Source of the DNA: a virus
Length of the DNA: 64,000 nucleotides
Virus record (IMG/VR): IMGVR_UViG_3300037852_000186
Coordinates: 35,975 to 99,974 of that record
Strand: one strand, 5' to 3'
Shown: positions 1 to 64,000 of the stretch, in pieces
How the letters are laid out: each line of letters opens with the position of its first letter
Position numbering within the stretch: the first letter of the stretch is position 1
The notes under the pieces: generated by a model
Database searches by the model: none
Told to the model about the DNA's origin: nothing
Seen by the model: only the letters and a program-made list of their open reading frames with translations
Position numbers and translations under genes: made by a program

Positions 1-25
1 TCGAGTTGCCGCCGATCCCGAAGGG

Positions 26-472
26 ATGAAAGCTGCCGCTAAAGAGCGCAGCCACAAGCATTATTTGAATAACAAGGAAGACGTGAAAGAACGCGCCCGT
101 CTTTGGCATTTGGCCAATATCGAAAAAGCCAGAGAAGCCTGTCGCCGCTGGCGCGCTGCTCATGGTCGTGAATGGTATTTGAAATGGAAAGCAGAGCATC
201 CAGAAGAATACCAACAACACTCCAGCGCTCATCGCCTTCGTATGCGAATCGCCGAAGGGCATTTCACGGTCACAGATATCCAACGCATCTTCGTGGAACA
301 AGGCGGTTTTTGCGCTAATCCAGCGTGCGACGAGTCGCTTGAAGCTGAGTACGATATCGACCACAAGATTCCGCTCAGTCAGCCAGGGACTAGCAACTGG
401 CCGCACAACATTCAGCTTCTCTGTCCGCCCTGCAATGGTCATAAGGGAAATCGCATCGACCTCGGCTATTAA
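26..472 (+). CDS. HNH endonuclease
   Basis: CANPAC...DIDHKIPLS...NIQLLCPPCNGHK HNH/Zn motif after a basic helical N-terminus. Confidence 0.9.
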   Translation: MKAAAKERSHKHYLNNKEDVKERARLWHLANIEKAREACRRWRAAHGREWYLKWKAEHPEEYQQHSSAHRLRMRIAEGHFTVTDIQRIFVEQGGFCANPACDESLEAEYDIDHKIPLSQPGTSNWPHNIQLLCPPCNGHKGNRIDLGY

Positions 473-665
473 TCGTCATCCATGCCGTATCGAAGTGCTG
501 CAGCGGGTTTAAGAATAATATCTACAAGCGCAGAGCTAACCTTTGAGTGAGTTAGGATTTGATAAATACTCGTCGCCGCCCGTGACAGTCTGCTCGGATG
601 AGCGTTCGGATAACCTGCCTCCAGCGCGATAACGATATCGCTAAGTCTCAGCTTGTTTTTCATTG

Positions 666-896
666 CTAATACCGCCAGCCGTATCCGTGTCCAGGTGCTC
701 CACCAAATCCCGCGAGTATGCCAGTGCAATTCAAAAACCATAACAACACGAGTAACCCGACCAGCAGCTTAATCAGCACCCACACCTGCGGCGGCAAAAC
801 CAGCATGGAGCTAAACGCCACCTGAATAATGTAGAAGACGATTGCCAAGACAATTGCGATGATGATTAGACCAATCAGGCAGGGTATCAAGGCCAT
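666..896 (-). CDS. small 2-TM membrane protein, holin candidate
   Basis: two long hydrophobic segments; directly downstream of the lysozyme-like gene. Confidence 0.5.
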   Translation of the reverse strand: MALIPCLIGLIIIAIVLAIVFYIIQVAFSSMLVLPPQVWVLIKLLVGLLVLLWFLNCTGILAGFGGAPGHGYGWRY

Positions 897-901
897 GCTC
901 T

Positions 902-1336
902 TTACATCTCCTCTATGGCGGTAGTTTTTGCCTCAATCTCTGTCCAGCGCGCCGCATAGGGTATATCCCAACCAGTCCCGCGAATCTGGCCGTGAAGGTG
1001 GTAATCCATAGCGATAGCGATATCTGTGACTGCAGGATGCCTTACTAAGTAAGCGCGGACAAACTTGCGCACAGCAATCTCGTAAGCTTTATCCCACGTT
1101 AATTCCAGATACTTATCGTCATGGATTAACGTACTAGGATCGACATTTGAGTCAGTGCCGTACACTAAGCAAACAAAATCACCAACAGTCGGCCCCCAGC
1201 TCAAATAGAATGAAGGGTGTTGTTGCCAGCGTCCGCAGGCGCAGCCGTGATCGCCCCATGCGTAAGGGTTGTTGGTACTCTCCACCTCCGCGAGAATGAG
1301 GACGAAGCGGTCTTCTCTGGACATCGTCATGGTCAT
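902..1336 (-). CDS. lysozyme-like/lytic transglycosylase-fold protein, endolysin candidate
   Basis: ILAEVESTNNPYAWGDHGCACGRWQ resembles the ES-x-x-NP-x-A-x-GD-x-G-x-A-x-G-x-x-Q catalytic motif of the lysozyme superfamily; start placed at ATG 1336. Confidence 0.6.
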   Translation of the reverse strand: MTMTMSREDRFVLILAEVESTNNPYAWGDHGCACGRWQQHPSFYLSWGPTVGDFVCLVYGTDSNVDPSTLIHDDKYLELTWDKAYEIAVRKFVRAYLVRHPAVTDIAIAMDYHLHGQIRGTGWDIPYAARWTEIEAKTTAIEEM

Positions 1337-1340
1337 CGAC

Positions 1341-1436
1341 TTAGTCGCAGCAGGAGTGTATGTACCCGCAGCGCTCGCAAATGTGCTTGCCTCCGCTGCT
1401 TTTGCGCATCGCAGCCGCACACCACGGACAAGTCAT
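1341..1436 (-). CDS. 31-aa zinc-ribbon microprotein (MTCPWCAAAMRKSSGGKHICERCGYIHSCCD)
   Basis: translated by hand; CPxC and CxxC pairs; ATGA overlap with the upstream ORF. Confidence 0.6.
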   Translation of the reverse strand: MTCPWCAAAMRKSSGGKHICERCGYIHSCCD

Positions 1437-1609
1437 GCGCGCCAGGGCCTCGTTCCCACCATTCGCTTGCGCATGGGCAATACGTTCGCCCGCTTCTTTT
1501 GTCGCCGTCTCTGCTTCCACACTTCAATCGCGTAGCACAGCGCGTAGCCAATACTGATAGCGACGAGCATGATGCCAACGCCGATGCCCATTAGGAAGTC
1601 GGTGTTCAT
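1433..1609 (-). CDS. 58-aa single-TM protein with basic C-terminal tail
   Basis: translated by hand (MNTDFLMGIGVGIMLVAISIGYALCYAIEVWKQRRRQKKR...); ATGA overlaps on both sides. Confidence 0.55.
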   Translation of the reverse strand: MNTDFLMGIGVGIMLVAISIGYALCYAIEVWKQRRRQKKRANVLPMRKRMVGTRPWRA

Positions 1610-2016
1610 CGAACTGTAATCGCATGCGCCGTCCGAAAGAATGCGGCATAGTCAAGCACAAGCGGGTCGTCTTCGGGGACGGTCGTCTGAGTGCCGGGAA
1701 TGATTGCGCGCCACGAAGCCGAGTACGCTTTGCGGTAGCCCATACCGTTGGCGTTAGCGACTGGCCCGAGATAGAGTGTATCTGGCGAATAAGGTGGTAA
1801 TGGCAAAGCGTGGACGGCAACGCTCAACCAGAAGTCTTTATTCATCGACGGTACGCAATATAGATCGCGGCTCTGCGAGTAGAGGATCGTAACGAGCCGC
1901 TTGCCTTCGGGCTCTTTCTCTTCGTCGGGCTTTAGTTCATCCACGAGTGCTCGCCCCCTTTTGTGGCGCGTTCTGCGGCGCCGCAGGGCCACTTCTCGGA
2001 GTATGAAAAGCATCAA
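1606..2016 (-). CDS. hypothetical protein, paralog of 1937..2362 (true start probably near 1944)
   Basis: shared motifs ILYSQSRDLY / WLSVAVHALPLPP / DDPLVLDY. Confidence 0.6.
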   Translation of the reverse strand: MMLFILREVALRRRRTRHKRGRALVDELKPDEEKEPEGKRLVTILYSQSRDLYCVPSMNKDFWLSVAVHALPLPPYSPDTLYLGPVANANGMGYRKAYSASWRAIIPGTQTTVPEDDPLVLDYAAFFRTAHAITVR

Positions 2017-2362
2017 CGCGAAGTTTGGTGGCCTCGCAGAGCGCTTCGTTGAGTCCTTGAATCTCTGTCCACGCTTCTTCTAATGACGGCGTCCACCACG
2101 CTGCTTCGCGATAATCTTTGACTAACTCATCGTCCGCGCTGATGAATTTAGGCTGTGTGCCGTTTTGCGGCGTAACCGTACAAACGCGGTAATAGTCTCG
2201 GCCGCGAATGAGGCAGGCCATCGCCACGCCAGGTCGATGCCATTCAGGCGGCACGGGCAGGGGATGCTTCGCGATGCTCAGCCAGATACCGCATTCGCGC
2301 ACGCCGATGACGGCGTAGAAGTCGCCGCTTGAGCTGTAGACGATTTGTGTTTCTGCGCTCAT
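1937..2362 (-). CDS. hypothetical protein, paralog of 1606..2016
   Basis: shared motifs IVYSSSGDFY / WLSIAKHPLPVPP / DDELVKDY. Confidence 0.65.
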   Translation of the reverse strand: MSAETQIVYSSSGDFYAVIGVRECGIWLSIAKHPLPVPPEWHRPGVAMACLIRGRDYYRVCTVTPQNGTQPKFISADDELVKDYREAAWWTPSLEEAWTEIQGLNEALCEATKLRVDAFHTPRSGPAAPQNAPQKGASTRG

Positions 2363-2673
2363 GGTTTGATTTGAATTATCTCTGGCCCTTCTTGCGCCAA
2401 CATCTTGAGAAGGTCCGTGGCTAGCACTCTCGCAACATCAAGGTTCGGTACGGTCAACGTCAAAGTACCGCCAACACCAGGCATGCCCGCCAAGCGCGGA
2501 TATGAGACGTTGATCTGCATGTCGGCTGTCGGCGGGTCAGCTAGCGGCACGTGAACAGCATGCAGAGTGAAACGCTTCCAACTGTTATTTAAGTCTTCGC
2601 GAGGCTGGCGAGAGACGGCAATCATAACAGCGCGAGGTGCTAGTTGGCCGTTACGATGAATATCAAGACTCAT
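2359..2673 (-). CDS. hypothetical protein
   Basis: ORF tightly packed in the minus-strand operon. Confidence 0.6.
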   Translation of the reverse strand: MSLDIHRNGQLAPRAVMIAVSRQPREDLNNSWKRFTLHAVHVPLADPPTADMQINVSYPRLAGMPGVGGTLTLTVPNLDVARVLATDLLKMLAQEGPEIIQIKP

Positions 2674-3216
2674 TTATTCTTTGCCTTTGGTATCGAGCGG
2701 TACGGCGGAATCTACATTCCACTTTTTCCAGGCTTCGTTAAGGTGCTTCGCGCAAATTGGCGTCTCGCGCGGTCTGTCAGTGAAACGTCCTCGCCCCTTC
2801 ACGCTGTAGACTCGATCTTCCGATCCGCACTGCCGCGTAGACGATGCGCCTTGTGAGTGCTCGGTAATCGGCCAGCCGCAAGAAGGTCGTTTATCTTCTC
2901 GTTCTGATTCGACGCCTGAGATGATTGGATCGCCGTGCATATACTTGATGTTCAAGCCCGCCCGCTTCGCGACATAGCGTGCTAGCAAATAACTTGGGTT
3001 GGCTGCACCGCCTTCCGCGCGAAATTGTTCCGACTCTTGCGGGTCTAGTATCAACATCTGAAAGTTCTTACAGGGGCAGTAAGTGACGGTGCATGCGCCT
3101 AATGGATAATTAGTTTCATCGCCGGCAAGGAACGTTTGCCACACGGTCCTTCTTGGCGAGCCCGCCCGATGTTCGTCCATTGAGTGTACGCACTCACACA
3201 TCCAAGGGAATTTCAT
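2674..3216 (-). CDS. Cys/His-rich hypothetical protein (putative metal binding)
   Basis: CECVHSMDEH, CTVTYCPC and C-terminal CG...CGS...CAKH clusters. Confidence 0.55.
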   Translation of the reverse strand: MKFPWMCECVHSMDEHRAGSPRRTVWQTFLAGDETNYPLGACTVTYCPCKNFQMLILDPQESEQFRAEGGAANPSYLLARYVAKRAGLNIKYMHGDPIISGVESEREDKRPSCGWPITEHSQGASSTRQCGSEDRVYSVKGRGRFTDRPRETPICAKHLNEAWKKWNVDSAVPLDTKGKE

Positions 3217-3454
3217 GTTAACTTACGCGCTCCGCAGAGTAGGCGCCGATTTGTTCGTCGAGCTTCAATCTGTAACCCTGTGCTTTAAGAAGGGCGCATA
3301 CTTTCTTGACTTCATTAATTGGCCGCCATCCAGTCTCAGAGCGGATCGCTGCGATCAGTTCACCAGCCATCAGAGCGAGTACTATTTCTTGGGTTGGCAC
3401 AACCCTAAGCTCAGATAAGTCGAAAGTGCTCGTCATTCGCAGCGCCATATTTAA

Positions 3455-3751
3455 TTATTCCGGATGTACGTTTCCCGGCTCGCGTTCATTGCCCCGATGC
3501 TTGGAATCGCGGTCGTCTTTCCATCGGGGGAAATGTCGCTTGGCTTCACTCGGACGATTATCCGCCCACCAGTATGAATCGTGATATTGGCCAGATTCGT
3601 CAGCACACCATTTATTCTGGATACACTTGGCATGATGCGGGGCTGGGTGGTGATAGTAATGATGCTGGGCGTACGCGGGAGCCGAAGTACTTGCGCTTAC
3701 ACAGCCGGTTAGAAGAATCAGAGTGAGTATTGCGGTTAGTCGGTTTGCCAT
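3455..3751 (-). CDS. small secreted/lipoprotein-like protein
   Basis: signal peptide ending LLTGC, followed by a His-rich region. Confidence 0.5.
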   Translation of the reverse strand: MANRLTAILTLILLTGCVSASTSAPAYAQHHYYHHPAPHHAKCIQNKWCADESGQYHDSYWWADNRPSEAKRHFPRWKDDRDSKHRGNEREPGNVHPE

Positions 3752-3758
3752 AGTTCCC

Positions 3759-4619
3759 TTAGTTGTTTGGATAAAACGGTACGTTGCCACCACTCGCCAG
3801 TGCGGTCACGATATCCGAATACGTATAGCTGACCGCCACTGTTGCTCCACTCGCAATCCCGCCTCCGTTTACTCGCGTGATTATTCCGTTGACGTTGTCG
3901 AGTAAGTAGTCGGTTTGCGCGAGATAGGTGGTGGTCAACGCTTGATTCTTGATTATGAGGTCTGTGATATTGCCTTGCGGCAGTGCAATCGTGTCCGACG
4001 CGAAGGTCAGCAACTCCACACCTATTTTCGTCGCGGTAACTCGCAATGCAGATTCCTCTAATACCTTGCCTTGCACGAAAGGAGGGAACGTCGGCGTTTG
4101 GAAGTTCTCAATAACAACAGTGCGAGTACTGAAGGTTGACTCGTAGACCCAGACACCACCTTGCTTATCGCGGTCGATGAAGCGTTCGCGAATTGCTTTC
4201 ATGGGTGTGCAGCCTGTGTTGGCTTGAAAGCCCAGCAGAGCAAGGCGCACAGCTTCAATTATTTGGTAAGCCCCTGGACTCGTGCCGCTCGGCGGTCCGC
4301 CGAATGCCCAGCCTAAATCGCGTATGCGGAGGCCAACAGCAAATTCTAGTGTACGTTCCTGTGCGACATGGCCGATATCTTCGATGACGCCAAAGTCTGA
4401 GCCCATGAAAATAACCATCGCTACTCCGATGCGATGGCGCATTTCGTAAGCCTCGGGCTTGTCGGGGAAGTGTGTAACTTCTATCATCTGTGGGCCGAGC
4501 GCAGCGCCGAGATAAGTCTGTAGCTGTCGAACTATCGCCGCCTCGATGGTTGCGATACCCAGATCTGTGGGCGGGTTGAATGTTTGTCCGGTCCAAGGAC
4601 TATCTAGAAACGCCGCCAC
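3759..4619 (-). CDS. Mu gp37-like tail terminator/completion protein with C-terminal beta domain
   Basis: HFPDKPEAYEMRHRIG...GAYQIIEAVRLALLGF...GGVWVYE pattern; position downstream of the gp36-like gene. Confidence 0.75.
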   Translation of the reverse strand: MAAFLDSPWTGQTFNPPTDLGIATIEAAIVRQLQTYLGAALGPQMIEVTHFPDKPEAYEMRHRIGVAMVIFMGSDFGVIEDIGHVAQERTLEFAVGLRIRDLGWAFGGPPSGTSPGAYQIIEAVRLALLGFQANTGCTPMKAIRERFIDRDKQGGVWVYESTFSTRTVVIENFQTPTFPPFVQGKVLEESALRVTATKIGVELLTFASDTIALPQGNITDLIIKNQALTTTYLAQTDYLLDNVNGIITRVNGGGIASGATVAVSYTYSDIVTALASGGNVPFYPNN

Positions 4620-4621
4620 GT

Positions 4622-5101
4622 TTATTGTCCTATAGTACCTACAACCGTCTGGCCCACAATCCAATGACCATCGCCGTCATTAAGATCGACCGCTGTCCCT
4701 ACGAAAGGGTTAGGCCGCGTCGGCACGATACTCGCCGAATAGTAATTGAAGCTGATTGATCCGCCGACGTTGTTCACGGAATGTTCCGGTTCCGTCGCGC
4801 GATAACAGCGGTCGCCCGAACTTACCGTTAGTGTCAGTGTTTTGGGATTTCCTAGGCCGAAGTGCAAATCATTTGGGTTGGTAAATACACAAACGATGCC
4901 ATCGCGCGGGTCGTCGCTATCCTGATAGGAAAGTGTGATGTTCAACGTCTCATGATCGCCGAACCCTCCCGCTATTCCAATCGTGCCGTGATCATTGTGA
5001 GTGTCGCTGGCGCCGCCAAAACCTGAGATATTCGCAGCGTTTGCCGCTGTCGCAAACGAGAACGCGATGCCTAATGCTATTAGCGTGTGGCGTCGTATCA
5101 T
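4622..5101 (-). CDS. secreted hypothetical protein (moron-like)
   Basis: Sec signal peptide (AxA cleavage); sits between gp36 and gp37. Confidence 0.6.
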   Translation of the reverse strand: MIRRHTLIALGIAFSFATAANAANISGFGGASDTHNDHGTIGIAGGFGDHETLNITLSYQDSDDPRDGIVCVFTNPNDLHFGLGNPKTLTLTVSSGDRCYRATEPEHSVNNVGGSISFNYYSASIVPTRPNPFVGTAVDLNDGDGHWIVGQTVVGTIGQ

Positions 5102-5107
5102 TGATAG

Positions 5108-5575
5108 TTAGAAACCCTTCATCGTGCTGCGTCTAAAAATGCGCTGCGGCAAACATGGGTCGCCGCCGAAATTCACGTCCATTACAACTGCTGGCACTGA
5201 CGGATCTGCCGGTTCTGTGCCTGTTGCTGTATTGAGTCCGAGGGTTAGTTGCCCTTCGCTCACTTCGTCGAGGAACTTGCAATTCTTCTCGTAAATTAGC
5301 TTGGCGTATTCGAGGTCGTGGATTGGCCGCAAAGCTTGCAAGTGAAACATCGCAATCTCGCAGCACACGCGAGTCAAGATCGACGGGGGGTTTATTAGCG
5401 GGAGCGCGAAGCGAGCTTCGATGTAGGAATCGATCTCATCCGAAGCGTCGTCAAGGAAGGTCTGGAGATAAGTAGCATTGATGGTGGTGACGGTCGGGTC
5501 CTCGTTGGTCAACTGGACCAGATCGCGATTGGGGTAGCGCAAGGCCATGTCGTTTGTAGTAGCGTATCCCATCAC
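5108..5575 (-). CDS. Mu gp36-like (DUF1320) head-tail adaptor
   Basis: YATTNDMALRY...LVQLTNE...LDDASDEIDSYIEARFALPL...L-x-x-V-x-x-G-x-L-x-LG. Confidence 0.9.
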   Translation of the reverse strand: MMGYATTNDMALRYPNRDLVQLTNEDPTVTTINATYLQTFLDDASDEIDSYIEARFALPLINPPSILTRVCCEIAMFHLQALRPIHDLEYAKLIYEKNCKFLDEVSEGQLTLGLNTATGTEPADPSVPAVVMDVNFGGDPCLPQRIFRRSTMKGF

Positions 5576-5739
5576 TTATACCGTCACCGTCCACGATCCG
5601 CTAATCCATTCGTACTCTTGACAACGGCACAATCCGACCATCCTTGCGTACCACCCACTCGCTGCCATCGTTAAATGCAATAACCCAATAGTGCAGGCCA
5701 AGAGTTAAACGCTTCCGCCAAGCGCGCTTGATATTGAAA

Positions 5740-6708
5740 TTAATTAGCATCAAGAATATTTTGGATATCCGTTTTCATCGCGGCTTCGTCCATGTACTTA
5801 TTCGCCTCGTCCGCCTTCATCGCCATACCCACGAGGAACCGCAACTCTTTCTTAGAAATGCGCACTGCGGGCGGCTTAGGGGGCGGGGGCCCTGGTACTG
5901 GGGGTGGAATCGGCGGCGGGGGCGAAGTGTCGATAACAGCAGTAAGGTCGCGCTCAAGCTCGGGTAGATTTATTCCGCTTGGCGCCTTTTGTACCGCGTT
6001 GACCCAATCGAAGGCTAACTCTGCATGCGCCTCTTCGATGTAGGGCGTGCCGTCTTCGTAGTGCGCAGTCATGAACGCTTGAGTAATTGGCTGGAGTTTG
6101 CCCCAAGTGACGATGTAGAACATGCCCGCGCCGTCGTACTGAACGACCGGGACATCGTGTCCGCCCGCGAGCGGCGAACCGGGTATATAGTCCCACGGCT
6201 TGCCCGCGTTGAACTGGTCAACCGCGCTGTTCGGGAGATTGACTCCGAGCCGACAAGCTCCGAATAGACATATCACCCACTTGATTTGGTCGATGTGCTT
6301 AGGATCGAGATTGGCTGAGGCGTCGAGCTTACGTCCCAGCCAGCCGTTCGCGGTTAGATACTGAATCACCGTTAGCTCGTCCGCGCCCGTGTCGGTATTC
6401 GGATTGGTGGAGTCGAAGCCGCAAACTGCGGTGTAGAGGGCCAGCACATCGGCCGTGGAGGGAATTGAGATGTTACCGACATTCGCAGTGCGCAGCATTT
6501 CTTGATGCGCGCAATCACTGAAGACACAACAGCCATACAGATCGTTGCCGTCCATCCCCCAGCCGTGGGGCGACTGCTGCATTACTGCTGCCACCCAATC
6601 AGGAGACTGCGGCGGCGGCGGCCCTAGCGCGCTCAGATGGCTCGCGAGAATGGATTGACGAACGCGGCTATAGCGCGTATGCCGTGCTGGTTTGCGGCCA
6701 AATTTCAA
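5740..6708 (-). CDS. papain-like cysteine peptidase (phage type)
   Basis: GNDLYGCCV (catalytic Cys), GGHDVPVVQYD (His), YIVTWG; Pro-rich C-terminal linker. Confidence 0.65.
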   Translation of the reverse strand: MKFGRKPARHTRYSRVRQSILASHLSALGPPPPQSPDWVAAVMQQSPHGWGMDGNDLYGCCVFSDCAHQEMLRTANVGNISIPSTADVLALYTAVCGFDSTNPNTDTGADELTVIQYLTANGWLGRKLDASANLDPKHIDQIKWVICLFGACRLGVNLPNSAVDQFNAGKPWDYIPGSPLAGGHDVPVVQYDGAGMFYIVTWGKLQPITQAFMTAHYEDGTPYIEEAHAELAFDWVNAVQKAPSGINLPELERDLTAVIDTSPPPPIPPPVPGPPPPKPPAVRISKKELRFLVGMAMKADEANKYMDEAAMKTDIQNILDAN

Positions 6709-6817
6709 AGGCTACTCCTTGGATGCTTTGCTGAGTATGGTTCGCCGTGTCGCAACCAGCACCACGCATAGGCAGGATGACGTATTGCCCAAGCAATAGT
6801 CTGCAACTTCAACTTCA

Positions 6818-7159
6818 TTAGTTGTGGACCGGAACCCCGAACTTCATGTCGATTGCGCTAAGAGCGCCAGCGCCGACAGTTACGTCGCCGCCCACACCGG
6901 TATATGGCGAATGCGGATCACCGGGCACGGTCACTTGCAGCATGACGCTCGCGACTCCGAGTTTGCCAGTCGAAGTGACGAGCGCGGTCATTCCGGTCGC
7001 GTCAGCCGGATCTGGAACAACGGTGATAACTGTTGCGTCGGACGAGGACCAAACCGCTGCGGCGCCAGCCGGCGCGGGAACCACATTGGGCGGAACCGCA
7101 TCGTCTACGAATTCAATCGTTGCGGATACGTGTGAATCGTCGGGTAGAGCGAAAGGCAT
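6818..7159 (-). CDS. Ig-like domain protein
   Basis: VWSSSDATVITV...G-x-A-x-V is a Big_2-like signature. Confidence 0.65.
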   Translation of the reverse strand: MPFALPDDSHVSATIEFVDDAVPPNVVPAPAGAAAVWSSSDATVITVVPDPADATGMTALVTSTGKLGVASVMLQVTVPGDPHSPYTGVGGDVTVGAGALSAIDMKFGVPVHN

Positions 7160-7171
7160 TAAATCATCTCC

Positions 7172-7453
7172 TTACTTGTGGTGAACCACTCCAAACTTTA
7201 TCGCGACGTGGTCCAGTTGTGGCGTCAGCGTCTTTATGATTGTGTCAAGTTTCGTTCCGAGTGCTGTTACGCGGAGCGTCAGCGCCAAGAACCCCGCATC
7301 AAGCTTCGCGCCGTTCGCGGCCAATTCGGTAGTTTGCTTCTGTAGCAACACGGTCTGCTTTTGAAGCTCCGCGAGGATTTGGCCGAAGATCCACGTCTCG
7401 TCCATTATGGACAGCTCAGCATCGCCGAACAAGAATATCTCGGAACGGTACAA
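7172..7453 (-). CDS. coiled-coil hypothetical protein (true start probably near 7405)
   Basis: heptad pattern; C-terminus AIKFGVVHHK resembles IDMKFGVPVHN of the next gene. Confidence 0.5.
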   Translation of the reverse strand: MYRSEIFLFGDAELSIMDETWIFGQILAELQKQTVLLQKQTTELAANGAKLDAGFLALTLRVTALGTKLDTIIKTLTPQLDHVAIKFGVVHHK

Positions 7454-7884
7454 GTGCCGGGAGTGCCAGTCTGAGCAAGGCCAATTATGTTGCCCGCCGT
7501 GACAGCCAAGGTTTCAGCAGAGCTAGCTACGGTTGCTACTGTTGTCGTTGGACTTACCGCTGTTCCTACTGTTGAGCCAGTGATGTTTGTGATGTTTACT
7601 GTCGGTCCAGTTGTGCAGGCTCCGGTCAATGTGGCCGTACACATCAGACTGATGAACTTGCCAGTGCATGGAGCTTTCTGCGGAGCAACTGCCGTTGCGG
7701 GTAGAGTGCCCAAGTCGCCGCTCCAGTAGATAGGATAATATTGAGTTACTGGCGGTAGTATTGTACCGTGTTGAGTTCCGGATGACTGCCCGATTGCAGC
7801 GTATACATAACTCGCAGGACTTGGAGCATATATGCCCAAGCCGACAACAAGCATTAGGAGAACGGCAAATTTAATAACCTTCAC
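7405..7884 (-). CDS. secreted/virion Thr-rich protein
   Basis: signal peptide, Thr/Cys-rich beta domain. Confidence 0.55.
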   Translation of the reverse strand: MKVIKFAVLLMLVVGLGIYAPSPASYVYAAIGQSSGTQHGTILPPVTQYYPIYWSGDLGTLPATAVAPQKAPCTGKFISLMCTATLTGACTTGPTVNITNITGSTVGTAVSPTTTVATVASSAETLAVTAGNIIGLAQTGTPGTCTVPRYSCSAMLSCP

Positions 7885-7888
7885 GGCT

Positions 7889-8176
7889 CTAGTAACTCAC
7901 CCAAGCGCACGTGGTGCCGCTCGCGCTGATGGCGCTGATATAGCCGCCTGGAGCTAACCCGCCCGTTTCGGCCCTCACGACCCACGAATCGCCAGGACCT
8001 AGATAGATCGAGGCTGAAGTCGCGGTTTTTCCAATCGCTAAGTTCATCGGATTGGTCGTGCCCGTATTTTGCACCATCAGATAATGGCGCCCGTCGGGGG
8101 GACTGCCAAGGTCGTTGGCGGCTATGATGGTAGCCGCCGTGGACGTAAGTGTTGTGTCGCCGTAGGTATATGCCAT
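7889..8176 (-). CDS. small virion-associated beta-sandwich protein
   Basis: directly downstream of the capsid gene; RHYLMVQNTG...IYLGPG pattern typical of small phage head accessory proteins. Confidence 0.55.
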   Translation of the reverse strand: MAYTYGDTTLTSTAATIIAANDLGSPPDGRHYLMVQNTGTTNPMNLAIGKTATSASIYLGPGDSWVVRAETGGLAPGGYISAISASGTTCAWVSY

Positions 8177-8188
8177 CTGACCCGTTAC

Positions 8189-9172
8189 CTACGCCAGCCA
8201 GGGGCTGACTATCAATGTTGCGTCATTCAGATAGATGTTGGACATCGGAATTGTGCTTATCGTTCCCGCCCCGAAGTTGCCATGCAGGAGTTGTGTCGCT
8301 ACTTGCCTCAGCGATGGAGGCACAACCAAGAATCGTGTATTGGGCGGCCCGCTCCACGCGCCGAACGGAATACCCGCATCAGTCTTAAACCCTTCTAATG
8401 CCGCAACGGCCTTTCCGTAGTTGACTGGATTGGTAAGGTCCTGATTGCTTGCGTAAGTCAACTGCCATAGTCCGACGCCGGCGTTGTAACGACCATCGAC
8501 ACCGTAGCGAAAGGTACGTTGATTATAAACCGCCTCGTCAGTCAGGGCGTTCATATGAGTTACTGCGAACTCGCGGCGCTTCTGGAGAATGAACGAGCGA
8601 ATAGGGCGATGGGCGTCTACCAGATACCAATATACTCCGCTTCCGCCAGAGTCGATGTTGGAGACGGGGGTTGTCGGTCCAGTTGCGCTGGTTTGCCCCA
8701 GAAGCCCTACGGGATGGTTGGCGGAGTAGAGGTTCTGGCCGTCGTAACCAATAGGCACCGGAACGGTGATGTGGCCGATGGTTTGCGGAGCGTTAGAACT
8801 CGCTGCCTTCATCATGCCAAAGATTAGCTGATTCGGAAATAACTTCGCGTCCCAGCCGAGATTACGGATTGCCGGCCCGTAGACTTCGTATTCGTCGTCT
8901 TCGATTTTTTCACGCTCGATGGCAATGGAATTTTCCCAGGTCTTATTGACGATGGTATAGGCTGTGGCTTCGAGTGCCTGATGCACGCGGTCGCCGATCC
9001 ATTCACGAAAGCCAGTCGTCATCTTCAGCCAAGGATACATCTGTTGACCACTGCCGCTGGGCGCTATTGTAGTTAGGGGCTCATAGTCGGACGGCGCCAT
9101 CTCGTAGCCTTGCTGGAAGATGGGGTCAAACGTGGTGAATAGAATGGTGAGGTTTTGAGCCGAAATTTGCAT
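8189..9172 (-). CDS. Mu-like major capsid protein (gpT family)
   Basis: YPWL...FREWIGDR...IVNKTWE...IEREKIEDD...YDGQ...H...WYLVD...RYGVDGRYNAGVGLWQL...LVVPPSL...SPWL. Confidence 0.95.
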   Translation of the reverse strand: MQISAQNLTILFTTFDPIFQQGYEMAPSDYEPLTTIAPSGSGQQMYPWLKMTTGFREWIGDRVHQALEATAYTIVNKTWENSIAIEREKIEDDEYEVYGPAIRNLGWDAKLFPNQLIFGMMKAASSNAPQTIGHITVPVPIGYDGQNLYSANHPVGLLGQTSATGPTTPVSNIDSGGSGVYWYLVDAHRPIRSFILQKRREFAVTHMNALTDEAVYNQRTFRYGVDGRYNAGVGLWQLTYASNQDLTNPVNYGKAVAALEGFKTDAGIPFGAWSGPPNTRFLVVPPSLRQVATQLLHGNFGAGTISTIPMSNIYLNDATLIVSPWLA

Positions 9173-9184
9173 AGCAGTAGTTCC

Positions 9185-9382
9185 CTAACTCGGAGTGCCT
9201 ATTCCTTTGATTTCTGTGATCGCTACGTAGCGACCGTATATTGCACCGAGCGCACCAATGAGTGCTGTTATGTTGGCTGGATTCGCCCCGCCGTTAATAA
9301 ACATATCGCCGACGGCCCCAACGACCGCGACAATGCCGCAGATGATTGCTTTGCTTGTGTACCAATGCTTATTAGCTGGCAC
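9185..9382 (-). CDS. small 2-TM protein, holin-like
   Basis: KHWYTSKAI...AIYGRYVA pattern seen in small phage membrane proteins. Confidence 0.5.
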   Translation of the reverse strand: MPANKHWYTSKAIICGIVAVVGAVGDMFINGGANPANITALIGALGAIYGRYVAITEIKGIGTPS

Positions 9383-10151
9383 TGGCTTCGCTCGCGATCA
9401 CTGTCGGTTGAAAAAGAATCGTTGCGCCGGTTGTGTCGGTTATTTGGATGTCGAAGGCGCGCACTGAGTCGTTGTCAGTCTCGATGCCCCAAGCTGGATT
9501 GTTGGAGTAGATGCTGATGCCCGAATGTTCGACGCCGACCGCGCGAGTAACGAAAAGCCGAAGCCCTCGGGCACTACATTGGCGCGAGAAGTTCCAGTCT
9601 TCGGATTGATGATAGGCGGTAAATGTGCCCGCCACGTACTCAATTCGGTCATTGACCATAAAGTACGGAAGGTGTGTTGCACGATTGGAGATCGCAGCTA
9701 GATCAATTAATAGCAGCCCGGTATTTAATAATAGATTGTTGGCAGTCCACGTAACTGGCAAAGCCTTGGCTTCTCGGAGAGTTAACCGCTGCGGCAACCA
9801 CTCATCTGTATCGATTGCTGTTGAGGTTAGACCGAGCGGATTCTTAATAGGAATAAAGCAACCGAGCGCGTCCGCCCTTGCGTTCTGCATCTCAGTGATG
9901 AGCACTTCGATCCAATGTGGATGCTGAGGTTTGATGTCGGAGTGCAGAAGCAGGAGATGAGAGAGCCGACCAGCACGATATTCATTGAGTCCCCAACACA
10001 AACACTTATTGTGACTAAGCGTAAGCATGGAGCTGGTATACTCGAAGAAAGCGAAGTTGCCTTCGACCAGCGGACACGTATTGATATGTAGCAACGCGGA
10101 GGTTGCTATGTTGCCACGTGCATGGCTGGGTATAGCTACTCCGAGACGCAT
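9372..10151 (-). CDS. GT-A fold glycosyltransferase-like protein
   Basis: LLLLHSDI (DxD-like), NTGLLLID, SEDWNFSRQC, VEH motifs of GT2-like phage enzymes. Confidence 0.7.
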   Translation of the reverse strand: MRLGVAIPSHARGNIATSALLHINTCPLVEGNFAFFEYTSSMLTLSHNKCLCWGLNEYRAGRLSHLLLLHSDIKPQHPHWIEVLITEMQNARADALGCFIPIKNPLGLTSTAIDTDEWLPQRLTLREAKALPVTWTANNLLLNTGLLLIDLAAISNRATHLPYFMVNDRIEYVAGTFTAYHQSEDWNFSRQCSARGLRLFVTRAVGVEHSGISIYSNNPAWGIETDNDSVRAFDIQITDTTGATILFQPTVIASEASAS

Positions 10152-10157
10152 CGTGCT

Positions 10158-10922
10158 TTAGAGCACCACGGCCTTATCTGCGAAGTTCACATAAGCAAGC
10201 CCGTTCTCGATGGAGACAATGCGGCCCGCTATCGGAAATGTGCTGTGGTAGTAAGAGACGAAGAACGCGGCATTTGCATTGGCCAGTGCGCCGCCTGCAA
10301 CTGCTTCGACTAAGCCCGTGTTGTAATCAACTGTGAAATCAACGCCTTCGGCGTAGTGCGTGCCAGTTCCGCCTGTATTCTGATAAGCGTTGAACGAGCC
10401 TGGCGTAATATTCGGTAACAGTTGTACTTCAAACGGCGCGGCAGCGGACATTGCTGCTGCTGTGGAGTTAGGAACAAGAGTTCCGAGACTTACAGTATGA
10501 TCGTCTGCGGCAAAGCACAGAGATCCGATCTGTGTCGTTATCGTACTGTCGATATCCATGCCGAATGTGCCGACTGCTACGATAATAGAGATAGCGCCCG
10601 CCGTGCCGAGCGTTGCGGTCGCTCCAGGGAAGAACCCGCCATTACCGGTTTGATTGAGCGCATTGATACCAGGAGGAACGGCGCCGCCTGCGTAAACGGA
10701 TTCGCAGATACCGACGCACATGAGCTTATCGAGCGGCGCCGTGCCTATGGCTTGGGCTTTGACGGCGCGATAGTTGCCGTTCAGGCAAACCATACCGCCG
10801 ATGAAGATTGAGGATGCTGCTTCAACTGGAACACCAGCGCCAGCAACACCAGCGCCGCCGTAATGAAATCGGTTAGAGCTGTTCCATTCTGGGGTGTTGC
10901 GTGATGTGGTGAGTGCCGCCAT
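10158..10922 (-). CDS. head decoration/cement protein with inserted domain
   Basis: MAALTTSRNTPE...IFIGGMVCLN...IGSLCFAADDHTVS...AGRIVSIE...VNF; lies between the protease and capsid genes. Confidence 0.7.
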   Translation of the reverse strand: MAALTTSRNTPEWNSSNRFHYGGAGVAGAGVPVEAASSIFIGGMVCLNGNYRAVKAQAIGTAPLDKLMCVGICESVYAGGAVPPGINALNQTGNGGFFPGATATLGTAGAISIIVAVGTFGMDIDSTITTQIGSLCFAADDHTVSLGTLVPNSTAAAMSAAAPFEVQLLPNITPGSFNAYQNTGGTGTHYAEGVDFTVDYNTGLVEAVAGGALANANAAFFVSYYHSTFPIAGRIVSIENGLAYVNFADKAVVL

Positions 10923-12740
10923 TTACTGATCCTCCCCGGCGAGATAGGTTTCGACCGAGCGCGCCTTTTTGGCCGCGGCGAATTGCTCTACGGTAACTCC
11001 CAGCTTTCGAGTGACCATCAACTCCTGATGAGTTACGGCATTTTCGGGGGCTTCGCCGATTTGCCCCGTGAATTTGCCGTCAGCGCCGGCCGTGATAATT
11101 CTGGGTGCTTTATCAATGAAGGTTTTGAAGGCATCGGGATTTGTGGTGCAAAGAGTGATGCCCCAATCGCGCAACGAAGGTATCAATCGACCTTCGCGAA
11201 TGCCTGCATCCACTTTTTGGATGGCCGCATCCTTTGCCCTTTCTGCCCGCAGATTATTTATTTCGGCCATCGCCTCGATCATTTGTGGGTCTTGCGCGAC
11301 CAGTGCTGAAATTTCTGCCTTCGTCATTTCCTTTTCTCGTTTGGGCACTCGGAGAAACTCACGCTTCATGGATTCTGGAAGCACAGCCACTGGTTTCTTC
11401 TCGGGCTCTTTGGTCATTTGCTGCGGTGGAGGCTTGCTAGCCATTTCTGCTCGTTTAGCGAATCGTTCTTTCTCGGCTGCGTGGCGAGATGTACAGGCGG
11501 CTTTTTCGTCGTCTGATGCGCACCGGGCCATTTCATCAGCCTGTCTCGCAGCCATCGCGTCTGCGCTTTCGTTGGCATAGGGATCTGCCCCTGGATTGGG
11601 TGCGGGCGCGGCGTACTGCGCCGCGTGCTCATCACCGTCTGGCTCCGCGTGTCCGTCGCCTTCGTCGCCGTCGGGCTCGCCATCAGGGTCAGGCTCCATC
11701 TCCATGAGGACGTGCTTCATGATTTGATGATGCTCGGCGCCAGGCATAGCAGCCTCGAATCGTTTGACGATGTCGGATAGCTCTTCTTTCTTGCCACCTT
11801 CGGCCATTGTTGAATAAACCTCCGCAGCGGCTATCGCCGGCAGGCTCACGAGAGCGGGATTATTGGTGAGGGCCGCGCGCAAGATGCGCTCGACCTTGCC
11901 GTCTTTGTCGTGCTCGAAAACCGGCGAGATGTACCGGTAAAGCTTTTCTTTCAGCCCCTCGGCGGCCGCTTTGGTCCACTCGATGCGCGCAAAAATAGCC
12001 CCCGCCTCGACCTTGAAACCTTTTATCCAACCAGCCGCAGGCGCAGGCCGGCCCTCGGGGGCAGCTAGATCGGTGGAGTGATCATAGTCAAGGACCAGCC
12101 CGACCTGTGGCATTTTCGCGATTGAGGCGGCGACGGTGCGAAAGGGATTGTCATTCTCGAAGGGGCCACGACCATCAACGGCGGAGAACTTGCCAGCGGG
12201 GATTATCTCTATCCACTCGGGCGCGTCGTCGCCGGGAATGGCGATGGTACACATCGCGATGCCAGCGCCGTTCTGAGTGAACCTTGGGGAGTGGATATAA
12301 CAATTTTCAATAGGACAGGTAGTCAATAAGGCGCTCGCTGGTTCCGCCGTCACCTTCGGAGTAGGCATCGGTCCTTCGTGCTTGATACCGAAGCGCTTTG
12401 CAGCGCTAATAATTTTGCTCCACGCGGACTTGGCCGCGCCTTCAGACGTGAAGTGAGTCTGCCCGAATCGAGCAAGCGCGTTGCGGACGTGCGCTGCGTC
12501 GCCTATCGGCAAGTGTTTTCCACCCTTTGGATCGGTCCAAGCATAGCTGCTTGTGCCGCTGCCTTCGGCGAAACGTGAGATGAGCCGTCTGACTGCTGCC
12601 GCCTCGCGCATGCGGCCAAAAATGTGCATGACCAGGGCGTAGAAGGAATCCCCTTTGAGATGAGGCGATGATTTGCGAGCGAGCTTCTTAGCACGTTGCC
12701 ATTTACGCTCATCAGATGGAGTTTTGACGACACCCGGCAC
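10923..12740 (-). CDS. Mu gpI-like prohead protease/scaffold with extra N-terminal domains
   Basis: PEWIEIIPAG...DGRGP...DYDHSTD...APAAGWI...EWT...YRYISPVF...AALTNNPAL; C-terminal scaffold; N-terminal HLPIGDAAHVRNALARFGQ (DUF6582-like). Confidence 0.92.
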   Translation of the reverse strand: MPGVVKTPSDERKWQRAKKLARKSSPHLKGDSFYALVMHIFGRMREAAAVRRLISRFAEGSGTSSYAWTDPKGGKHLPIGDAAHVRNALARFGQTHFTSEGAAKSAWSKIISAAKRFGIKHEGPMPTPKVTAEPASALLTTCPIENCYIHSPRFTQNGAGIAMCTIAIPGDDAPEWIEIIPAGKFSAVDGRGPFENDNPFRTVAASIAKMPQVGLVLDYDHSTDLAAPEGRPAPAAGWIKGFKVEAGAIFARIEWTKAAAEGLKEKLYRYISPVFEHDKDGKVERILRAALTNNPALVSLPAIAAAEVYSTMAEGGKKEELSDIVKRFEAAMPGAEHHQIMKHVLMEMEPDPDGEPDGDEGDGHAEPDGDEHAAQYAAPAPNPGADPYANESADAMAARQADEMARCASDDEKAACTSRHAAEKERFAKRAEMASKPPPQQMTKEPEKKPVAVLPESMKREFLRVPKREKEMTKAEISALVAQDPQMIEAMAEINNLRAERAKDAAIQKVDAGIREGRLIPSLRDWGITLCTTNPDAFKTFIDKAPRIITAGADGKFTGQIGEAPENAVTHQELMVTRKLGVTVEQFAAAKKARSVETYLAGEDQ

Positions 12741-12996
12741 ACTAGCTACTCACCTTTAAATTCTGGTAGAATAGAGAGCGATGGCTATCAGAAAGAACAA
12801 TGTCCGCGTTAGCTCTCGCCCATTTTTTTTCGTCGGCTGGCGACTTGACGTTTCCAGGCAATTCACTTACTCGCCTTCATGCTCAGAGGCCGCGTTCATC
12901 TTTTTATAGATCAGGTATCCAATTCCGCAGGACCATCCGCCAATAAAACCGACTGCAAGTCCAAGAATGAATGCGGCGTATACCCAAGAGTCCACG

Positions 12997-13227
12997 CTAG
13001 TCGCTCACTCTTTTGACGCTGCCTGGCTCGCTGTAGCACTTTTCGGTAGCGTGGATCGCTTTCAGCATTTCTAGAAACTCGGGACGAAGTCGCCGTAGAA
13101 GTTGTCGCGCGTCGAGTAATTCAGCGGCTATCGAGTTGACTTGATCGTCATCGGGTCCAGATATGAACGCGGCCGAATTTGGATCGCGCCATACTCGTAA
13201 CTGGTCATCTGTGGGCCTGTCGATCAC
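12997..13227 (-). CDS. hypothetical protein
   Basis: ATGA overlap with the upstream gene. Confidence 0.5.
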   Translation of the reverse strand: MIDRPTDDQLRVWRDPNSAAFISGPDDDQVNSIAAELLDARQLLRRLRPEFLEMLKAIHATEKCYSEPGSVKRVSD

Positions 13228-13817
13228 GCCGCCGCCTTCCCCTGAAACAGCGTCACCATCGCGTTATACATCCGGTCTTGAAAAATCGGCCCAACTTCTT
13301 CCATCGCGGGCCGCGCATAGGGGCGTTCGGGGATGCGAACGGATTTCTTCAGCGCGAACAGCGGCTGGTAACTGCCATCATCGTGTTTACCGAAGATGAC
13401 GTTTTGTGCGGAGAACGTTCCACTAAACCCGTAGCTTTCGGGAGACGAGATGACATCGCGCGCTGTTCCACGTGAAACACCGCGTCCAGTCAGCATCGCG
13501 GGCAGCGGAATCGTCAGGTTCGCAACGTTCTTCGCGTTGACGGTGCCGCCGAATTCGTGAATCTGGGCGTAGGGTGCCGGCGAGCCGACCTTGCCCTCCA
13601 TCGCGCCACCAGTCTCAACGACTGGCTCCATGACGATGTTTTCCAGGAGGCCCGTGCGGCGGGTAAACTGGCGGCTGATGTTCTCCTTCATGGCGCTGCG
13701 CAACAGCAACATCGCCGAGTTCAGCTCGCGACGCATGACGCGGCGCACTTCGGGGCTCGTCACAAAGTGGCCCTTGAGACGACTGCTGGCGACTATGGTG
13801 AGTGTCAGGTCTGCCAT
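13224..13817 (-). CDS. virion morphogenesis protein (Mu gpG / HK97 gp10-like)
   Basis: RRTGLL...VGSPAPYAQIHEFGGTV...SVRIPERPYARPAME. Confidence 0.85.
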   Translation of the reverse strand: MADLTLTIVASSRLKGHFVTSPEVRRVMRRELNSAMLLLRSAMKENISRQFTRRTGLLENIVMEPVVETGGAMEGKVGSPAPYAQIHEFGGTVNAKNVANLTIPLPAMLTGRGVSRGTARDVISSPESYGFSGTFSAQNVIFGKHDDGSYQPLFALKKSVRIPERPYARPAMEEVGPIFQDRMYNAMVTLFQGKAAA

Positions 13818-13971
13818 TAAGTAAGATTCATCTGGTTCATTCTTCGGGCGTCCGCACGTCCCTTGAGTCCAGATTCATGTTGAACAGCGAAAACAACACG
13901 TGTAAACTGAGCGAACGAAGATTGCACATTGTTGATATGTATTGACGAATCGTTATAGCGGGGAGCGAGCT

Positions 13972-14145
13972 ATGCCGAGAGGAGAGGAAGGGCGGTGGCT
14001 ATCGTTGAAAGAGGCCGCCGTGAAATCGGACGTGTCGGTGGGTACGATGCGACGATGGATTAAACGTCAGGAGATTAAGGCGCGGAAGGTGGGCGGACTG
14101 TGGCGGATTCGGCCCGAGGATTTGGAGGCGAAGTGGAGGGAGTGA
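13972..14145 (+). CDS. excisionase-like HTH (HTH_17) protein
   Basis: LSLKEAA...VSVGTMRRWIKRQEIKARKVGGLWRI. Confidence 0.8.
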   Translation: MPRGEEGRWLSLKEAAVKSDVSVGTMRRWIKRQEIKARKVGGLWRIRPEDLEAKWRE

Positions 14146-14459
14146 TGAATCCGATGCGAGCAACCGAAGCTGGTAGGGCATCAGACAGACGAGATAACGC
14201 ACGCCGAAGGGCTGCGTTAAGTTCCGAACAGGCAACGCTGACAGCCGCCGAATGGACAGACATCCGCGAACGCCACAAATATCGCTGCCATTGGTGTAAG
14301 AAAAAGTTCAAACGCCTGACTCAAGACCACGTTATCCCTTTGAGTAAAGGAGGGTTGCACGTTAAGGAAAACGTGGTTCCGTCGTGTCTTTCTTGTAATT
14401 CTGCGCGAGGTAATCGGCTACTACACATCAAGACTGGTCAATACTTACTCGCAGTCTAG
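14145..14459 (+). CDS. HNH endonuclease
   Basis: CHWC...LTQDHVIPLSKGGLHVKENVVPSCLSCNSARG. Confidence 0.9.
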   Translation: MNPMRATEAGRASDRRDNARRRAALSSEQATLTAAEWTDIRERHKYRCHWCKKKFKRLTQDHVIPLSKGGLHVKENVVPSCLSCNSARGNRLLHIKTGQYLLAV

Positions 14460-16084
14460 AACGTGCCGTGCTTTGGTAGCCCGTGTCCCCTCCGCCCGCT
14501 ACTTCCCCACGCCCGTTCGCTGCCACGATAGTCTTCCTCTAAGTCGCGCTGGCGCTGGGGATCATAAGCAACGGGGATTTGACTACCGGGGGTGATGTAG
14601 GCGTATTCCTGGCGCTGCCCTTGGTAGCTGGCATAAAGCGCGAGCGCGCCAGCAATCGCTGAGTCACCGTGGCGCATTCCGGCGCCGCTAGTTTCCTTCG
14701 ACCTTGATTCTGGCACGCGAGCAACGCCCTTCTCCATGCGCAGCATCCGATGGTCTGCCAGTATATCGGCGTCCTTTGGCAGCGTTATCATGTCGTCCTC
14801 GAAGGCCGCCTTGTACTTCGGCATTTGTTCGCGATACCACTCGATGTTCATAACGACCGGCGTAATCAGCCCTGGCCGCTCCTTCGTACCGCCGTAGCGC
14901 AACCCCGCAACCTCTGCGAGAAACGCGCCGTTGCCCGAGGCGTCCATCGCGCCGCCAATGAAGCGCGTGCCGGCGCGCAGACGGTCTACTATCGTGAACA
15001 GAATCTCTTTCTGCTTCTCGTACTCCACGTCGCGAAGCTCCACAACGAACGCCGTGCGCCGCTTCGTGTTCTGCTCAATCTGCAATACCCAAATAACCGT
15101 TAGGTCTCCGCTGCGACCGAAGTCAACACCAAAAATCGACATTTGGTGAGGATGCAAAGTGCGCAGCGCCATATCCAGCCCCGGCCAGATTTGGTCTAAC
15201 GCTGTGGGGCCTTTGCCGCGAAGTACCGGGATGCCCTCGCGCATCTGGCGCTCGATTAGCGCGGCAGAGAGGAAGACACCGCCTGATTCGGATGGGATAA
15301 CGAGAAGTTCTTCGTCCGCATTCTCTCGAAAGGTAGCGAACAGCTCCGCACGATACTGTGCTTCATTCTGAGAAGTCGGTTCTTCGTGACGAAGCGGCGC
15401 GGCCACACGCTGGTAGTATCCATCGGCTAAGGCATCGTCAATTGTGACCCTATGCAGCGAGTAGCTGTGCGACATTCGGCCAGCTCGGATATCTGTAACC
15501 AAAGTATTAAAAGGCGAGGTCGCGCCGTTGTGCGTAGAGATGATATGCACATGCCCACCAAGCTGAGTGAAAGCGAGAGCAGCTTTTAGTACGTCAGCTA
15601 AGCGGTCGTGAAATGCGGCCTCGTCGATAATGACCAGCTCCCCAGGACGGCCCCGCGAACGGATAGAACGTGCGCGAGAAGTTAGACCATAGATTTTGTG
15701 CCCCGAAGCAAATTCAACATGGTATGCGTAGACCGACTCATGCGCCTCGTCGTCCTGCTCCCAAAGTGTCTGCCCAGCTTGGCGTGCCTGCGCGTTTAGA
15801 GTAATCGCCCATTCTTTAACGTCGTGGTCAATCCACGCACGGGCCGCCTCGAAGTTATAAACCATATAGAAAACATCAGCCCCATCTTGACCCGCAGCAT
15901 TAAGGACTGCCCGCGCCGCTTCTGCCCAGCTTATTCCCACTCGGCGACTTTTTTCGCAGACAACGATAGGGTGATCGTCAGCAAGGAAGCGCTTCTGATA
16001 GTCAAGCAGGATGTTGCCCAAGGATGGGCTCGGTTGAGGAATAGGCGGTAACTGGACGAGCTTAGGGCTTGGCTTTGGCGGCAT
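14456..16084 (-). CDS. terL: terminase large subunit (Mu gp28-like)
   Basis: LLDYQKRF, EKSRRVGISW (Walker A-like), VIIDEAAFH (Walker B), IISTHNG, GVDFGRSGDLT, HGDSAIA nuclease motifs. Confidence 0.95.
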   Translation of the reverse strand: MPPKPSPKLVQLPPIPQPSPSLGNILLDYQKRFLADDHPIVVCEKSRRVGISWAEAARAVLNAAGQDGADVFYMVYNFEAARAWIDHDVKEWAITLNAQARQAGQTLWEQDDEAHESVYAYHVEFASGHKIYGLTSRARSIRSRGRPGELVIIDEAAFHDRLADVLKAALAFTQLGGHVHIISTHNGATSPFNTLVTDIRAGRMSHSYSLHRVTIDDALADGYYQRVAAPLRHEEPTSQNEAQYRAELFATFRENADEELLVIPSESGGVFLSAALIERQMREGIPVLRGKGPTALDQIWPGLDMALRTLHPHQMSIFGVDFGRSGDLTVIWVLQIEQNTKRRTAFVVELRDVEYEKQKEILFTIVDRLRAGTRFIGGAMDASGNGAFLAEVAGLRYGGTKERPGLITPVVMNIEWYREQMPKYKAAFEDDMITLPKDADILADHRMLRMEKGVARVPESRSKETSGAGMRHGDSAIAGALALYASYQGQRQEYAYITPGSQIPVAYDPQRQRDLEEDYRGSERAWGSSGRRGHGLPKHGTF

Positions 16085-16196
16085 TCTTACGTCCGTTGGC
16101 CCGCGCCGTTTCGGCCTTACGCGGCGACTTAACCTTCCCGCCGAGCCGCCCGAGGGCGATGGCGGCGGGGTTTTTTAGTTTAGTCGGAGTGGCCAA
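16062..16196 (-). CDS. 44-aa basic KNPAAxALGxxGG-type protein (putative DNA-binding)
   Basis: translated by hand: MATPTKLKNPAAIALGRLGGKVKSPRKAETARANGRKNAAKAKP (TTG start). Confidence 0.6.
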   Translation of the reverse strand: MATPTKLKNPAAIALGRLGGKVKSPRKAETARANGRKNAAKAKP

Positions 16197-16601
16197 TCAA
16201 TTCACCATCTTCGTCGTATTGATGGATATCGCAGCCCGTCCATCCGAGGACTTCTACAATCTCGGGCGTCTCACCTATCGGCGAATTGTTGCACCTCATA
16301 ACGACAGCCTCGCAACCGCATTTCATCGTCGCGTATTGCTCGCCGTCGATGACATCGCGGGAATCGGGAATGCGCCCCGGCGCACTTTCAAAGCACTCTT
16401 TGGCTAGTCGATCTTGATCCATGAGCGCATCGTACACTCAAGCGCTTGGCATGTCCAGTGGAAGATGGCGTGTTCGATTTACGATCAGAATTGAGCTTGT
16501 TCGCGGGCGGGGTCGCGGATGTTAGGAGTCCGAGTCGTTGCTAGTGCCATCAGCTCGCCTATCGATACCCTTATGTGGATATCGGCATGGCCCCCGCAAC
16601 G

Positions 16602-16793
16602 CTAAAGATATTCTGCCGCATATCGGACCTTCGTAAGTAGTACCTGGCGGATCACGTCTTCAATCTGAAGCTTCGACATTCCATAGTCAGACGCCATTTG
16701 TTCCAAGGAATCTCTGCGCATGAATCGCGCAACGATGCGCGCATTGCGGTCCCGCAGGCGTTGGACCGTATCATCAGTCGTTGTGTTTACCAT
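16602..16793 (-). CDS. Mor-like small HTH regulator
   Basis: RDRNARIVARF...SLEQMASDYGMSKLQIEDVIR. Confidence 0.55.
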   Translation of the reverse strand: MVNTTTDDTVQRLRDRNARIVARFMRRDSLEQMASDYGMSKLQIEDVIRQVLLTKVRYAAEYL

Positions 16794-17289
16794 TGCGTCC
16801 TCCCAGCAGCTCCGCGCGCTTATCATTAATGGTCAGCGGCTCGCGGCGCACTGGCTGAACCTCGATAGAGCGCTCGTCGGTCGGTTGCGCCGCTTGCAAT
16901 TGATTGAGCAGGGTCTGGCGGAGCAACGAGACGAGGTCGGAGGATAGACCAGCTTGGCGTATCGTTTGGCTCGGGGTTTCGGACTCGGAGGGCTTCGTCC
17001 AGCCGCACCGCCGTTCGAGAAAGAAAGCTTTGTCAGGGAATGAACCGGCCAAGGCGTCTTGAACTAAACGGTCTGATACTAGAGATTCAATCTCGGCTTT
17101 TCCTTTTTGTAAGGCTTCCGCAAAATGCGCATAATCACGTTTCCGTTGATAGAGAGTCGTAAGAGAAATATCAAGCACACTAGCGATTTTCTCTTGGGTC
17201 AGCCCCCGCCCAGCAAGCGTCCTTACTTGCGCTAGATCGGGGGGTTCCCATCGCGGTCTGCCTCTTGGGCGTTTAACTTCAGTATCCAT
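16774..17289 (-). CDS. terS: terminase small subunit
   Basis: GRP...N-terminal HTH...FAEALQKGKA...FFLERRCGW; upstream of TerL. Confidence 0.75.
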   Translation of the reverse strand: MDTEVKRPRGRPRWEPPDLAQVRTLAGRGLTQEKIASVLDISLTTLYQRKRDYAHFAEALQKGKAEIESLVSDRLVQDALAGSFPDKAFFLERRCGWTKPSESETPSQTIRQAGLSSDLVSLLRQTLLNQLQAAQPTDERSIEVQPVRREPLTINDKRAELLGGRNGKHND

Positions 17290-17389
17290 AATAAAAGCCG
17301 CCGCCCCTTACCGTAGCACGGGCGCGGTGTCGGCCCAATAGACAGGTGGGTGGTTGACAAACGTCGTCAGTGTGTGCAAGTATGCAGTT

Positions 17390-17563
17390 ATGCAAGCACA
17401 AAGCATTATGAACGTTCAGATAAGAATGTCGCCAGAGCTGCGAGTAGAGCTGGGACAACTTGCACTTTCACGTAACGCCAGCCTAAACGCCACGATTTGT
17501 GAACTACTCGAACGGGCCGTTAAGGTCCTCAACGCTACTAGCCCTCGAAAGGGAACAGAATAA
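17390..17563 (+). CDS. Arc/ribbon-helix-helix protein
   Basis: VQIRMSPELRVEL...A...NASLNATICELLE; TTGACA promoter upstream at 17354. Confidence 0.75.
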   Translation: MQAQSIMNVQIRMSPELRVELGQLALSRNASLNATICELLERAVKVLNATSPRKGTE

Positions 17564-17853
17564 ATGGCAATACCTTTAGTGCGAGAACAAGCGGGCTCCC
17601 TCTACGCCCGATTTCAAAGCAGCATGAATAATCCAACCCAAGCCTGCCAGCCAGCGAAAGGGAACAGAATGAGAACGACAAAGCCCAAGTTTGAAGTCTA
17701 TCTCGGCGGCGAATGGTGCCGCACCACGCAAGCCACCATTCAGTCTAGCGGCTGGCTCCATTACGAGTTGAGAGATCGAACCATCGGCCTCATGCCGCCT
17801 AAGAAGTGGCGCCTTGTCGAAGCCAACGCTACTAACCGAACCAAGGAAACCAC

Positions 17854-18138
17854 GTGAAAACGAATCTGAAACCATGTAGAAAATGCGGCAGAGAAGTCGC
17901 GATAGGCGCAACTATTTGCCCCGGTTGCGGAGTGCTGGGTCCCGCGCCCTGGATGCCCTTCTCACCGTGGTATGCAGTCGGCGGCTTTGTTGTTTTAGTT
18001 GTGTCGTTGGCGTCTGTTGGTCGGATAAAAACACATTGCGAACTAACCGAAGGCTCAGCAATCACGCTGGGCCTTTTCATTTCCCTTCTGGCACCAGCTT
18101 CGCCAGCATCTCACGAATGTGCGCGTCAATCATCGTAA
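17854..18138 (+). CDS. zinc-ribbon membrane protein
   Basis: CRKCG...CPGCG followed by a hydrophobic segment. Confidence 0.5.
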   Translation: MKTNLKPCRKCGREVAIGATICPGCGVLGPAPWMPFSPWYAVGGFVVLVVSLASVGRIKTHCELTEGSAITLGLFISLLAPASPASHECARQSS

Positions 18139-18652
18139 TCCGAATCCCCGAAGCGTGCAGATACTCGTAGAGGATTAGATGGTGGCAGCGCTCTTCCGGC
18201 GTTGAGTCCTCTACGAGCTTACGAACGGCATCTTCTATCTTTTTCCGCTTCGCTAGGCGCTTCGCGACAGTGTCTGGCGATACCATCAGTTCGGCAATTC
18301 CTTCTCTGCGTGCGCCGCCATCTCGTCGCCTGCCCGCAACTCCGCAATCAACTCGTCTTCGCTGGCGTAGGCATGCAAAGCGTGCGAGAAAATGCGGCCC
18401 GAGGGATCACGAAAGGCTACCCAAAGATCGGCCATCGAAGAGAAGCCGTCGGGCGAAATGCCGATAACGTCGTCGCAGCCGACTGTCCCGTCGTCGTGCT
18501 CGGGACAGGGTTCGGTGGTGTGTTCAACGCGCCATGCAATGATGCGAACGGAGAAGAGTTGACCGTCGAGCCAGCCGAGATTCCACCAGCCGTGTTCGCG
18601 GGGTAGGACGGTTGCGGGTTCTTTCTTTTTCAAAGCAGTTCTCCTTGTTGCG

Positions 18653-19618
18653 TTAGTGTCCCATTCCGCGCGATTGCCCGTACTCTCGGCTACGCCCATA
18701 TTTATAATCATCGTCCTCGAAAGATCCCACTTTCGGGCTTCCGTCATGCTCGTATGTGGGCGTCGGCGTGAGGCCAATTCCTAGCTGCAAGTCGCGTTCT
18801 TTCCATTGCTGTTTAAGATAATTCATGTCGAAGGTTCCGCGCGCACGACGGTCAATGACCGATGCTAAGTTCGCCGCGTGTGGATGCCAACCGTGCGCTG
18901 AGATAATCTGCTCGATTTGTTCTTTACGCTGCGAGAATGCACGGATATGAAGGCGGTCGTATCCAGCTAATTCCCATTCGCCTTTCGCGCTGGTGGTTTT
19001 GATGTCGTACCCCAATTGCTTAACGCGATACTGCATCTCCTCTCGATAGACGTTAGTGCCTTGCTGGCTGTGTCGAAAGATCTGGTATTTGTCGAGCGCT
19101 CGCCACTCACCATCCGGACGCTGCGTCATGTTCATTAGAACAACGTGCGTGTGAACTTGCGGATCGGGCAGTTGCAGACCAACTGGTCGTGCGAGCGTGT
19201 GCTGGAAGGATGCTGCCACGAGCTTGCCAGTAATCGTAGAGTATTGACCGTGATGACTCACCATCGCATAGCGTTCCATGTGGTAGAAGGCTGCTTCTGC
19301 TGCGGCAGCATGCGCTGGAATCAGCCGCTCGTCTCCGCGTACAAGGGCCTGAATCGAAATGGACTTGGGAGCAGAGTACCCTACTTGCCAGCCGGCGCGG
19401 TGTTCCGTCCCTTCGCGAGTCGCAACAAGCAACCCCCCGAATGGACTATAGCCACGGAGCGCGCAGCCAAAATCAAATCCATTAGCACGCGCGTCGCCGA
19501 TCAATCCGAGGCTCTCGGCACCATGTCCAATCCACTGACCGACTTCGTTGATGAAATATCTTTGCGTTCCCGTTGCGGTCAGTGGCACTGGCGAGATCGT
19601 CATCAAGTGGGGCAACAC
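18653..19618 (-). CDS. MobF (TrwC/TraI-type) relaxase, relaxase domain only
   Basis: N-terminal RYF, WIGHGAESLGL, SAPKSIS, FQH...DPQVHTH (3H motif), NMTQRPDGEWRAL, FSQRKEQIE; no helicase domain. Confidence 0.92.
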   Translation of the reverse strand: MLPHLMTISPVPLTATGTQRYFINEVGQWIGHGAESLGLIGDARANGFDFGCALRGYSPFGGLLVATREGTEHRAGWQVGYSAPKSISIQALVRGDERLIPAHAAAAEAAFYHMERYAMVSHHGQYSTITGKLVAASFQHTLARPVGLQLPDPQVHTHVVLMNMTQRPDGEWRALDKYQIFRHSQQGTNVYREEMQYRVKQLGYDIKTTSAKGEWELAGYDRLHIRAFSQRKEQIEQIISAHGWHPHAANLASVIDRRARGTFDMNYLKQQWKERDLQLGIGLTPTPTYEHDGSPKVGSFEDDDYKYGRSREYGQSRGMGH

Positions 19619-19621
19619 CTC

Positions 19622-20209
19622 CTAGAATAGAGTGATACGCCTAGAACCTTTCGCGGAATTGCAAGGCCGACAGGCAGCAACCACGTTTTCTTTAACGTGC
19701 AAACCACCCTTGCAAAGTGGAATTACATGGTCCATCGTAAGGCGTTTGCATTTTTTCTTGCACCAGTAACAGCGCCCCTTCGCTCGCGATAAAATCGCGC
19801 GCCATTCACTCCTAGCTAGAGTGGTTACGGGGGTTGCATATTTTCTAGCTCGCCGCCGTTGGTCATCTATTACGCGTTGTTCTTTGTTACGATCCGAACT
19901 GCGATAAATCAGAGAGCGTAAGGAATGCTTACGCCATGTATTGAAATATAATCGTCGCGGAGCGGTGGCGTTGTAATGTCGACGAGTGGATACGCCTTTT
20001 GGTGAAGACCTGTATCGTTTTCTGGTTAAGACTCCGCGTTGCGATTGACCGTATCGTTGCGCTGCACGAGCCCAGCTTTGCTTAGTCGCGATTATCTTAC
20101 AGGCTGGACAAAATGCTGGTCTCCTAAGTCCTTTTGTAATGACGACTGCTGGAGCTTGGCATCGAGGACAATCTCTTAATAGACCTGGAAATATACTTTC
20201 ACCTGGCAT
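19622..20209 (-). CDS. HNH endonuclease
   Basis: CYWC...LTMDHVIPLCKGGLHVKENVVAACRPCNSAKG. Confidence 0.9.
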   Translation of the reverse strand: MPGESIFPGLLRDCPRCQAPAVVITKGLRRPAFCPACKIIATKQSWARAAQRYGQSQRGVLTRKRYRSSPKGVSTRRHYNATAPRRLYFNTWRKHSLRSLIYRSSDRNKEQRVIDDQRRRARKYATPVTTLARSEWRAILSRAKGRCYWCKKKCKRLTMDHVIPLCKGGLHVKENVVAACRPCNSAKGSRRITLF

Positions 20210-20215
20210 ATTGTT

Positions 20216-21967
20216 TTATCGAGGCAAGAACCCCGCGATGTTTTGAATCATATGTGCCTCCTCGATCTTAATTGGCGCGCGGTCACGACCAGCGCAACAG
20301 AGATAGCCGTGGAAGCGTTCAAGGAGAAGCAATTCCGCTGGCGTAACCAAATGACGGCTGAGCCGATGCGGCGCGAGATTCAGCCCTTCCCGATAGTCGC
20401 TAACACCCGTGACCATCGTAGTATCGAAACGATCCGCTTCTTGGCTGTTTAATACTTTGCTCGCCCATTCTGCTGTTTCGGCTCCTCCACATTGCAAGAT
20501 GACTTTAGTCGCCGCACCGTTGGTGAGCACGCTTGCTTCATCGCGTCCGTAAATTCGATTAAGCTGGGCGACATCCTGAAAGCCGAGGTATACAGCGATG
20601 CCCCTCTTTCGCCCCCGCGCGATAGCCTTCTCAACATTGCTCTGGTGACCGAGACTCGGAAGTTCGTCGAGCATAACATGAACCCGTTGAGTATAAGTTT
20701 CTTGAAACATTAGCCATCTAATCAGTGTGTCGATCCAAATGGCTTGCAGGGGAAAAAGGGCGTCCTTAGTGTCTTCACTAGAAGTGAGGAAAATCCATCC
20801 TTCTGGTTTAGCCGCCCATTCGCGAGCACTCCACGTGCGCGCGCCTTGTGTCGGTAAATGATAGAACGGTTTGAGTGCGTTCGACGCGGTCGCGACGATT
20901 CCAGAACCTTGGTCGTGTGCTTGCGGATCGATTAGGTTATACGCAGCATCTGTGAGCACGCCTCGATTGGCTCGAAACTGTTTCTGCATCTCGATACGCG
21001 GCATCGCAAGAAATGAGTGCAAGGCTGGAATGTCCCTCGCTACTGCGAAGATACCTTCAATCAAAGTACGCGCTGATAGACGGAAGAATTCACCTGAGTC
21101 GCTAGCAGCTCCTCTCGGATTCGGTCGAACAAGAGAAGCAGCCATCGCTTGTACATCAACCTCGAACATGGTGGGCCGGAACTCGAACCAAGGCGTCCAT
21201 CTCAGATCGTAACGCTGGTCGAATGGATTGAGAATGATGTCGCTCGGCTTGTAGAACTCTTGAACAAATTCACAATCAGGATCGAAAATAACCGCGATTT
21301 CTCCACGCTGCCGAATCTGTCGGAGAAGATGACGAAGAATAGTAGACTTGCCCATGCCAGATTTGCCAGCGATAAGCATGTGCTCGGTTTCGATGTTAGG
21401 TTCTAGGGTGACATCACCGATACGCAGCCCGGTTGATACGGGCGCCTTGGGTGTGACGTACGGGCGGACTCGCTGCCAGTATGAACGCCATCCGTGTATC
21501 CGATAGTTAAGCGCGGACGCTGAAATCATTTGAACTCCTCGAATGTGTTGCAGCTCCTTTGCGCTTCGTTGTGCGAAGAGTGCAACTCCAATGATTGCGA
21601 TTGGCGGTAACAGTGGCCAGCCCCAACAAGATTGTACACACCACGCCGGAAAGCTTTGATGATAGCCGGCTGGACCGGATAGCCATGCACTCAACGATCC
21701 AAGTTCATACCATTGTCTGTTGAAGGGGACGGGCGCATTGGTGAGGTATGTACCGACAAATGGAATATTCGCGATCAAGCTGTACGGCGCCCACGACCAG
21801 AAATATACATGATGTAACAGTGGATAAGTTCTTCGCCACACAACGATAAGCGTGCAAACTACCCAAGCCAGCAGCGCACCACGGAAGATTTTGCTCCATA
21901 TACTGCTGGCCATCCGACCCATAATTCCGACGGCTTGTAGTCGCGCAATTCCAGCCGAATATGCCAT
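20216..21967 (-). CDS. type IV coupling protein (TraD/TrwB family)
   Basis: two N-terminal TMs, HMLIAGKSGMGKS (Walker A), IFDP, LNPFDQR, MLDELPSL (Walker B), GRKRG, GFQDVAQL...YG. Confidence 0.93.
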   Translation of the reverse strand: MAYSAGIARLQAVGIMGRMASSIWSKIFRGALLAWVVCTLIVVWRRTYPLLHHVYFWSWAPYSLIANIPFVGTYLTNAPVPFNRQWYELGSLSAWLSGPAGYHQSFPAWCVQSCWGWPLLPPIAIIGVALFAQRSAKELQHIRGVQMISASALNYRIHGWRSYWQRVRPYVTPKAPVSTGLRIGDVTLEPNIETEHMLIAGKSGMGKSTILRHLLRQIRQRGEIAVIFDPDCEFVQEFYKPSDIILNPFDQRYDLRWTPWFEFRPTMFEVDVQAMAASLVRPNPRGAASDSGEFFRLSARTLIEGIFAVARDIPALHSFLAMPRIEMQKQFRANRGVLTDAAYNLIDPQAHDQGSGIVATASNALKPFYHLPTQGARTWSAREWAAKPEGWIFLTSSEDTKDALFPLQAIWIDTLIRWLMFQETYTQRVHVMLDELPSLGHQSNVEKAIARGRKRGIAVYLGFQDVAQLNRIYGRDEASVLTNGAATKVILQCGGAETAEWASKVLNSQEADRFDTTMVTGVSDYREGLNLAPHRLSRHLVTPAELLLLERFHGYLCCAGRDRAPIKIEEAHMIQNIAGFLPR

Positions 21968-22175
21968 TTATAGTTTCGCCTTTTGTTTGTGAGGGTGGGT
22001 TAGACGCGAACGGATTCAGGCATAGTTCCTTGCCAACATAACGCTCCGTCATTCGCCTAACGAAGAGCTGTTTCGCAAGGACTATGACTGCACATCACCA
22101 ATACTAATTGCCCCGACGTTAAGGGATCTGTAATCGCGCCTTGGGGGAGGGTTTACAAAGTTGGCGCGTACCATT

Positions 22176-22583
22176 TCAGATAACCCCAGCAAAGGCCAAG
22201 CACACAATATTGACGAGAAACCAGCCGACAAAAAAACGAAGCGGCCAGTGTCCCTCGGCTCTGACGACGAGGTCAATTAGCAGTGCGGTAGGAATGATCG
22301 CCCAAGGTGGATGAGCCGTGCAAAGCCAGTACAACCAGACCGCAACCAATAGAATTCTGAGCTTGCCATAGAACGGATTGCCGTAGCGATCTCGGGTTAT
22401 CCACCATCGTGGGAAGCGGTTTAGGAAGATGCTTGTCCATGAGTGAGATGCGATTTGGATGGTGGTTTTTCCCCGGTTCGGCAGCTTGTCCTGCTCGTTC
22501 CATTCATGGAGGCAGTCAGCCCATCCCTGCTCGTGACCACGGTAGTAGGATCGTTCGTCGGTATCCGTCCAGCTTGGGTTCAT
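22176..22583 (-). CDS. membrane hypothetical protein
   Basis: hydrophobic C-terminal half; ATGA overlap with the VirB3-like gene. Confidence 0.5.
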   Translation of the reverse strand: MNPSWTDTDERSYYRGHEQGWADCLHEWNEQDKLPNRGKTTIQIASHSWTSIFLNRFPRWWITRDRYGNPFYGKLRILLVAVWLYWLCTAHPPWAIIPTALLIDLVVRAEGHWPLRFFVGWFLVNIVCLAFAGVI

Positions 22584-23128
22584 TCGGGACTCCTAATGTG
22601 AGGAATTCGCAGCGCTTCCAAGTAAGTTTTCATGTAATCGGCGTCACGTTCGCTGAGGATTCGGATAGCTGCTTGAACGGGGCCGCCAAACAAAACAGCG
22701 ACAACCGCGAGATGCCAGTTCAGGTTCATCAGGGCCCACAATCCTAAGAGCATGGTGATGCTGATATTGATCTGGGAGAGTTCCCGTTCGCCGCCCATGA
22801 GGAGCTTGTCTTTTTGCAGACAGGTAAAAACCCTATGTCCAGAGCCGCTGTGCCCACTGGTGGAAGGTGATGGCGTGCTGCCGATGGATGTTGCGAGCTT
22901 GCCCTTTGGGCGTTGGACGGGTGGTCCATACTGGCGTTTTTGAACTTGGGACTTTGTAGGTTCTGGAATCAATGCGCCAGTTGGAATGGCTGGTGGAGGA
23001 CTAACCGCTGGTGCCGGCGCGAGTGGTCGCGGTCTCCCACCGGAGAGTTCCCAGTTGTCCGCTGGAATGCCATCCCCGCTGCTAGCCCATGCCTGATTTC
23101 CTAAGTAATGATCGCCTCTGTCGTACAA
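22580..23128 (-). CDS. VirB3/TrbD-like protein with long Pro-rich N-terminal extension
   Basis: HRVF...KLLMGGERELS + 2 TM + ERDADYMKTY is the TrbD pattern. Confidence 0.75.
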   Translation of the reverse strand: MYDRGDHYLGNQAWASSGDGIPADNWELSGGRPRPLAPAPAVSPPPAIPTGALIPEPTKSQVQKRQYGPPVQRPKGKLATSIGSTPSPSTSGHSGSGHRVFTCLQKDKLLMGGERELSQINISITMLLGLWALMNLNWHLAVVAVLFGGPVQAAIRILSERDADYMKTYLEALRIPHIRSPE

Positions 23129-23148
23129 TGAGCGAGTCCCCCTATTTA

Positions 23149-23574
23149 TTAGCTGGCATTACCGATGTTGGCCTTGAGGCGATGATACCGTCGGTTCGCA
23201 GCAGCTCTGTGGCAAACGCTGCATCTTCGGTGTCCCGTTTTTTTGTTGACTATATCGAGCGGATGGCCATGTATGCAGAGGCCATTGCGTATAGGTCTTC
23301 GGCCAGCAATTTGTTCTTTCGGTGTTGCCCACCTACAATTTGACGGTTCATAGTTACCGTTCGGATCTGGATACCGGTCTAACGTCTTGCCTACTGGCCG
23401 TTCATTCATATCAGCTAGAAAGTTGGCAAAGTCGCTCCATCGTTCGCAGATAGTTATGCCCCTCCCTCCATAAAGATCGTAATGGACATGTTTAGGATTG
23501 AGACAACGTTCCCGCATGTGAACCCAGCTTCGATAAGTGGGTGTGTCTGTATGTCGATGTGTGCTACGGCCCAT
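23149..23574 (-). CDS. HNH homing endonuclease
   Basis: TYRSWVHMRERC...YGGRGITICERW...F-x-x-F-LADM...TLDR...GNYEPSNCRWAT. Confidence 0.9.
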   Translation of the reverse strand: MGRSTHRHTDTPTYRSWVHMRERCLNPKHVHYDLYGGRGITICERWSDFANFLADMNERPVGKTLDRYPDPNGNYEPSNCRWATPKEQIAGRRPIRNGLCIHGHPLDIVNKKTGHRRCSVCHRAAANRRYHRLKANIGNAS

Positions 23575-23585
23575 TATTACCCCTA

Positions 23586-25988
23586 TCATGCGGCTTGTGG
23601 TTGCCCCCTGCCCGTAAGCCACATCTCAAGAAAATCTCCGCCTTGCTCCAGCAGTTGCCGCGCCGCCTGTACGTCCTGATACCCCGTAGAAGCACAGATT
23701 TTCTGCCCAGTCGGCCCTAATGCTAAGGTGAACATTCGAGACCCGATAGACGACTTAAAGTAGTAATCCTGTCGCGCTACAGCGTTCCCTATACGATTAA
23801 GCTCATGATCGTTGAGACCTATCTGGGTGTAGGCTTCGCGCACATAGGTGCTACTACGCAGGGCCGAATTCGGCAGGAAAATTTGCGCTGGCGCACTCTC
23901 CAATAGCAACGGCCCAAAGGGGCTGTTCACTATTTCCCCGGCCGATTGGGTAGCGCCAACGAAGCCACAATTGCGCTTGCGCATGGTCCGTATGGAGTCG
24001 AAGAGCCATTCCGCTGAGACTTCATCTCCGAGCATGTTCCAGAATTCGTCAGCAAATATCCAAGCAGGGGACACGCCGTCTAATGATGAAACGATCGAGT
24101 GCAGGATGAGTTCGGTTGCGGGCGCCGAAGCCCGCTTACCGAGACCTTGAAGTCCGCGCATCTCGAATACACGGAGTTGAATGTCGGCGTCAGTTTGGGG
24201 CTCGCCGTTAAAAATGTGCTTCCAGTAAGTGGTGTAGTGTCGAAGGATTCGACGGATGCGTTGTTGTTCGCCAGGGATAATCGCGAACAGTCCGCTCATG
24301 GTCCGAATGCCTTGACGTTGTGCTTGGCGAAGTCGAGAGGCGAACTCTTCGGATTGGTATTCGTCGAGTTCAAATTTACCGACACCATAATCTCCCGGCC
24401 ATCGAGCAAAAAGTCGTTCAAACCAACCAAAGAGCCATTCGACGCCGTCTTCCTTGTCGAGCATGGCCAGTGGGCAGAGGGCTGGAGTATTCTGAGCGCC
24501 CATATCCCGGTAGTCTATCCCGAGTAGATGGGATAGCACGAAGGACGAGTAATCGAGGTCGAGCCATGCGATCCTGACTTTGGGTATTCCGAGGTAGGCG
24601 CAGACCATAGCGGCGATAAGTGAGCTTTTGCCACTACCCACGGGGCCCAGGATAAGCTGATTGGCGACTCCACCGATATGAGTTGGGAAATAAAAAGGTT
24701 CCGAGCCTGTGCCACCACAAACCAATGGCGCTGGCGTTTGTGCAGGCAGCATAGGGCTGTGAATATAGGGAGTTCCTTCCCAATATTTTGCGGGTATCGC
24801 CAGGTCTGCGAAGTTCTCACCAGTGAGCGGAATCTTGTGGCGGTTGGCCTCGTGCTCGTCCGACCTCATCGTCAAATAACCTGGCAAAGTGGTCCTAATT
24901 GCTTTGGCCGCGCCGATGGTTTCTGGGCGACACATGACGCCCTTTCCTTGCAGGAGACCTATGAGGGTGTGCATGCGGTAGTCGGCCTCTGCGGGGTCGC
25001 GGTCGCGAACGATAGCAACACATCCTACGGTGCCAAAGCTGGTGCCGTCCTTAGAAGCGTTGATAGCTTCTTGGATTTCCGCGATCTGCTCGTAGGCATG
25101 CTGAGTGTTTTCTTTCTTGGCGCCAAAGAAGGACTTGATGATTTCGATGAAGTCGCCGATGGCCGTTTGATTCCAAAACGGTTTTTCTTTTTCAAGCTTC
25201 TTTTGGGCATCGTAGGGGCTGAGGCAGCGGTAACGAATGCTGAGGGTGAGATAACCGGGATGCTGCAAGAGGATAGAGAGCATCTGGGGTAGGGTCTCGC
25301 TCGGGTATGCGGTAATGACGATGGGTCGAAGGTGCCAGCCGTTTATCACGGGATAGAGGCCGTTTACTTGCCATTCGCAGGCGATGGCCTGGTTGAGTCG
25401 GACGTGAGGCTCGGGAAGCACAGCGGGGTAATCGTGGTAGGTGACGAGATGGAGGAGATCGCGGAACATCTCAAGGTTCGACATGGGTTCGAGTCCGACA
25501 GCGCCCTTGACTGCGTCCTCGATAGCCTGAAAGCGGCCGAGCGCGTGCGCGCGAAGCAAGTCGTGGTTGCTCAAGTGCTGCGGCTCGTTTCCCCCGAGGA
25601 GGATAGCTCGAACCGTATTCTTGATGGGCGGCCCGAACTGATGGGAAAGATAGAGACGGGTCGGGGTAATCCAGTGTTCTTCGGCCGCGAACCGCTCGCG
25701 GATCTCGGCCATGACAAGCGCGGCGGCAGGACGCGCGTAGTGTAGGTCGGGCGGCAAGGGTGCTGGCTGACGGTCGAAGACGACTTGAATGGCGTCGCCG
25801 GTACGCAAGTGGACTGGTGACCTTCCGAATTGTTCGGCGCGAGCCAGAAGCTTGGCCGCGTCGTCCGAATCGGGCGATGGGCCGATGAGCCGATAGCCTT
25901 TGACGATGCCGTTATCGCGCTCGTCTATCACGCCTTCGTGGCCTTTGAGGAATTGACGGTATGGAAGTGAGTCGGCTAGTGTGGCCAT
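23586..25988 (-). CDS. VirB4/TrbE ATPase
   Basis: LADSLPY, LILGPVGSGKS (Walker A), WIFADEFW (Walker B), RKRNCGFVGATQS, IFLPN. Confidence 0.93.
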   Translation of the reverse strand: MATLADSLPYRQFLKGHEGVIDERDNGIVKGYRLIGPSPDSDDAAKLLARAEQFGRSPVHLRTGDAIQVVFDRQPAPLPPDLHYARPAAALVMAEIRERFAAEEHWITPTRLYLSHQFGPPIKNTVRAILLGGNEPQHLSNHDLLRAHALGRFQAIEDAVKGAVGLEPMSNLEMFRDLLHLVTYHDYPAVLPEPHVRLNQAIACEWQVNGLYPVINGWHLRPIVITAYPSETLPQMLSILLQHPGYLTLSIRYRCLSPYDAQKKLEKEKPFWNQTAIGDFIEIIKSFFGAKKENTQHAYEQIAEIQEAINASKDGTSFGTVGCVAIVRDRDPAEADYRMHTLIGLLQGKGVMCRPETIGAAKAIRTTLPGYLTMRSDEHEANRHKIPLTGENFADLAIPAKYWEGTPYIHSPMLPAQTPAPLVCGGTGSEPFYFPTHIGGVANQLILGPVGSGKSSLIAAMVCAYLGIPKVRIAWLDLDYSSFVLSHLLGIDYRDMGAQNTPALCPLAMLDKEDGVEWLFGWFERLFARWPGDYGVGKFELDEYQSEEFASRLRQAQRQGIRTMSGLFAIIPGEQQRIRRILRHYTTYWKHIFNGEPQTDADIQLRVFEMRGLQGLGKRASAPATELILHSIVSSLDGVSPAWIFADEFWNMLGDEVSAEWLFDSIRTMRKRNCGFVGATQSAGEIVNSPFGPLLLESAPAQIFLPNSALRSSTYVREAYTQIGLNDHELNRIGNAVARQDYYFKSSIGSRMFTLALGPTGQKICASTGYQDVQAARQLLEQGGDFLEMWLTGRGQPQAA

Positions 25989-26413
25989 ATTTGAGTCACC
26001 TTCCCTGCTACAAGACTGAGCGGTAACCAACATAAATACCGACTGTCCCAACTGTCTGGGTCGTTCGTACCCATACCGAGAAACATCTCAGGCGGTACGG
26101 TGTAGCTGCCGAATGGGCAGACCCGCGCGAGTCTGGGCTCCGGGGCGCTATTCGGTATCAGTTTGCCCTCGCGGTACACGCCTTCGGGCGCGAACCGCAC
26201 GTGATCGCCCGGTAGGGCGAGCGCTCTTTTAATTGGCATCCGCAGCAGCACGAGGTCGCCATAGCGCACCTTGGCGATTGGCTTGATTCGATAGACGCCG
26301 ACTGGGGTCGCGCTATCGGAGACGTTGAACGTAAGGTTCCCCATCAACAGAAGGACTAGGCCGCCAAACAGGACCAGGCGAGTTGGGAACCACTTGAGGA
26401 GCGTTGTAAACAT
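25976..26413 (-). CDS. TraF-like S26 peptidase (pilin maturase)
   Basis: NVSDSATPVGVY (Ser), IKRALALPGD (Lys), DSWDSRY. Confidence 0.85.
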   Translation of the reverse strand: MFTTLLKWFPTRLVLFGGLVLLLMGNLTFNVSDSATPVGVYRIKPIAKVRYGDLVLLRMPIKRALALPGDHVRFAPEGVYREGKLIPNSAPEPRLARVCPFGSYTVPPEMFLGMGTNDPDSWDSRYLCWLPLSLVAGKVTQIWPH

Positions 26414-26765
26414 TTGGTTTCTCTTCCCGGTTGTCAGCGCCGGCCCCGGTACGAATAGCCGTTAGGTAGCGCTGTAGAACCTCATTTGCTGCCTCGATAC
26501 AGGGCTGGCAGGGGGTTGGCTTCGCCTTGGGGGTTGGCGTGGCTTGTAGGGGCGTTATCGGCAGTATTTTGGTTAGCGAAGGCGTGGGGATAGGGCTTGG
26601 CGCCGCTTGGAAGTGCGTGACTGGCACCTCGGGGATCGAGGCGTTGGCGTGCCAGAGATGCGGCCAAATGATGATGCCAAGGAATACGCTAATGATGAAG
26701 CCAATCCCGATTTTCGCAAGTCGCCGACTAACTTTAGTGCCCGGTGCGTTAGTATTGGTGTTCAT
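26313..26765 (-). CDS. VirB10/TrbI N-terminal fragment (TM plus Pro-rich stalk), apparently truncated
   Basis: KVSRR-TM-Pro-rich layout and position after trbG; no beta-barrel domain; runs 101 nt into traF. Confidence 0.5.
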   Translation of the reverse strand: MNTNTNAPGTKVSRRLAKIGIGFIISVFLGIIIWPHLWHANASIPEVPVTHFQAAPSPIPTPSLTKILPITPLQATPTPKAKPTPCQPCIEAANEVLQRYLTAIRTGAGADNREEKPNVYNAPQVVPNSPGPVWRPSPSVDGEPYVQRLR

Positions 26766-26974
26766 TGCGGCGCCACCGTTGCTAAACACTGAATGTAATA
26801 GTTGCCATTCGGCTCCTGCCGAAGTGTGCCGTAGCCGGATGGGCATTGCGGATAGGTTTGCACTTGTGCCTGCGGGTTGGCTTGGTTGTGGAAAGTCTGG
26901 ACTTGGGAATATGTTGAGGTCCCTAAACCAACCGCGCTAAGCAGCATGCCAAAAATGCTTATGATTGCACTCAC
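26762..26974 (-). CDS. small secreted protein in the T4SS cluster
   Basis: N-terminal hydrophobic segment, two Cys. Confidence 0.5.
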   Translation of the reverse strand: MSAIISIFGMLLSAVGLGTSTYSQVQTFHNQANPQAQVQTYPQCPSGYGTLRQEPNGNYYIQCLATVAPQ

Positions 26975-26985
26975 CGAATCACCTC

Positions 26986-27678
26986 CTACGGAGCTTGCTG
27001 TCCTGCTTTGATAGCCGCATCGCGCGCCGCCGCCTGCGCCTTAACCAAACCTGGGTAGTAGAATTCGATTGCTTGCGTGAAATTTTTCGTGCCTTTTATT
27101 TCCTTCACGGGATTAAATACGTAGTTATTGCCAGCAGATGTCTGAATGGCCAAATTTGTAACCATGTCAGGCTCTGCCGGAATTCTGACTGGCGCACCGG
27201 GGACCGTGATAGCTGTAGTTGAGGCCAACGGAAAGACCAGTACGCTATGCTCCCCGACGATAGTGCCCCATCGTTCACGGTCACCGATTTTTACATTGTC
27301 CTTCGATGTAGTTTCATCGTCGCGCAGGCGGATTTGCGTTACGTGTAGCTTTTGGCAATTGAGCGGATATGCAACGTCGGGACTGTAGGGATAGATCACG
27401 GTTATCCCGTGCTGTAAAGTTGGGGTCTGATTGTGCTTGATTGCCTCCGCCACGTCCGACGATAGGGAAGCATACGGATCTGGGATCGGAACCGGCGTAG
27501 GCGCCGGCGTCGGGACTATGACTGGTGCTGGCGGTGGAGTAGCAGCGCACCCGGTAAACAGACCGACTCCTATAACCAACGCAGTAATTCCGAAAAGAAA
27601 AACAAGCGCAGCGCAAGCACGTTTGTTGATCACCGTTGAACCTCCCAAGCGTTCTGCTGTAGGAATTCTTGTTCTCAT
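26986..27678 (-). CDS. VirB9/TrbG-like lipoprotein (N-terminal domain only)
   Basis: lipobox FTGC; IYPYS...LNC...VTQIRL...E...IGD...W...TNLAIQT; ends before the usual C-terminal domain. Confidence 0.75.
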   Translation of the reverse strand: MRTRIPTAERLGGSTVINKRACAALVFLFGITALVIGVGLFTGCAATPPPAPVIVPTPAPTPVPIPDPYASLSSDVAEAIKHNQTPTLQHGITVIYPYSPDVAYPLNCQKLHVTQIRLRDDETTSKDNVKIGDRERWGTIVGEHSVLVFPLASTTAITVPGAPVRIPAEPDMVTNLAIQTSAGNNYVFNPVKEIKGTKNFTQAIEFYYPGLVKAQAAARDAAIKAGQQAP

Positions 27679-28304
27679 TGGTGGACTTCGGCTAAGTCGA
27701 TTTCGTCGACGAAAAGTCCTAAACTCTCCGGGTCCTTAGAGCGCGCCACTATCACATGTAAAACCGCGCGCCACTTTTGGGTGGTACGTGCTTGGTCGTT
27801 GCGATCGTGCGTGACAGTGTTCCAATCGGCCTGGTAGGTGTCTTTTTCTGCTAGTTTGAGGGTGTCAGTGACCGATGTTTCTATCCAACTATAAGGCCCG
27901 ATAGACTTCGGGTGGTGCTTGCCGCCATCGCGGTTGTACCAGCCGTCGAGCTTTTGCGCGGCCTGCCCGGTGACCATCGCTTGGGTTTTGTTGTAGAGGT
28001 AGTCTTCCTCGTCGGAGTCGCGGTCAACGGTGAAGGCATCATGGATGAAGTCGCCCAGCCGCGCCCGCAGAAAGGCGTCGGGGATGACTCGCACGCTGGT
28101 GACTGGGAGCACCTGTCCGACTGGCTCACCTTGGTTGTTCACTTCCAGCACGAAGGGGGGTGTTGGTGGTTGGAGGTCGAGGCGGACGCGATCTACGACC
28201 ATGCCGGCGAGTAACACAACGAGTGCGCAACCTAGCCAGAAAAGGGTCCGGTTCTGGTAAGCTATCAGCCGGTCTGTATACATCGGTTCTAGTGCAGCAG
28301 CCAT
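27675..28304 (-). CDS. VirB8/TrbF-like protein
   Basis: single TM, PFVLEVNNQGEP, TYQADW, PESLGLFVDEI. Confidence 0.8.
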   Translation of the reverse strand: MAAALEPMYTDRLIAYQNRTLFWLGCALVVLLAGMVVDRVRLDLQPPTPPFVLEVNNQGEPVGQVLPVTSVRVIPDAFLRARLGDFIHDAFTVDRDSDEEDYLYNKTQAMVTGQAAQKLDGWYNRDGGKHHPKSIGPYSWIETSVTDTLKLAEKDTYQADWNTVTHDRNDQARTTQKWRAVLHVIVARSKDPESLGLFVDEIDLAEVHQ

Positions 28305-28425
28305 TTGAGTAACTCCACCACTACTATCAGCGCAACGAAACCAAACCCGTACCAGCGGTTGATAAGCATGCCGCTCGCCGGATAAATAATGAAGAAAGAT
28401 TTATGTGTTTTGTTGGTGTTCATTG

Positions 28426-29337
28426 TTAGATTTTAGTAATTACCCTCACGCTACTCCGCGCGAGTGTCGCGCCCACCGCGAACGCCGCTTCGGCACCCTC
28501 TCCGCCGCTGTGCCCTACTCCGCTGGCCCCCTTGGACATGATGAGTTGCGCCGCTTTCTTGGGCAGGGTCCACATCGCATAGAAAAAAATAACGGACTCC
28601 ACGAGTTGCATGGCTCCGTATTGAATCTGGTTTTTGTTCATAGTGAGGCCAAGGTGGGCCTCACTCGCAGTCCAAAAATGGGCCAAGGTTGTGCCGATAG
28701 CAATTACCAGCATGGCTGCGAGAAGGCGGATGCTAACTTGAAGCAACGTAATCGCCCAATTTTCAAGAATCGGCCAGGTCCGGTCGAAGGTTGCAAAGCA
28801 GATGGTGATAGGCCCCTTGGCGACATACCATTTAACTTCGATGAGTATCCAGAGATAGATACAGCCAGCCGCGAACCAGCAGATTTGCGTAGCAATGATA
28901 AGTAGGACAAACTGGAGATCTGCAATCAAATCGAACCACGCACCAAGGGATCGGGCGTGTATCATCATACTTACGATTCGCAAGCCCATCTCGTAGAGTC
29001 CGGACGGTGTCGTGGTATAAGGCGATACCCCCGAGACGCTGGTCCCGACTATTGTTCCCCAGAGCGGAAAGGCACCGCCCCAGCTCTCGATATTCTCCAT
29101 AACCGCATAGACGAGAAATATCCGTACAAGTCCCCAGCCGAAGGCCATAAGCGTGCCATACCAATCTTGATTCGATACGGCCTGAATAAGAGCGTAACCG
29201 AAGCCGACGAACGTAATCGACCAAAGCATGCGGAGGCCCCAGACGAGCAAGAGCGGGAAGTACATCTGAATGGCGTTAAGGAAATCATTCAGTGCCCCGT
29301 TGAGGATTCCGTCGGTAAGTAGTCCAGTATCCGGCAT
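28426..29337 (-). CDS. VirB6/TrbL-like polytopic membrane protein
   Basis: DTGLL...F, TPSGLYEMG, multiple TMs, IEVK...GPI...F, LPKKAAQLI, Gly/Ala-rich tail. Confidence 0.82.
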   Translation of the reverse strand: MPDTGLLTDGILNGALNDFLNAIQMYFPLLLVWGLRMLWSITFVGFGYALIQAVSNQDWYGTLMAFGWGLVRIFLVYAVMENIESWGGAFPLWGTIVGTSVSGVSPYTTTPSGLYEMGLRIVSMMIHARSLGAWFDLIADLQFVLLIIATQICWFAAGCIYLWILIEVKWYVAKGPITICFATFDRTWPILENWAITLLQVSIRLLAAMLVIAIGTTLAHFWTASEAHLGLTMNKNQIQYGAMQLVESVIFFYAMWTLPKKAAQLIMSKGASGVGHSGGEGAEAAFAVGATLARSSVRVITKI

Positions 29338-29940
29338 TTAGCAGCCTTGGCGCGGCATTCTCGCCCGCACAATAGAATCAAGTTCGTGCAATCTATCTGT
29401 AGCTAGCACCATCGCTGTTGTGGCTTCCTGTGCGCGCAATAATTGCAGCTCCTTGATGATGGCGAGCCCGACCTGTCCGTTGGCTTGCGTGGCTGCTAGC
29501 TCAGCGGGCGCTTGGACGTTGGCGGCAAGTGTGCTGAAGTCCTCGTTTTGCAATTCGGTGGTTAGCTGTTGGGTCTCGGAAATCGCAGTCTCGTAGGTGT
29601 TCATCAGTGCCGGGGCGATTTGATTCACCATCGGAGTGTAACTGTCGCAGGGTAAGCCTTGCGTAACCGGGAATATTTGAGCCACATTCGACGGATTGAT
29701 GTTATTGAAAAGCGTCGAGAGGTTGCCTAGTAGAGAGGTTTGGGGTTGATACCATGCACCGACGCTGGTAGTCAGCGAGGCTTCAACTGGCGGGTCGGAA
29801 GTTACAGAGCCAGGGACCGTGATGACGGGTATTGGTCCGGTTGGGACTTGCGCTAATAAAGTTGAGGGAATCCACGCTGCCACGGCCCAAACCGTGACAG
29901 CGAAAATTACCTCCCTTTGCCCTTTCGGGAATTGTTTCAT
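29338..29940 (-). CDS. TrbJ/VirB5-like secreted protein
   Basis: signal peptide; ELAATQANGQV...ELQLLRAQ resembles the TrbJ C-terminus; directly upstream of trbL. Confidence 0.6.
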   Translation of the reverse strand: MKQFPKGQREVIFAVTVWAVAAWIPSTLLAQVPTGPIPVITVPGSVTSDPPVEASLTTSVGAWYQPQTSLLGNLSTLFNNINPSNVAQIFPVTQGLPCDSYTPMVNQIAPALMNTYETAISETQQLTTELQNEDFSTLAANVQAPAELAATQANGQVGLAIIKELQLLRAQEATTAMVLATDRLHELDSIVRARMPRQGC

Positions 29941-29949
29941 TAGGCTTGG

Positions 29950-30315
29950 TTAGCCCGCCAACCGAGTAGCTGCGTGGATGGCGAGGTGTGCCATTGGATG
30001 GCTAGCCGCAGAGTGTATGAGGGCCGCTCCAGCGCCCCCGAAACTCGGCGCGATAACGGCGTAGTTACTAACCACAGCACCGCCGAACGCGGCGAGCCCC
30101 AAGTGTTCTGCCGCTCCAAGCCAACTGCCGCTCCGGATATGATGGATGATTCCAACGGTCCCGACTCCGCCAACGATGTATCCGCTGGCGCGCGCTACAG
30201 CACCCAAGGTGTTGAGCGCCCCGTCAACCGAAGCTACACCCGAGGTGGCCGCAGCGGCAGCGCCCGCTACAAGTAACAGCGGGGTTAAGGCAATTAATAC
30301 TTTACCGATCTTCAT
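29950..30315 (-). CDS. VirB2/TrbC-like pilin
   Basis: signal peptide plus two Gly/Ala-rich hydrophobic helices; near the start of the T4SS operon; TraF maturase present. Confidence 0.65.
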   Translation of the reverse strand: MKIGKVLIALTPLLLVAGAAAAATSGVASVDGALNTLGAVARASGYIVGGVGTVGIIHHIRSGSWLGAAEHLGLAAFGGAVVSNYAVIAPSFGGAGAALIHSAASHPMAHLAIHAATRLAG

Positions 30316-30460
30316 AGAAACAGCAGTCTCCTTGTTACGTAATGGCCAGTTGACCCGGCCTAGTAACCATTTTCATCGACACCCCCACCAGTAGCGCCAC
30401 AGCAATGCTCCAAGCCCGACAATAACCAAGGCAATGAGCAGAGCCTTCACGTTGTCGAAG

Positions 30461-30733
30461 TCAATCGGAACGAACGACATTCCCGTTCTGCTTCGCGAGC
30501 GCTTCCTTGACCACCCTCGCGCTTTTTAAAATGGCGAATTCGACCGCTTCACGAACGAAGGTGACTACGTCAATGTCCGTCCGCTCAGCGTCAGTCACCG
30601 CCGTGGTGTACTGCTCCACATAGCTTTTGCCGACTTCGATTTTCAGCCAGCCAAACCGTTCCCGTTTCTTGGGTAATTCACGGGGTATTGATTTGCGTTC
30701 TGTGTTCATAGATCGCCTCTCGCATATCCTCAA
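30461..30733 (-). CDS. small putative DNA-binding protein (possible relaxosome accessory/regulator)
   Basis: beta-helix-helix-like pattern; upstream of the tra operon. Confidence 0.35.
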   Translation of the reverse strand: MRICERRSMNTERKSIPRELPKKRERFGWLKIEVGKSYVEQYTTAVTDAERTDIDVVTFVREAVEFAILKSARVVKEALAKQNGNVVRSD

Positions 30734-31405
30734 GCTTGCGATACCCTTCCGCGATGCTCTTATTCAGCTCGTCACGGATAGATATTTGTATTTTGATGTA
30801 TTCGACTTGAGCCTTGATTTTGTCGGTGTCGTTCACGGCTTTCTCCCTCTTGCTCGCCTTCGGCTTGATGTTCGCCCCTTTATGAAAATCTACGCTCGCA
30901 TGTTTGCTCTGTTGTATGTGTCGATGTGTCGCGTCTCCATAGGTTCGGTCGATTCAAAAGACCACGAACACTTGGGTTCAAGGCAGGCCGCGCGCCAGAT
31001 GAATGGAGACTTCAAGCACCCCTCCTTATCTTCTTGCCCTCTGCCGCTTTCTCTTCTATGAGTCGCGCCATGCGAATAGCGTCGTCGGGCGGAAACGTGA
31101 GATAACCGACTTGACCGTGATCGTCCGTGAGTTGGAAGACCACTTCTCCTGCTTCGTTTAGGCCGATTTCGATAAGCATAAAGTTGGTGGCACCGGCGTG
31201 AATCGAACACGCAAATCACCAGCATGTTGTTGTGTGGGCTGGCGGCTATTTCCATTTCGCCTACGGCGCCACGAATATGTCAGCTATTGAATTGCAGCGC
31301 GCGGAGGGTATTATGAAGACGCGCGCAATTCGATGGTGTACCCCACTTTTCGGTTGCGTGAGGGCGCTCGGGCAAGTCACGCTGCCTCAGGGCGCCCCTT
31401 TATTC

Positions 31406-31606
31406 CTATTCTTCTTCTGTCATCAACCAAATAAAGATACGCGCCACGGCGCTCCCGTTTGGCATCCCTTCGCCTTTCTCGAATCGGCACAGTACGGGCG
31501 GCGCAACTCCAAGTTGCTTAGCCAGCGCCCGCTGTTCGACTTCATGAAGCACGCGAAAGCAGCGCAGAACTTCGGCTAGATGTGTAACTGCCATCGCCCT
31601 CCCCAA
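31406..31606 (-). CDS. XRE-family HTH protein
   Basis: QRALAKQLGVAPPVLCRFEKG. Confidence 0.75.
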   Translation of the reverse strand: MGRAMAVTHLAEVLRCFRVLHEVEQRALAKQLGVAPPVLCRFEKGEGMPNGSAVARIFIWLMTEEE

Positions 31607-31704
31607 ACTTTAAATCAAATTCCGCGATACGAATCGTGCTAACAATATGTTTAACGAATAGACGCGCGCTTGTCAACCCCTCAAGCGTTTATTCTGTTGA
31701 CGGC

Positions 31705-32574
31705 TTAAAGTGCGGTTCTCCCGCTCGGTCTCAGCTTGCCGTGTTCGATCCCCCGAATCAAAGTGTTCCTCGACTTAGCGATGGGCTCATCTTTCTCCCA
31801 CCCCCGAACCACGCACATCACGGACTTGAGCACGTCAGCTTCGTCGAGTTGTCCGCCCGCGATTAGGCTGCCAAAGCGATTGGCGGTTTCGAGAAGCGTC
31901 TGATTGCGGCAGCCGTTTTTTGCATCGATCAAATCGTTGATTAGGCCGTCGAAAGCTTTGCGGGCATAGTTGCTCACGACGCCTGAGTAGGGCTGCGCTT
32001 CGCAGATTGGAGTCGCCGCTTGTCGTTGAGCCTTCTCGCGTAGATGGTCCAGCAACCACGTCGGCGGGTTAGCGCGCGGCAGGTCGCTCGGCGAGCAGCG
32101 GCCGATGGCCCAAATGTAAGTGAACGGAATCCACGTGCGGTCGCTGAGTTTCCAGCACGTTGAACCGGGCGAGACTGCATAGCCTCCGCATCCACGTAGA
32201 TCAACATTCTCCGCTAATTTCCCTGCTTCGTTGTGCGCTTCGATTCCAGCAGGGTAGTTATACCAATACTGCCTGCCTCTCCAAGTCTGCACTTGCCACG
32301 TTGCTGGCATCCCTTTGTGCTCAAGCCAGACAATCGCCTCAGCGCTATCCGCATCCACGACCAGCAGATTGGTAGCGGCCCCGGTCGGTACACCCCCACC
32401 CGCCCAGGGCCAACGATTAGCCCAGTACTCGCTCTGCGCCTCGTCGGGTGGAGCTTCTTGGAGGGATTTCCACAGCACCAGCGGTCGCTTGCCAGCGACG
32501 GGAAAGCACCAGAGTCCCAGCTCACGTAACGTCTGAGCGATAGATCTAAAGCGCATTCCTAAAATCAACTCCAA
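31705..32574 (-). CDS. bifunctional DNA primase/polymerase (Prim-Pol, AEP)
   Basis: CFPVAGKRPLVLWK, GVPTG, LLVVDAD, TWRG, DLRGCGGYAVSPGS; C-terminal G-x-RN-x-x-L helical domain. Confidence 0.9.
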   Translation of the reverse strand: MELILGMRFRSIAQTLRELGLWCFPVAGKRPLVLWKSLQEAPPDEAQSEYWANRWPWAGGGVPTGAATNLLVVDADSAEAIVWLEHKGMPATWQVQTWRGRQYWYNYPAGIEAHNEAGKLAENVDLRGCGGYAVSPGSTCWKLSDRTWIPFTYIWAIGRCSPSDLPRANPPTWLLDHLREKAQRQAATPICEAQPYSGVVSNYARKAFDGLINDLIDAKNGCRNQTLLETANRFGSLIAGGQLDEADVLKSVMCVVRGWEKDEPIAKSRNTLIRGIEHGKLRPSGRTAL

Positions 32575-32680
32575 ATGATAAAGCTAATTATTCGTCGTGG
32601 GATGCTGGAATAAAGGGTAGTGTCTCAGTTTGAATTCCCCCGCGCTTGGAAGCGATTTGTGAGCGTGCCATCCTGTCAGT

Positions 32681-32939
32681 ATGCCCAAGGGACCACGTGG
32701 CGAGAAACGCCCAGACTGACGTGATTGGCAATGCCGTCCGTGTGATGCGGATCGCCACGGGAGAGGTTGAGGATACACTGCGCGATCCGGCGAAGGAATA
32801 TGCCCGCAAGGGTGGCTTAAAGGGGGGTCGAATACGAGCCGAGACGCTCTCCGCGCGCAAGCGTAAGGAAATCGCCCAAAACGCCGCAAAAGCGAGATGG
32901 TCAAAGCATCGCGGTCCTAAGGCCAAGTCGATGGAATAA
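32681..32939 (+). pseudogene. small basic KGG-motif protein typical of this IS group, frameshifted near 32715
   Basis: MPKGPRGEKRP then frame change to DVIGNAVRVMRIATGE...RKGGLKGG...RKEIAQNAAKARW; removing one A restores ...KRPADVIG... Confidence 0.7.
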
Positions 32940-32998
32940 ATTTAGACATATTTGCCACTCGAATTGACAGCAAAGGCGCGCACGTCTAAACTCGCGCC

Positions 32999-33604
32999 AT
33001 GTTGTCAAAAACGCAGGCTGAGCTTGTCCTTGGCTCGAACCTAAAACAGATTCGCGACTGTGTTGTTGGGGCCTTCCAAAAATACAGGTCCGACTACAGT
33101 GCCAATGCCCTTGTCCATACCGCTCGAAGTCGGGCGAGCATCATTCACGATCATATGATTGCTTCTGCTCGCGCGACTTTCGCTAACGATAAGGGCGTAA
33201 GGATTTTCAGTAAGCGCGGCCTTTCATTGATCAACGTTAAGGACAGTCTGCTGTTGCGCTTTAAGAAAATGGATAAGGAAAAACGCACCCGTAATATCCT
33301 TACGCAGCAGAGTTTCCTTTTCAGAGCACAGCTAGAATTGCCGGGCATCCCAGCAGAATTGACGCACCTCGAAGCCGGATATGTTCTGAACGATTTGCAA
33401 ACCGCGCTCGATGGCGTGTACATAACCTGTCCTAACGGAAAAGCGCTCGAATGGTTTATTGACCTAAGCTCGCTCGCGGGAACGAACGTCGCGCACCTTC
33501 CCCAGAGCGGTGCACCACAAAACACATCGCAAGCTCCTCGAAGAAAACGGATCGGACCGAAGATCGACCGCAAGGACAAAAAGGATGAGGGCGATAAATC
33601 CTAA
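32999..33604 (+). CDS. hypothetical protein, putative toxin partner of the XRE/Zn-peptidase
   Basis: own sigma70 promoter (TTGACA 32964, TAAACT 32987); overlaps the XRE-peptidase start; LLRFKK...QLELPG...GY pattern. Confidence 0.6.
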   Translation: MLSKTQAELVLGSNLKQIRDCVVGAFQKYRSDYSANALVHTARSRASIIHDHMIASARATFANDKGVRIFSKRGLSLINVKDSLLLRFKKMDKEKRTRNILTQQSFLFRAQLELPGIPAELTHLEAGYVLNDLQTALDGVYITCPNGKALEWFIDLSSLAGTNVAHLPQSGAPQNTSQAPRRKRIGPKIDRKDKKDEGDKS

Positions 33605-34679
33605 CATGGTTACTATTGCGCGGGAATCGCGAGGATTGAGCCAAAGCGAACTCGCTACGCGATTATCGATAGCTCAAGGAGCATTGTCTAAAATTGAGGG
33701 AGGAATAAGGAACGCGTCTGATGAGCTTGGAGCACAGATGGCTTCTGCGCTCGACTATCCTGTCGATTTCTTTTACTCGCCCGAACCTGTTTACGGGTTA
33801 GGTGTCGGGACGCTGTACCATCGTAAGCGACAAGCGTTATCTAGCTCGGTTCTCGCAAAAATACATGCACAAGTTAACATCCGCCGAATTCATATTTCGC
33901 GGTTATTGAAGTCCGTCGAATTCCCACAAGGAAAGATCAGACGTCTGGACCTTGATGATTATGGTGGAAGTCCCGAACGTATCGCACAGGCTGTTCGATC
34001 TAATTGGCTATTGCCGAATGGCCCAGTGCAAAACGTCACAGAGGCTATTGAAGACAGTGGCGGCATCGTAATGAGTTTCGATTTCGAAACGTCGTTAATA
34101 GATGCGGTTAGCCAATGGCCACCGGACATGCCGCCAATCTTCTTGGCGAACGATACTATTCCTGGTGATCGCTTCCGCTACAGCTTGGCGCATGAGCTGG
34201 CCCACGTGATCATGCATGAGATTCAGACGGAGAACATGGAAGACGAAGCTAACCGTTTCGCCGCAGAATTTTTGATGCCCGCTCAAGACATACGGGCATC
34301 GCTAGAGCCGGTTACGCTGCCAAGGCTGGCCGCACTTAAGTCTTACTGGAAGGTGTCGATGGCTGCGTTGCTAAAACGCGCGACCGATCTCGCTGTAATC
34401 TCGGAAAGACACGCACGAAGTCTTTGGATGAAGATGGGTCAGACAGGACTACGCCGCCGCGAACCGCCGGAATTGGACATCCCCATTGAAACAGCGACGA
34501 TATTTGCTGAGTTGATAGACACCCATAGGGAGGACCTTGGTTACTCGCTTTCGGACATTAGCGCATTACTCACGATCCATGGACGCGAGTTACGAAAACC
34601 AAGGCAGCAGAAAAATCCAAGCGCACCATTGCGTTTGGTAAGGTCCAAAACACGCTCGATTAGTCGTATCTCTACCTGA
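33585..34679 (+). CDS. XRE HTH + ImmA/IrrE (DUF955) Zn-metallopeptidase
   Basis: ARESRGLSQSELA...LSKIEGG; RFRYSLAHELAH (HExxH); EDEANRFAAEFLMP. Confidence 0.93.
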   Translation: MRAINPNMVTIARESRGLSQSELATRLSIAQGALSKIEGGIRNASDELGAQMASALDYPVDFFYSPEPVYGLGVGTLYHRKRQALSSSVLAKIHAQVNIRRIHISRLLKSVEFPQGKIRRLDLDDYGGSPERIAQAVRSNWLLPNGPVQNVTEAIEDSGGIVMSFDFETSLIDAVSQWPPDMPPIFLANDTIPGDRFRYSLAHELAHVIMHEIQTENMEDEANRFAAEFLMPAQDIRASLEPVTLPRLAALKSYWKVSMAALLKRATDLAVISERHARSLWMKMGQTGLRRREPPELDIPIETATIFAELIDTHREDLGYSLSDISALLTIHGRELRKPRQQKNPSAPLRLVRSKTRSISRIST

Positions 34680-34685
34680 CCATAA

Positions 34686-34717
34686 TGCTTGACACTCAAG
34701 CAAAAAGTTCATATCAT
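34686..34717 (+). promoter_or_regulatory. transposase promoter with overlapping palindromic operator
   Basis: TTGACA(34689)-17 bp-TATCAT(34712); TGCTTGA-CAC-TCAAGCA inverted repeat over the -35. Confidence 0.7.
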
Positions 34718-34723
34718 ACCGAT

Positions 34724-35576
34724 ATGAACAGATTGCCCGTGGCCAAGCGCGTTCAGATTCTCTCTCTGCTCTGCGAGGGGGCTTCCATGCGCTCGGTATC
34801 GCGACTGGTCGATATCTCGATCAACACCGTGACACGCGAGCTAATCCTTGCCGGTCAAGCGTGGCGCCGACTTCCATGATCGAACCGTGCGCAATGTGCA
34901 GTCCGGACGCGTGCAGGCCGACGAAATTTGGTCGTTTGTGGAGATGAAAGAAAAGCAGGCGAAGCAGAAAGCGTTACGCCCGCTGAACGTTGGCGACATT
35001 TGGACGTGGACTGGAATCGACGCCGACAGCAAATTGATCATTTCATGGTTCATCGGTTCGCGTGATGCTGATGCGGCTTACACGTTCATGACCGACCTAG
35101 CGAGTAGGCTTGCGAATCGTGTCCAGCTAACCACAGATGGCCATCACGCCTACTTGAGTGCGGTTGATGCGGCCTTTCATCGGGATATCGATTACGCGCA
35201 GTTAGTTAAAGTCTACGGGACCGCGCCCGAAGCCGAGAAGCGCTATAGCCCACCAGTTTGTTTGGGCGCTGAGCCAACAGAGATTCGCGGGCGTCCTGAC
35301 CCGAAGCATATTTCCACGTCTTATGTCGAGCGACAAAATCTCACCATGCGCATGAGCATGAGGCGGTTCACTCGGCTGACCAACGCATTTTCCAAGAAGT
35401 TCGAGAATCACTGTCACATGGTTGCGCTCTATGCCGTCTGGTACAACTTTGTGAGGATTCATAAGACGCTGCGATGCACGCCCGCAATGGAAGCTGGCGT
35501 CACGGAAAAGCTCTGGTCGCTTGAGGATATCGTTCGAGTCGTGGATGAATGGGAAGCCGTTCAAGCCAAAAATTAG
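34724..35576 (+). pseudogene. IS1-family DDE transposase with +1 frameshift near 34863
   Basis: MNRLPVAKRVQILSLLCEGASMRS (HTH) then frame change to ADFHDRTVRN...QADEIWSF...QLTTDG...STSYVERQNLTMRMSMRRFTRLTNAFSKK. Confidence 0.85.
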
Positions 35577-35748
35577 GGCCGTTCGTGCGCGTCGATAATT
35601 GCCAAAGCATTGCTCAAAATAAAACCTGAAGGGACAAAGAAAAGAAAAAAGCCCCGGAAATGAATCCAATTAGCACGAAGCAAACGCCCCTGACTAATCT
35701 CTTACGTGCATCGCTAACCGACCACGGCTTTTCCGGGGGATACTCTAC

Positions 35749-36372
35749 ATGCCAGAGACCAATAACGGCTACAATGCAGCTAACCAAACAAACAGGAAGT
35801 GGGTACCATTTGGCAATTTCGTCGTAAATGCTGGAACCTTGGTCGTATTGATAGGGACCTTGGGAACAATCATCTGGTATACGCCCGTCACCAGCCGGAT
35901 TCTTGATGCTGATACGCGACCCTATGTTGCCGTAACTGGCTCTGATTATATTACCTTCAAAGCCGGGGACCGTTTGGTCGAGCCCGTTAATCTCGCCAAT
36001 TCCGGTAAATTGCCCGCCGATGCCCTCATTCAGGGCGTTGTTACTTTTCAACCAAGTAAGCAGGCTGAGGCTGGTTCTTTTCCAGATGAAATGACGCATC
36101 TGTTCATTTGGCCCAGCCCTATTGAGAATCCATATATTACTGTCAAGAGTGTGAATGCGCTCAGCAATGAGAATTTTGAATTGCTGAAAAGCAGTGCGTT
36201 CTATGTATATATAGCGGTGCGTGTTCGATATGGCGGACATACTACGCGAATCTGTAAAGAGTACACTTTTGACATCAAATCGCGGACACCTGCCTGTTCG
36301 AGCGATAGTTGCAGCAGTCAGATGCCCGAACCAACATTGTGCAAGGATCCACATTCCAACTATGCCGATTAA
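35749..36372 (+). CDS. membrane-anchored hypothetical cargo protein
   Basis: N-terminal TM, RPYVAV...LANSGKLPA. Confidence 0.6.
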   Translation: MPETNNGYNAANQTNRKWVPFGNFVVNAGTLVVLIGTLGTIIWYTPVTSRILDADTRPYVAVTGSDYITFKAGDRLVEPVNLANSGKLPADALIQGVVTFQPSKQAEAGSFPDEMTHLFIWPSPIENPYITVKSVNALSNENFELLKSSAFYVYIAVRVRYGGHTTRICKEYTFDIKSRTPACSSDSCSSQMPEPTLCKDPHSNYAD

Positions 36373-36646
36373 CGCAGGTAAGATATCTTTAAGAGCTACT
36401 GCAAATAAATGACATGGTCCACTGCCCCCTTCATGTCTCCACATAACTCCATAGTGGCCTATTGGATGCCACACACTAGGGGTGACAGTGTCATCCGTAC
36501 ACAATACTGGCGGATCGTCGTCATCCGACGACGAATCCGGCCTGTCACGTCGCCCGTCATCTTGGCGAACATCGGGTGTACTGTTGACAGGTGAATAATT
36601 CTCCTTGAGAGGGGGTGCCAAGCAGGGGGAATTCCAAACTGAGACA

Positions 36647-36835
36647 CTACCGAATAAAGGTATCAGCTTGACAGCAACTGCTAACATGAACTAACTCGTT
36701 ATTTCGCGAGGGTGGGAATAATCCGAAACCAGCCGCCCCAAGTCGTTTAAGTGTAACTGCGCAGGGTTCCCAACACTCGGAACAAAAGGCACCTTCGCTG
36801 CGCAATGATTCGATGGTAGTTTTGAATAGCATCAC
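36647..36835 (-). CDS. Cys-rich hypothetical protein whose 3' end was cut by the transposon
   Basis: reads ...CCQADTFI into the TSD; the left flank supplies the original end PASHDE-stop at 32588. Confidence 0.65.
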   Translation of the reverse strand: MMLFKTTIESLRSEGAFCSECWEPCAVTLKRLGAAGFGLFPPSRNNELVHVSSCCQADTFIR

Positions 36836-37118
36836 ACTTCCCTCGTATCTGCATCTGTGTGTTTCAGGCGCGGCACTCGCTGGTAAGGGAGGAATATTGG
36901 CGCTTCCGTGAACTCCGCTAGCAATTCGACTTGACTAGCCAGCACAGTCACGCCTCTCTCGCCGTGCCGAGGAGTAACCGCAACGTCATATCGAGGTTTC
37001 GCGGCTAATAACGCATCAGTCCAGATGCTTCGGGCTGGTTTGACAATGGGAGGTTGAGCTTTTACCCAAAGCAATAGAAAGGTTCCATCCCGTCTCCCCC
37101 ATCGTGCCCGCTGCCACA

Positions 37119-37364
37119 TCATGGGTTATACCTTTGCCGCTCCGCGTTCATTAAGTCGATCTGTTGTTGCATTTCCTGGCGCTGCATTTGCGCAGCGTTC
37201 TCCTGCGACCAGATGCTCTCTGCCATCGAGATCCCCGACATGGCCATGCCCTGCATCGGCGCCACAGTCTGCATGCTCTGCGGGGTGCAGCCGGCCAGCA
37301 GCGCGGTCAGGCCAACAATAGTCGCACCAAAAGATAATCGCTTCGTCGCGAAGTGTTTCATCAT
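37119..37364 (-). CDS. small lipoprotein
   Basis: lipobox LLAGC. Confidence 0.6.
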   Translation of the reverse strand: MMKHFATKRLSFGATIVGLTALLAGCTPQSMQTVAPMQGMAMSGISMAESIWSQENAAQMQRQEMQQQIDLMNAERQRYNP

Positions 37365-37561
37365 CTATCCTTTCAATCATCTGCGGGTTCCACGATAACG
37401 TCATCAATTTCGGCATTCTCGCATTCATCGGCGCAGTGATAACACAAGCTGACATGACCGTTCTCTTTCAACGCCATCTTCTCAGCTCGTTGCGGATTCT
37501 CAGCCTCGAACGTACCAAGAAACTTACTTCCTACGACCCGACCATAAACGTTGTACTTCAT

Positions 37562-38206
37562 CTACTTAACCTCCTCGCACTTCTCCAACTCGAATGCCGC
37601 AATCGACAAGTCAAATTTGCCCGTCGCCTTCACCAGCCGCAGCATCTCCTGCGCGATTTCCCTGATTTCCTTTTGCGCGTCGGGGCTGTTGCGGAGGCGC
37701 TGAAAGTGAACGAAGCTACCGAAATTAAACATCACGTCACTTGAGAGTTGATGCCCATAGGGAAGCACGAAGCGGGCGGACTCCTTGGCACGCTTGCGGC
37801 CTAGCTTCGGTGTCAGCTCCTCCACGAATTGATGATACAGCCTAGCAACGTAGTCGTAATGAAGTTCCGCAGCTAGGCGATGACCTTCCGGCCAGTCATC
37901 GGGGACGTAGAATCTATCCTCCTTGAACTCTTTGTACCTGGCACTCTCTGCGTTGAGACTCACGCCAACCCTATGTTTTAGTAAGTGAATATGGGTAGCA
38001 AGGTCGGTGGTGAGCTGAAAATGGATGGCACTCTTCTCGAACGGCGTCGCATGGGGCATAGTGTGGCCGCTGGCGAGGTCTTTAAGAAACTGTGGCATCC
38101 GCGCACGTCGCTCGGGCGTTATCTCCCTCTTGGTGCTCTGCCAGGCCGAGAGTGCGTGCGTGTCGTCCCCGCCGTAGTAGCCCAACAATTCGACGGTGTT
38201 AGACAT
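37562..38206 (-). CDS. thyX: FAD-dependent thymidylate synthase
   Basis: H-x-TPFE, KHRVGVSLNAESARY (RHR-x7-S-x-R-like motif), ESARFVLP, LRNSPDAQKEIR. Confidence 0.93.
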   Translation of the reverse strand: MSNTVELLGYYGGDDTHALSAWQSTKREITPERRARMPQFLKDLASGHTMPHATPFEKSAIHFQLTTDLATHIHLLKHRVGVSLNAESARYKEFKEDRFYVPDDWPEGHRLAAELHYDYVARLYHQFVEELTPKLGRKRAKESARFVLPYGHQLSSDVMFNFGSFVHFQRLRNSPDAQKEIREIAQEMLRLVKATGKFDLSIAAFELEKCEEVK

Positions 38207-38524
38207 TAGCTTACTCCATAAAAAGTCCACTGTTCGCCGCCATTCCACAAACCTTCATCAAAAGTTCTAAGTCAAACGTGCCCCATCGTTTGAAAGCATT
38301 CACCCGCGCTTGCTCCCGCATTTCGACCGACATTGGATGCTTGCCTTTGCCGCGATGTGGTAATGCGGGCACCCGCTCGCGCCGTCTCTTGCGCCACTTT
38401 TGGCTGGCACGCCGCCGCTGTTCCATGATGCGCGGGGAGTGAATGTAACAATACTGTCCGCAGTAGAAAGAATCCTTGCGTTTAGCCACAAACAGAACGT
38501 CGCATCCTTTGCAATGTCGTTTCA

Positions 38525-38911
38525 TCACACTAGATCCATCCGTCTATCGAGTTGAATATGCCGCCCCTCTCGTATCGCGCGCATCACCCCCGACCGCAGA
38601 GCATCTGGGTCGAGTTCGAGCTGATGACATGACCAAACAAAAGAGCGGAAGCTATCGCTCGTATCGGCTATCCACTCGCGCGCTTCTTGACGCACTTCAT
38701 CCAGCCTCGCGTATACGTGCGATTTGGATCGCGTGTTTTTCGTCGCCCAGTCCACGGCGTCCTTGACCGCCTCCAGCCAAAGCCGCTGCTCGCCGGATAG
38801 ATGGTGCGATTGATTAAAGTAAGCGAATTGCCCCGGCTCCATGCCGTCGATGCGGAGGTCGGACCATTCGGTGATTGCGGGTTCTTGGTTCATCGGATCA
38901 CTTCCTTGCAT
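38525..38911 (-). CDS. conserved phage hypothetical protein
   Basis: RLWLEAV-x-DA...EAREWI...SF-x-W-x-C-x-x-L-x-LDP. Confidence 0.6.
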   Translation of the reverse strand: MQGSDPMNQEPAITEWSDLRIDGMEPGQFAYFNQSHHLSGEQRLWLEAVKDAVDWATKNTRSKSHVYARLDEVRQEAREWIADTSDSFRSFVWSCHQLELDPDALRSGVMRAIREGRHIQLDRRMDLV

Positions 38912-39614
38912 CGTTCAGCGAGTATGTTGCGCTCGGCTCGTAGCCAGTACTCCCAGCGGGAACCGACGAAGCCGCCGAGCGCTGCGGTGTCGTAGCAGAA
39001 TTCCCACAAACAAAGATAATAGAAGCGTCGGGATATCATCGCTCCCACCGTGCAACCATTTGTCGAATATTAATAATACCGAGTGTCACGGAAAAAAGAT
39101 TGATTCCAACAAATGCGCCGCTTAGTACGCGGCTACCCAGCAAATAGATTCCACAATCAGCAGCAACGACGTAAGCCGTACCAACTGCCGTAGCAGCGAC
39201 AAGACAGAAGAGACTAATAGTAATTATCTTGGAATTGCTCATCGATCCGTCCTTGTACACTCGCTGCACAGCGGTTTCATACCAGCGAGGCAGTCTTTGA
39301 CTTCTTGATAGCTGGCATGCTGGTGAACCGCCAGGACGCTTGCGCACGACTGGCACACATGGATGGTGCGAGTTATGTCGATAGGCTCCATCGTTCTCTC
39401 TGCTACGTTTCGCCAAGTAACTTCGTTGCTCATCAGATTAACCGATACGACAATCCGCGCGTTTCCAAGTAGTCGCAGAGGTCATCAACCGTTTCTTCAT
39501 CGTCCACTGTGACGTTATAGATATGCGCGTCCAAGCGCTCCACCACAGCCCTCATTTCCTTGAAGGCAATAAGATCGTCATGGCTAGGATCGATCACTTC
39601 ATAGGTTGATGTAT

Positions 39615-39809
39615 TCATTGCGATCCCTTCCCTCGTTCCTGTTCCAGCCGCCAATGGTCGATGCTCTCTTTGCTGAACCTGTAATCTCTGCCGGCGCGAA
39701 AGAAAGGGATTTTCTTGGCCTTAACCAAGCGATACACCGTGCTCTCATGAATCCGCAGATACTCGGCCAACTCAGCAACCTTGAGCATGGTTGGGATTTG
39801 TGCGTCCAT
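39615..39809 (-). CDS. excisionase-like HTH_17 protein
   Basis: MLKVAELAEYLRIHESTVYRLVKAKKIPFFRAGRDYRF. Confidence 0.88.
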   Translation of the reverse strand: MDAQIPTMLKVAELAEYLRIHESTVYRLVKAKKIPFFRAGRDYRFSKESIDHWRLEQERGKGSQ

Positions 39810-40431
39810 CGCTACAGCTCCACTTTCACCCGCACGTTGCCGTTAGCCTTCGTCTTCACTTCTCGCACAACAGTGCCCGCATCCACATCCTCAGAAAATC
39901 TACCGACCAGAATGCCATTTCTCGTGTAGGGCTGAATGGGATACTCGTGGCACCCAACACGGAAACACCACTCACCCTGAAAACGATTGATCGTAACCTC
40001 TGGCGTCGGTTCTTTGTTTGCCATGTTGTTCCTTGGGCAAAGCGGGCGTTCCCAGCGCCCGCATCCCGGTTGTGGAGTTCAGAGATCGTTAGGAATATCG
40101 TTCTCCCTCGGCGTCAACACGCCAACCTTGTAGGCTGTTTCGACCGTGCTCAATACCACACCCGCCGTGTCTCTCAGCAACCGCAACTGCCCGATAGCCG
40201 ATGAGCGCCAGTGTTTATCGACTTCGCTCGCTGCGTTGAAATCCGTAGGTCGCATCTCCTCTGCCGCTTCCATATAGATCCGCGTCTCTAACTCACGATA
40301 CGCAGCTTCCAGCCATTCACGTAACTCAACCAACTTGTCGCTCACTTCTTGTGGTGTCATTGTTCTCCTTACCCTGTCAGCCATCTGCGCACCCGGCCAT
40401 CGGGCAACCGGAGTGAGTGAAATAAAAAGGG

Positions 40432-40962
40432 CTAATCATTTGGAAAATTCAGGTACGCGAACACCCCAAATAGCTTTTTAGCCTCCTTATCGTAGATTCT
40501 CGCAACCTCTTCCGCTGTTGCACCCGAACCCAAGAATCTCTGTTCACCCCCTATTTTGATGTGAGCGAAGTAAGGTTTTGCACTGTTACCCCTGGGCCTA
40601 TACTGCACGCCCTTATAACCAGAATTGTTCCTTCGATGGCTATTTGCTTGATTCTGGGCGTTAGTGCAAGGACGCAGATTAGATCGACGATTATTAAGAC
40701 GGTTGGTATCTCGATGGTCGGCCTGTTGATGACTATCCGTTAGACCGAGAATCTGTCTATGCATCATTATCGTCCGACGTTCACATATTCCAATCGTTTC
40801 GGTTCTAAGCGCATATCCGCGCCACTCCCGCCATTTCCATTGCGCAAGCCACGTTGCGTCACCAGCATCGACAATTGCATGGAAACCTCTCGTTAATGGA
40901 AGCAACCTGCTGTCGGAGTCTGGTCCATCTAGAACCAACGAGACTTGTCTTTTTTGAGCCAT
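40432..40962 (-). CDS. HNH-AP2 homing endonuclease
   Basis: LPLTRG...MHRQILG...DHRDTNRLNNRRSNLR...SGYKGV...AP2-like C-terminus. Confidence 0.92.
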   Translation of the reverse strand: MAQKRQVSLVLDGPDSDSRLLPLTRGFHAIVDAGDATWLAQWKWREWRGYALRTETIGICERRTIMMHRQILGLTDSHQQADHRDTNRLNNRRSNLRPCTNAQNQANSHRRNNSGYKGVQYRPRGNSAKPYFAHIKIGGEQRFLGSGATAEEVARIYDKEAKKLFGVFAYLNFPND

Positions 40963-42048
40963 CCAAAAACTCCGCTAATGAAATAAGGGCAGCCTAGCCT
41001 GTTCGCGCGTTGAAGTAATCTTTTTGTTTCGTAAGACTTCAACGATCCGCCACTCAAGCCCGCAGAGAGTTCGCCAAGGTCACATGCGCAGACTGCGGTT
41101 GTCGCTGCCCCTTCCATAATCAAGCCCAAGTTAACGTTCTGCCTGATTTCCATTCCGCATAGCGAATAGCGTGATACAGTTCCATTGCCCAACGAAGAGA
41201 CTCGTCATCTCTGCGCGTCGGCGATAACAGCATGCGGTCCATTGCTGCGAAGAAGATATCCATGCGCTTCGCCTCCATTTATGCAGGCTCGATATCTGAC
41301 GAGTTGCAAGCCGAACAGACGGGCAACAGCCTAGACGTGGACCAACGGCGCCCGCACTCCATACAGACTACGCGGATGCGGACGGCCTTCTCTTTTGCTG
41401 GCTTAGGATTACAATACACACACTGCACAATTCGCGAAGGGTCGTATTGGCAAGGCTTGTGGATGTTCGCTGCGTTGATGCGCCGCTCGGCTGCTCGTTT
41501 CAATTCGGTGGTTGTCATGTTCTTTTGATCTCATTTAATACTGCGACATTGACTTGCTGTTGGCGACTCCAAGCTTCCTTTTCTGGCATGCCAGCTTTAA
41601 GGTCCACGCGATATTGCTTGCGCGCCGCTATCACGCGAGGGTCACGATGAAAACGCTGGTTTGTTGTCTGTGTTGCCTTCGCTGCGTTGCAGGTCCCCCG
41701 TGGATGTCCGACGATAATCGTGCAGCCGGGCGTGTTGTTCCATTGGCACTTCGTGGACTCTTTGGCCGCTACCATTATCGCTGCATCCCCAGGCCGGTAT
41801 GCTGATTGCTGTCTCATCGTCTTCATAATTACAATCTAATCGCTTTGTACGTGCATGTCAAGTACGTACATAAAATTATTTTCCGTGACCTTGTTTTTTT
41901 CGTTTGCGCGCCGTACATCATTTGCGGTAGTAGCTGCACGGGACTCCGCGACTATGACGATACCCGCAGGTAGAACATACGGGATGGACTACGCGCTTGT
42001 TTCCGTGTTGCACATGCAATGTGTTTGCCTTGCGTGGTTTCTTATCGT

Positions 42049-42189
42049 TCACGATTTCCGCCTCTTTCGTTTGCGCGCCAATGCGAGCATGGCTCCCACC
42101 CGCCGCCGATCTTCAGCGGTCGCTTTGTCCCAGCGCTTGCGAACCATAGCTTGCGCGGTTTTATCCTTTCCTTTGGTGTCTTTTGGCAT
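42049..42189 (-). CDS. 46-aa basic microprotein, putative autoregulator
   Basis: translated by hand: MPKDTKGKDKTAQAMVRKRWDKATAEDRRRVGAMLALARKRKRRKS; promoter TTGACC-17-TAATAT ends 6 nt before the ATG. Confidence 0.6.
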   Translation of the reverse strand: MPKDTKGKDKTAQAMVRKRWDKATAEDRRRVGAMLALARKRKRRKS

Positions 42190-42220
42190 GTGCGTATATT
42201 ATTTGTACGTGCATTCGCGG

Positions 42221-42559
42221 TCAAGCAACCTTCCACACGAACACCCTCAATCCTTTGCTGCGAGCGATATCAATCATCGTATCGGGGCTCTGCCCGTCCC
42301 ACAGCGCGATAAGAGCGTCGGCTTGCTCGGCCATCTGCACGTTGCGAATGTAGCCCGCGCGGCGGCCGAAGCGTTTCCTGTCAGCGGGAATTACGTCGAG
42401 CGGCAGAGCGTGTCTCGAAGCGTACTTCTCGCCGAGACGACCTGCCCCTCGTGCGCCGTCGCTGACAATCGCAGTCACCGTCCAAGGCGCAGCCTGAAGT
42501 GCATCCAGGAGCACGTCGGACGAAATGATGGACAGCGAGCCTGCGATGATAGTTTTCAT
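42221..42559 (-). CDS. SLOG/YspA (DUF2493-like) protein
   Basis: MKTIIAGS...IVSDGARGA...A...PAD...GRRAGYIRNVQMAEQADALIALWDGQS. Confidence 0.85.
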   Translation of the reverse strand: MKTIIAGSLSIISSDVLLDALQAAPWTVTAIVSDGARGAGRLGEKYASRHALPLDVIPADRKRFGRRAGYIRNVQMAEQADALIALWDGQSPDTMIDIARSKGLRVFVWKVA

Positions 42560-43388
42560 ATTTCCTCGCGACCACTCTCTTGAGTCGAGCGTTCTTGCTC
42601 CGCCGCTTCCCGATAGCAGACCAGCCCACAGAATCGCCGCTTGCCAGCAACGGGTACGCGCACGACCAGGCAGGCGGCATCTTGGCACTGGTCGCAAAGA
42701 TTAAAAAAGTCTCGCATAGTTCTCCAATAATTTCACCGCCCTCTCATCCTCTGCTCTCACCACAGCCCTCGCCAATTCCTGGCTGACGGGATTGCCCGCT
42801 TCCTCTAAGATCTGCAGGAGGTCGCACGCAACCAAGTGCTTGCAGATTTGCGGGTAGGGAAACTTTATGGTGCGCTTAATGAGAGCGATTAGGACTTCGG
42901 CCTTGATGTCGTTCATGGTTCCCTCGTGACAACGGAACGATTCTGCTTGCTGGATTGCCTTTAACAAACATCCCCTTGTCCTGCCCTCACAAGATCGGGC
43001 AGCGGCAAGAGTTTCCTCGTCAGGCGCGCTCCGTGGTTTCACTTCGCAACCGTGTCCAGACTTCTTAGGCTGGCGCGGTTGTCTGATATCTGCGGCGCCG
43101 TACATTACTTAATTTTTGATGAGTTCGTCGTTGTGGTTGTCCAGCCAGTCCTCAATCGAGCACTGGATTTCGCTGGCAAGCTCGTCGCGTAATCGTTTAT
43201 AGCCAGCAACAGAATGTGGAATTAGCTGGAAGTCCCCCAAAAAATGATCGGCGAGTTCTTCGCATTTGTCGTCCCAAGTCTTACGCATCTTTGTCCTCTG
43301 ACTTGTGAGGTTTCTCCGTTCCGAGAGCTACCGCGCCACGTGTCCGCGATCTGCTCATGATTTCCTCTTTCGTTTGCCCGCCGCCGCG

Positions 43389-43547
43389 TTACTTCGTGGT
43401 GTCTTTCTTCTTCGTTCGTTTCCGTGGAGTATTCCAATACGGCGAATGGCAACGAGCACAGACCTTTGGTTCTATGTCTGGCTTGCGCGACACCCACTCT
43501 TTACCGCACCGTTCGCATTTCCAGCCCCACACTTTCACCTTGCCCAT
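43389..43547 (-). CDS. 52-aa zinc-ribbon putative regulator
   Basis: translated by hand: ...CERCGKEWVSR...PKVCARCHSPYWNTPR; promoter TTGACA-17-CATACT just upstream. Confidence 0.7.
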   Translation of the reverse strand: MGKVKVWGWKCERCGKEWVSRKPDIEPKVCARCHSPYWNTPRKRTKKKDTTK

Positions 43548-43640
43548 GCTCGAAGTATGGCATCACAATGATTCGATGTCAAGTACTTGAAATATATTAT
43601 TTCACTTGACATACTTCTAGTCCGTTGCTATATTATAACC

Positions 43641-43838
43641 ATGAGCAAGAACGAAAACGCGAAGCTGAATCGGCCAGAGTGGGCGCAAGCAATCAACCAA
43701 GGGCGCGTCGTGTACTTTGGCGCTAGGGCTGCCAGCGCAGCTACGTACCGTCGTTATCGCACTCCAGAAGATGCAGAGAGTGAGGTTGCGCGGTGGCGGG
43801 CGGACGGCTTCGAAGCGAAGATCGCGGAGGTTAAGTAG
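43641..43838 (+). CDS. hypothetical protein
   Basis: promoter TTGACA(43606)-17-TATATT(43629) ends 6 nt before the ATG. Confidence 0.6.
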   Translation: MSKNENAKLNRPEWAQAINQGRVVYFGARAASAATYRRYRTPEDAESEVARWRADGFEAKIAEVK

Positions 43839-44482
43839 ATGGAGATAACAGATCACGACCAAGGAATGCTCACAATTCTCAAGGAGGAGTATCCGAACTG
43901 CGGGATCATTTACATCATCGTAGACCCGAAGGCGGGCGCTAACGCGGTCTGGTCGGGGGAGTTGCCCCCGTTGGGGGTCGGCGGCACTGCGGATTCGCGC
44001 ATAGAATAGCGATGGCCACTGTCCTAATTTCAAGGGAGCGGTGTCCTAATTCGGACAATACCATCCGGAGTCGAAGGCTTGACAAAGCTCGACGGCGCGG
44101 TAAACTAAATCCTCGAAGGCTTCGGCCTAATCGCGCTCTAATTCCCATTGAGCAAACCGCCTGGCGTATGCGACACGCTGGGCGGTTTAGTGTCGGGCTA
44201 TTCAACGCTGTTAATGTATAGGACGAGGACGATCATCTTCGCCAGTCAGCGAAATTGATCTTGACGAGCTGTGATCGGCATAGAAAGACCATATCTATTT
44301 CTCAAAGCTACACGACCAGCACAACCCCGCCTTTCCTCCCTGGTACTCGGAAACTATCTCGCCTTTTGTGTTGCGCTGGCTGACGACGATCTGCCGACTG
44401 CAGCGCGGGCACAGCACGATAAGCACGGGCGACGGCGTAAGTGCGAACGGCTTACTCGGTTCGCCGAATAGTGGCATCTGTT

Positions 44483-44821
44483 TCACAGTAATCTCGCCTG
44501 TCCAGACTTTCGCTCTCGTGTTAGCCGAGCGTTTGCGGCGTGAAATGCAGCGTCAAGCCGCAAATGACATTGCTGGCACAATGCCAGTAAGTTGTCGTCA
44601 GTATTGCGCGTGGTGTCATTATCTAAATGCGCGCAAGTTAGAACCACCCGCCCGCGAAACGTGATCGCGTCGCGCCCGTTGCGCTCTTCGCATCGCCCGC
44701 CGTGGTCCGTACCACAAACATTGACGCCAGGGCACTCGCAGCGCCCCTTGGCGCGTTCAAAACGGATTCTGCGGCTGATGTCTGGCCAGTCGGCTGGATA
44801 GCGTTCACGGTGCATTGGCAT
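44483..44821 (-). CDS. HNH-like protein
   Basis: YPADW...RCEC...VVLTCAHLD...NLLALCQQCHL. Confidence 0.8.
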   Translation of the reverse strand: MPMHRERYPADWPDISRRIRFERAKGRCECPGVNVCGTDHGGRCEERNGRDAITFRGRVVLTCAHLDNDTTRNTDDNLLALCQQCHLRLDAAFHAANARLTRERKSGQARLL

Positions 44822-45207
44822 TGTCAGTTCCCCGGCTGCCCCAGCGCCCACAGCAGACAAACCAAGTGCGCCCGATGCTCCGGGATGCCCTCGCACAGCG
44901 CGCCCGCCGCCGCTACAGCCTCTGGCGTTGATGCGCGCACACTGAAGTTTCCCGCGAACGCTGTGAGCACACAGCCGTGGTTATAGATGCCGTCCAAGCT
45001 GAAGTAGGCGCCAGCCGCGATGAGACGCGAGAAAATGTCGCCGGCGTGGCCGAGGGTTTGGCACTCGGGGATTTGAGGTAGCAATTAGGACTCCTTTAGC
45101 ATTTCGCGATTAAGATGCAGATCGCGGTGAACGCGATTATGAGAATCACGCTGAATAAGCCAAAGTCATTGAGCGCGCGGCGTATGTCGCGGCCAGTGAG
45201 TCTGTCG

Positions 45208-45471
45208 TTAGGGTTCGTCGTTTTCATAGGTTAGTCCGTCAACGACTGGCGCCTTGTGTTGGCCGATTCTTGTGTGAACCTCCAGCCAGCCGTTCAGAGT
45301 TATGATCAACAGGTTGCGCGCCTGGTTTATCGTTGCTCCAGTCGCCCAGAGCCCCTCGAAGCCAGGAATGTGGGCAAACCACATGCCGCTTTCCGTCTGC
45401 TCGAATTCCGCTTTTGCTAGCGCCGCACGCATGTAGTTCGCTCGTGAGTCAATGGACTTCTTCTTCGCCAT
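45208..45471 (-). CDS. HicB-like antitoxin-fold protein
   Basis: GMWFAHIPGFEGLWATGATINQAR...L. Confidence 0.8.
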   Translation of the reverse strand: MAKKKSIDSRANYMRAALAKAEFEQTESGMWFAHIPGFEGLWATGATINQARNLLIITLNGWLEVHTRIGQHKAPVVDGLTYENDEP

Positions 45472-45631
45472 GTTCTCTCATGTCCGCGATAACCCGCTTG
45501 GCAAGCGCCTTGACGCTGCGGATCGCCGTCTCGCGGTCGGGGCCGTAGACCATCACGCCAGGGAGGTTGACGACTTCGGCGATCCAGCGGCCGTCGGCTT
45601 CTAGGTCGGTTTCAATGCGTAGGGTTTTCAT
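45449..45631 (-). CDS. HicB-like antitoxin-fold protein
   Basis: EADGRWIAEVVNLPGVMVYGPDRETAI. Confidence 0.85.
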   Translation of the reverse strand: MKTLRIETDLEADGRWIAEVVNLPGVMVYGPDRETAIRSVKALAKRVIADMREHGEEEVH

Positions 45632-45664
45632 GATCGCGCCCTTCTTGGCGCGCCGCAAGGCGGC

Positions 45665-46319
45665 TGAAACCTTTGTAACTTCTGAAACATTTTCTAATTC
45701 AGTTCTAAGAATAAAAAGTTAGGCGGTGAGGTTGGGAGGTTTCAGAGGTTGCAGGGGTTTCATACGTTTGCGGTTTGACCGCAGTCGTAACACCACGTGA
45801 ATCCGTTGACGGGCCCGCCGCGCCGTTTGTGCTTGCAGCCGTCGGCTTCGGTGTTTTTCATTTCAGGTATTATTGTATTGAGGGCGGCAATAGCGATTTT
45901 GTCTCGTGCGTCCAGCACGGTAGCCCGCAGCTCGTACAACTTACGCACGTATTCTTGTTCACTCATAATTACATTTTTAATGTCACCAAAAAACGTCAAT
46001 GCCTTTTGGTTTACCGCGATCGAAGGTATCTATAGAGATGCTTAATTCCGTAGATACTTCTGGCTCAATTACTTCTTCTGCTCCGTTCCAATTCTGTTCA
46101 TTCATATCTAATCCTCAATATTGTCAGCGGCTTGTACACATAATCATCGTACAGTCACTTTTGAGTTGCTGAAACCTCCAGAACCTTTGAAACCTTCTAC
46201 TCCAACACTCAACTTTCATTTCTTCTAGACTAAATAGAAAATGTTTCATTTGTTTCAGAGGTTTCACGCTTGCAGCGTGTCCAGACAAAGACTGCAACCT
46301 ATGCAACCTTTTGCACCCT
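45665..46319. repeat. iteron-like 8-mer arrays (TG(A/C)AACCT), putative replication origin
   Basis: 9-bp-period triplets at 45665/74/83, 46170/79/88 and 46293/302/312; inverted triplets at 45737/46/55 and 46241/50/59; AT-rich spacers. Confidence 0.65.
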
Positions 46320-48761
46320 CCACATGTTGCCGCTAGCTTGGTGAAACGGCCCAAGGATCTGCCAGCTACCCATGACGTACCCTCTATGCTTGGACAACCA
46401 GCTACCTAGCGCCGTCTGTTTGCCGCGTTCCGTCTCGCTGCGGCCTAGTGGGAAGCCCTCAATCCGCTCGGCGATCCCTACCAACTCGCGCGCAAAGAAG
46501 CCGCTATCGATCCTTGTCTCCGCTTCTTTGGCCCAAGTCTCGACAAACATTCGGCCTGCCAGCTCCGCGCCGCTCTCGGCGGACAAGTCGTCTCTGTCGC
46601 CGAGAAAGCCCTTCAACCCAAGCGCCCTAGTCACTCCATTCAGTTTTCGGCAAAACGCTTCGTAGCTGCCTAGCATTGGCCCTCCCTCGTCGCCTTTGCC
46701 GGCGACGCTGCCATATCTGGCAATTGTTATTAGTGCGTTTACCAACTCCACCCTCCTCTGCGCGGCGTACTCAACAATCGTCTGGTGCTTGAACGTGCTC
46801 CGCTGCTCTGGCCTTTCGCATTTCGCGTCCAGCCGCACGCGCAAGCTCCGGCGCATTTGCTCGCGCGATAGCATTGGGTTATTGAGACTACAGCCAAACG
46901 CGGCGCGCACTTGGTAGCGCACCATCAAATGCGTTGCCATCTGCCGGTCCTCCCAGAAGTCGTCTGTCAGCAGATTTTTCAGCGGCACGTACTCCAGCTT
47001 CTCCGCGTTATCGATCAGCACCACGTCCGGATCTCTCGCCATTGCCGCAGTAATCCTCTTGCGCCATTCCTCGTCGTCCTCGCACGGCGGTATATCGACA
47101 ATCACCATGCCTGCCAGCCGCGCTAGCAGCCGCATTAACAGCGTTTTACCAGTGCCTGGCGTCGGCGCCTCAAACCGAAACATCGGCGTCGGCCCATTGA
47201 TCGTCATTCGCAAGATGGGCAACATGGCGAAAATGATCGCATGCGTTTTGTCCACTTCGCTGACGAAAGGGAAGTCGCATATAAGATCGTCTATGACTCC
47301 TAGCGCCTCCTGTGCGTCATCCAAACTCGGCTCCATTTCTCCTCCGGTAAAAACGAATTTCGGCCACGGCAAGTAACAGACGCCAGTAGCGCTATCGAAG
47401 CCCTCTGCGCCGATTGTGCGGCCGTCTGCCGCAATAACCGGCGTCTCTGTCAACCGTTGCAGTACCGGCAGCGTCGATCCGCTCAATATAAGGTTCGCCA
47501 GTAGCGCGTCATTCGGCTGCGTCGGCACGTGCGTGCCGGAAAGGTTTTTGACGAAAGCGATCCGCCCTACCAGCCAATGTCGCAGCAGCCCTTCATTCGC
47601 CACCCGCGCTCGCGCGCGGCCAAAGATGTCGCGGTCCACAATCGTCAATCCTTGCGCGGCTTGAAACAAACTCGGTGGGTTGTTGCACTGTTTGATCGCG
47701 TCCGTCACCCTTTCGGTTTGTACGTGCAAGTCGTGAATCGCGATATCGACCGGCACCCTGAACTGCGCCGGCGTCTCGTTGGCGTCCAGCCGGCGCGCGC
47801 CGCCGTGAATGAAATCGACGACGCGCTGCTCGGTCCAACCGGCCTCTACCAGATCGGCAATGTCATACCCTTCTGGCCAGTGCGGGTCTGGCGCCACGAT
47901 CATAGGCGCCGCTGTTCTTAGAATGTCCGCTATCGCCAGTGCGGCGTCCTTGCAGCTCGTGTCGTTGTCTGGCCAGATATAAATAGTGCCGCCGCGTTCA
48001 AGCAGCGGCTTCCAGTCCGTGTGGTTTTTGCTGACGCGGTTATCGCCGCCTGGCCACGTAGTGATCAGCCAATCTGGCAGCACCTTCTCTGCGGCATGCA
48101 CGCACTTCTCGCCAGACACAATCAGCACTGGCGCGCCGTTCTTGCTGCGAAATGTCTCCAAGTTGTACAGCGGCCTTGGCGACGGTAAGTCGCGCCAGCG
48201 CCATTCGCGGCGTCCGCTGCTATGCTGGCAATAAGCCAGCGGCATTATGTCTTTGCCTTTGCCTGGTACGTCGAAGCGCATTCGGTACATCAGCGCCTGC
48301 CCGTCGGCGTCCAGGTACAGCCACCCGACAAAGCCCTCTGGCGACGGCTCCACGGCACCCGCAGGCACGCCCAGCGGCAACGCCTCGCACAGCACGCCGT
48401 GTGGCACCGGCACAACCGGTGTCCAGGCGTCCTTGGCGGATCGCGGCCTCGGCGCCACTATGCTCAGCATGCGGCCCAGCTCTAGCGCCGCTTCGCCCAT
48501 GCGGATACCGCGTTGCCGTGCTAGCAGAGAGATAAGCCCGCGCCCCCCCTTCTCTGGCGAAGCGAAGTCCACCCAAATTCCTGTCCGCCGATTGATCTTA
48601 AATGACTTGCCGGCGTCACCGTTAATATTGCCGCAGCAATATTCGTCGCCCTCCCAATGTCCGCCCGGTAGAAACCGCTCAAATAAATCGGTTCGCGCAA
48701 GTGCCGCAGCGTCAACTTGTGCGTAAAAATCCGACCAGTCTTGCTGGCTTGCTTGGCTCAC
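46299..48761 (-). CDS. primase-helicase (Zn-binding + TOPRIM + C-terminal ATPase)
   Basis: GIWVDFA, RPLYNL, VLIVSGEKC, IWPDND, GYDIAD; APTPGTGKT (Walker A), VLIDN (Walker B). Confidence 0.88.
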   Translation of the reverse strand: MSQASQQDWSDFYAQVDAAALARTDLFERFLPGGHWEGDEYCCGNINGDAGKSFKINRRTGIWVDFASPEKGGRGLISLLARQRGIRMGEAALELGRMLSIVAPRPRSAKDAWTPVVPVPHGVLCEALPLGVPAGAVEPSPEGFVGWLYLDADGQALMYRMRFDVPGKGKDIMPLAYCQHSSGRREWRWRDLPSPRPLYNLETFRSKNGAPVLIVSGEKCVHAAEKVLPDWLITTWPGGDNRVSKNHTDWKPLLERGGTIYIWPDNDTSCKDAALAIADILRTAAPMIVAPDPHWPEGYDIADLVEAGWTEQRVVDFIHGGARRLDANETPAQFRVPVDIAIHDLHVQTERVTDAIKQCNNPPSLFQAAQGLTIVDRDIFGRARARVANEGLLRHWLVGRIAFVKNLSGTHVPTQPNDALLANLILSGSTLPVLQRLTETPVIAADGRTIGAEGFDSATGVCYLPWPKFVFTGGEMEPSLDDAQEALGVIDDLICDFPFVSEVDKTHAIIFAMLPILRMTINGPTPMFRFEAPTPGTGKTLLMRLLARLAGMVIVDIPPCEDDEEWRKRITAAMARDPDVVLIDNAEKLEYVPLKNLLTDDFWEDRQMATHLMVRYQVRAAFGCSLNNPMLSREQMRRSLRVRLDAKCERPEQRSTFKHQTIVEYAAQRRVELVNALITIARYGSVAGKGDEGGPMLGSYEAFCRKLNGVTRALGLKGFLGDRDDLSAESGAELAGRMFVETWAKEAETRIDSGFFARELVGIAERIEGFPLGRSETERGKQTALGSWLSKHRGYVMGSWQILGPFHQASGNMWRVQKVA

Positions 48762-48783
48762 AACTCACCCGCCCTTTTTCGAG

Positions 48784-49245
48784 TTAGCTTTGAGAGTATT
48801 TAAGAGCTTTGGTTAAAATTTTGTGGACAATGCTGGTGGCCATTCGGCGGTCGCCGGCCAACCAGACGGGGATTCTGTGTTTGACGCTCCACGCGATTAG
48901 GCTGCCCACAGCGCTGTGCGGATGAACGTCGGAGTGAGGCGGAGGGATAAGTAGATCGGGGAAGTTCGCTTCAATAACAATCGCAGGATAGGGAAACTTG
49001 GCCAATCGTTCTAATTCAAGTTCAAAGTTTTCGCGGTTCTGCCCGATGCAACCATATAAGTCCACTAAGGACTTACGTTCCACGGCTACGACTTCTGTTA
49101 GATTTTCGAGAGAGTAATCCGCCGTGGCTAAACGCTGGACCCGTGCGTTAGGCATTGGCAGGGGTAGTTTTTCGCGATCATCGACCAAAATTACCGGGGT
49201 AACTTCTTCACTTTTCATAACCCAAACCCAATCCTCAAGCCGCAA
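48784..49245 (-). CDS. ERCC4-domain nuclease
   Basis: ILVDDREK, LATADYS, VAVERKSLVDL, ELERL. Confidence 0.9.
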   Translation of the reverse strand: MRLEDWVWVMKSEEVTPVILVDDREKLPLPMPNARVQRLATADYSLENLTEVVAVERKSLVDLYGCIGQNRENFELELERLAKFPYPAIVIEANFPDLLIPPPHSDVHPHSAVGSLIAWSVKHRIPVWLAGDRRMATSIVHKILTKALKYSQS

Positions 49246-50899
49246 TCATTTTTCCCAATCTTGTCCACCGCTGCGCTGCCCGGTGCCGTGCCACTTGCGC
49301 GTCTAGCGCCCGTCGCGATCCGATACACATGCACACTTCACGAGCACGCGAAATCGCGGTGTAAGTAAGCTGGGCATCCGCGAGATATTGCGCCGACCCT
49401 GAGCCGTCCATTACGACGATAGTCGCAGGGAACTCGGAGCCTTGGGCTTTGTGGACGGTCAGCGCATACGCCAGCTCAATATTAAAATCCGATCGCTTTG
49501 CCTCAATTTCTCTTTCTGGTGTTTCAAACTGGATCGTTAGTTTGTCTACCGTCGCTTCCAGCACTGTGCCTACGTCCCCGTTCATAACGTCCAATTCATA
49601 GTTGTTGGAGTGCTGTATCACTCGGTCCCCGGTCCACGGCATTGCGTAGTTCTGCGCCTCGGGATTTAGCTGCGCGCGCAGCGCAACATTCAGCGCCTTA
49701 ACCGACAGCAGCCCCTTGTCGCGCAGCGGTGCTAGCACCATAATTTCTTTCTGCGTCAGTCCGTACTTTTCCGGCAGCCGTTTAGTCGCAAATTCAACGA
49801 TCATTTGCTGTGTTTCTTCTGGCTTTTCGCTGCCGAGAAAGTAGAAGTCAAGCGCGGCCTGGTTATCGACGATAACTCGTTTCTCGAAGCGGATAGCGCT
49901 ACAGTTGCGCGCAATCAGCAACTTTGGGTCTTGGCGTTTGAGTTGGGTCAACTCGACGTTCGGCACAGCGCCGCTCGCCAGCAAGTCGCGCAATACGGCT
50001 CCAGGGCCGACGCTCGGCAACTGAAAGGGATCGCCAACCAAAATTAGGCGCGTCCACGGCGCCAGCGCCTCCAACAGGTCGGCGAATAGGCGCACGTCCA
50101 ACATGCTCGCCTCGTCGCAGATCACTAAGTCGGTATCGAGTGGGTGCTTGCGGTTATGCCGAAATCGAAAGCCGCCGCTATGCGCCGCTGGTGCGTCCCT
50201 CCATTCACTCGATTGCTCGTGAATGACGCCGAGCATGCGGTGTACGGTTGTAGCTTCCAAGCCGCTCAGCTCTTCGATCCTTTTGGCGCCTTTGCCGGTT
50301 GGGCAACATAAAAGAGTGTTTTCGTTTTCGGCGATTCGTCTAATTACGTGGGTTTTGCCAGTGCCTGGACTGCCTAGTAATAAAAAGATGTTTGTTCGCT
50401 GAATAACGCCTAGTGCTTCCCTCTGATCGGACCACAGCCCTTGACTGTCCATGCCTTCGGATTTTGGCACTTCACGTTGATACATAGCCTGCGTCTGTTC
50501 AGCGATTACCCTTTCAGCCTGAGTGGTCCGTGTCCGCGAAATTAGTCCATTCTCTTCAATAAAATCGTCGTCATTTAGCGGTAAAGAAGTAGGCAGCGGC
50601 ATTTGTAGACACGCGCCCAGCTCGCCGCCGAAATCGACCGTCGGCAAGCAAGTATTGCCGTGCTGCTCGGCTTCGCCTAGTACGTGCCAAGCGCCGGCGT
50701 TCAGGCGCTCGGGTGAGCCCTTGCCTACGCCGAGCGCCGCCGCCACAAGGTCCGCCCGCCGAAAGCCGACGCCGCGCACGCGCGCTAGCGCATATGGCGC
50801 GGAGCGCCATTCTTCTTTGGGGAATTGCTGCCATACACGTTCGCATAATGTCGATCCAAAACCGTCAACGTCTCGCAGTTCGAACGTCGCTTTTTTCAC
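49235..50899 (-). CDS. RecD2-like SF1B helicase
   Basis: GVGFRRAD, GSPGTGKT, PTGKGAKR, TVHRMLG, DEASMLD, GDPFQLPSVGPG, NGDVG, YALTVHKAQGSEF, YTAISRA. Confidence 0.93.
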   Translation of the reverse strand: MKKATFELRDVDGFGSTLCERVWQQFPKEEWRSAPYALARVRGVGFRRADLVAAALGVGKGSPERLNAGAWHVLGEAEQHGNTCLPTVDFGGELGACLQMPLPTSLPLNDDDFIEENGLISRTRTTQAERVIAEQTQAMYQREVPKSEGMDSQGLWSDQREALGVIQRTNIFLLLGSPGTGKTHVIRRIAENENTLLCCPTGKGAKRIEELSGLEATTVHRMLGVIHEQSSEWRDAPAAHSGGFRFRHNRKHPLDTDLVICDEASMLDVRLFADLLEALAPWTRLILVGDPFQLPSVGPGAVLRDLLASGAVPNVELTQLKRQDPKLLIARNCSAIRFEKRVIVDNQAALDFYFLGSEKPEETQQMIVEFATKRLPEKYGLTQKEIMVLAPLRDKGLLSVKALNVALRAQLNPEAQNYAMPWTGDRVIQHSNNYELDVMNGDVGTVLEATVDKLTIQFETPEREIEAKRSDFNIELAYALTVHKAQGSEFPATIVVMDGSGSAQYLADAQLTYTAISRAREVCMCIGSRRALDAQVARHRAAQRWTRLGKMIAA

Positions 50900-51169
50900 T
50901 GGGTAACTTCCGGCGTCTCTTCGGCGATAATGGCGCGTAGGTGATTGCACGCGGCGATTAGTTCGTTGGCGTGCTCGATAAAGGCTTCGAGGTAATTGTC
51001 GGCTTTATTGTTTTCGCTTCTGCGCCACGAAACATTGAGAAATGCCAACTCGTGTTGGATATTACGCAGATGTTTAGAGTCGCCGAGAAACTCACAGTTA
51101 TAGGTGAGTTCTTCCAACCATTTGAAAGCGTCTGTTCCGGTTGCCATGTGTGTCTCCTTGGTGTGTGCG

Positions 51170-51844
51170 TTAAAACGCCAGATGTTCTTCGTGCGCACAT
51201 GCGCAGCCATGCTCGGACCGCTTGTGCCAGTGCTTGCCTTGGCTGCATTCACCGCATGTGTCCACCGACCCGTTGGCGCTGGGTTTGACGAATCTCACCA
51301 CGTCCTCTGCCTTCATTGGCTCCATGCCAGCAAAACCGACGCGGGGAAAAATAGAGACATTCTTGCCGTCATATTTCATGCAAGTGACGCAGTCGCAGGC
51401 GCCACGCTTGTGCGTATATTTGGCGATCCGGAGTGATTGCCCCTCTTTCAGCTTGTCTGCCGGATCTGGATGATCGACTTGAATCCACCAGTAAGTGCCC
51501 TGGATATCTTCGGGTTCAAGGTCAATTGACTCCTCGTCACCGCCAGCAAAACCGCCGCGCGTATACATCACTTTCACTCGCTTCAGGCCGCCAGGGGTAA
51601 AGTTCAAATTGTCCAGAATCTTCTTTCCGACATACCGGGGATCGAGTAGATACCATTCGAGATTCCACATCTCGTCGCCGTTCTGCGTTGTGCGCCGCGC
51701 AGGGTCGCCAGCAGAATCGAGCATCGGCCCTCCTGCTGCATCATGCAGGAAGGCGTCCACTTGCAATTTGGCCGGATAGCGTCCAATCGGGATGAGTGAG
51801 AAGTCCTGAGATTCCTGTACTTGTTTTAGGTTTACCGTTGGCAT
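51170..51844 (-). CDS. DUF669-like single-stranded DNA-binding protein
   Basis: DFSLIPIGRYPA...GDEMWNLEW...YVGKKILDNL; directly downstream of the recombinase. Confidence 0.65.
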   Translation of the reverse strand: MPTVNLKQVQESQDFSLIPIGRYPAKLQVDAFLHDAAGGPMLDSAGDPARRTTQNGDEMWNLEWYLLDPRYVGKKILDNLNFTPGGLKRVKVMYTRGGFAGGDEESIDLEPEDIQGTYWWIQVDHPDPADKLKEGQSLRIAKYTHKRGACDCVTCMKYDGKNVSIFPRVGFAGMEPMKAEDVVRFVKPSANGSVDTCGECSQGKHWHKRSEHGCACAHEEHLAF

Positions 51845-51845
51845 C

Positions 51846-52904
51846 TTATTTTTTCCCTCTGTTTAATATGCGTGTTACAGTTTTTACTTGGTCGATACTC
51901 AGGTCTTCTTTGCTGGCAACTCCTTGCTGGCCGAGCAACACGTTGATGCGCGCCGGTGGCGAGCGGTCGATTAGCTTGTCGAGTTCGGCGCGCAGGGCTG
52001 TCTCATTGTCCAACACGGCGCCGCTAGCGGTAGTAGCCGCTTCAGTTGCCGACATAACAGCATCCATCTCTTCGCCGTCATCGACGCGAGTCTCTAGGGT
52101 AGGATTATTGGCGGGAGGCCGATTCCCCGCCCCGTCAGCATTTCCGGCATTCTGCCCTTCGTCCTTCGAGGCGCTCGACGGTTCATCCCTCAGCACCTTC
52201 TCAGCTTCTCTAACTGGGGGTTTATCGCTTGCGCGAGACGCAGTGCTAGCACTCGCCCCAGCGTCTTTAGCTCCAGTGTCGGCAACGGAACTTGTTGGTC
52301 CGGCAATTTGAGTTTGCGGTGTTATGTCAATCGCGCTGTGTTCGATGCGCTCGATATCGTCCGGGTCATACGCTGCAATGCCAAAGGCAAGGCGAATTCC
52401 CTGATCGCGTGCCTTCATATAAAGCTGATGAATCGGCATGCTTTGCCAGACATCCGTGTCGCGTTTCCATTCTTTCATTTCCGCACGATAGACGGTTGGA
52501 TACGTGCGGCCTTTGACATGAGTCTTGGTCGTCATCGCCGTAACGACGCCATCCTTATTGGAGTGGTATTCAATTTCTTGACCGTCAAAGTTTTCATCTC
52601 GATTGGCAATCTTAGACCAGCCATCCACTTGAATGCCGACCTGCATGAGTCCGGTTTTCTTGTTGATGTAGGCGTAGCATTCCCGTGCCAGCGGATTGAG
52701 ATCGTATTGCCGCGCAAACGACATCAGCATGAGCAACTGTGCGTTGCTGGCCGCACCGCCTTGAAAGCATTGCGTCCGAATAGTCGCGATCAGATCGTCC
52801 GGTTCTAGGCCGAATCGGTCGCTTAATGCTGCGACCAATTTGCCAAATGGTTGAATTTGCTGCGGTTTGTTGGTGTCTGTGACTACTTTGAGTGTTGTGT
52901 CCAT
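51846..52904 (-). CDS. RecT/Bet single-strand annealing protein
   Basis: QYDLNPLARECY...VDGWSKIAN...W-x-x-MP-x-x-QL...RLAFGI...YDPDD. Confidence 0.9.
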   Translation of the reverse strand: MDTTLKVVTDTNKPQQIQPFGKLVAALSDRFGLEPDDLIATIRTQCFQGGAASNAQLLMLMSFARQYDLNPLARECYAYINKKTGLMQVGIQVDGWSKIANRDENFDGQEIEYHSNKDGVVTAMTTKTHVKGRTYPTVYRAEMKEWKRDTDVWQSMPIHQLYMKARDQGIRLAFGIAAYDPDDIERIEHSAIDITPQTQIAGPTSSVADTGAKDAGASASTASRASDKPPVREAEKVLRDEPSSASKDEGQNAGNADGAGNRPPANNPTLETRVDDGEEMDAVMSATEAATTASGAVLDNETALRAELDKLIDRSPPARINVLLGQQGVASKEDLSIDQVKTVTRILNRGKK

Positions 52905-52974
52905 AGCATTTTGTTGTCGTGCGAGAGAAGGTTTGTCCGCTAGAAAATTGTGACGATGAAGTAAACATACGACT

Positions 52975-53005
52975 TCTTGACAGACATGTCAAGAGACGTT
53001 AGAAT
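52975..53005. promoter_or_regulatory. divergent promoter with palindromic operator
   Basis: TCTTGACA-N4-TGTCAAGA (52975-52994) gives back-to-back -35 boxes; TAGAAT at 53000. Confidence 0.7.
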
Positions 53006-53012
53006 TTCTGAC

Positions 53013-53192
53013 ATGAGAAAGAAACGCGCCCCAGCATCCAAATCCGCCGTGCTGTATCTACGATTACCTTTGGACACTATGAGTAAATTGCAACGTCAAG
53101 CTCAAGCAGAAGACCGGCGTCTAACTGATGTCGCGCGCAGATTTGTTGAAGTGGGACTCGACAACTCGCCGATATCTAAGGGTCCAAGCTGA
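53013..53192 (+). CDS. ribbon-helix-helix regulator
   Basis: LYLRLP...LQRQAQAEDRRLTDVARRFVE. Confidence 0.75.
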   Translation: MRKKRAPASKSAVLYLRLPLDTMSKLQRQAQAEDRRLTDVARRFVEVGLDNSPISKGPS

Positions 53193-53878
53193 TGCCCACC
53201 AGTATTTACCGCCTCAAGTCCGGCAAACGTGTGCCAGGTGTGACCACAATATTGAAGCGCTGGAAGGAATCGGAAGCGCTGATGGCGTGGAATTACAACA
53301 AAGGATACGAAGACGCAGAAGCGGGTTTGCCGCCGGATCGATTTGGACGCGTCAAGGAAGCGGGTGGAATCGGCACATATACGCACGCCCTCGCGGAATG
53401 GCATTTGAAGGGCGAGATAGGCCCCGAGCCGGACCCCGCGCAAATTATCTCCGCTGCTTACTTGAATATTGAGAATATTGCTCGTGGTCGTAATGGCTAT
53501 ACGGAGTTTCTTAATTGGAAGGACCAGACTAATTTGTTTATTATCTCACACGAACATCCCTTGATCAGTGAGCGGTATTCCTATGGAGGCACGCCCGACG
53601 GTTTATCCGAACGCAACAATAAAATCGGATTGATGGACTGGAAGACTTCGGGGCGATTGTATGCTGACTTTCTGTTGCAGCTTGCTGGTTATTGGATATT
53701 GCACGAAGAGACGTTCCCCGATCAGCCAATTGAAGATGGCGTTCATATCGTTCGGTTCGCTAAAGATTATGGCGATTTTTCGCATTATTATTTCGACAAT
53801 CTTGACCGAGAGAAGCGTCAGTTCCTTCGCCTGCGCGAAGCTTACGAAGACGATAGATTGATCAAAGCGAGGGTGTGA
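53192..53878 (+). CDS. PD-(D/E)xK exonuclease (Cas4/lambda-exo-like)
   Basis: VPGVTTIL, GTYTH, E, YGGTPD, MDWKTS, QLAGY. Confidence 0.88.
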   Translation: MPTSIYRLKSGKRVPGVTTILKRWKESEALMAWNYNKGYEDAEAGLPPDRFGRVKEAGGIGTYTHALAEWHLKGEIGPEPDPAQIISAAYLNIENIARGRNGYTEFLNWKDQTNLFIISHEHPLISERYSYGGTPDGLSERNNKIGLMDWKTSGRLYADFLLQLAGYWILHEETFPDQPIEDGVHIVRFAKDYGDFSHYYFDNLDREKRQFLRLREAYEDDRLIKARV

Positions 53879-54127
53879 CGCCCCCGGACGCACAGCAACA
53901 GCCGCCCCCTCTCGCCCTTGACGAGCAGCCTCGTAACACCCCTTATTTCAGTCGCGGAGCAGGAAAGTCGGAAATCTTTATCCGGCTACAGCCGAAGTCG
54001 TTTTATTATTCAGGGTGTCATTGCAGAGATTAATGCAGCGGCGCGGCCGGAATCTGGATGACGCGATAGTGTCCATTTCTTCAAATCCTGAAATTTCGTG
54101 GCTAGGCGAACATTCTCGTGTCTGAGC

Positions 54128-54598
54128 CTAGCGATCTTCGTGACTAAGTCTCCGGGCGTGTTTTTTACCTTCTCGGCTATATTTGTCGTGTACAGCGAGC
54201 GCCTCGCCGGCCCATCGCGTTACAGCACGGTTGCGAGAAGGCTTGAGATGATCGATGAGATGTTGTTCAAAGAGGGCTTCGCTGCTGGCGCGGCATGCCC
54301 AGATGGCGATTGTGTCACCGGAATGGATGGCGTCTGTTGTAATTGCCTCGTGCTGTGGAGAGCAGGGACGGGCAATACCAGAACCCGCCTTCCCAACGTA
54401 GAGAACCGCGCCATCGCGTATCCATGCGTACACTGCTGGTTTGCGCCACGCGATCATCTTGGCGCCAGAAATTATAACGGACGGGCGTCCTAACAGCGTA
54501 TTGATGTATTCGATTGCAGATTCGATTTGCTCGGCGCGGTTGAGCCGTATGCGCTTCGCATTTTGGTCTAACGCTAGGGTTAGCTGCTTCTTTCGCAT
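54128..54598 (-). CDS. GIY-YIG-like nuclease
   Basis: AVYAW...LYVGK...R...E-x-x-LI-x-x-LKP-x-x-N. Confidence 0.7.
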   Translation of the reverse strand: MRKKQLTLALDQNAKRIRLNRAEQIESAIEYINTLLGRPSVIISGAKMIAWRKPAVYAWIRDGAVLYVGKAGSGIARPCSPQHEAITTDAIHSGDTIAIWACRASSEALFEQHLIDHLKPSRNRAVTRWAGEALAVHDKYSREGKKHARRLSHEDR

Positions 54599-54705
54599 CA
54601 GCGGCCGCCCGAAATGTTCGGATGTGGTTCAGATGGCCAGTTAGGCCAGTCCGGTAGGGTAGGGCGGTTAGGCGGGGAATGCTGTGATATTATTGAACTT
54701 TTGTT

Positions 54706-54751
54706 TGGTCGGGGCGGCCGGATTTGAACCGGCGACCACACGCACCCCAAG
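54706..54751 (-). other. attP core: 3' half of tRNA-Pro(GGG)
   Basis: reverse complement CTTGGGGTGCGTGTGGTCGCCGGTTCAAATCCGGCCGCCCCGACCA gives anticodon loop, T-arm and CCA; no 5' half; about 150 bp downstream of int. Confidence 0.85.
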
Positions 54752-54897
54752 TCTTCTGCTGCCCATGAGCGATATGGGTATCGTTTGTAATTCGGCTCTA
54801 TTTGGCCTAACACATAGGAGGGGAGAGCATAATGGGGGACGTCTAACTTACTCATCGTAACCGCCGCACGACTCCCGCTAAATATTCAGATGCGTGT

Positions 54898-56046
54898 TTA
54901 GATAAGATCTTTAAGTAAGTCGATGTCGGGCTTGATCGTTTTCCCTGGCTGCCATCGCCAGTACACCTTGGTCAGCATATCTATATTGGTGTGGCCCATC
55001 TGATCCGCGATGTAGCGCCATTCGGCTCCTTGCTTCAACAACAAGGTGGCAAAGGTATGCCGGCACTGATAGAAGCGGCGATGCTTCACGCCCGCCTGTT
55101 TAAGCGCCGCTTTCCAAGCTCGCCGACTAAAGTTTTGGGGGTTGTACGGCAACCCTTGAGGCCCACGCGCCCATAGCCAAGGACTGCGTAATTCAATTTT
55201 TCCGACTTGCTCTCGTAGCGCGCGGCAGACCGGTTCGATCATATCGACTTCGCGCGCCCGCCGAGCGTTTTTAACTGGCCCAACGCCAAAACGAGTATAT
55301 CGTTGACGGATTTTAATTTTTCGTTCGGCAAAATCTATGTCCGCGATTTTCAGTCCGAAATTTTCGCCAGGGTCAAGCCCCGCCCCAAAAGCCACGGTGA
55401 TAATGCGACGATCTACTGGCGCCCGCGCGTTGGCTAAAATCGCCTTAATCTCGTCGGGCGTAAAAGGATCGATATCGTGATCGGACTTGCCACGCGGATT
55501 CCTGATGCGATTGGCTGGATTGTCGATAACGAGATATTCGCCATCATCGGCATGCTCACCGCGCGCCCAGTTGAATACCGCCGCCACTGTGCGCTTAATT
55601 TTAGCGGCTTGGTCGCGCCGCCCGCTCCGTTGGAGCGGTGCTATCAGCGCCGCGATGTCGCTCGGTCCAATTATTTTGAGAGGCTTATCGGCAATCTCGC
55701 TGGGCCAGATATGCGCATGCAGAGGATTTCGATAGAAACGTACAGTGGCCGGTTGATTGACGTTGGCCTGATGCGCGAGGAACCGTTCACTTGCAACTCG
55801 AAAAGTTGTGCGATCTGGGTCTAGCGCCCGAAATGGCTGGAGATGTTTACAGCGCGGAAAATGCACCGCGAGTTCTGCCCAGCGCTTGAATTGAATCAGC
55901 TCGCGAATGTCCTTTAATAGCGGGCTGCGTCGGCCATCTCGCGTATCTCGAATGTTAGGATAGAGACGCACTTGAACGGTGCGGCCATTAATCATCAGCC
56001 GGAACGCGACGAACAGCCAGCCTCTGTCGGCGTGGACGCTACTCAT
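54898..56046 (-). CDS. int: tyrosine integrase
   Basis: arm-binding N-terminus, DNPAN, PFTPDE, K, FYQCRHTFAT, MGHTN, Y. Confidence 0.93.
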   Translation of the reverse strand: MSSVHADRGWLFVAFRLMINGRTVQVRLYPNIRDTRDGRRSPLLKDIRELIQFKRWAELAVHFPRCKHLQPFRALDPDRTTFRVASERFLAHQANVNQPATVRFYRNPLHAHIWPSEIADKPLKIIGPSDIAALIAPLQRSGRRDQAAKIKRTVAAVFNWARGEHADDGEYLVIDNPANRIRNPRGKSDHDIDPFTPDEIKAILANARAPVDRRIITVAFGAGLDPGENFGLKIADIDFAERKIKIRQRYTRFGVGPVKNARRAREVDMIEPVCRALREQVGKIELRSPWLWARGPQGLPYNPQNFSRRAWKAALKQAGVKHRRFYQCRHTFATLLLKQGAEWRYIADQMGHTNIDMLTKVYWRWQPGKTIKPDIDLLKDLI

Positions 56047-56275
56047 CGTCTTTTCCTTGTATCTCGATTTTGCCAGCTCGCCACCGTGCCAAGAATGTCG
56101 GCCAGTCGATGCGTGTACAACGCGGCCCTAGTCGCAACACGCCTTCCTTCACTCCCCATCTGCCGAGGTGGTTGTACACCGTCGCCCGCGTTATCTTGAG
56201 ACGCTTCGCGAGCTCTGCCGGCGTTAGCATCTCCGCCTGCGTCGGGTCGTTGGCGATTTGGTCAAGCGTGGGCAT
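56039..56275 (-). CDS. excisionase-like HTH
   Basis: MLTPAELAKRLKITRATVY; overlaps the int start. Confidence 0.75.
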   Translation of the reverse strand: MPTLDQIANDPTQAEMLTPAELAKRLKITRATVYNHLGRWGVKEGVLRLGPRCTRIDWPTFLARWRAGKIEIQGKDDE

Positions 56276-56722
56276 CTATTGCAACTGGCCCCCTAAACCT
56301 ATTCGCGTGTCGGTGAAATCAGCTTCCAATGTCTAAGCGCAACAAGCGTGGCGCAGCCTCCGACGAGGCTCACAATCAATGCGGTCGGGTAGGGAAAAGT
56401 TAAAACTTCGGCTGTTATGAATGCGCTCGCCGCGAAAATCCCGCCAACGATAAAATATGCACGTACCAGCGACATCATTGCACCACCCTCAGCCAGGGAA
56501 TCTTGTGCTCCCGCGCATCGCGGACACACGTCAACGCGCCGTGAACGAACGCCCGCTTCACGAGTTCTGCCACCAGTTCCTCGATGTCCGCCTGGTCGGT
56601 CGGACTCGATAACACCTCGTCGAGAATTTTCAAGCTAACGTCCTTGGCGTAATCCTCCGCCAGTGCTTCGAGGGTTGCGTCGATTTTGGCGTTGAGGTTT
56701 CCCTGGGGCATTCCAATCTCCG

Positions 56723-57055
56723 TTACGTCTTTCGTGCTTTTAGCGCCCTGCGCTCAGAATACGGGGTGCTCCACTCGCACAGCCGCGCGATGTCGATTTC
56801 AGAAAGCTCGGCCAGCCGCATGACTTTTACGAGCGGCGCCGTCTCTAAGCCTCTCTTGAGGTAATGGTACAAAGCACCGCGCGAGACTTTTAGCCGCGCC
56901 GCTGCCGTTTGTAGACTCCATTCCTCGGCTCGCTCTTCCCCAGCCTTGCGGATAGCGAGCAAGAACCAATTGATATCCTCGTGCGGCTCCCGCCGTGAAA
57001 TCTGGCTCTGCCAACGTCCGTACTCCTGATCGATCCTGCTTTTCCATGTGTCCAT
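56723..57055 (-). CDS. XRE-like HTH protein (paralog 3)
   Basis: AAARLKVSRGALYHYL...RLAELSEI. Confidence 0.7.
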   Translation of the reverse strand: MDTWKSRIDQEYGRWQSQISRREPHEDINWFLLAIRKAGEERAEEWSLQTAAARLKVSRGALYHYLKRGLETAPLVKVMRLAELSEIDIARLCEWSTPYSERRALKARKT

Positions 57056-57127
57056 ATGCCGCCTCCGCGAACGAATGTAACGCGAAAGGGGCAGGTGGTG
57101 ATACTAGGGACGGCTAAATTGTTTGGC

Positions 57128-57397
57128 TTAATCCGAATCTTCTAAGACGCCTACACACAGAAGATCCATCGGAAGTTCCGAGCATTCGGCTAGTTGCTGG
57201 ATCAGTCCAGCCTGCCATTGTCCAGCGGGTCTAAAAAGCAGAGCCGCTAATCGTTGCGGGCTGATCCCCAGCTTTTCGGCGACCTTAGCTGGGCCTCCGG
57301 ATTTCATAACTGCAAGATCCATCGCTCGCCAACCGTGCTCAGCCAGCACTTTGGCGGCTTGTTCTACATCTTCAATTGGGTCGAAGAACAGGTTCAT
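57128..57397 (-). CDS. XRE-like HTH protein (paralog 2)
   Basis: SGGPAKVAEKLGISPQRL...QLAECSELP. Confidence 0.7.
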   Translation of the reverse strand: MNLFFDPIEDVEQAAKVLAEHGWRAMDLAVMKSGGPAKVAEKLGISPQRLAALLFRPAGQWQAGLIQQLAECSELPMDLLCVGVLEDSD

Positions 57398-57399
57398 TC

Positions 57400-57843
57400 T
57401 TATTTCTCGTTAATCTTGCGGGCGGCGGGCGATTTTTTCGCACGCGCCTTTTCCACGTTGGGATGGTCTGGCCCATTCAATAAGGTTTTCATCGATACGC
57501 CAGAAATCTCAGCAAGTTTCTCAACCCAGTCCGCAATCCATTTTTTTGTCGATTTGTTGAGCAACTTCGTTAGGCCATTACGGCTGATGCCCATCTTGAT
57601 TGCGGTTTGTTTTGGTCCGCCGCATTTTGAAACCGCAATCAGAACTGGGCTGAGGCCCTGCTTTGCGAGACTCCGCGCCCGAACATCGGCTCCTCCAGTG
57701 TCATCAATTACCGCATTGAGGATTGTGACAATCCGATTGGTTTGTTCGTCGTCTAGCTCCCGCCGAGGACACACATCCCTATCCTTCCTAGCCTTCCGTA
57801 CAGTCCGAAAGGGCACGATCCTTCGCGACGTTGAGGATGTCAT
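57400..57843 (-). CDS. XRE-like HTH protein (paralog 1), repressor candidate
   Basis: CGGPKQTAIKMGISRNGL...KLAEISGVS; promoter TTGACA-18-TATCAT upstream, divergent from a plus-strand promoter at about 57944. Confidence 0.7.
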   Translation of the reverse strand: MTSSTSRRIVPFRTVRKARKDRDVCPRRELDDEQTNRIVTILNAVIDDTGGADVRARSLAKQGLSPVLIAVSKCGGPKQTAIKMGISRNGLTKLLNKSTKKWIADWVEKLAEISGVSMKTLLNGPDHPNVEKARAKKSPAARKINEK

Positions 57844-58011
57844 AGGGATGATGGGAAATGATAGCGCATCGGTTTGCGCCTTGTCAACTAGTCGTGTTAA
57901 ACTGCCCACATTAAGTGTTTCCTGAACCATAAAAACTCTGCGGTTGACACGGTGCCCACCATCTGCTAAAAATGGTACATCGTGAATTTAGGTAGCACTA
58001 AAAGTTAAGGA

Positions 58012-58332
58012 ATGCCGACCGACGAACAGATCGCTGCCTACGCCGAAGTCGCCAAAGCTCTACGCGATGGTCGGTTAACTCCAGCCGCCGGGTGTAACCG
58101 ATGCGGCTTCGTCGGACGTTTAAACGCTCACCACGATCACGGCTACGACTTAGAGCATCAACTAGATATTGAGTGGCTTTGTGATACTTGCCATCGCCGC
58201 CATCACATCAGGCGCGGGGTTCAACGTAAACCGCCTAACCCTAGTCTGCGTATGGGACGATTGCATCGAATGCTTGAGGCGGAACACGCGAAATGGCTGC
58301 TGTATCAATTGAAAGAATCGAAGAAGGGGTAG
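58012..58332 (+). CDS. HNH-like Zn protein
   Basis: CNRCG...AHHD...Y...IEWLCDTCHRRHH. Confidence 0.75.
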   Translation: MPTDEQIAAYAEVAKALRDGRLTPAAGCNRCGFVGRLNAHHDHGYDLEHQLDIEWLCDTCHRRHHIRRGVQRKPPNPSLRMGRLHRMLEAEHAKWLLYQLKESKKG

Positions 58333-59645
58333 ATGGAGTTGTGAATCAGTCAACGCGGACCCCCAAACTTTTAGCGAGTAACGCAAGCGCTCCCGCGCGG
58401 TAGCTCAGGACTCAAGCAACTTCAGGCTGCGGGTCGCTGTGCATCAGTTAGCACGAAAGCACTGCCTGCTGTCAACCAAAGATGGATGAAATCTCAAACT
58501 TTCGATGGATGCGGCAATCGTGAATCGCAAGAGTACGCCACCCGCGCCGCGCGGTTACGAAACAATGCAAAACGCAATGAATTAAATATGGAGATCGCGC
58601 GATGACCGCATACGAGCAGTTCGATAAATGGCTGTGCACCTTGATGGCAGTTGAAATGACGGCGGAGGTGCTAGCCGACAAAAATACTGGCGACGAAGCA
58701 GAACTCTATCAGCTATTCGCCGAACAATTAAATCAGGCTACGCAAAATTTTAGGAACATGCGTCAGATTGTCCTTAATGACGATCCACCCGAGAGTGAAG
58801 AAGAATGAGAACCCGCAGCCTCCAACTCGTCCGCCGCCGAGCCATCGCTGCCAGCGAGCCGCCCTCGCAGGGCGAATACGACGAAGAGAACGAAGTGGTC
58901 GTTTATGGTAGCGACAGTTTGTTCTGCGTTCGCTGTAACGCGATGTTCGGTATGTTTCCCGAGGATAGGCTAGCGATAGCCGAACGGCGCTGCCCGAAGT
59001 GCGGGCCGTTGGAACAATCTGCCGCTGGCTCCGCTTGCGCAGTTTTTTCAATCGAGAAGTAGCATATGTTCAATCCAGACGAAGAGAAATACATGCTGGC
59101 CTGTAGCGGTGCCAACCACGGCTGCGGGCGTAAGTGGCAGTGTCGAGATGGCCGCATCGTGGCCATTGAAGAGATGGACGATAGCCACTTGGTTAATTCT
59201 CTATTGCGGGTGCAGCGCCATTGGCCGTGGCGGTCCGAATACTATCACTGCCTGGTCAACGAAGCCCGCAAACGGAGTTTAATCTAAATGTGGCCCGACA
59301 AAGATTGGTGTTGTTGGCGCTGTGGTAAGTGCTGGTCTGGTTGAGGCGTCGAAAGTCTATGCCCGCGTTGCGGTGCATGCAATGCCGATATTGACCATAG
59401 TCCAGAAGAGTGCGGTGGAGAATACCATGAGCCTAAGTCAAGCTGAGAAATTTGCGGTGCGGCAGTACGCTGCGGGCGAGCGCATCAACCGTGACGAAAT
59501 GAAGCGGATCTATTACGAGCACATCGCAGATATGGGCGTCGCCGAACCATGCCGCGAGCTGAAGTTTTTGTCGGAAGTATTCTCGCCCGCGCCAGATGCT
59601 GTGTATCGAAACTTGCTGCGGCGCCGAATTATCGGGTGTCGTTAA

Positions 59646-60143
59646 GTGGCGCTAACTCATATCAGCGAATCGATATCGCGCGTGCTGCCCGTTCGCATTA
59701 TCGTGCTCGGCCTTCCGGTTCCTGCGGCTAGAGCTAGATTCGCTCGTGCGGGTGTATTCGTTCGGACGTATAACCCCGCCCACATGATGCAGTACCGGGA
59801 ACGGCTCCAAGCCGCAGCGCAAGAAGCGATGGTCGGTCGCGTCCCACTCGACGGTTCTCTATATATGAATGTGCTATGCGTGATGCCGATGCCCGAGTCT
59901 TTGTCGAAGCGTGACCGCAATGTCGCTATGCTCGGGATACTTGGACATACAAAAAAGCCCGACTGTTCCAACCTGCTCAAGAATTTTGAAGATGCTCTGA
60001 ATCGGATCGTTTATATAGATGACGCTCGGCTAAGCAAGGTGAGCGTTGTAAAAATCTATGGCGATAAGCCTCGATTAGAAATTGAAGTGGGGCCTTGGCT
60101 CCCGCCGCAATCCGCAACCCTGTTCGATGGAGAGAAACCGTGA
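59646..60143 (+). CDS. rusA: RusA family Holliday junction resolvase
   Basis: G-x-P...R-x-R...KKPDCSNLLKNFEDALN...YIDDARL...KIYG. Confidence 0.9.
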   Translation: MALTHISESISRVLPVRIIVLGLPVPAARARFARAGVFVRTYNPAHMMQYRERLQAAAQEAMVGRVPLDGSLYMNVLCVMPMPESLSKRDRNVAMLGILGHTKKPDCSNLLKNFEDALNRIVYIDDARLSKVSVVKIYGDKPRLEIEVGPWLPPQSATLFDGEKP

Positions 60144-60444
60144 CTATCAGCGACCTAGAACGCCATATAAACCTGCCCTCACATTTAGCCGAATACGATT
60201 GCGGCATCAATGAGGATATCCACGCCGTAATCGCCGGCTATCGAGCGATGCAGACGTTACTCCTGGACTTTTTGCTCGACCGCCCAGCCGGTGAGAGCGC
60301 TGGCATCTTTCGGCAGCGCGTAAAGGCGGCAGCCAAAGAAGTTCTCGACGAACTCAAGTGCAAGGAATAATTATCGCCGCACTTGCCAATCTGATATACA
60401 CGCGCTAACATTTTCGACAGTTTAGAGAAGAGGTTAAATTAGAA

Positions 60445-60927
60445 ATGTTTGATGAACACATTAAGGCGCACGACGACGCTATTCGCGCGGACGAACGAGC
60501 GAAATTTGTCCAGTTGATCAATTCAGCGGATAAGGCTGTGCATGACCTAAAGATGGCGGTGGGAGCACCGGAATATATGGACTCCCCTAGTACGCCCGCC
60601 GCAAAAGCTCCCAAACCGCGCACCGCCTCCAAGCGTAAGGTGCCGAGCGCTGCGGAGGTTCGCGCAGCCGCCCCGACCGTGCTGGCCGCGCTTGCTAAGC
60701 ACGACATGGTCAAACAGCCAGTGCTGGCGCATGAAACTGGTCTCGATTCTGAGCTAGTATCTTTTGCGCTTCGCCATCTCATTCATACCGGCGCAGTCGG
60801 TCGGTCCGGCAAGCACAAGGAAACCGCCTATTGTTTGATAGCGCAGTCTCCACAGCCAGCTTCCGAGCAGCAAGAGAATGGTGCGCTTGTAAGCGAAGAG
60901 TCCGAAAGTCCACAACAGGAGGGTTGA
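60445..60927 (+). CDS. hypothetical protein with C-terminal winged-helix-like region
   Basis: coiled coil, basic linker, then LAHETGL...ALRHLI-x-x-G-x-V-x-x-x-G. Confidence 0.5.
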   Translation: MFDEHIKAHDDAIRADERAKFVQLINSADKAVHDLKMAVGAPEYMDSPSTPAAKAPKPRTASKRKVPSAAEVRAAAPTVLAALAKHDMVKQPVLAHETGLDSELVSFALRHLIHTGAVGRSGKHKETAYCLIAQSPQPASEQQENGALVSEESESPQQEG

Positions 60928-61343
60928 AGTTAGACGAGAGGAGAAGTCTGAGTGGAATAACCGCAAGAAGCCCTGGCGTATGGTTCATGAACAGTCACAA
61001 AAACGCCGGGGCTTCACTTTAGGTGCAAGTATGTTTTTCTTAGCCTACAACATACGAACAGGTGAAGGGCGTGTATTCGGTTCGGCTCGCGATGCTCGCA
61101 GTTATGCACGGAGCTGGCGATGGAGCCGTGTCTGGGTCGGGATGATTGCGTGATGTCCGAGGCTGAGAATCTGCGCCTTTTGTTTTATGAGAGCGAGCAG
61201 GTCCGCAGAGCGCTCTGGGCGCAACTCGAACAGGAAAAGGTTTATCGCGCAAGCGCGAAGCTGACTATTGAGGCGGTGCTGAAGCGGGCGGAGAGAGCGG
61301 AGGCTGAGGTCGCGCGGTTGAAGTGGGTAATGGGATTGTTGGG

Positions 61344-62795
61344 CTAGGCCGACTCTTCCTGGTCGTCTTCGTCGGGTTCTCCTTCTGTCTCGTCGGCTGT
61401 GTCGGTAGCTTCTTCTGCGGCCTCATAGTCAATATCACAAACGCAGTTATGAACGACTAATCCTTGGGCCAAATACCAATGAGTATCGGTTTCTAAATCA
61501 TGGACGTACTCCGTTATCCCCGTGTGATTGTCGATGCCAATAAGCTTCGCGAGATGTATCTGGCTGGGAAAACTGAGAATCAGATCTCGAAAGAGTTGGG
61601 TATCGCCCGCGCTAGTGTCCGCAGTCGTTGCCTTAAATTGGGTCTCGTTCCTCGTACACTGTCCGAAGCTCAGCTTGTGCGGAATTCCCTTCGTACCCCA
61701 GAACAGCGCGCGGCTGGTGCGCGTGCTGCCCATGATGCAGCGCGCGGTAGAAAAGCCACATTCTTGGAGCTTTGTCAGCGGGCGATGACTATATCTACCA
61801 TGCCAAAGGCCCTGACAGCTATAGAGCGAATGCTCTACGAACCACTTCAATCTACGAATTTGACGATAGAACGTGAGCACGCTTGCGGCCCGTACAATAT
61901 CGACTTCGCTGTTGATGGTTCCGTCGCGGTTGAATGTTTTGGAGGAGGTTGGCACGCAACTGGACGAGCCGCCGCCCGCTTTCAAAAGCGCGTGCGGTAC
62001 TTGATCGATGCGGCTTGGCATGTTGTAGTCGTTTGGATTGACCGTCGCTACAACTCGGACCTGACGATCCGGGGGGCAATAGAGTATGCGGTCTCCTTGT
62101 CTCAAGAAACGCGCCTCCGACCAGCCATGCTGCGTCAGTATCGAATGATTTGGTGTTATGGTAAGAGAGTTGTTGTGACCGGCGATGCGAATAGTCAAGA
62201 GTTCCCCTTGATACCGTCTGCGCATATGAGCCGTTACGCCACTACCAGTGACAATACTATCTCCTACTAGACAATTCGGATGTGGCGAGTCTCCTTCGGG
62301 AAAATCTTCATCAATGCCAATCCATCCCGCCGCGATATTTTCTTGGCAAAGCTCACAAGCTGATTCGTCTCCGTTCCATCTTTTACGACCAGCGCCTGCT
62401 ACTTTTGCGGCTTCTAGACCGCCCGCTCGCAGGGCAACTTGCATCTCAGTACGAGCAATAGACAAGGCCCTGGTGGGGCTAAAAGCGTAAGCTTCTCGCA
62501 ATTCATCTCTGAGCCTGCCAGCCGACCAGCCTTCTTCCAGCGCCTGCACAACCGCCCCCCGCAGCATCTCGGGGGTGGTAGCCGCGAAGTCCTTAATCAG
62601 CTCCCCTGCGCGGCGCTCTGCGTAGGCAACCGCCCGATGATCAATGACATGCGCAACGTCCGCCTTGACGCGGAGCTGGCGTACCACGGTATGGCCGTTG
62701 CGGCGAAAGGCGCGGATGGTATGCGGCTTGATATCGTCGGCCAGGATGGCGAAGCCGTCGCTGAGGTCGATGTTGCAAATTTCGCGGGCGTTCAT
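61344..62795 (-). CDS. MuF/SPP1 gp7-like minor head protein, intein-containing
   Basis: RALSIARTE, KRW, CELC, HPN|intein|CVC restores the HPNC-x-C motif after splicing. Confidence 0.9.
   Translation of the reverse strand: MNAREICNIDLSDGFAILADDIKPHTIRAFRRNGHTVVRQLRVKADVAHVIDHRAVAYAERRAGELIKDFAATTPEMLRGAVVQALEEGWSAGRLRDELREAYAFSPTRALSIARTEMQVALRAGGLEAAKVAGAGRKRWNGDESACELCQENIAAGWIGIDEDFPEGDSPHPNCLVGDSIVTGSGVTAHMRRRYQGELLTIRIAGHNNSLTITPNHSILTQHGWSEARFLRQGDRILYCPPDRQVRVVATVNPNDYNMPSRIDQVPHALLKAGGGSSSCVPTSSKTFNRDGTINSEVDIVRAASVLTFYRQIRRLKWFVEHSLYSCQGLWHGRYSHRPLTKLQECGFSTARCIMGSTRTSRALFWGTKGIPHKLSFGQCTRNETQFKATTADTSAGDTQLFRDLILSFPSQIHLAKLIGIDNHTGITEYVHDLETDTHWYLAQGLVVHNCVCDIDYEAAEEATDTADETEGEPDEDDQEESA
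61446..62273 (-). mobile_element. intein (276 aa) in the MuF HPNC motif
   Basis: block A CLVGDSIV; block B TITPNHSILTQHGW...LRQGD; block F VHDLET...Y; block G VVHN followed by +1 Cys. Confidence 0.92.
61500..62270 (+). CDS. HTH + Vsr/DUF559-like endonuclease encoded antisense inside the intein
   Basis: LREMYLAGKTENQISKELGIARASVRSR (HTH); IERMLY...GPYNIDFAV...VAVECFGGGWH...YLIDAAWHVVVVW. Confidence 0.78.
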   Translation: MDVLRYPRVIVDANKLREMYLAGKTENQISKELGIARASVRSRCLKLGLVPRTLSEAQLVRNSLRTPEQRAAGARAAHDAARGRKATFLELCQRAMTISTMPKALTAIERMLYEPLQSTNLTIEREHACGPYNIDFAVDGSVAVECFGGGWHATGRAAARFQKRVRYLIDAAWHVVVVWIDRRYNSDLTIRGAIEYAVSLSQETRLRPAMLRQYRMIWCYGKRVVVTGDANSQEFPLIPSAHMSRYATTSDNTISY

Positions 62796-62841
62796 TTAGC
62801 TAGCTACTTGACAAACCCTAGAAAAGTGTTTAACGTTAAAC

Positions 62842-63273
62842 ATGGCTGGAAAGTTGTGTCGCAAGTGCTTAGTAGAAAAGCCATTAACTGAGTTTTATGA
62901 GCGTGAAGGGCGGCAAGGTACTCCACTGTATAGTTCTTGGTGTCGTCCGTGTACCCGCCGAACCGCGTTAGGCTGGCGTGCTCGTAATCTCGAAAAACGA
63001 TGGGCACATACACAGGTGGCCGCCGCGTTGAAATATGGACAGATAACACGTCCAGAGCGCTGCGAAGCTTGCCGTCGCGAGACAACTCCAATTGCGCATC
63101 ATCCGAATTACGAGCGTCCACTTGAAGTCATGTGGCTTTGTGATAGCTGCCACCATCTTCTCCATAAAGGACATCAAGAGATAGAAGCGCGGTGGCGAAA
63201 TAATAATCCCGCCGCCGCTATGGCTCTCGATAATGCCAAGAAAGATGCACAACCGAGAGGCGACAACATCTAA
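62842..63273 (+). CDS. HNH-like Zn protein
   Basis: CRKC...F...CRPC; CEAC...AHHPNY...VMWLCDSCH; own promoter TTGACA(62808)-17-TAACGT. Confidence 0.8.
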   Translation: MAGKLCRKCLVEKPLTEFYEREGRQGTPLYSSWCRPCTRRTALGWRARNLEKRWAHTQVAAALKYGQITRPERCEACRRETTPIAHHPNYERPLEVMWLCDSCHHLLHKGHQEIEARWRNNNPAAAMALDNAKKDAQPRGDNI

Positions 63274-63616
63274 CGCCGCCCGCGAGAATGGAAAGAAGGG
63301 CGGGCGGCCGAAGGGGAGTAAGAATCATGAGTAAATTGAATGAATTGATGGTCGAAGCTAGCGAACACGTTGACCTGATCCGGCTAAAGATCACTAAAGA
63401 TTCTGTGCCGCATTTCTTATGTGAAGTGTGGCTGTCGCAGCCAGAGGGCTTACAATTGGCGAGACAGCTACTCAGTCAATTGTCGCATATGCTGGAGGAT
63501 GAAGAGATTTTTACACTGAAAGAGATTCTTGACGGTCACGATATCCTCTCGTAGCGTGCCACAATCTCCGCGATAACGGCCTCTCCGATAAGCTCCAGAC
63601 TGCCGCTGGACGATCT

Positions 63617-63961
63617 TCAACGTGTGCTTTTCGCTGACTTGAAACTCAGATTGGGTTGCTTGAGACTTATTACTTTGGCCGGACGCTTAATGCCGATAGT
63701 TTCGGCCCGTTGTTGATAGACCCTTGCGGAATCCGCGACTTGAATTACGCTGATGCTTTTACCTATTGCTGTGTGGCAATCAGCGCACAAGGGGAAGAAA
63801 CTCCAAAAATCGTTATTGTGTCTACCGCTAAGATGGTCGAGGTTGCTAATAGGTTCCTCTTTATCGTTAAGAATCCACCGACCGCCATCATCGACAATTT
63901 TCTTCCGACCGCAATATGGACAAAATCCAGCATAGCATTGGTGTGTAACTAGACGGTGCAT
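63617..63961 (-). CDS. HNH-like protein (may extend beyond the window)
   Basis: CPYCG...LDH...N...PLCADCH. Confidence 0.6.
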   Translation of the reverse strand: MHRLVTHQCYAGFCPYCGRKKIVDDGGRWILNDKEEPISNLDHLSGRHNNDFWSFFPLCADCHTAIGKSISVIQVADSARVYQQRAETIGIKRPAKVISLKQPNLSFKSAKSTR

Positions 63962-64000
63962 GTCGTTGGTTGTCTTGCTCGGCGGTTTGCGACTGCCCAG

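Follow-up and report, generated by a model that had tools for sequence, protein, structure and literature searches.

Gene order and the packaging and virion module

The window analysed here, 64,000 nucleotides in length, corresponds to the final 64 kb of a 99,974-bp IMG/VR record that is metagenome-derived and carries no terminal repeats. On the minus strand, integrase, recombination and replication genes are followed by an 11.7-kb block of conjugation genes (the tra block), the terminase small subunit (TerS), the terminase large subunit (TerL), a Mu-like head module and a contractile tail; phage-type DNA borders the tra block on either side. The packaging and head features in the window, together with a cassette next to them, are the following.

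16774-17289, minus strand: TerS (phrog_309, E = 2.7e-17)
14456-16084, minus strand: TerL, Mu gp28 type (phrog_2, E = 2e-30)
14100-14459, plus strand: HNH endonuclease in the slot of the relatives' portal gene, paralogue of the HNH gene at 19622-20209
10923-12740, minus strand: Mu gpI-like head protease/scaffold (Mu-like_Pro, E = 1e-55)
8189-9172, minus strand: Mu gpT-like major capsid protein (MCP; Mu-like_gpT, E = 4e-77)
61344-62795, minus strand: MuF-like head morphogenesis protein, intein-containing, located some 46 kb away from TerL
17354-18138, plus strand: three-ORF opposite-strand cassette between the tra block and TerS, with a repeated 32-nt leader (repeat family D1) ahead of each ORF

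TerL retains every invariant column of a 32-sequence alignment, and its Mu gp28-type homologues number in the thousands. Among the tail proteins, sheath, tape measure and baseplate were found at record positions 1-36 kb, and the tube protein was recognised by homology. The cassette encodes a protein that resembles ribbon-helix-helix proteins by eye, a 97-aa ORF and a Zn-ribbon/TM ORF, none with a Pfam match. In Mu-like relatives, the Mu portal directly follows TerL (PF06074, E = 8e-103), whereas no portal of the Mu, HK97 or SPP1 type was detected in the 99,974 bp, which perhaps are incomplete, with PF06074, PF04860, PF05133 or the relatives' portal sequence; the positive control, the portal of relative L091, was recovered at E = 8e-103.

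The conjugation genes

The tra block comprises VirB6, VirB8, VirB9, TraF, VirB4, a VirB3-like gene, a type IV coupling protein (T4CP) and a TrwC relaxase, along with genes assigned by position, in this order:

29950-30315, minus strand: VirB2-position protein, 121 aa, signal peptide, Gly/Ala-rich (71-78% identical to the first tra-cluster gene of relatives)
29338-29940, minus strand: VirB5/TrbJ-position secreted protein, 200 aa (relatives 57-79% identical)
28426-29337, minus strand: VirB6/TrbL (Pfam TrbL, 38.8 bits; TIGR02783)
27675-28304, minus strand: VirB8/TrbF (Pfam VirB8, E = 5e-15)
26986-27678, minus strand: VirB9/CagX, N-terminal domain only (Pfam CagX positions 4-108 of 198; TIGR02781 positions 33-146 of 248)
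26313-26846, minus strand: VirB10-position protein, 177 aa, TM segment and Pro-rich stretch (relatives 55-74% identical)
25976-26413, minus strand: TraF-type S26 peptidase (Pfam, E = 1e-11; TIGR02771)
23586-26051, minus strand: VirB4 ATPase, Walker A GPVGSGKS (weak Pfam matches; 59 homologues, many of them named VirB4/TrbE)
23149-23622, minus strand: 157-aa gene between virB4 and virB3, NUMOD/HNH-like (GC3 0.468)
22580-23128, minus strand: VirB3/TrbD-like protein (Pfam VirB3, E = 9e-5, below cut-off; relatives 50-57% identical)
20216-21967, minus strand: T4CP, Walker A GKSGMGKS (TrwB_AAD_bind positions 3-386 of 387, E = 2e-75)
19622-20209, minus strand: HNH endonuclease between T4CP and relaxase, paralogue of the HNH gene at 14100-14459 (GC3 0.388)
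18653-19618, minus strand: MOBF/TrwC relaxase domain only, 321 aa (Pfam, E = 5e-57; PDB TrwC, E = 7e-39)

Thus, the relaxase, T4CP, VirB3/4/6/8/9 and TraF genes named in a previous reading of the sequence alone (hereafter, the sequence-only reading) all lie on the minus strand where it had placed them, the VirB3 match being weak (23.1 bits against a Pfam cut-off of 23.9). The distance of some 1.4 kb from the cluster to TerS, on a shared strand, was likewise confirmed, at 1,363 bp between the relaxase stop and the TerS start. For VirB2 and VirB5, genes are present in the right positions, but profile confirmation is absent: neither the VirB2-position nor the VirB5/TrbJ-position protein matches any Pfam or NCBIfam profile, and the former is pilin-like by composition only. 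Of the accessory set of a type T-like mating-pair formation (MPF) system (VirB3, VirB6, VirB8 and VirB9), TrbL (VirB6), VirB8 and CagX (VirB9) exceed the Pfam cut-offs, and the NCBIfam matches for TrbL, TrbF, VirB9 and TrbD fall far under theirs. Pfam and NCBIfam profiles detected neither VirB11 nor the C-terminal domains of VirB9 and VirB10, as is also the case in the ICE-type relatives, and no oriT was identified.

The conserved tra ORFs are all open. VirB4 retains 70 of 70 invariant alignment columns, and the relaxase retains its first Tyr (RYF) and the HxH motif (DPQVHTH). The helicase domain and second Tyr motif that the relatives carry are absent from this 321-aa relaxase, for which no close short homologue was found. 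As judged from sequence conservation, i.e. the open ORFs, the 70 VirB4 columns, the Walker A motifs of VirB4 and T4CP, and the first Tyr and HxH motif of the relaxase, the tra block appears to be maintained.

Two phage-type endonuclease genes (19622-20209 and 23149-23622) interrupt the block. The HNH protein within it and the one beside TerL (14100-14459) are 55-65% identical, and the 157-aa insert resembles phage NUMOD/HNH proteins, a similarity that we treat as a lead only. None of the three was found at any of 80 T4SS loci.

Relatives of the two modules

The conjugation genes are related to ICE/plasmid-type T4SS clusters from Binataceae and soil metagenomes (L006-L087, e.g. L008, L015, L017 and L027), in which gene order is identical all the way to the relaxase, starting at the first MPF gene, VirB9 is just as short and the VirB10 C-terminal domain is likewise undetected. 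Unlike the record, these relatives encode relaxases some 905 aa long that include a helicase domain and both Tyr motifs, lack HNH or NUMOD-like inserts, are flanked by amidohydrolase, IS21, TnpB and similar genes rather than phage genes, and have a GC content 4-9 points higher. The virion genes are related to Mu-like (FluMu gp28-type) prophages of Binataceae and IMG/VR (L091, L113, L128 and L089; chromosomal loci in G041 and G025), with TerL, protease, MCP, sheath, tube and baseplate 40-62% identical and the order shared. These prophages span 27-44 kb compared to at least 100 kb for the record, which, unlike them, has the tra block and many extra ORFs in the virion module.

A search for relatives carrying both modules, as proposed in the sequence-only reading, found none: phage genes were near none of 80 T4SS relatives, tra genes were near none of 80 phage relatives, and VirB4 and TerL were not linked in any of 165 Binataceae genomes (minimum distance about 137 kb). 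No accessible relative of either module has this tra block, which makes the combination a singleton rather than something shared by a lineage. The phage-ICE hybrid of the sequence-only reading therefore holds insofar as both gene sets are contiguous in one record, but not as a trait of a lineage.

Identity to the relatives is 60-79% for MPF genes and 34-45% for T4CP and relaxase. This disparity, along with the minimal relaxase, could suggest that the T4SS is kept for a purpose other than transfer of the element's own DNA, as a pilus or adhesin, for DNA release, for exclusion or for mobilising other DNA. However, an intact T4CP and the relaxase domain are retained, tightly packed with the MPF genes, there are no known effector candidates, and we know of no precedent for a phage T4SS kept for such a role. 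We find this explanation hardly credible.

Integration, replication and a transposon

On the side of the tra block opposite to TerS, the window contains the replication and integration genes that the sequence-only reading had noted there (primase-polymerase, primase/helicase, RecD-like helicase, RecT and tyrosine integrase), as well as a transposon outside the block.

31705-32574, minus strand: primase-polymerase (Prim-Pol; Pfam, E = 4.3e-21; PHROG DNA primase)
32616-36651, plus strand: IS6-family-like transposon (Pfam DDE_Tnp_IS240, Peptidase_M78, HTH_3)
46299-48761, minus strand: primase/helicase (PHROG 10537, 29234, 19930 and 239)
49235-50950, minus strand: RecD2/TraA-like SF1 helicase (Pfam AAA_19, AAA_30, HHH_RecD2, SH3_13, UvrD_C_2)
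51846-52904, minus strand: RecT-family recombinase (Pfam RecT, E = 2.6e-12)
54699-54751, minus strand: attP-like core, comprising 46 nt of tRNA-Pro(GGG) at its 3' end (anticodon loop through CCA) and some 7 further nt (partial match to the Rfam tRNA clan)
54898-56046, minus strand: tyrosine integrase (Pfam Phage_integrase, E = 3e-20)

The transposon has terminal inverted repeats of about 34 bp and an 8-bp target duplication (GAATAAAG), and encodes a 201-aa ORF, an HTH-M78 regulator, a DDE transposase and a 357-aa ORF. The RecD2-like helicase shows weak similarity to the helicase region of the relaxases in relatives, and may be a candidate to supply in trans the helicase missing from the relaxase of the record.

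The integrase is unique in the record (a single match in a six-frame PF00589 search of all of it), and the attP-like core is the sole copy. In 160 of 165 Binataceae genomes, tRNA-Pro(GGG) genes match the core at 96-100% identity, and in genome G138 an integrase homologue adjoins a partial tRNA-Pro repeat. Integration at tRNA-Pro, as previously proposed, is thus supported by the integrase and the adjacent 46-nt fragment, but not by a complete tRNA gene, of which ARAGORN found none in the record. With a single att copy in the record, the limits of the integrating unit cannot be set.

These features bear on the possibility that the record is a composite chromosomal region in which several elements accreted at tRNA-Pro, with 54699-54751 an internal junction and the hybrid a product of adjacency and rearrangement. 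Phage-ICE tandems are common (PMC13651849), and Binataceae genomes often hold the tRNA-Pro 3' fragment in 2-5 copies, spaced kilobases to tens of kilobases apart, suggestive of islands or arrays. The G138 geometry (full tRNA, element, integrase, partial repeat) fits such accretion, and so does the presence, right of the integrase, of a separate repressor, an early cassette and a lone MuF gene. However, that MuF gene complements a left head module without MuF, as expected of a single circular map; the record holds one integrase and one att copy; and the tra block lies 24 kb from the att fragment, between replication and packaging genes with phage-type genes on both sides. We regard a composite region as improbable.

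A phage-plasmid identity was considered and rejected: no ParA or ParB was found (there is no ParB_N match, and the sole CbiA/ParA match is the T4CP P-loop), and the integrase and tRNA attP indicate integration rather than an extrachromosomal lifestyle. Phage-plasmids, which are defined by plasmid replication or partition functions together with an extrachromosomal lifestyle (Pfeifer et al. 2021, PMC7969092), resemble the record in that both pair phage functions with functions typical of plasmids.

Boundaries, composition and age of the tra block

An imperfect 14-nt direct repeat (ACGYAACAAGGAGA), found post hoc, occurs in only two copies in the window.

30327-30340, minus strand: left copy, ACGTAACAAGGAGA, just upstream of the first tra gene
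18640-18653, minus strand: right copy, ACGCAACAAGGAGA, overlapping the relaxase stop codon

The two copies are the exact ends of homology to the ICE relatives, and the relaxase ORF ends inside the repeat. In a control with upstream regions, none of 11,325 pairs in the record attained 13/14. The sequence-only reading, which had seen neither a bounding duplication nor a second integrase, was thus right about the integrase and wrong about the duplication. The tra block has the character of a discrete insertion, bounded and derived from an ICE; having no integrase of its own and a truncated relaxase, it represents a fragment of an ICE rather than a whole one.

The composition of the block is like that of the rest of the record and unlike that of its own relatives. 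GC content is 0.540 in the tra block and 0.53-0.545 elsewhere in the record, compared to 0.58-0.63 in the T4SS relatives and 0.60-0.625 in the closest phage relatives. Similarly, GC3 is 0.617 in VirB4, 0.617 in TerL and 0.616 in MCP, compared to 0.72-0.80 in the orthologues from relatives. The tetranucleotide correlation between the block and the rest (r = 0.889) is that of random pieces of the same size (0.893 +/- 0.039). Together with the phage-type endonuclease inserts and the exact 14-nt bounds, the composition argues that the block is a long-time resident of the genome. VirB4 is sister to a 14-member clade rather than nested in it, and is 66-68% identical to the members, which share 80-88% identity among themselves; capture was, probably, an old event. 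A recent separate insertion absent from relatives had been named as grounds for abandoning the hybrid; the block is insertion-like and absent from relatives, but it looks old.

Composition and the shared HNH paralogues also favour a single genome for the two modules. Joining of a conjugative element and a phage of the same community during assembly is conceivable for a metagenome-derived record without terminal repeats, and the same joins were found in no independent record or relative. However, with phage-type DNA on both sides of the block, an artefact would require two false joins; the joins are without repeats, the composition is uniform and distinct from both sets of relatives, HNH paralogues lie on either side of the 17-19 kb join, and the limits of the block coincide exactly with the direct repeat. 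An assembly chimera is, in our estimate, very improbable.

Comparison with known systems

Phage-ICE tandems have been found to be common, with tRNA genes as common att sites, and ICEs inserted into phage genomes (nested ICE::Phage) are explicitly listed (PMC13651849; Huang et al., Sci Adv 2026). As in those systems, a prophage and conjugation machinery occur in the record in one potentially co-transferable stretch. However, the published cases consist of two recognisable elements with their own boundaries and usually their own integrase, and the authors stress their non-hybrid nature, whereas the record has a bare tra block without its own integrase, a truncated relaxase, short bounding repeats, ameliorated composition, invasion by phage endonuclease genes and a host from an uncultivated phylum.

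Two further systems are comparable in part. 'Hodors' (PMC12934698) are reported to be conjugative megaplasmids with intact prophages, the prophage moving via conjugation and not infection; there the prophage is the passenger of a plasmid of >300 kb, whereas in the record the conjugation genes are the passenger of a phage. Phi1207.3 of S. pyogenes (PMC4260502), a 'conjugative prophage', also moves via conjugation and not infection, according to an abstract that is silent on a T4SS.

Interpretation

The nested ICE::Phage precedent (PMC13651849) lends itself to a reading in which an ICE, or a fragment of one, was inserted in a phage, shed its integrase and att sites along with the relaxase helicase and perhaps oriT, and is now decaying cargo that transfers nothing. 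The direct repeat bounding the block, the relaxase cut to 321 aa with neither a second Tyr motif nor close short relatives, the two endonuclease genes inserted in the operon and the singleton status of the combination are all compatible with inert cargo. Against this, the tra ORFs remain open, and the VirB4 invariant residues and the catalytic motifs of T4CP and relaxase are kept, despite time enough for full amelioration; an 11.7-kb block with no function should acquire stops or be deleted from a size-limited phage genome. We consider inert cargo unlikely.

With moderate confidence that applies to the account as a whole, we favour one real mosaic mobile element: a tailed-phage-like, integrase-bearing element of at least 100 kb, hosted by Binataceae (an uncultivated soil bacterium), that anciently captured a Binataceae conjugative-island fragment which has since co-evolved with the phage. 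The element consists mostly of phage genes, and the integrase, attP-like core and tra block are all present. On this account, an 11.7-kb fragment that opens with the first MPF gene, closes with the relaxase domain and has the 14-nt direct repeat at its limits would have been captured between the replication region and the packaging operon; subsequently, its composition would have converged on that of the phage, and phage homing-type endonuclease genes would have entered it.

The likeliest role of the block would be in DNA transfer, beginning with Int-mediated excision, attP matching the 3' portion of tRNA-Pro(GGG) in the host. The relaxase would then nick a putative oriT, with a helicase needed in trans, for which the RecD2-like gene (49235-50950) is the candidate, and T4CP would pass the DNA to the T4SS. 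The circular prophage might thereby gain a cell-to-cell route alongside the virion route. Of the three routes of spread put forward in the sequence-only reading, integration is upheld, whereas spread by virions and self-transfer are not borne out, with no portal detected and only the relaxase domain present; self-sufficiency for either the virion or the mating route is not established.

The strongest form of this proposal, which we advance tentatively and think unlikely, is that a temperate tailed phage is itself conjugative: after excision at tRNA-Pro, a circle of ~100 kb would be nicked by a one-tyrosine relaxase domain, unwound by a separate RecD2-like helicase and exported via a T4SS without a canonical outer-membrane core. 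If this is true, one element would spread by virions, by integration and by mating.

Organization of the conjugation genes and their surroundings

Nearly all genes of the 99,974-bp IMG/VR record, of which the window covers positions 35975-99974, lie on the minus strand, including those of an 11.7-kb stretch of conjugation genes (hereafter, the tra block). Profile searches agree with the sequence-only reading on the positions of the genes for the relaxase, the coupling protein (T4CP), VirB4, TraF, VirB9, VirB8 and VirB6, with a VirB3-like gene just under the cut-off. For the first two tra genes, previously taken for VirB2 and VirB5, no profile support was obtained for either, and the first product is pilin-like in composition only. 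The relaxase stop codon and the start of the terminase small subunit gene (TerS) are 1,363 bp apart, matching the distance of about 1.4 kb read earlier.

Features of the tra block and its surroundings (window coordinates)
14456-16084, minus: terminase large subunit (TerL), downstream of TerS
16774-17289, minus: TerS (phrog_309), downstream of the tra block
18640-18653: right copy of a 14-nt repeat, overlapping the relaxase stop codon
18653-19618, minus: TrwC relaxase (profile E 5e-57)
19622-20209, minus: HNH endonuclease, between T4CP and relaxase (profile)
20216-21967, minus: T4CP (profile E 2e-75)
22580-23128, minus: VirB3/TrbD-like gene (profile score just under cut-off)
23586-26051, minus: VirB4 (profile)
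25976-26413, minus: TraF S26 peptidase (profile)
26986-27678, minus: VirB9/CagX, 230 aa (profile)
27675-28304, minus: VirB8 (profile)
28426-29337, minus: VirB6/TrbL (profile)
30327-30340: left copy of the repeat, 11 nt upstream of the first tra gene start
32616-36651, plus: IS6-family-like transposon, 4.04 kb, with terminal inverted repeats of ~34 bp (GGTAGTGTCTCAGTTTG...) and an intact 8-bp target duplication (GAATAAAG)
54699-54751: tRNA fragment of 46 nt, spanning anticodon loop to CCA end, ~150 nt past the end of the integrase gene

Past TerL lie a Mu gpG-like gene and genes for a Mu gpI-like protease and a Mu gpT-like capsid protein, and sheath, tape measure and baseplate genes are found within the first 36 kb of the record. 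Upstream, in rising coordinates from the tra block, are PrimPol, the transposon, ThyX, a primase/helicase, an ERCC4 nuclease, a RecD2-like helicase, RecT and a tyrosine integrase, the only one in the whole record, in agreement with the earlier failure to see a second. The transposon, which carries a 201-aa ORF, a regulator with HTH and M78-peptidase domains, a DDE transposase and a 357-aa ORF, accounts for a plus-strand island inside a minus-strand genome. The HTH-M78 regulator was considered as an ICE-type ImmR/ImmA pair of the tra block and rejected, given that it lies inside the transposon, which has inverted repeats and a target duplication of its own. Rfam yielded no match at the gathering threshold in the whole window, and a scan of 15.5-33.5 kb found promoters and terminators no more often than chance predicts. 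Between TerS and the tra block, at 17530-17855, small plus-strand ORFs are preceded by a 32-nt leader ending in GAAAGGGAACAGAAT, which is present in three copies (repeat family D1).

Relatives of the tra block

A VirB4 alignment, run against metagenome contigs, retrieved 80 related type IV secretion (T4SS) loci, in which the gene order is kept: 121-aa gene, 200-aa gene, VirB6, VirB8, VirB9, 177-aa gene, TraF, VirB4, VirB3, a variable stretch, T4CP and relaxase. The VirB-type (MPF) proteins of the window are 60-79% identical to those of the nearest relatives, whereas T4CP and relaxase reach only 34-45%; the two parts of the block may have different origins. The T4CP gene is low in GC3 (0.51), and a 208-bp gap (21968-22175) divides it (20216-21967) from the MPF part (22176-30315). 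In the maximum-likelihood tree, the window VirB4 is the sister of a 14-member clade (support 100/99), with 66-68% identity to its members compared to 80-88% among them; three VirB4 homologues (P0008, P0033 and P0053) lie on contigs of 108 kb, 91 kb and 89.5 kb.

The sampled flanks of the T4SS relatives encode an amidohydrolase, a beta-lactamase-fold protein, a TnpB-like protein, IS21 IstB and an NrS-1-type primase helper; no homologues of TerL, TerS, capsid, HNH or other phage genes of the record were found in the 80 loci. For VirB4 as for TerL, the nearest homologues belong to soil metagenomes and Candidatus Binataceae MAGs. Among 165 Binataceae genomes, the VirB4 family is present in 56, often within megabase contigs, so that these loci are ICE-like. 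(The tallies of 56, 120 and 160 of 165 genomes take in seven flagged as unpublished, G019, G020, G103, G158, G163, G164 and G165, and none of the loci described individually comes from these.)

The locus that scores highest as a relative of the window's relaxase and T4CP, on the Binataceae MAG contig DATKML010000044.1 (L006:15181-16986), contains a 601-aa ORF in which a TrwC relaxase domain (residues 12-299; PDB TrwC, E 1e-49) is fused to a tyrosine-recombinase catalytic domain (residues 410-571; HP1 integrase, E 1e-14); a helicase domain is absent from this ORF. Two adjoining genes of the window, 9 kb from the tra block, have homologues flanking the tra cluster in ICE relatives: the 64-aa Zn-ribbon protein encoded at 39239-39433 is 74% identical over 35 aa to the product of the gene directly after the relaxase of one T4SS relative (L030), and the 64-aa product of 39615-39809, an excisionase-family HTH protein by eye, is 43% identical to that of the gene directly before the first tra gene of another (L027).

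A direct repeat at the limits of the tra block

Earlier, no att site, target duplication or second integrase had been seen to bound the tra cluster. This holds for integrases, of which there is one; however, a 14-nt direct repeat, ACGYAACAAGGAGA, bounds the block, and homology to the ICE relatives ends precisely at its two copies. The word occurs exactly twice in the whole record, both times in the window, and is absent from all 178 fetched loci; the similarity extends to ~20 nt if one indel is allowed. Among 11,325 pairs of 30-nt upstream regions of the record, none reaches 13 of 14 matches. The repeat is good evidence for a discrete insertion of the tra block, albeit not conclusive, because it was found post hoc.

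One genome or a false join

Indirect evidence favors the phage-tra join being real. Because phage-type DNA flanks the tra block on either side, an assembly artefact would need two false joins; internal repeats of at least 24 nt amount to three short matches in the record, with no repeats at the two joins of the block. GC content is 0.540 in the tra block and 0.53-0.545 in other parts of the record, with 0.58-0.63 in the T4SS relatives and 0.60-0.625 in the closest phage relatives. Likewise, GC3 is 0.617 for VirB4, 0.617 for TerL and 0.616 for the capsid gene, and 0.72-0.80 for orthologues in relatives, and the tetranucleotide profile of the tra block correlates with that of the remaining record at r = 0.889, compared to 0.893 ± 0.039 for random pieces of the same size.

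The tra operon is interrupted by two genes found in no T4SS relative, both low in GC3 (0.388 and 0.468). One, the HNH gene at 19622-20209, is 55-65% identical over the catalytic part to the HNH gene directly after TerL (14100-14459); for the other, a 157-aa gene between VirB4 and VirB3, the sole leads are viral NUMOD/HNH clusters (atlas scores of at most 0.87), and a sequence search of PDB gave no match. At least four more HNH-type genes lie in the window, at 58012 and 40432 by profile and at 62842 and 63617 by sequence and paralogy. A 24-nt inverted match (14355-14378 and 19679-19702) was rejected as a structural repeat, being the conserved core of the two HNH paralogues.

State of the conjugation genes

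The tra block looks maintained rather than decayed, because all conserved tra ORFs are open, VirB4 keeps 70 of 70 invariant columns (29-sequence alignment) together with its Walker A motif, and the Walker A motif of T4CP is also kept. The window VirB9 matches its profile in the N-terminal half only, the protein in the VirB10 position (26313-26846) consists of a TM segment and a Pro-rich linker only, and no VirB11 was found in the window; the relatives have an equally reduced set, with a VirB9 of ~205-277 aa and, at the VirB10 position, a TM and Pro-rich protein 150-190 aa long (L008-L027). Absence of the canonical outer-membrane core seems to be a trait of the whole T4SS family and not of the window alone.

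The relaxase ORF ends at 321 aa, at the right repeat, compared to ~905 aa with a helicase domain in relatives; no helicase remnant follows it, and the few short relaxase homologues reach at most 48% identity, most of them being truncated at a contig end. In the alignment, the relaxase retains its first Tyr motif and HxH motif but not the loop carrying the second Tyr motif. Because the initial nick in R388 TrwC is made by the first Tyr, and because the relaxase and helicase halves of TrwC, expressed separately, can reconstitute function, the RecD2-like helicase (49235-50950) is a candidate partner of the 321-aa relaxase. No oriT was found. On the best reading of the sequences, the tra block would work at least partly, most plausibly in the transfer of the excised element between cells.

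The phage part and the virion route

With a TerL alignment, 80 IMG/VR loci were retrieved, mostly records of 27-44 kb. The best of these (L091, L113, L128 and L089) have TerL, protease, capsid, two neck/tail proteins, sheath and tube in common with the record, in the same order and at 42-59% identity; tra genes were found in none of the 80. A TerL of the Mu gp28 type is present in 120 of the 165 Binataceae genomes, mostly in single copy and with very uniform scores. A head-tail locus so widely conserved in single copy could represent a domesticated prophage or something akin to a GTA. One chromosomal locus (G041, C1:1640001-1680000; L179 and L180) runs from portal to baseplate and is syntenic with the virion genes of the record up to the baseplate. 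In the same locus, reverse-complemented (~13906-27582), ~13.6 kb of unrelated DNA splits the portal from the protease and capsid genes; a further Binataceae TerL locus is G025:C1:2703001-2743000 (L181 and L182).

Production of virions by the element, too, is putative. In relatives, a Mu portal gene directly follows TerL (PF06074; E 8e-103 in L091); in this slot (13818-14459), the record has an opposite-strand HNH gene instead. Searches of the 99,974 bp with PF06074, PF04860, PF05133 and the relatives' portal sequence found nothing. The last ORF of the record (63617-63961) was considered as a portal C-terminus and rejected as an HNH-type zinc-finger protein by eye, with an HNH gene adjoining, and a MuF-like head gene with an intein (61344-62795) lies 46 kb off, beside more HNH genes. 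Because element DNA is cut at both record ends, the portal may be encoded in a part of the genome that was not sampled; the IMG/VR record is classed as linear, at 100% completeness by the CheckV estimate, and has no terminal repeats. TerL keeps all invariant residues of its family, which suggests that packaging is still in use.

Relatives with both modules did not appear among the 80 T4SS loci, the 80 phage loci or the 165 Binataceae genomes; where VirB4 and TerL share a Binataceae contig, they are at least ~137 kb apart. Because the modules are unlinked in all three sets, the tra-phage combination is a singleton in accessible data. Megablast of 14-34 kb had no hits in the phage and plasmid collections, no close relative was found in IMG/VR by single-protein scans (VirB4, TerL, primase/helicase) or by the VirB4 alignment scan, and the exact 38-nt junction word has no IMG/VR match.

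Host and integration site

The tRNA fragment at 54699-54751 is matched in 160 of the 165 Binataceae genomes at 96-100% identity and there forms the 3' part of tRNA-Pro(GGG). Many of these genomes hold two to five copies of this part, a few kb to ~48 kb apart (for example, G055:C1:3641400-3647194 and G121:C53:6960-13925), which indicates a hot spot, the footprint of arrays of elements integrated there. In one genome (G138), the order is full tRNA-Pro, 42 kb, an integrase homologue (46% identical) and a partial repeat. Integration at tRNA-Pro, as proposed earlier, is therefore supported by the fragment match beside the integrase, the multi-copy footprint and the G138 arrangement, although ARAGORN finds no tRNA genes in the record. 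Most simply, the record is the unintegrated form with attP, because the single att copy has element genes on either side; a junction within a tandem array is the less likely reading.

Comparison with known systems and implications

Phage-ICE tandems, including nested ICE::Phage structures, were described in October 2026 from seven phyla (PMC13651849); they consist of two elements, each with its own boundaries, and their authors state explicitly that they are not hybrids (PMC13651849). Unlike in nested ICE::Phage structures, the tra block here brings no integrase, carries a truncated relaxase and is ameliorated in composition, and it is invaded by endonuclease genes and placed between the replication and packaging modules. 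Prophage-carrying conjugative megaplasmids are among the structures described in PMC12934698. Phage-plasmids are defined by plasmid maintenance functions (PMC7969092), and this reading was rejected as neither ParA nor ParB was found in the record. Because of these four differences, the present case would be a variant beside the described phage-ICE structures, and a singleton pending read-level confirmation.

Phages and conjugative elements are usually seen as separate vehicles with separate host ranges. If the mating apparatus works, the lysogenic host range of the phage would be uncoupled from its infective host range, and the classes used by mobilome-survey classifiers (geNomad, CheckV, CONJScan) would be blurred. 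The 321-aa relaxase domain and the RecD2-like helicase offer a concrete candidate pair for split relaxase function. Even as cargo, the block shows that a phage genome can capture and long keep a complete set of MPF, T4CP and relaxase-domain genes, here in a soil phylum of which little is known.

Follow-up and report, generated by a model that had tools for sequence, protein, structure and literature searches.

Results

A MuF-like gene interrupted by a mini-intein

The window analyzed here is the 64-kb final part of a 99,974-bp IMG/VR virus record that is rated complete by CheckV. Its minus strand carries a 483-aa ORF (61344..62795, from the ORF listing) for a MuF-like head morphogenesis, or minor capsid, precursor that includes an intein. 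The N-terminal 174 residues of the ORF match Pfam Phage_Mu_F with an E-value of 9.5e-5, at a score below the gathering threshold, and in PHROG the N-extein matches a head-morphogenesis family (E 3e-20) and a portal-MuF family (E 3e-17). Read directly, the precursor runs ...SPHPN | CLVGDSIV ... GLVVHN | CVCDIDY.... The N-extein (minus strand, 62274..62795) is 174 aa long and terminates in ...FPEGDSPHPN, while the C-extein (minus strand, 61344..61445) comprises 33 aa and the stop codon, starts with CVCDIDYEAAEE, and aligns with the C-termini of intein-free homologues. Ten intein-free MuF homologues of 195-228 aa, with 49-67% identity to the window exteins, are contiguous across the site as ...DPHPNC(T/S)C..., which fixes the intein boundaries and demonstrates that empty sites exist. 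Among them, P0173, P0178, and P0180 have an uninterrupted ...DPHPNCTC... and P0182 has ...HPNCAC..., where the window has ...SPHPN|intein|CVC. At the DNA level, the intein-free junction of the window would be ...CCACATCCGAAT|TGCGTTTGTGAT....

The element between the exteins (minus strand, 61446..62273) is a class-1 mini-intein of 276 aa (828 nt), located between the Asn and Cys of the conserved MuF motif HPN|CxC. Its first residue, Cys1, is encoded by the TGT at 62271-62273; its last two residues are His-Asn, the Asn codon AAC being the complement of 61446-61448, and Cys+1 follows. The splicing residues are all present, namely C1, the block B T40-P-N-H43, the block F Asp in VHDLE, H275-N276, and C+1, and C1, T-x-x-H, His-Asn, and the +1 nucleophile are conserved among 49 aligned inteins. 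Assignment to class 1 is further consistent with the Hint fold and with insertion into a host protein that has contiguous intein-free homologues. The coordinates and residues thus agree with the sequence-only reading of this locus, which had proposed a 276-aa intein with intact splicing blocks in a MuF gene. A split intein, or fractured gene, was considered and rejected: the sense frame is unbroken for 483 codons, as it likewise is in 120 of the 121 related loci described below.

The Hint domain amounts to ∼110 residues, ∼70 of them N-terminal (intein residues ∼1-70) and ∼36 C-terminal (∼240-276). The ∼170-residue linker between the two parts (residues ∼70-240) is the antisense reading of an endonuclease gene. 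An endonuclease in the sense-frame linker was not found by Pfam, in the structure model, or among the structural matches, as had been noted from the sequence alone. Specifically, Intein_splicing is the sole Pfam match of the minus frame, the sense-frame model has a pLDDT of only ∼35-60 over residues 140-225, and every structural match of the model is a Hint domain with ∼106 aligned residues. Residues 85-130, which face the most conserved part of the nuclease core, are modeled at pLDDT ∼75-84, and the alignment contains motifs there that include EDFHGDG and VDIV.

An antisense gene for a predicted Vsr-type nuclease

The plus strand opposite the intein contains a nested gene of 256 aa (61500..62270) that is codon-aligned with the minus (intein) frame. 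Direct reading bears out the earlier description of this ORF as lying inside the intein and ending in a TAG that complements intein codon 2 (TAG 62268-62270; CTA, Leu). At the other end, the start codon (ATG, 61500) is preceded at a distance of two codons by a TAA (61494-61496) whose complement is a Leu codon of block F. The encoded protein consists of an HTH (residues ∼6-52), a helical linker, a Vsr-fold nuclease domain (∼103-229), and a disordered tail (∼235-256).

The proposal that this ORF encodes an HTH and a Vsr/DUF559-like nuclease was checked with AlphaFold, as had been suggested. The model, built from a 113-sequence alignment, has a pLDDT of 90.9 and a pTM of 0.78, and shows the HTH, helices, and then an alpha/beta domain that extends to about residue 229. 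The predicted structure is that of a Vsr-type alpha/beta nuclease, and known nucleases are matched both by profile and by structure. Pfam returned REase_MTES_1575 at a sub-threshold E of 4e-7 together with weak HTH matches, and the HTH resembles those of transcription regulators. When the single endonuclease sequence was compared with PDB sequences using phmmer, a weak GcrA-like HTH match was the only result. Since the single sequence reached no nuclease, a profile search was needed, and the family profile matched the DUF559-like 3hrl (E 4.9e-6), 3r3p (E 1.4e-3), and 1cw0 (E 9e-3). Homologues are numerous. A word-indexed search found 28, the best with an E of 1e-53 and 44% identity. When the search was exhaustive, 1,598 clusters were recovered at E<=1e-3, a number that falls to 927 at E<=1e-10.

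For assignment of the active site, the residue roles for Vsr and I-Bth0305I were taken from PMC3239194. E109, D135, E145, H152, and R164 are invariant or nearly so in the family, D135 and H152 being invariant across 113 sequences, and all five are kept in the window copy. In the profile alignment, D135 corresponds to Vsr Asp51 and H152 to Vsr His69, which supplies the metal-binding Asp and His. The near-invariant Arg164, by contrast, falls at the position of Vsr Asp97 in the alignment to 1cw0, and the family therefore lacks the full EDxHD motif; of the earlier assignment to a Vsr-like (EDxHD) class, the fold and the Asp/His pair stand and the complete motif does not. The sequence-only reading had also observed that the Asp of E-x-D-G is missing and had treated this as a caveat on activity. 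The residue is indeed a Phe (Phe147, at the position of the DUF559 Asp and Vsr His64 in the profile alignment), but this is a trait of the whole family and so does not indicate decay of the window copy. The family forms a branch of its own within the Vsr/DUF559 superfamily. Because two acidic residues of the related enzymes are absent, the chemistry may differ, or the enzyme may only nick DNA.

The nested arrangement is conserved across loci

A pattern scan of IMG/VR recovered 282 relatives, and 80 of these loci were analyzed. In 79 of the 80 viral loci the endonuclease match is covered by a long opposite-strand ORF (268-1,443 aa), without exception in the codon-aligned phase, and a codon-aligned opposite-strand ORF likewise covers the endonuclease gene in all 41 loci from bacterial or MAG genomes. 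In total, 120 of 121 related loci are nested antisense, in one phase, inside a long opposite-strand ORF. With regard to the homologue check proposed by the sequence-only reading, the sense frame is open opposite the endonuclease in these 120 loci. The 41 bacterial-genome loci come from at least 12 phyla; the groups represented include Bacteroidales, Acidobacteria, Firmicutes, Gemmatimonadota, Alpha- and Gammaproteobacteria, Actinobacteria, Chloroflexi, Cyanobacteria, Saccharibacteria, and Armatimonadota.

Both intein boundaries were located in 53 distinct loci. Each has a MuF-like host and a 269-369-aa intein at the same site, (P)H-P-(N)|C ... (S/H)-N|C-(R)-C, i.e., H-x-x|C ... N|C-x-C. Loci that fail the simple boundary pattern still have flanks with the MuF motifs ARTE, CxxC, and DDHPNGR|C. 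Wherever the position of the insert could be established it is the same, and from this we infer that the endonuclease cleaves intein-free MuF site-specifically and with fidelity to this target. The single free-standing copy among the 121 loci, L053, converges on an intein-free MuF gene ending ...HPNCRCCLTFKVD* and abuts the same MuF motif.

Among GenBank phages, 87 records contain a relative (62 Salmonella, 11 Gordonia, and E. coli, Vibrio, and others), and blastn of the locus against GenBank phages found no DNA-level relative. Two records were inspected. Salmonella phage vB_SenS_SE1 (Guernseyvirinae) has the match within a "structural protein" CDS, on the other strand, and Gordonia phage Fosterous has it in the same way within a "MuF-like minor capsid protein" CDS; both CDSs are adjacent to portal and terminase genes. 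The endonuclease gene is annotated in neither record and has no PHROG family, in line with the earlier expectation that such elements would be misannotated.

Stop avoidance and strand-specific selection

In the codon-aligned antisense phase, a sense-frame stop can arise only from a TTA, CTA, or TCA codon of the endonuclease. Across the intein span of the 53 loci, none of these codons occurs among 1,068 Leu and 924 Ser codons, where 297 would be expected from the extein codon usage of the same genes. This corresponds to ∼5.6 expected sense-frame stops per locus; for the window, ∼4.5 are expected and none is observed. Absence of the three codons from the endonuclease genes is what leaves the sense frame open. 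The free-standing gene of L053 serves as a natural control: it contains 13 TTA, CTA, or TCA codons, and stops abound in the frame opposite it. The open sense frame exceeds chance expectation. Because sense-frame stops are absolutely avoided in related loci, the MuF precursor probably splices.

The two strands are under selection in different segments. By codon-position entropy over 62 loci, endonuclease residues 11-190 vary most at the third position of the plus frame, whereas the start of the endonuclease (residues 1-20) and residues ∼191-256 vary most at the plus-frame first position, which is the minus-frame third position, with a tie at residues 211-230 as the exception within the latter segment. 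Mean pairwise amino acid identity gives the same division. In the center the plus frame is the more conserved (0.42, against 0.25 for the minus frame), and the order is reversed in the endonuclease tail (plus 0.29, minus 0.39) and over the first ten endonuclease codons (plus 0.32, minus 0.47). Entropy, identity, and codon usage thus define a plus-strand-selected segment (61530..62069, endonuclease residues ∼11-190) in which the sense frame is merely stop-free. Purifying selection acts on the plus strand, i.e., on the endonuclease, in the center, and on the minus strand, i.e., on the intein, at both ends. As the selection analysis favors the plus strand in the center, the conservation in intein residues 85-130 is a shadow of the plus strand.

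Double coding at the splicing blocks

Where the two genes overlap functional parts of one another, both reading frames are constrained. In the larger zone (62070..62270), endonuclease residues ∼191-256 lie opposite intein residues 3-68, which include blocks A and B, and minus-strand selection dominates. Here endonuclease R215-M-I-W218 pairs with the block B T40-P-N-H43. The model places a Vsr helix (187-206) and two strands (213-219 and 224-229) opposite intein residues 30-72, including block B; both strands are confident in the model and lie within the Vsr-aligned range. It should be noted that conservation imposed by the intein strand may have raised the AF2 confidence where the two genes overlap.

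The earlier claim of constraint on both strands at block B holds across the 53 loci, in which the endonuclease frame is never broken opposite intein residues 26-257 and stops are confined to residues 1-25 or >=258. For intein residues 26-66 alone, ∼0.9 endonuclease-frame stops per locus would be expected. We also considered that the tail motif of the endonuclease is a mere shadow of block B. The free-standing L053 copy retains this motif, as REYKVIWGAG, with no intein opposite it; the motif therefore belongs to the nuclease, and the shadow explanation was rejected. We conclude that double coding over block B is real.

The second zone (61446..61529) is one in which the start of the endonuclease overlaps intein blocks F and G, with minus-strand selection. 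Read on the plus strand, the His codon of the block F VHDLE(T) becomes the ATG at 61500. In many relatives the start is preceded by CTGGAGGTCATA, the complement of the block F Y-D-L-Q, which gives a GGAGG ribosome-binding site. In the window copy there is no Shine-Dalgarno sequence upstream of ATG 61500 and no promoter-like site on the plus strand there, the promoter and terminator scan returning no more than the shuffled background. A co-oriented plus-strand gene run, which comprises RusA (59646-60143) and subsequent ORFs to 61347, stops 150 nt upstream of the endonuclease. The terminator scan found no convincing terminator after this run, and read-through transcription of the endonuclease from it is possible.

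Mobility and decay

The ten extein relatives closest to the window (49-67% identity) are intein-free, and the intein-bearing (long) relatives that were found are <=45% identical. Such sporadic presence among MuF alleles would fit invasion, although few relatives are sampled and the identity to the nearest endonuclease relative is only 44%. Signs of decay are seen elsewhere in the family. L006 has one in-frame stop in the endonuclease HTH, its sense frame still being open, and the invariant His motif is gone from the copies in Salmonella phage SE1 and Gordonia phage Fosterous. Invariant residues have thus been lost from some copies in cultured phages, and decay does take place.

Discussion

We consider it very probable that the locus is a mobile intein in which each strand carries a gene of its own, one for a cis-splicing mini-intein in MuF and the other for a separately translated homing endonuclease. 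In our current model, MuF would be translated with the intein in place and the intein would then excise itself, restoring HPNCVC. About 170 intein residues would be a functionless linker that needs only to be free of stop codons. The HTH and Vsr-fold endonuclease would be made from its own antisense gene, presumably by separate transcription and translation, and during co-infection would cut those MuF alleles that lack the intein, in or close to the sequence coding for HPNCxC. Repair of the cut allele would copy in the whole element, i.e., homing. The last beta-strands of the endonuclease share codons with blocks A and B, and its start with block F. The three findings that the sequence-only reading had named as fatal to such a proposal did not appear: a nuclease fold is predicted, the frames are not broken in most homologues, and the sense-frame linker contains no recognizable endonuclease. 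Likewise, purifying selection on the antisense frame, for which it had proposed a test, is found in the center of the gene.

It is also conceivable that the architecture is real and the window copy is a relic, in which the intein splices, the endonuclease is unexpressed or inactive, and inheritance is only vertical. The missing Shine-Dalgarno and promoter-like sites before ATG 61500, the 44% identity of the nearest endonuclease relative, and the decayed copies in L006, SE1, and Fosterous would all agree with this. Nevertheless, the frame is intact over 256 codons with every invariant or near-invariant catalytic residue kept, whereas an unselected antisense frame would gain stops fast. In addition, the closest MuF relatives are intein-free, which points to acquisition over ancient vertical descent, and the co-oriented gene run upstream could drive transcription. 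On balance, a relic is unlikely.

A further alternative is that the antisense protein has been domesticated as a regulator or as a defence or counter-defence nuclease, its position in an intein being incidental. The similarity of its HTH to those of transcription regulators and the deviation of its active site from EDxHD could be taken this way. However, the gene lies within a long opposite-strand ORF in all but one locus, that one copy adjoins the same MuF motif, and wherever the position was located (the 53 loci and those recognized by MuF motifs, spanning at least 12 phyla) it is one intein site in one host gene family. Fidelity to a single MuF site is the signature of a homing enzyme and argues against a host-serving function, which makes domestication highly improbable. 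Finally, we give practically no credence to the idea that the plus-strand ORF is the shadow of an unrecognized in-frame intein domain and the family a wrong-strand artefact of gene callers: the fairly confident modeling and the motifs of sense-frame residues 85-130 are what speak for it, and it is already contradicted by selection (central variability that peaks at the plus third, or minus first, codon position, and higher plus-frame identity), by fold (a confident HTH and Vsr model with nuclease matches by profile and structure, against Hint-only matches for the sense frame), and by a free-standing plus-frame copy whose own antisense frame holds 13 stop-generating codons.

Returning to the two-gene mobile intein, the pair may be more than a casual nesting. 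A tentative possibility, to which we give somewhat less than even odds, is that the intein and the antisense endonuclease are one ancient, co-adapted overlapping gene pair. Several observations touch on this point. One set of codons is read on one strand as R-Q-Y-R-V-I-W-G, the terminal beta-strand motif of the endonuclease, and on the other as the block B T-P-N-H-x-I/L-L; the endonuclease ribosome-binding site and start are built from block F codons; and a single lineage, in a fixed phase and at one MuF site, is found in phages of at least 12 bacterial phyla. If true, antisense placement would allow the nuclease to be timed independently of the late head gene, and it could be made together with early or recombination genes, e.g., the co-oriented RusA run. 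The 2025 preprint discussed below (bioRxiv 10.1101/2025.01.02.630785) contains no such proposal.

The endonuclease family is large: clustering at 50% identity gives ∼1,600 clusters, and it occurs in 282 loci of IMG/VR and 87 phage records of GenBank. It is nonetheless invisible in annotation. Gene callers omit ORFs that are nested antisense in longer ones, which leaves the gene unannotated in the GenBank records inspected, and as a consequence such inteins are misread as degenerate or mini-inteins. The system is a clean natural case of an antisense frame held open purely by synonymous codon choice, with the free-standing copy as a built-in control, and it supports the view that inteins gain endonucleases through invasion by free-standing endonuclease genes. 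Relatives in cultivable Salmonella and Gordonia phages make splicing, antisense expression, and homing testable at the bench. In addition, a ∼110-residue Hint domain that tolerates a ∼170-residue linker may interest protein engineers.

Several known systems resemble parts of this one. As summarized in bioRxiv 10.1101/2025.01.02.630785, antisense LAGLIDADG ORFs have been known in inteins since 1998 (Ssp DnaX intein; Gorbalenya 1998). By that summary, the Ssp DnaX intein shares with the window a homing endonuclease ORF opposite a contiguous intein, and differs in nuclease superfamily, host genes, and organisms. Dassa et al. (2009, PMC2677866) described Vsr-like endonuclease genes between the halves of split inteins in fractured genes, and noted that no intein was then known to contain a Vsr-like enzyme. 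Like those systems, the window has a phage gene, a mini-intein, and a Vsr-superfamily endonuclease as its own ORF in the intein region. In fractured genes, however, the host gene is in two ORFs and splicing is in trans, whereas the continuous sense frame of the window implies splicing in cis. The gene for the homing endonuclease I-Bth0305I (Taylor et al. 2011, PMC3239194; PDB 3r3p) lies in a group I intron, and the enzyme contacts its DNA via NUMOD repeats; the window family has an HTH instead of NUMOD and an Arg for the last Asp of EDxHD (I-Bth0305I Asp222). By sequence, the family is nearer to DUF559/MTES_1575 (3hrl, E ∼5e-6; Pfam PF18741) than to I-Bth0305I.

The closest precedent is that of Gosselin, Arsenault, and Gogarten, who described VSR-like endonucleases encoded antisense within full inteins, in the minor-capsid (MuF) genes of actinophages, with secondary ORFs typically outside the splicing domain (bioRxiv 10.1101/2025.01.02.630785). 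The window element is of this type, as its intein ORF is contiguous, the strand opposite it carries a Vsr-like ORF within the intein, and the sense-frame middle has no fold of its own in the model. Since the architecture is already in this 2025 preprint, the novelty of the window element is modest, and the high novelty implied by the sequence-only reading does not stand. Nevertheless, the window copy comes from an uncultivated 100-kb phage that is not an actinophage, and its endonuclease ORF overlaps the splicing blocks at both ends. What the present analysis adds to the preprint is the spread beyond actinophages, to Salmonella Jersey-like phages and to prophages of at least 12 phyla; one insertion site throughout the loci in which it could be placed, and one phase across the 120 nested loci; a measure of stop avoidance, set against a natural control, and a map of selection on each strand; and a nuclease whose reading frame overlaps splicing blocks B and F.

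Putative translation signals and gene context of the nested endonuclease

In many of the related loci (e.g., L014, L047, L065, L069, and L074), the sequence CTGGAGGTCATA precedes the start codon of the endonuclease gene, and it is the reverse complement of the codons for Y-D-L-Q in block F, a splicing motif of the intein. The conserved splicing motif thus appears to serve the opposite strand as well, as a putative GGAGG ribosome-binding site. The window copy (61500-62270, plus strand) does not have CTGGAGGTCATA or the GGAGG arrangement before its start.

A run of plus-strand genes that includes RusA (59646-61347; Pfam E 2e-28 for RusA) has the same orientation as the nested endonuclease gene, and its final ORF shares positions 61344-61347 with the stop of the MuF gene. 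Because no convincing terminator was found between this run and the endonuclease ATG, the nested gene could be expressed by read-through from the RusA-containing run.

The MuF-like gene itself (61344-62795) stands alone on the minus strand among plus-strand neighbours, close to where the linear record ends. Its predicted spliced product is short, at 207 aa, and within the window no ORF over the preceding 22 kb upstream was identified as a portal or terminase. The gene may encode either the head-morphogenesis MuF of this phage or a different protein with a MuF domain. Directly upstream and divergently transcribed is a Cys-rich ORF of 143 aa (62842-63273, plus strand) that matches PHROG endonuclease, endonuclease VII, and HNH families (phrog_2340, E 1.5e-26); it is a candidate for a second homing endonuclease at the MuF locus, one with a free-standing gene. 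A further ORF of 114 aa (63617-63961, minus strand) was noted for its Cys/His pairs, CPYC...CADCH, a pattern that resembles a zinc finger or an HNH motif; a comparison of this ORF with Pfam and PHROG matched no family.

Free-standing and interrupted copies

Among the 121 loci, the sole free-standing member of the endonuclease family is found at L053:2716-4195, where the endonuclease gene is convergent with an intein-free MuF gene, overlaps it by 14 nt, and retains the REYKVIWGAG tail motif. The intein-free MuF gene has the C-terminal end ...HPNCRCCLTFKVD followed by its stop, and the endonuclease gene contains 13 TTA, CTA, or TCA codons, which in a nested gene would be stops in the opposite MuF-intein frame. 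At a second locus, L006:2851-3750, the endonuclease gene is interrupted by one in-frame stop in the HTH region and the MuF-intein frame on the opposite strand is still open (513 aa). This looks like a recent inactivation of the copy, or a sequencing error.

Copies in cultured phages

Salmonella phages account for 62 of the 87 matching GenBank phage records. Unannotated endonuclease ORFs are nested inside the MuF-like genes of two cultured phages, Salmonella phage vB_SenS_SE1 (MK479295.1:34269-36128) and Gordonia phage Fosterous (MH976510.1, gene 12). In SE1 the position of the invariant active-site His152 is occupied by Ala (GGGWACS), and the Fosterous copy does not have the GGxWH motif, so, judged by these residues, both copies may be inactive.
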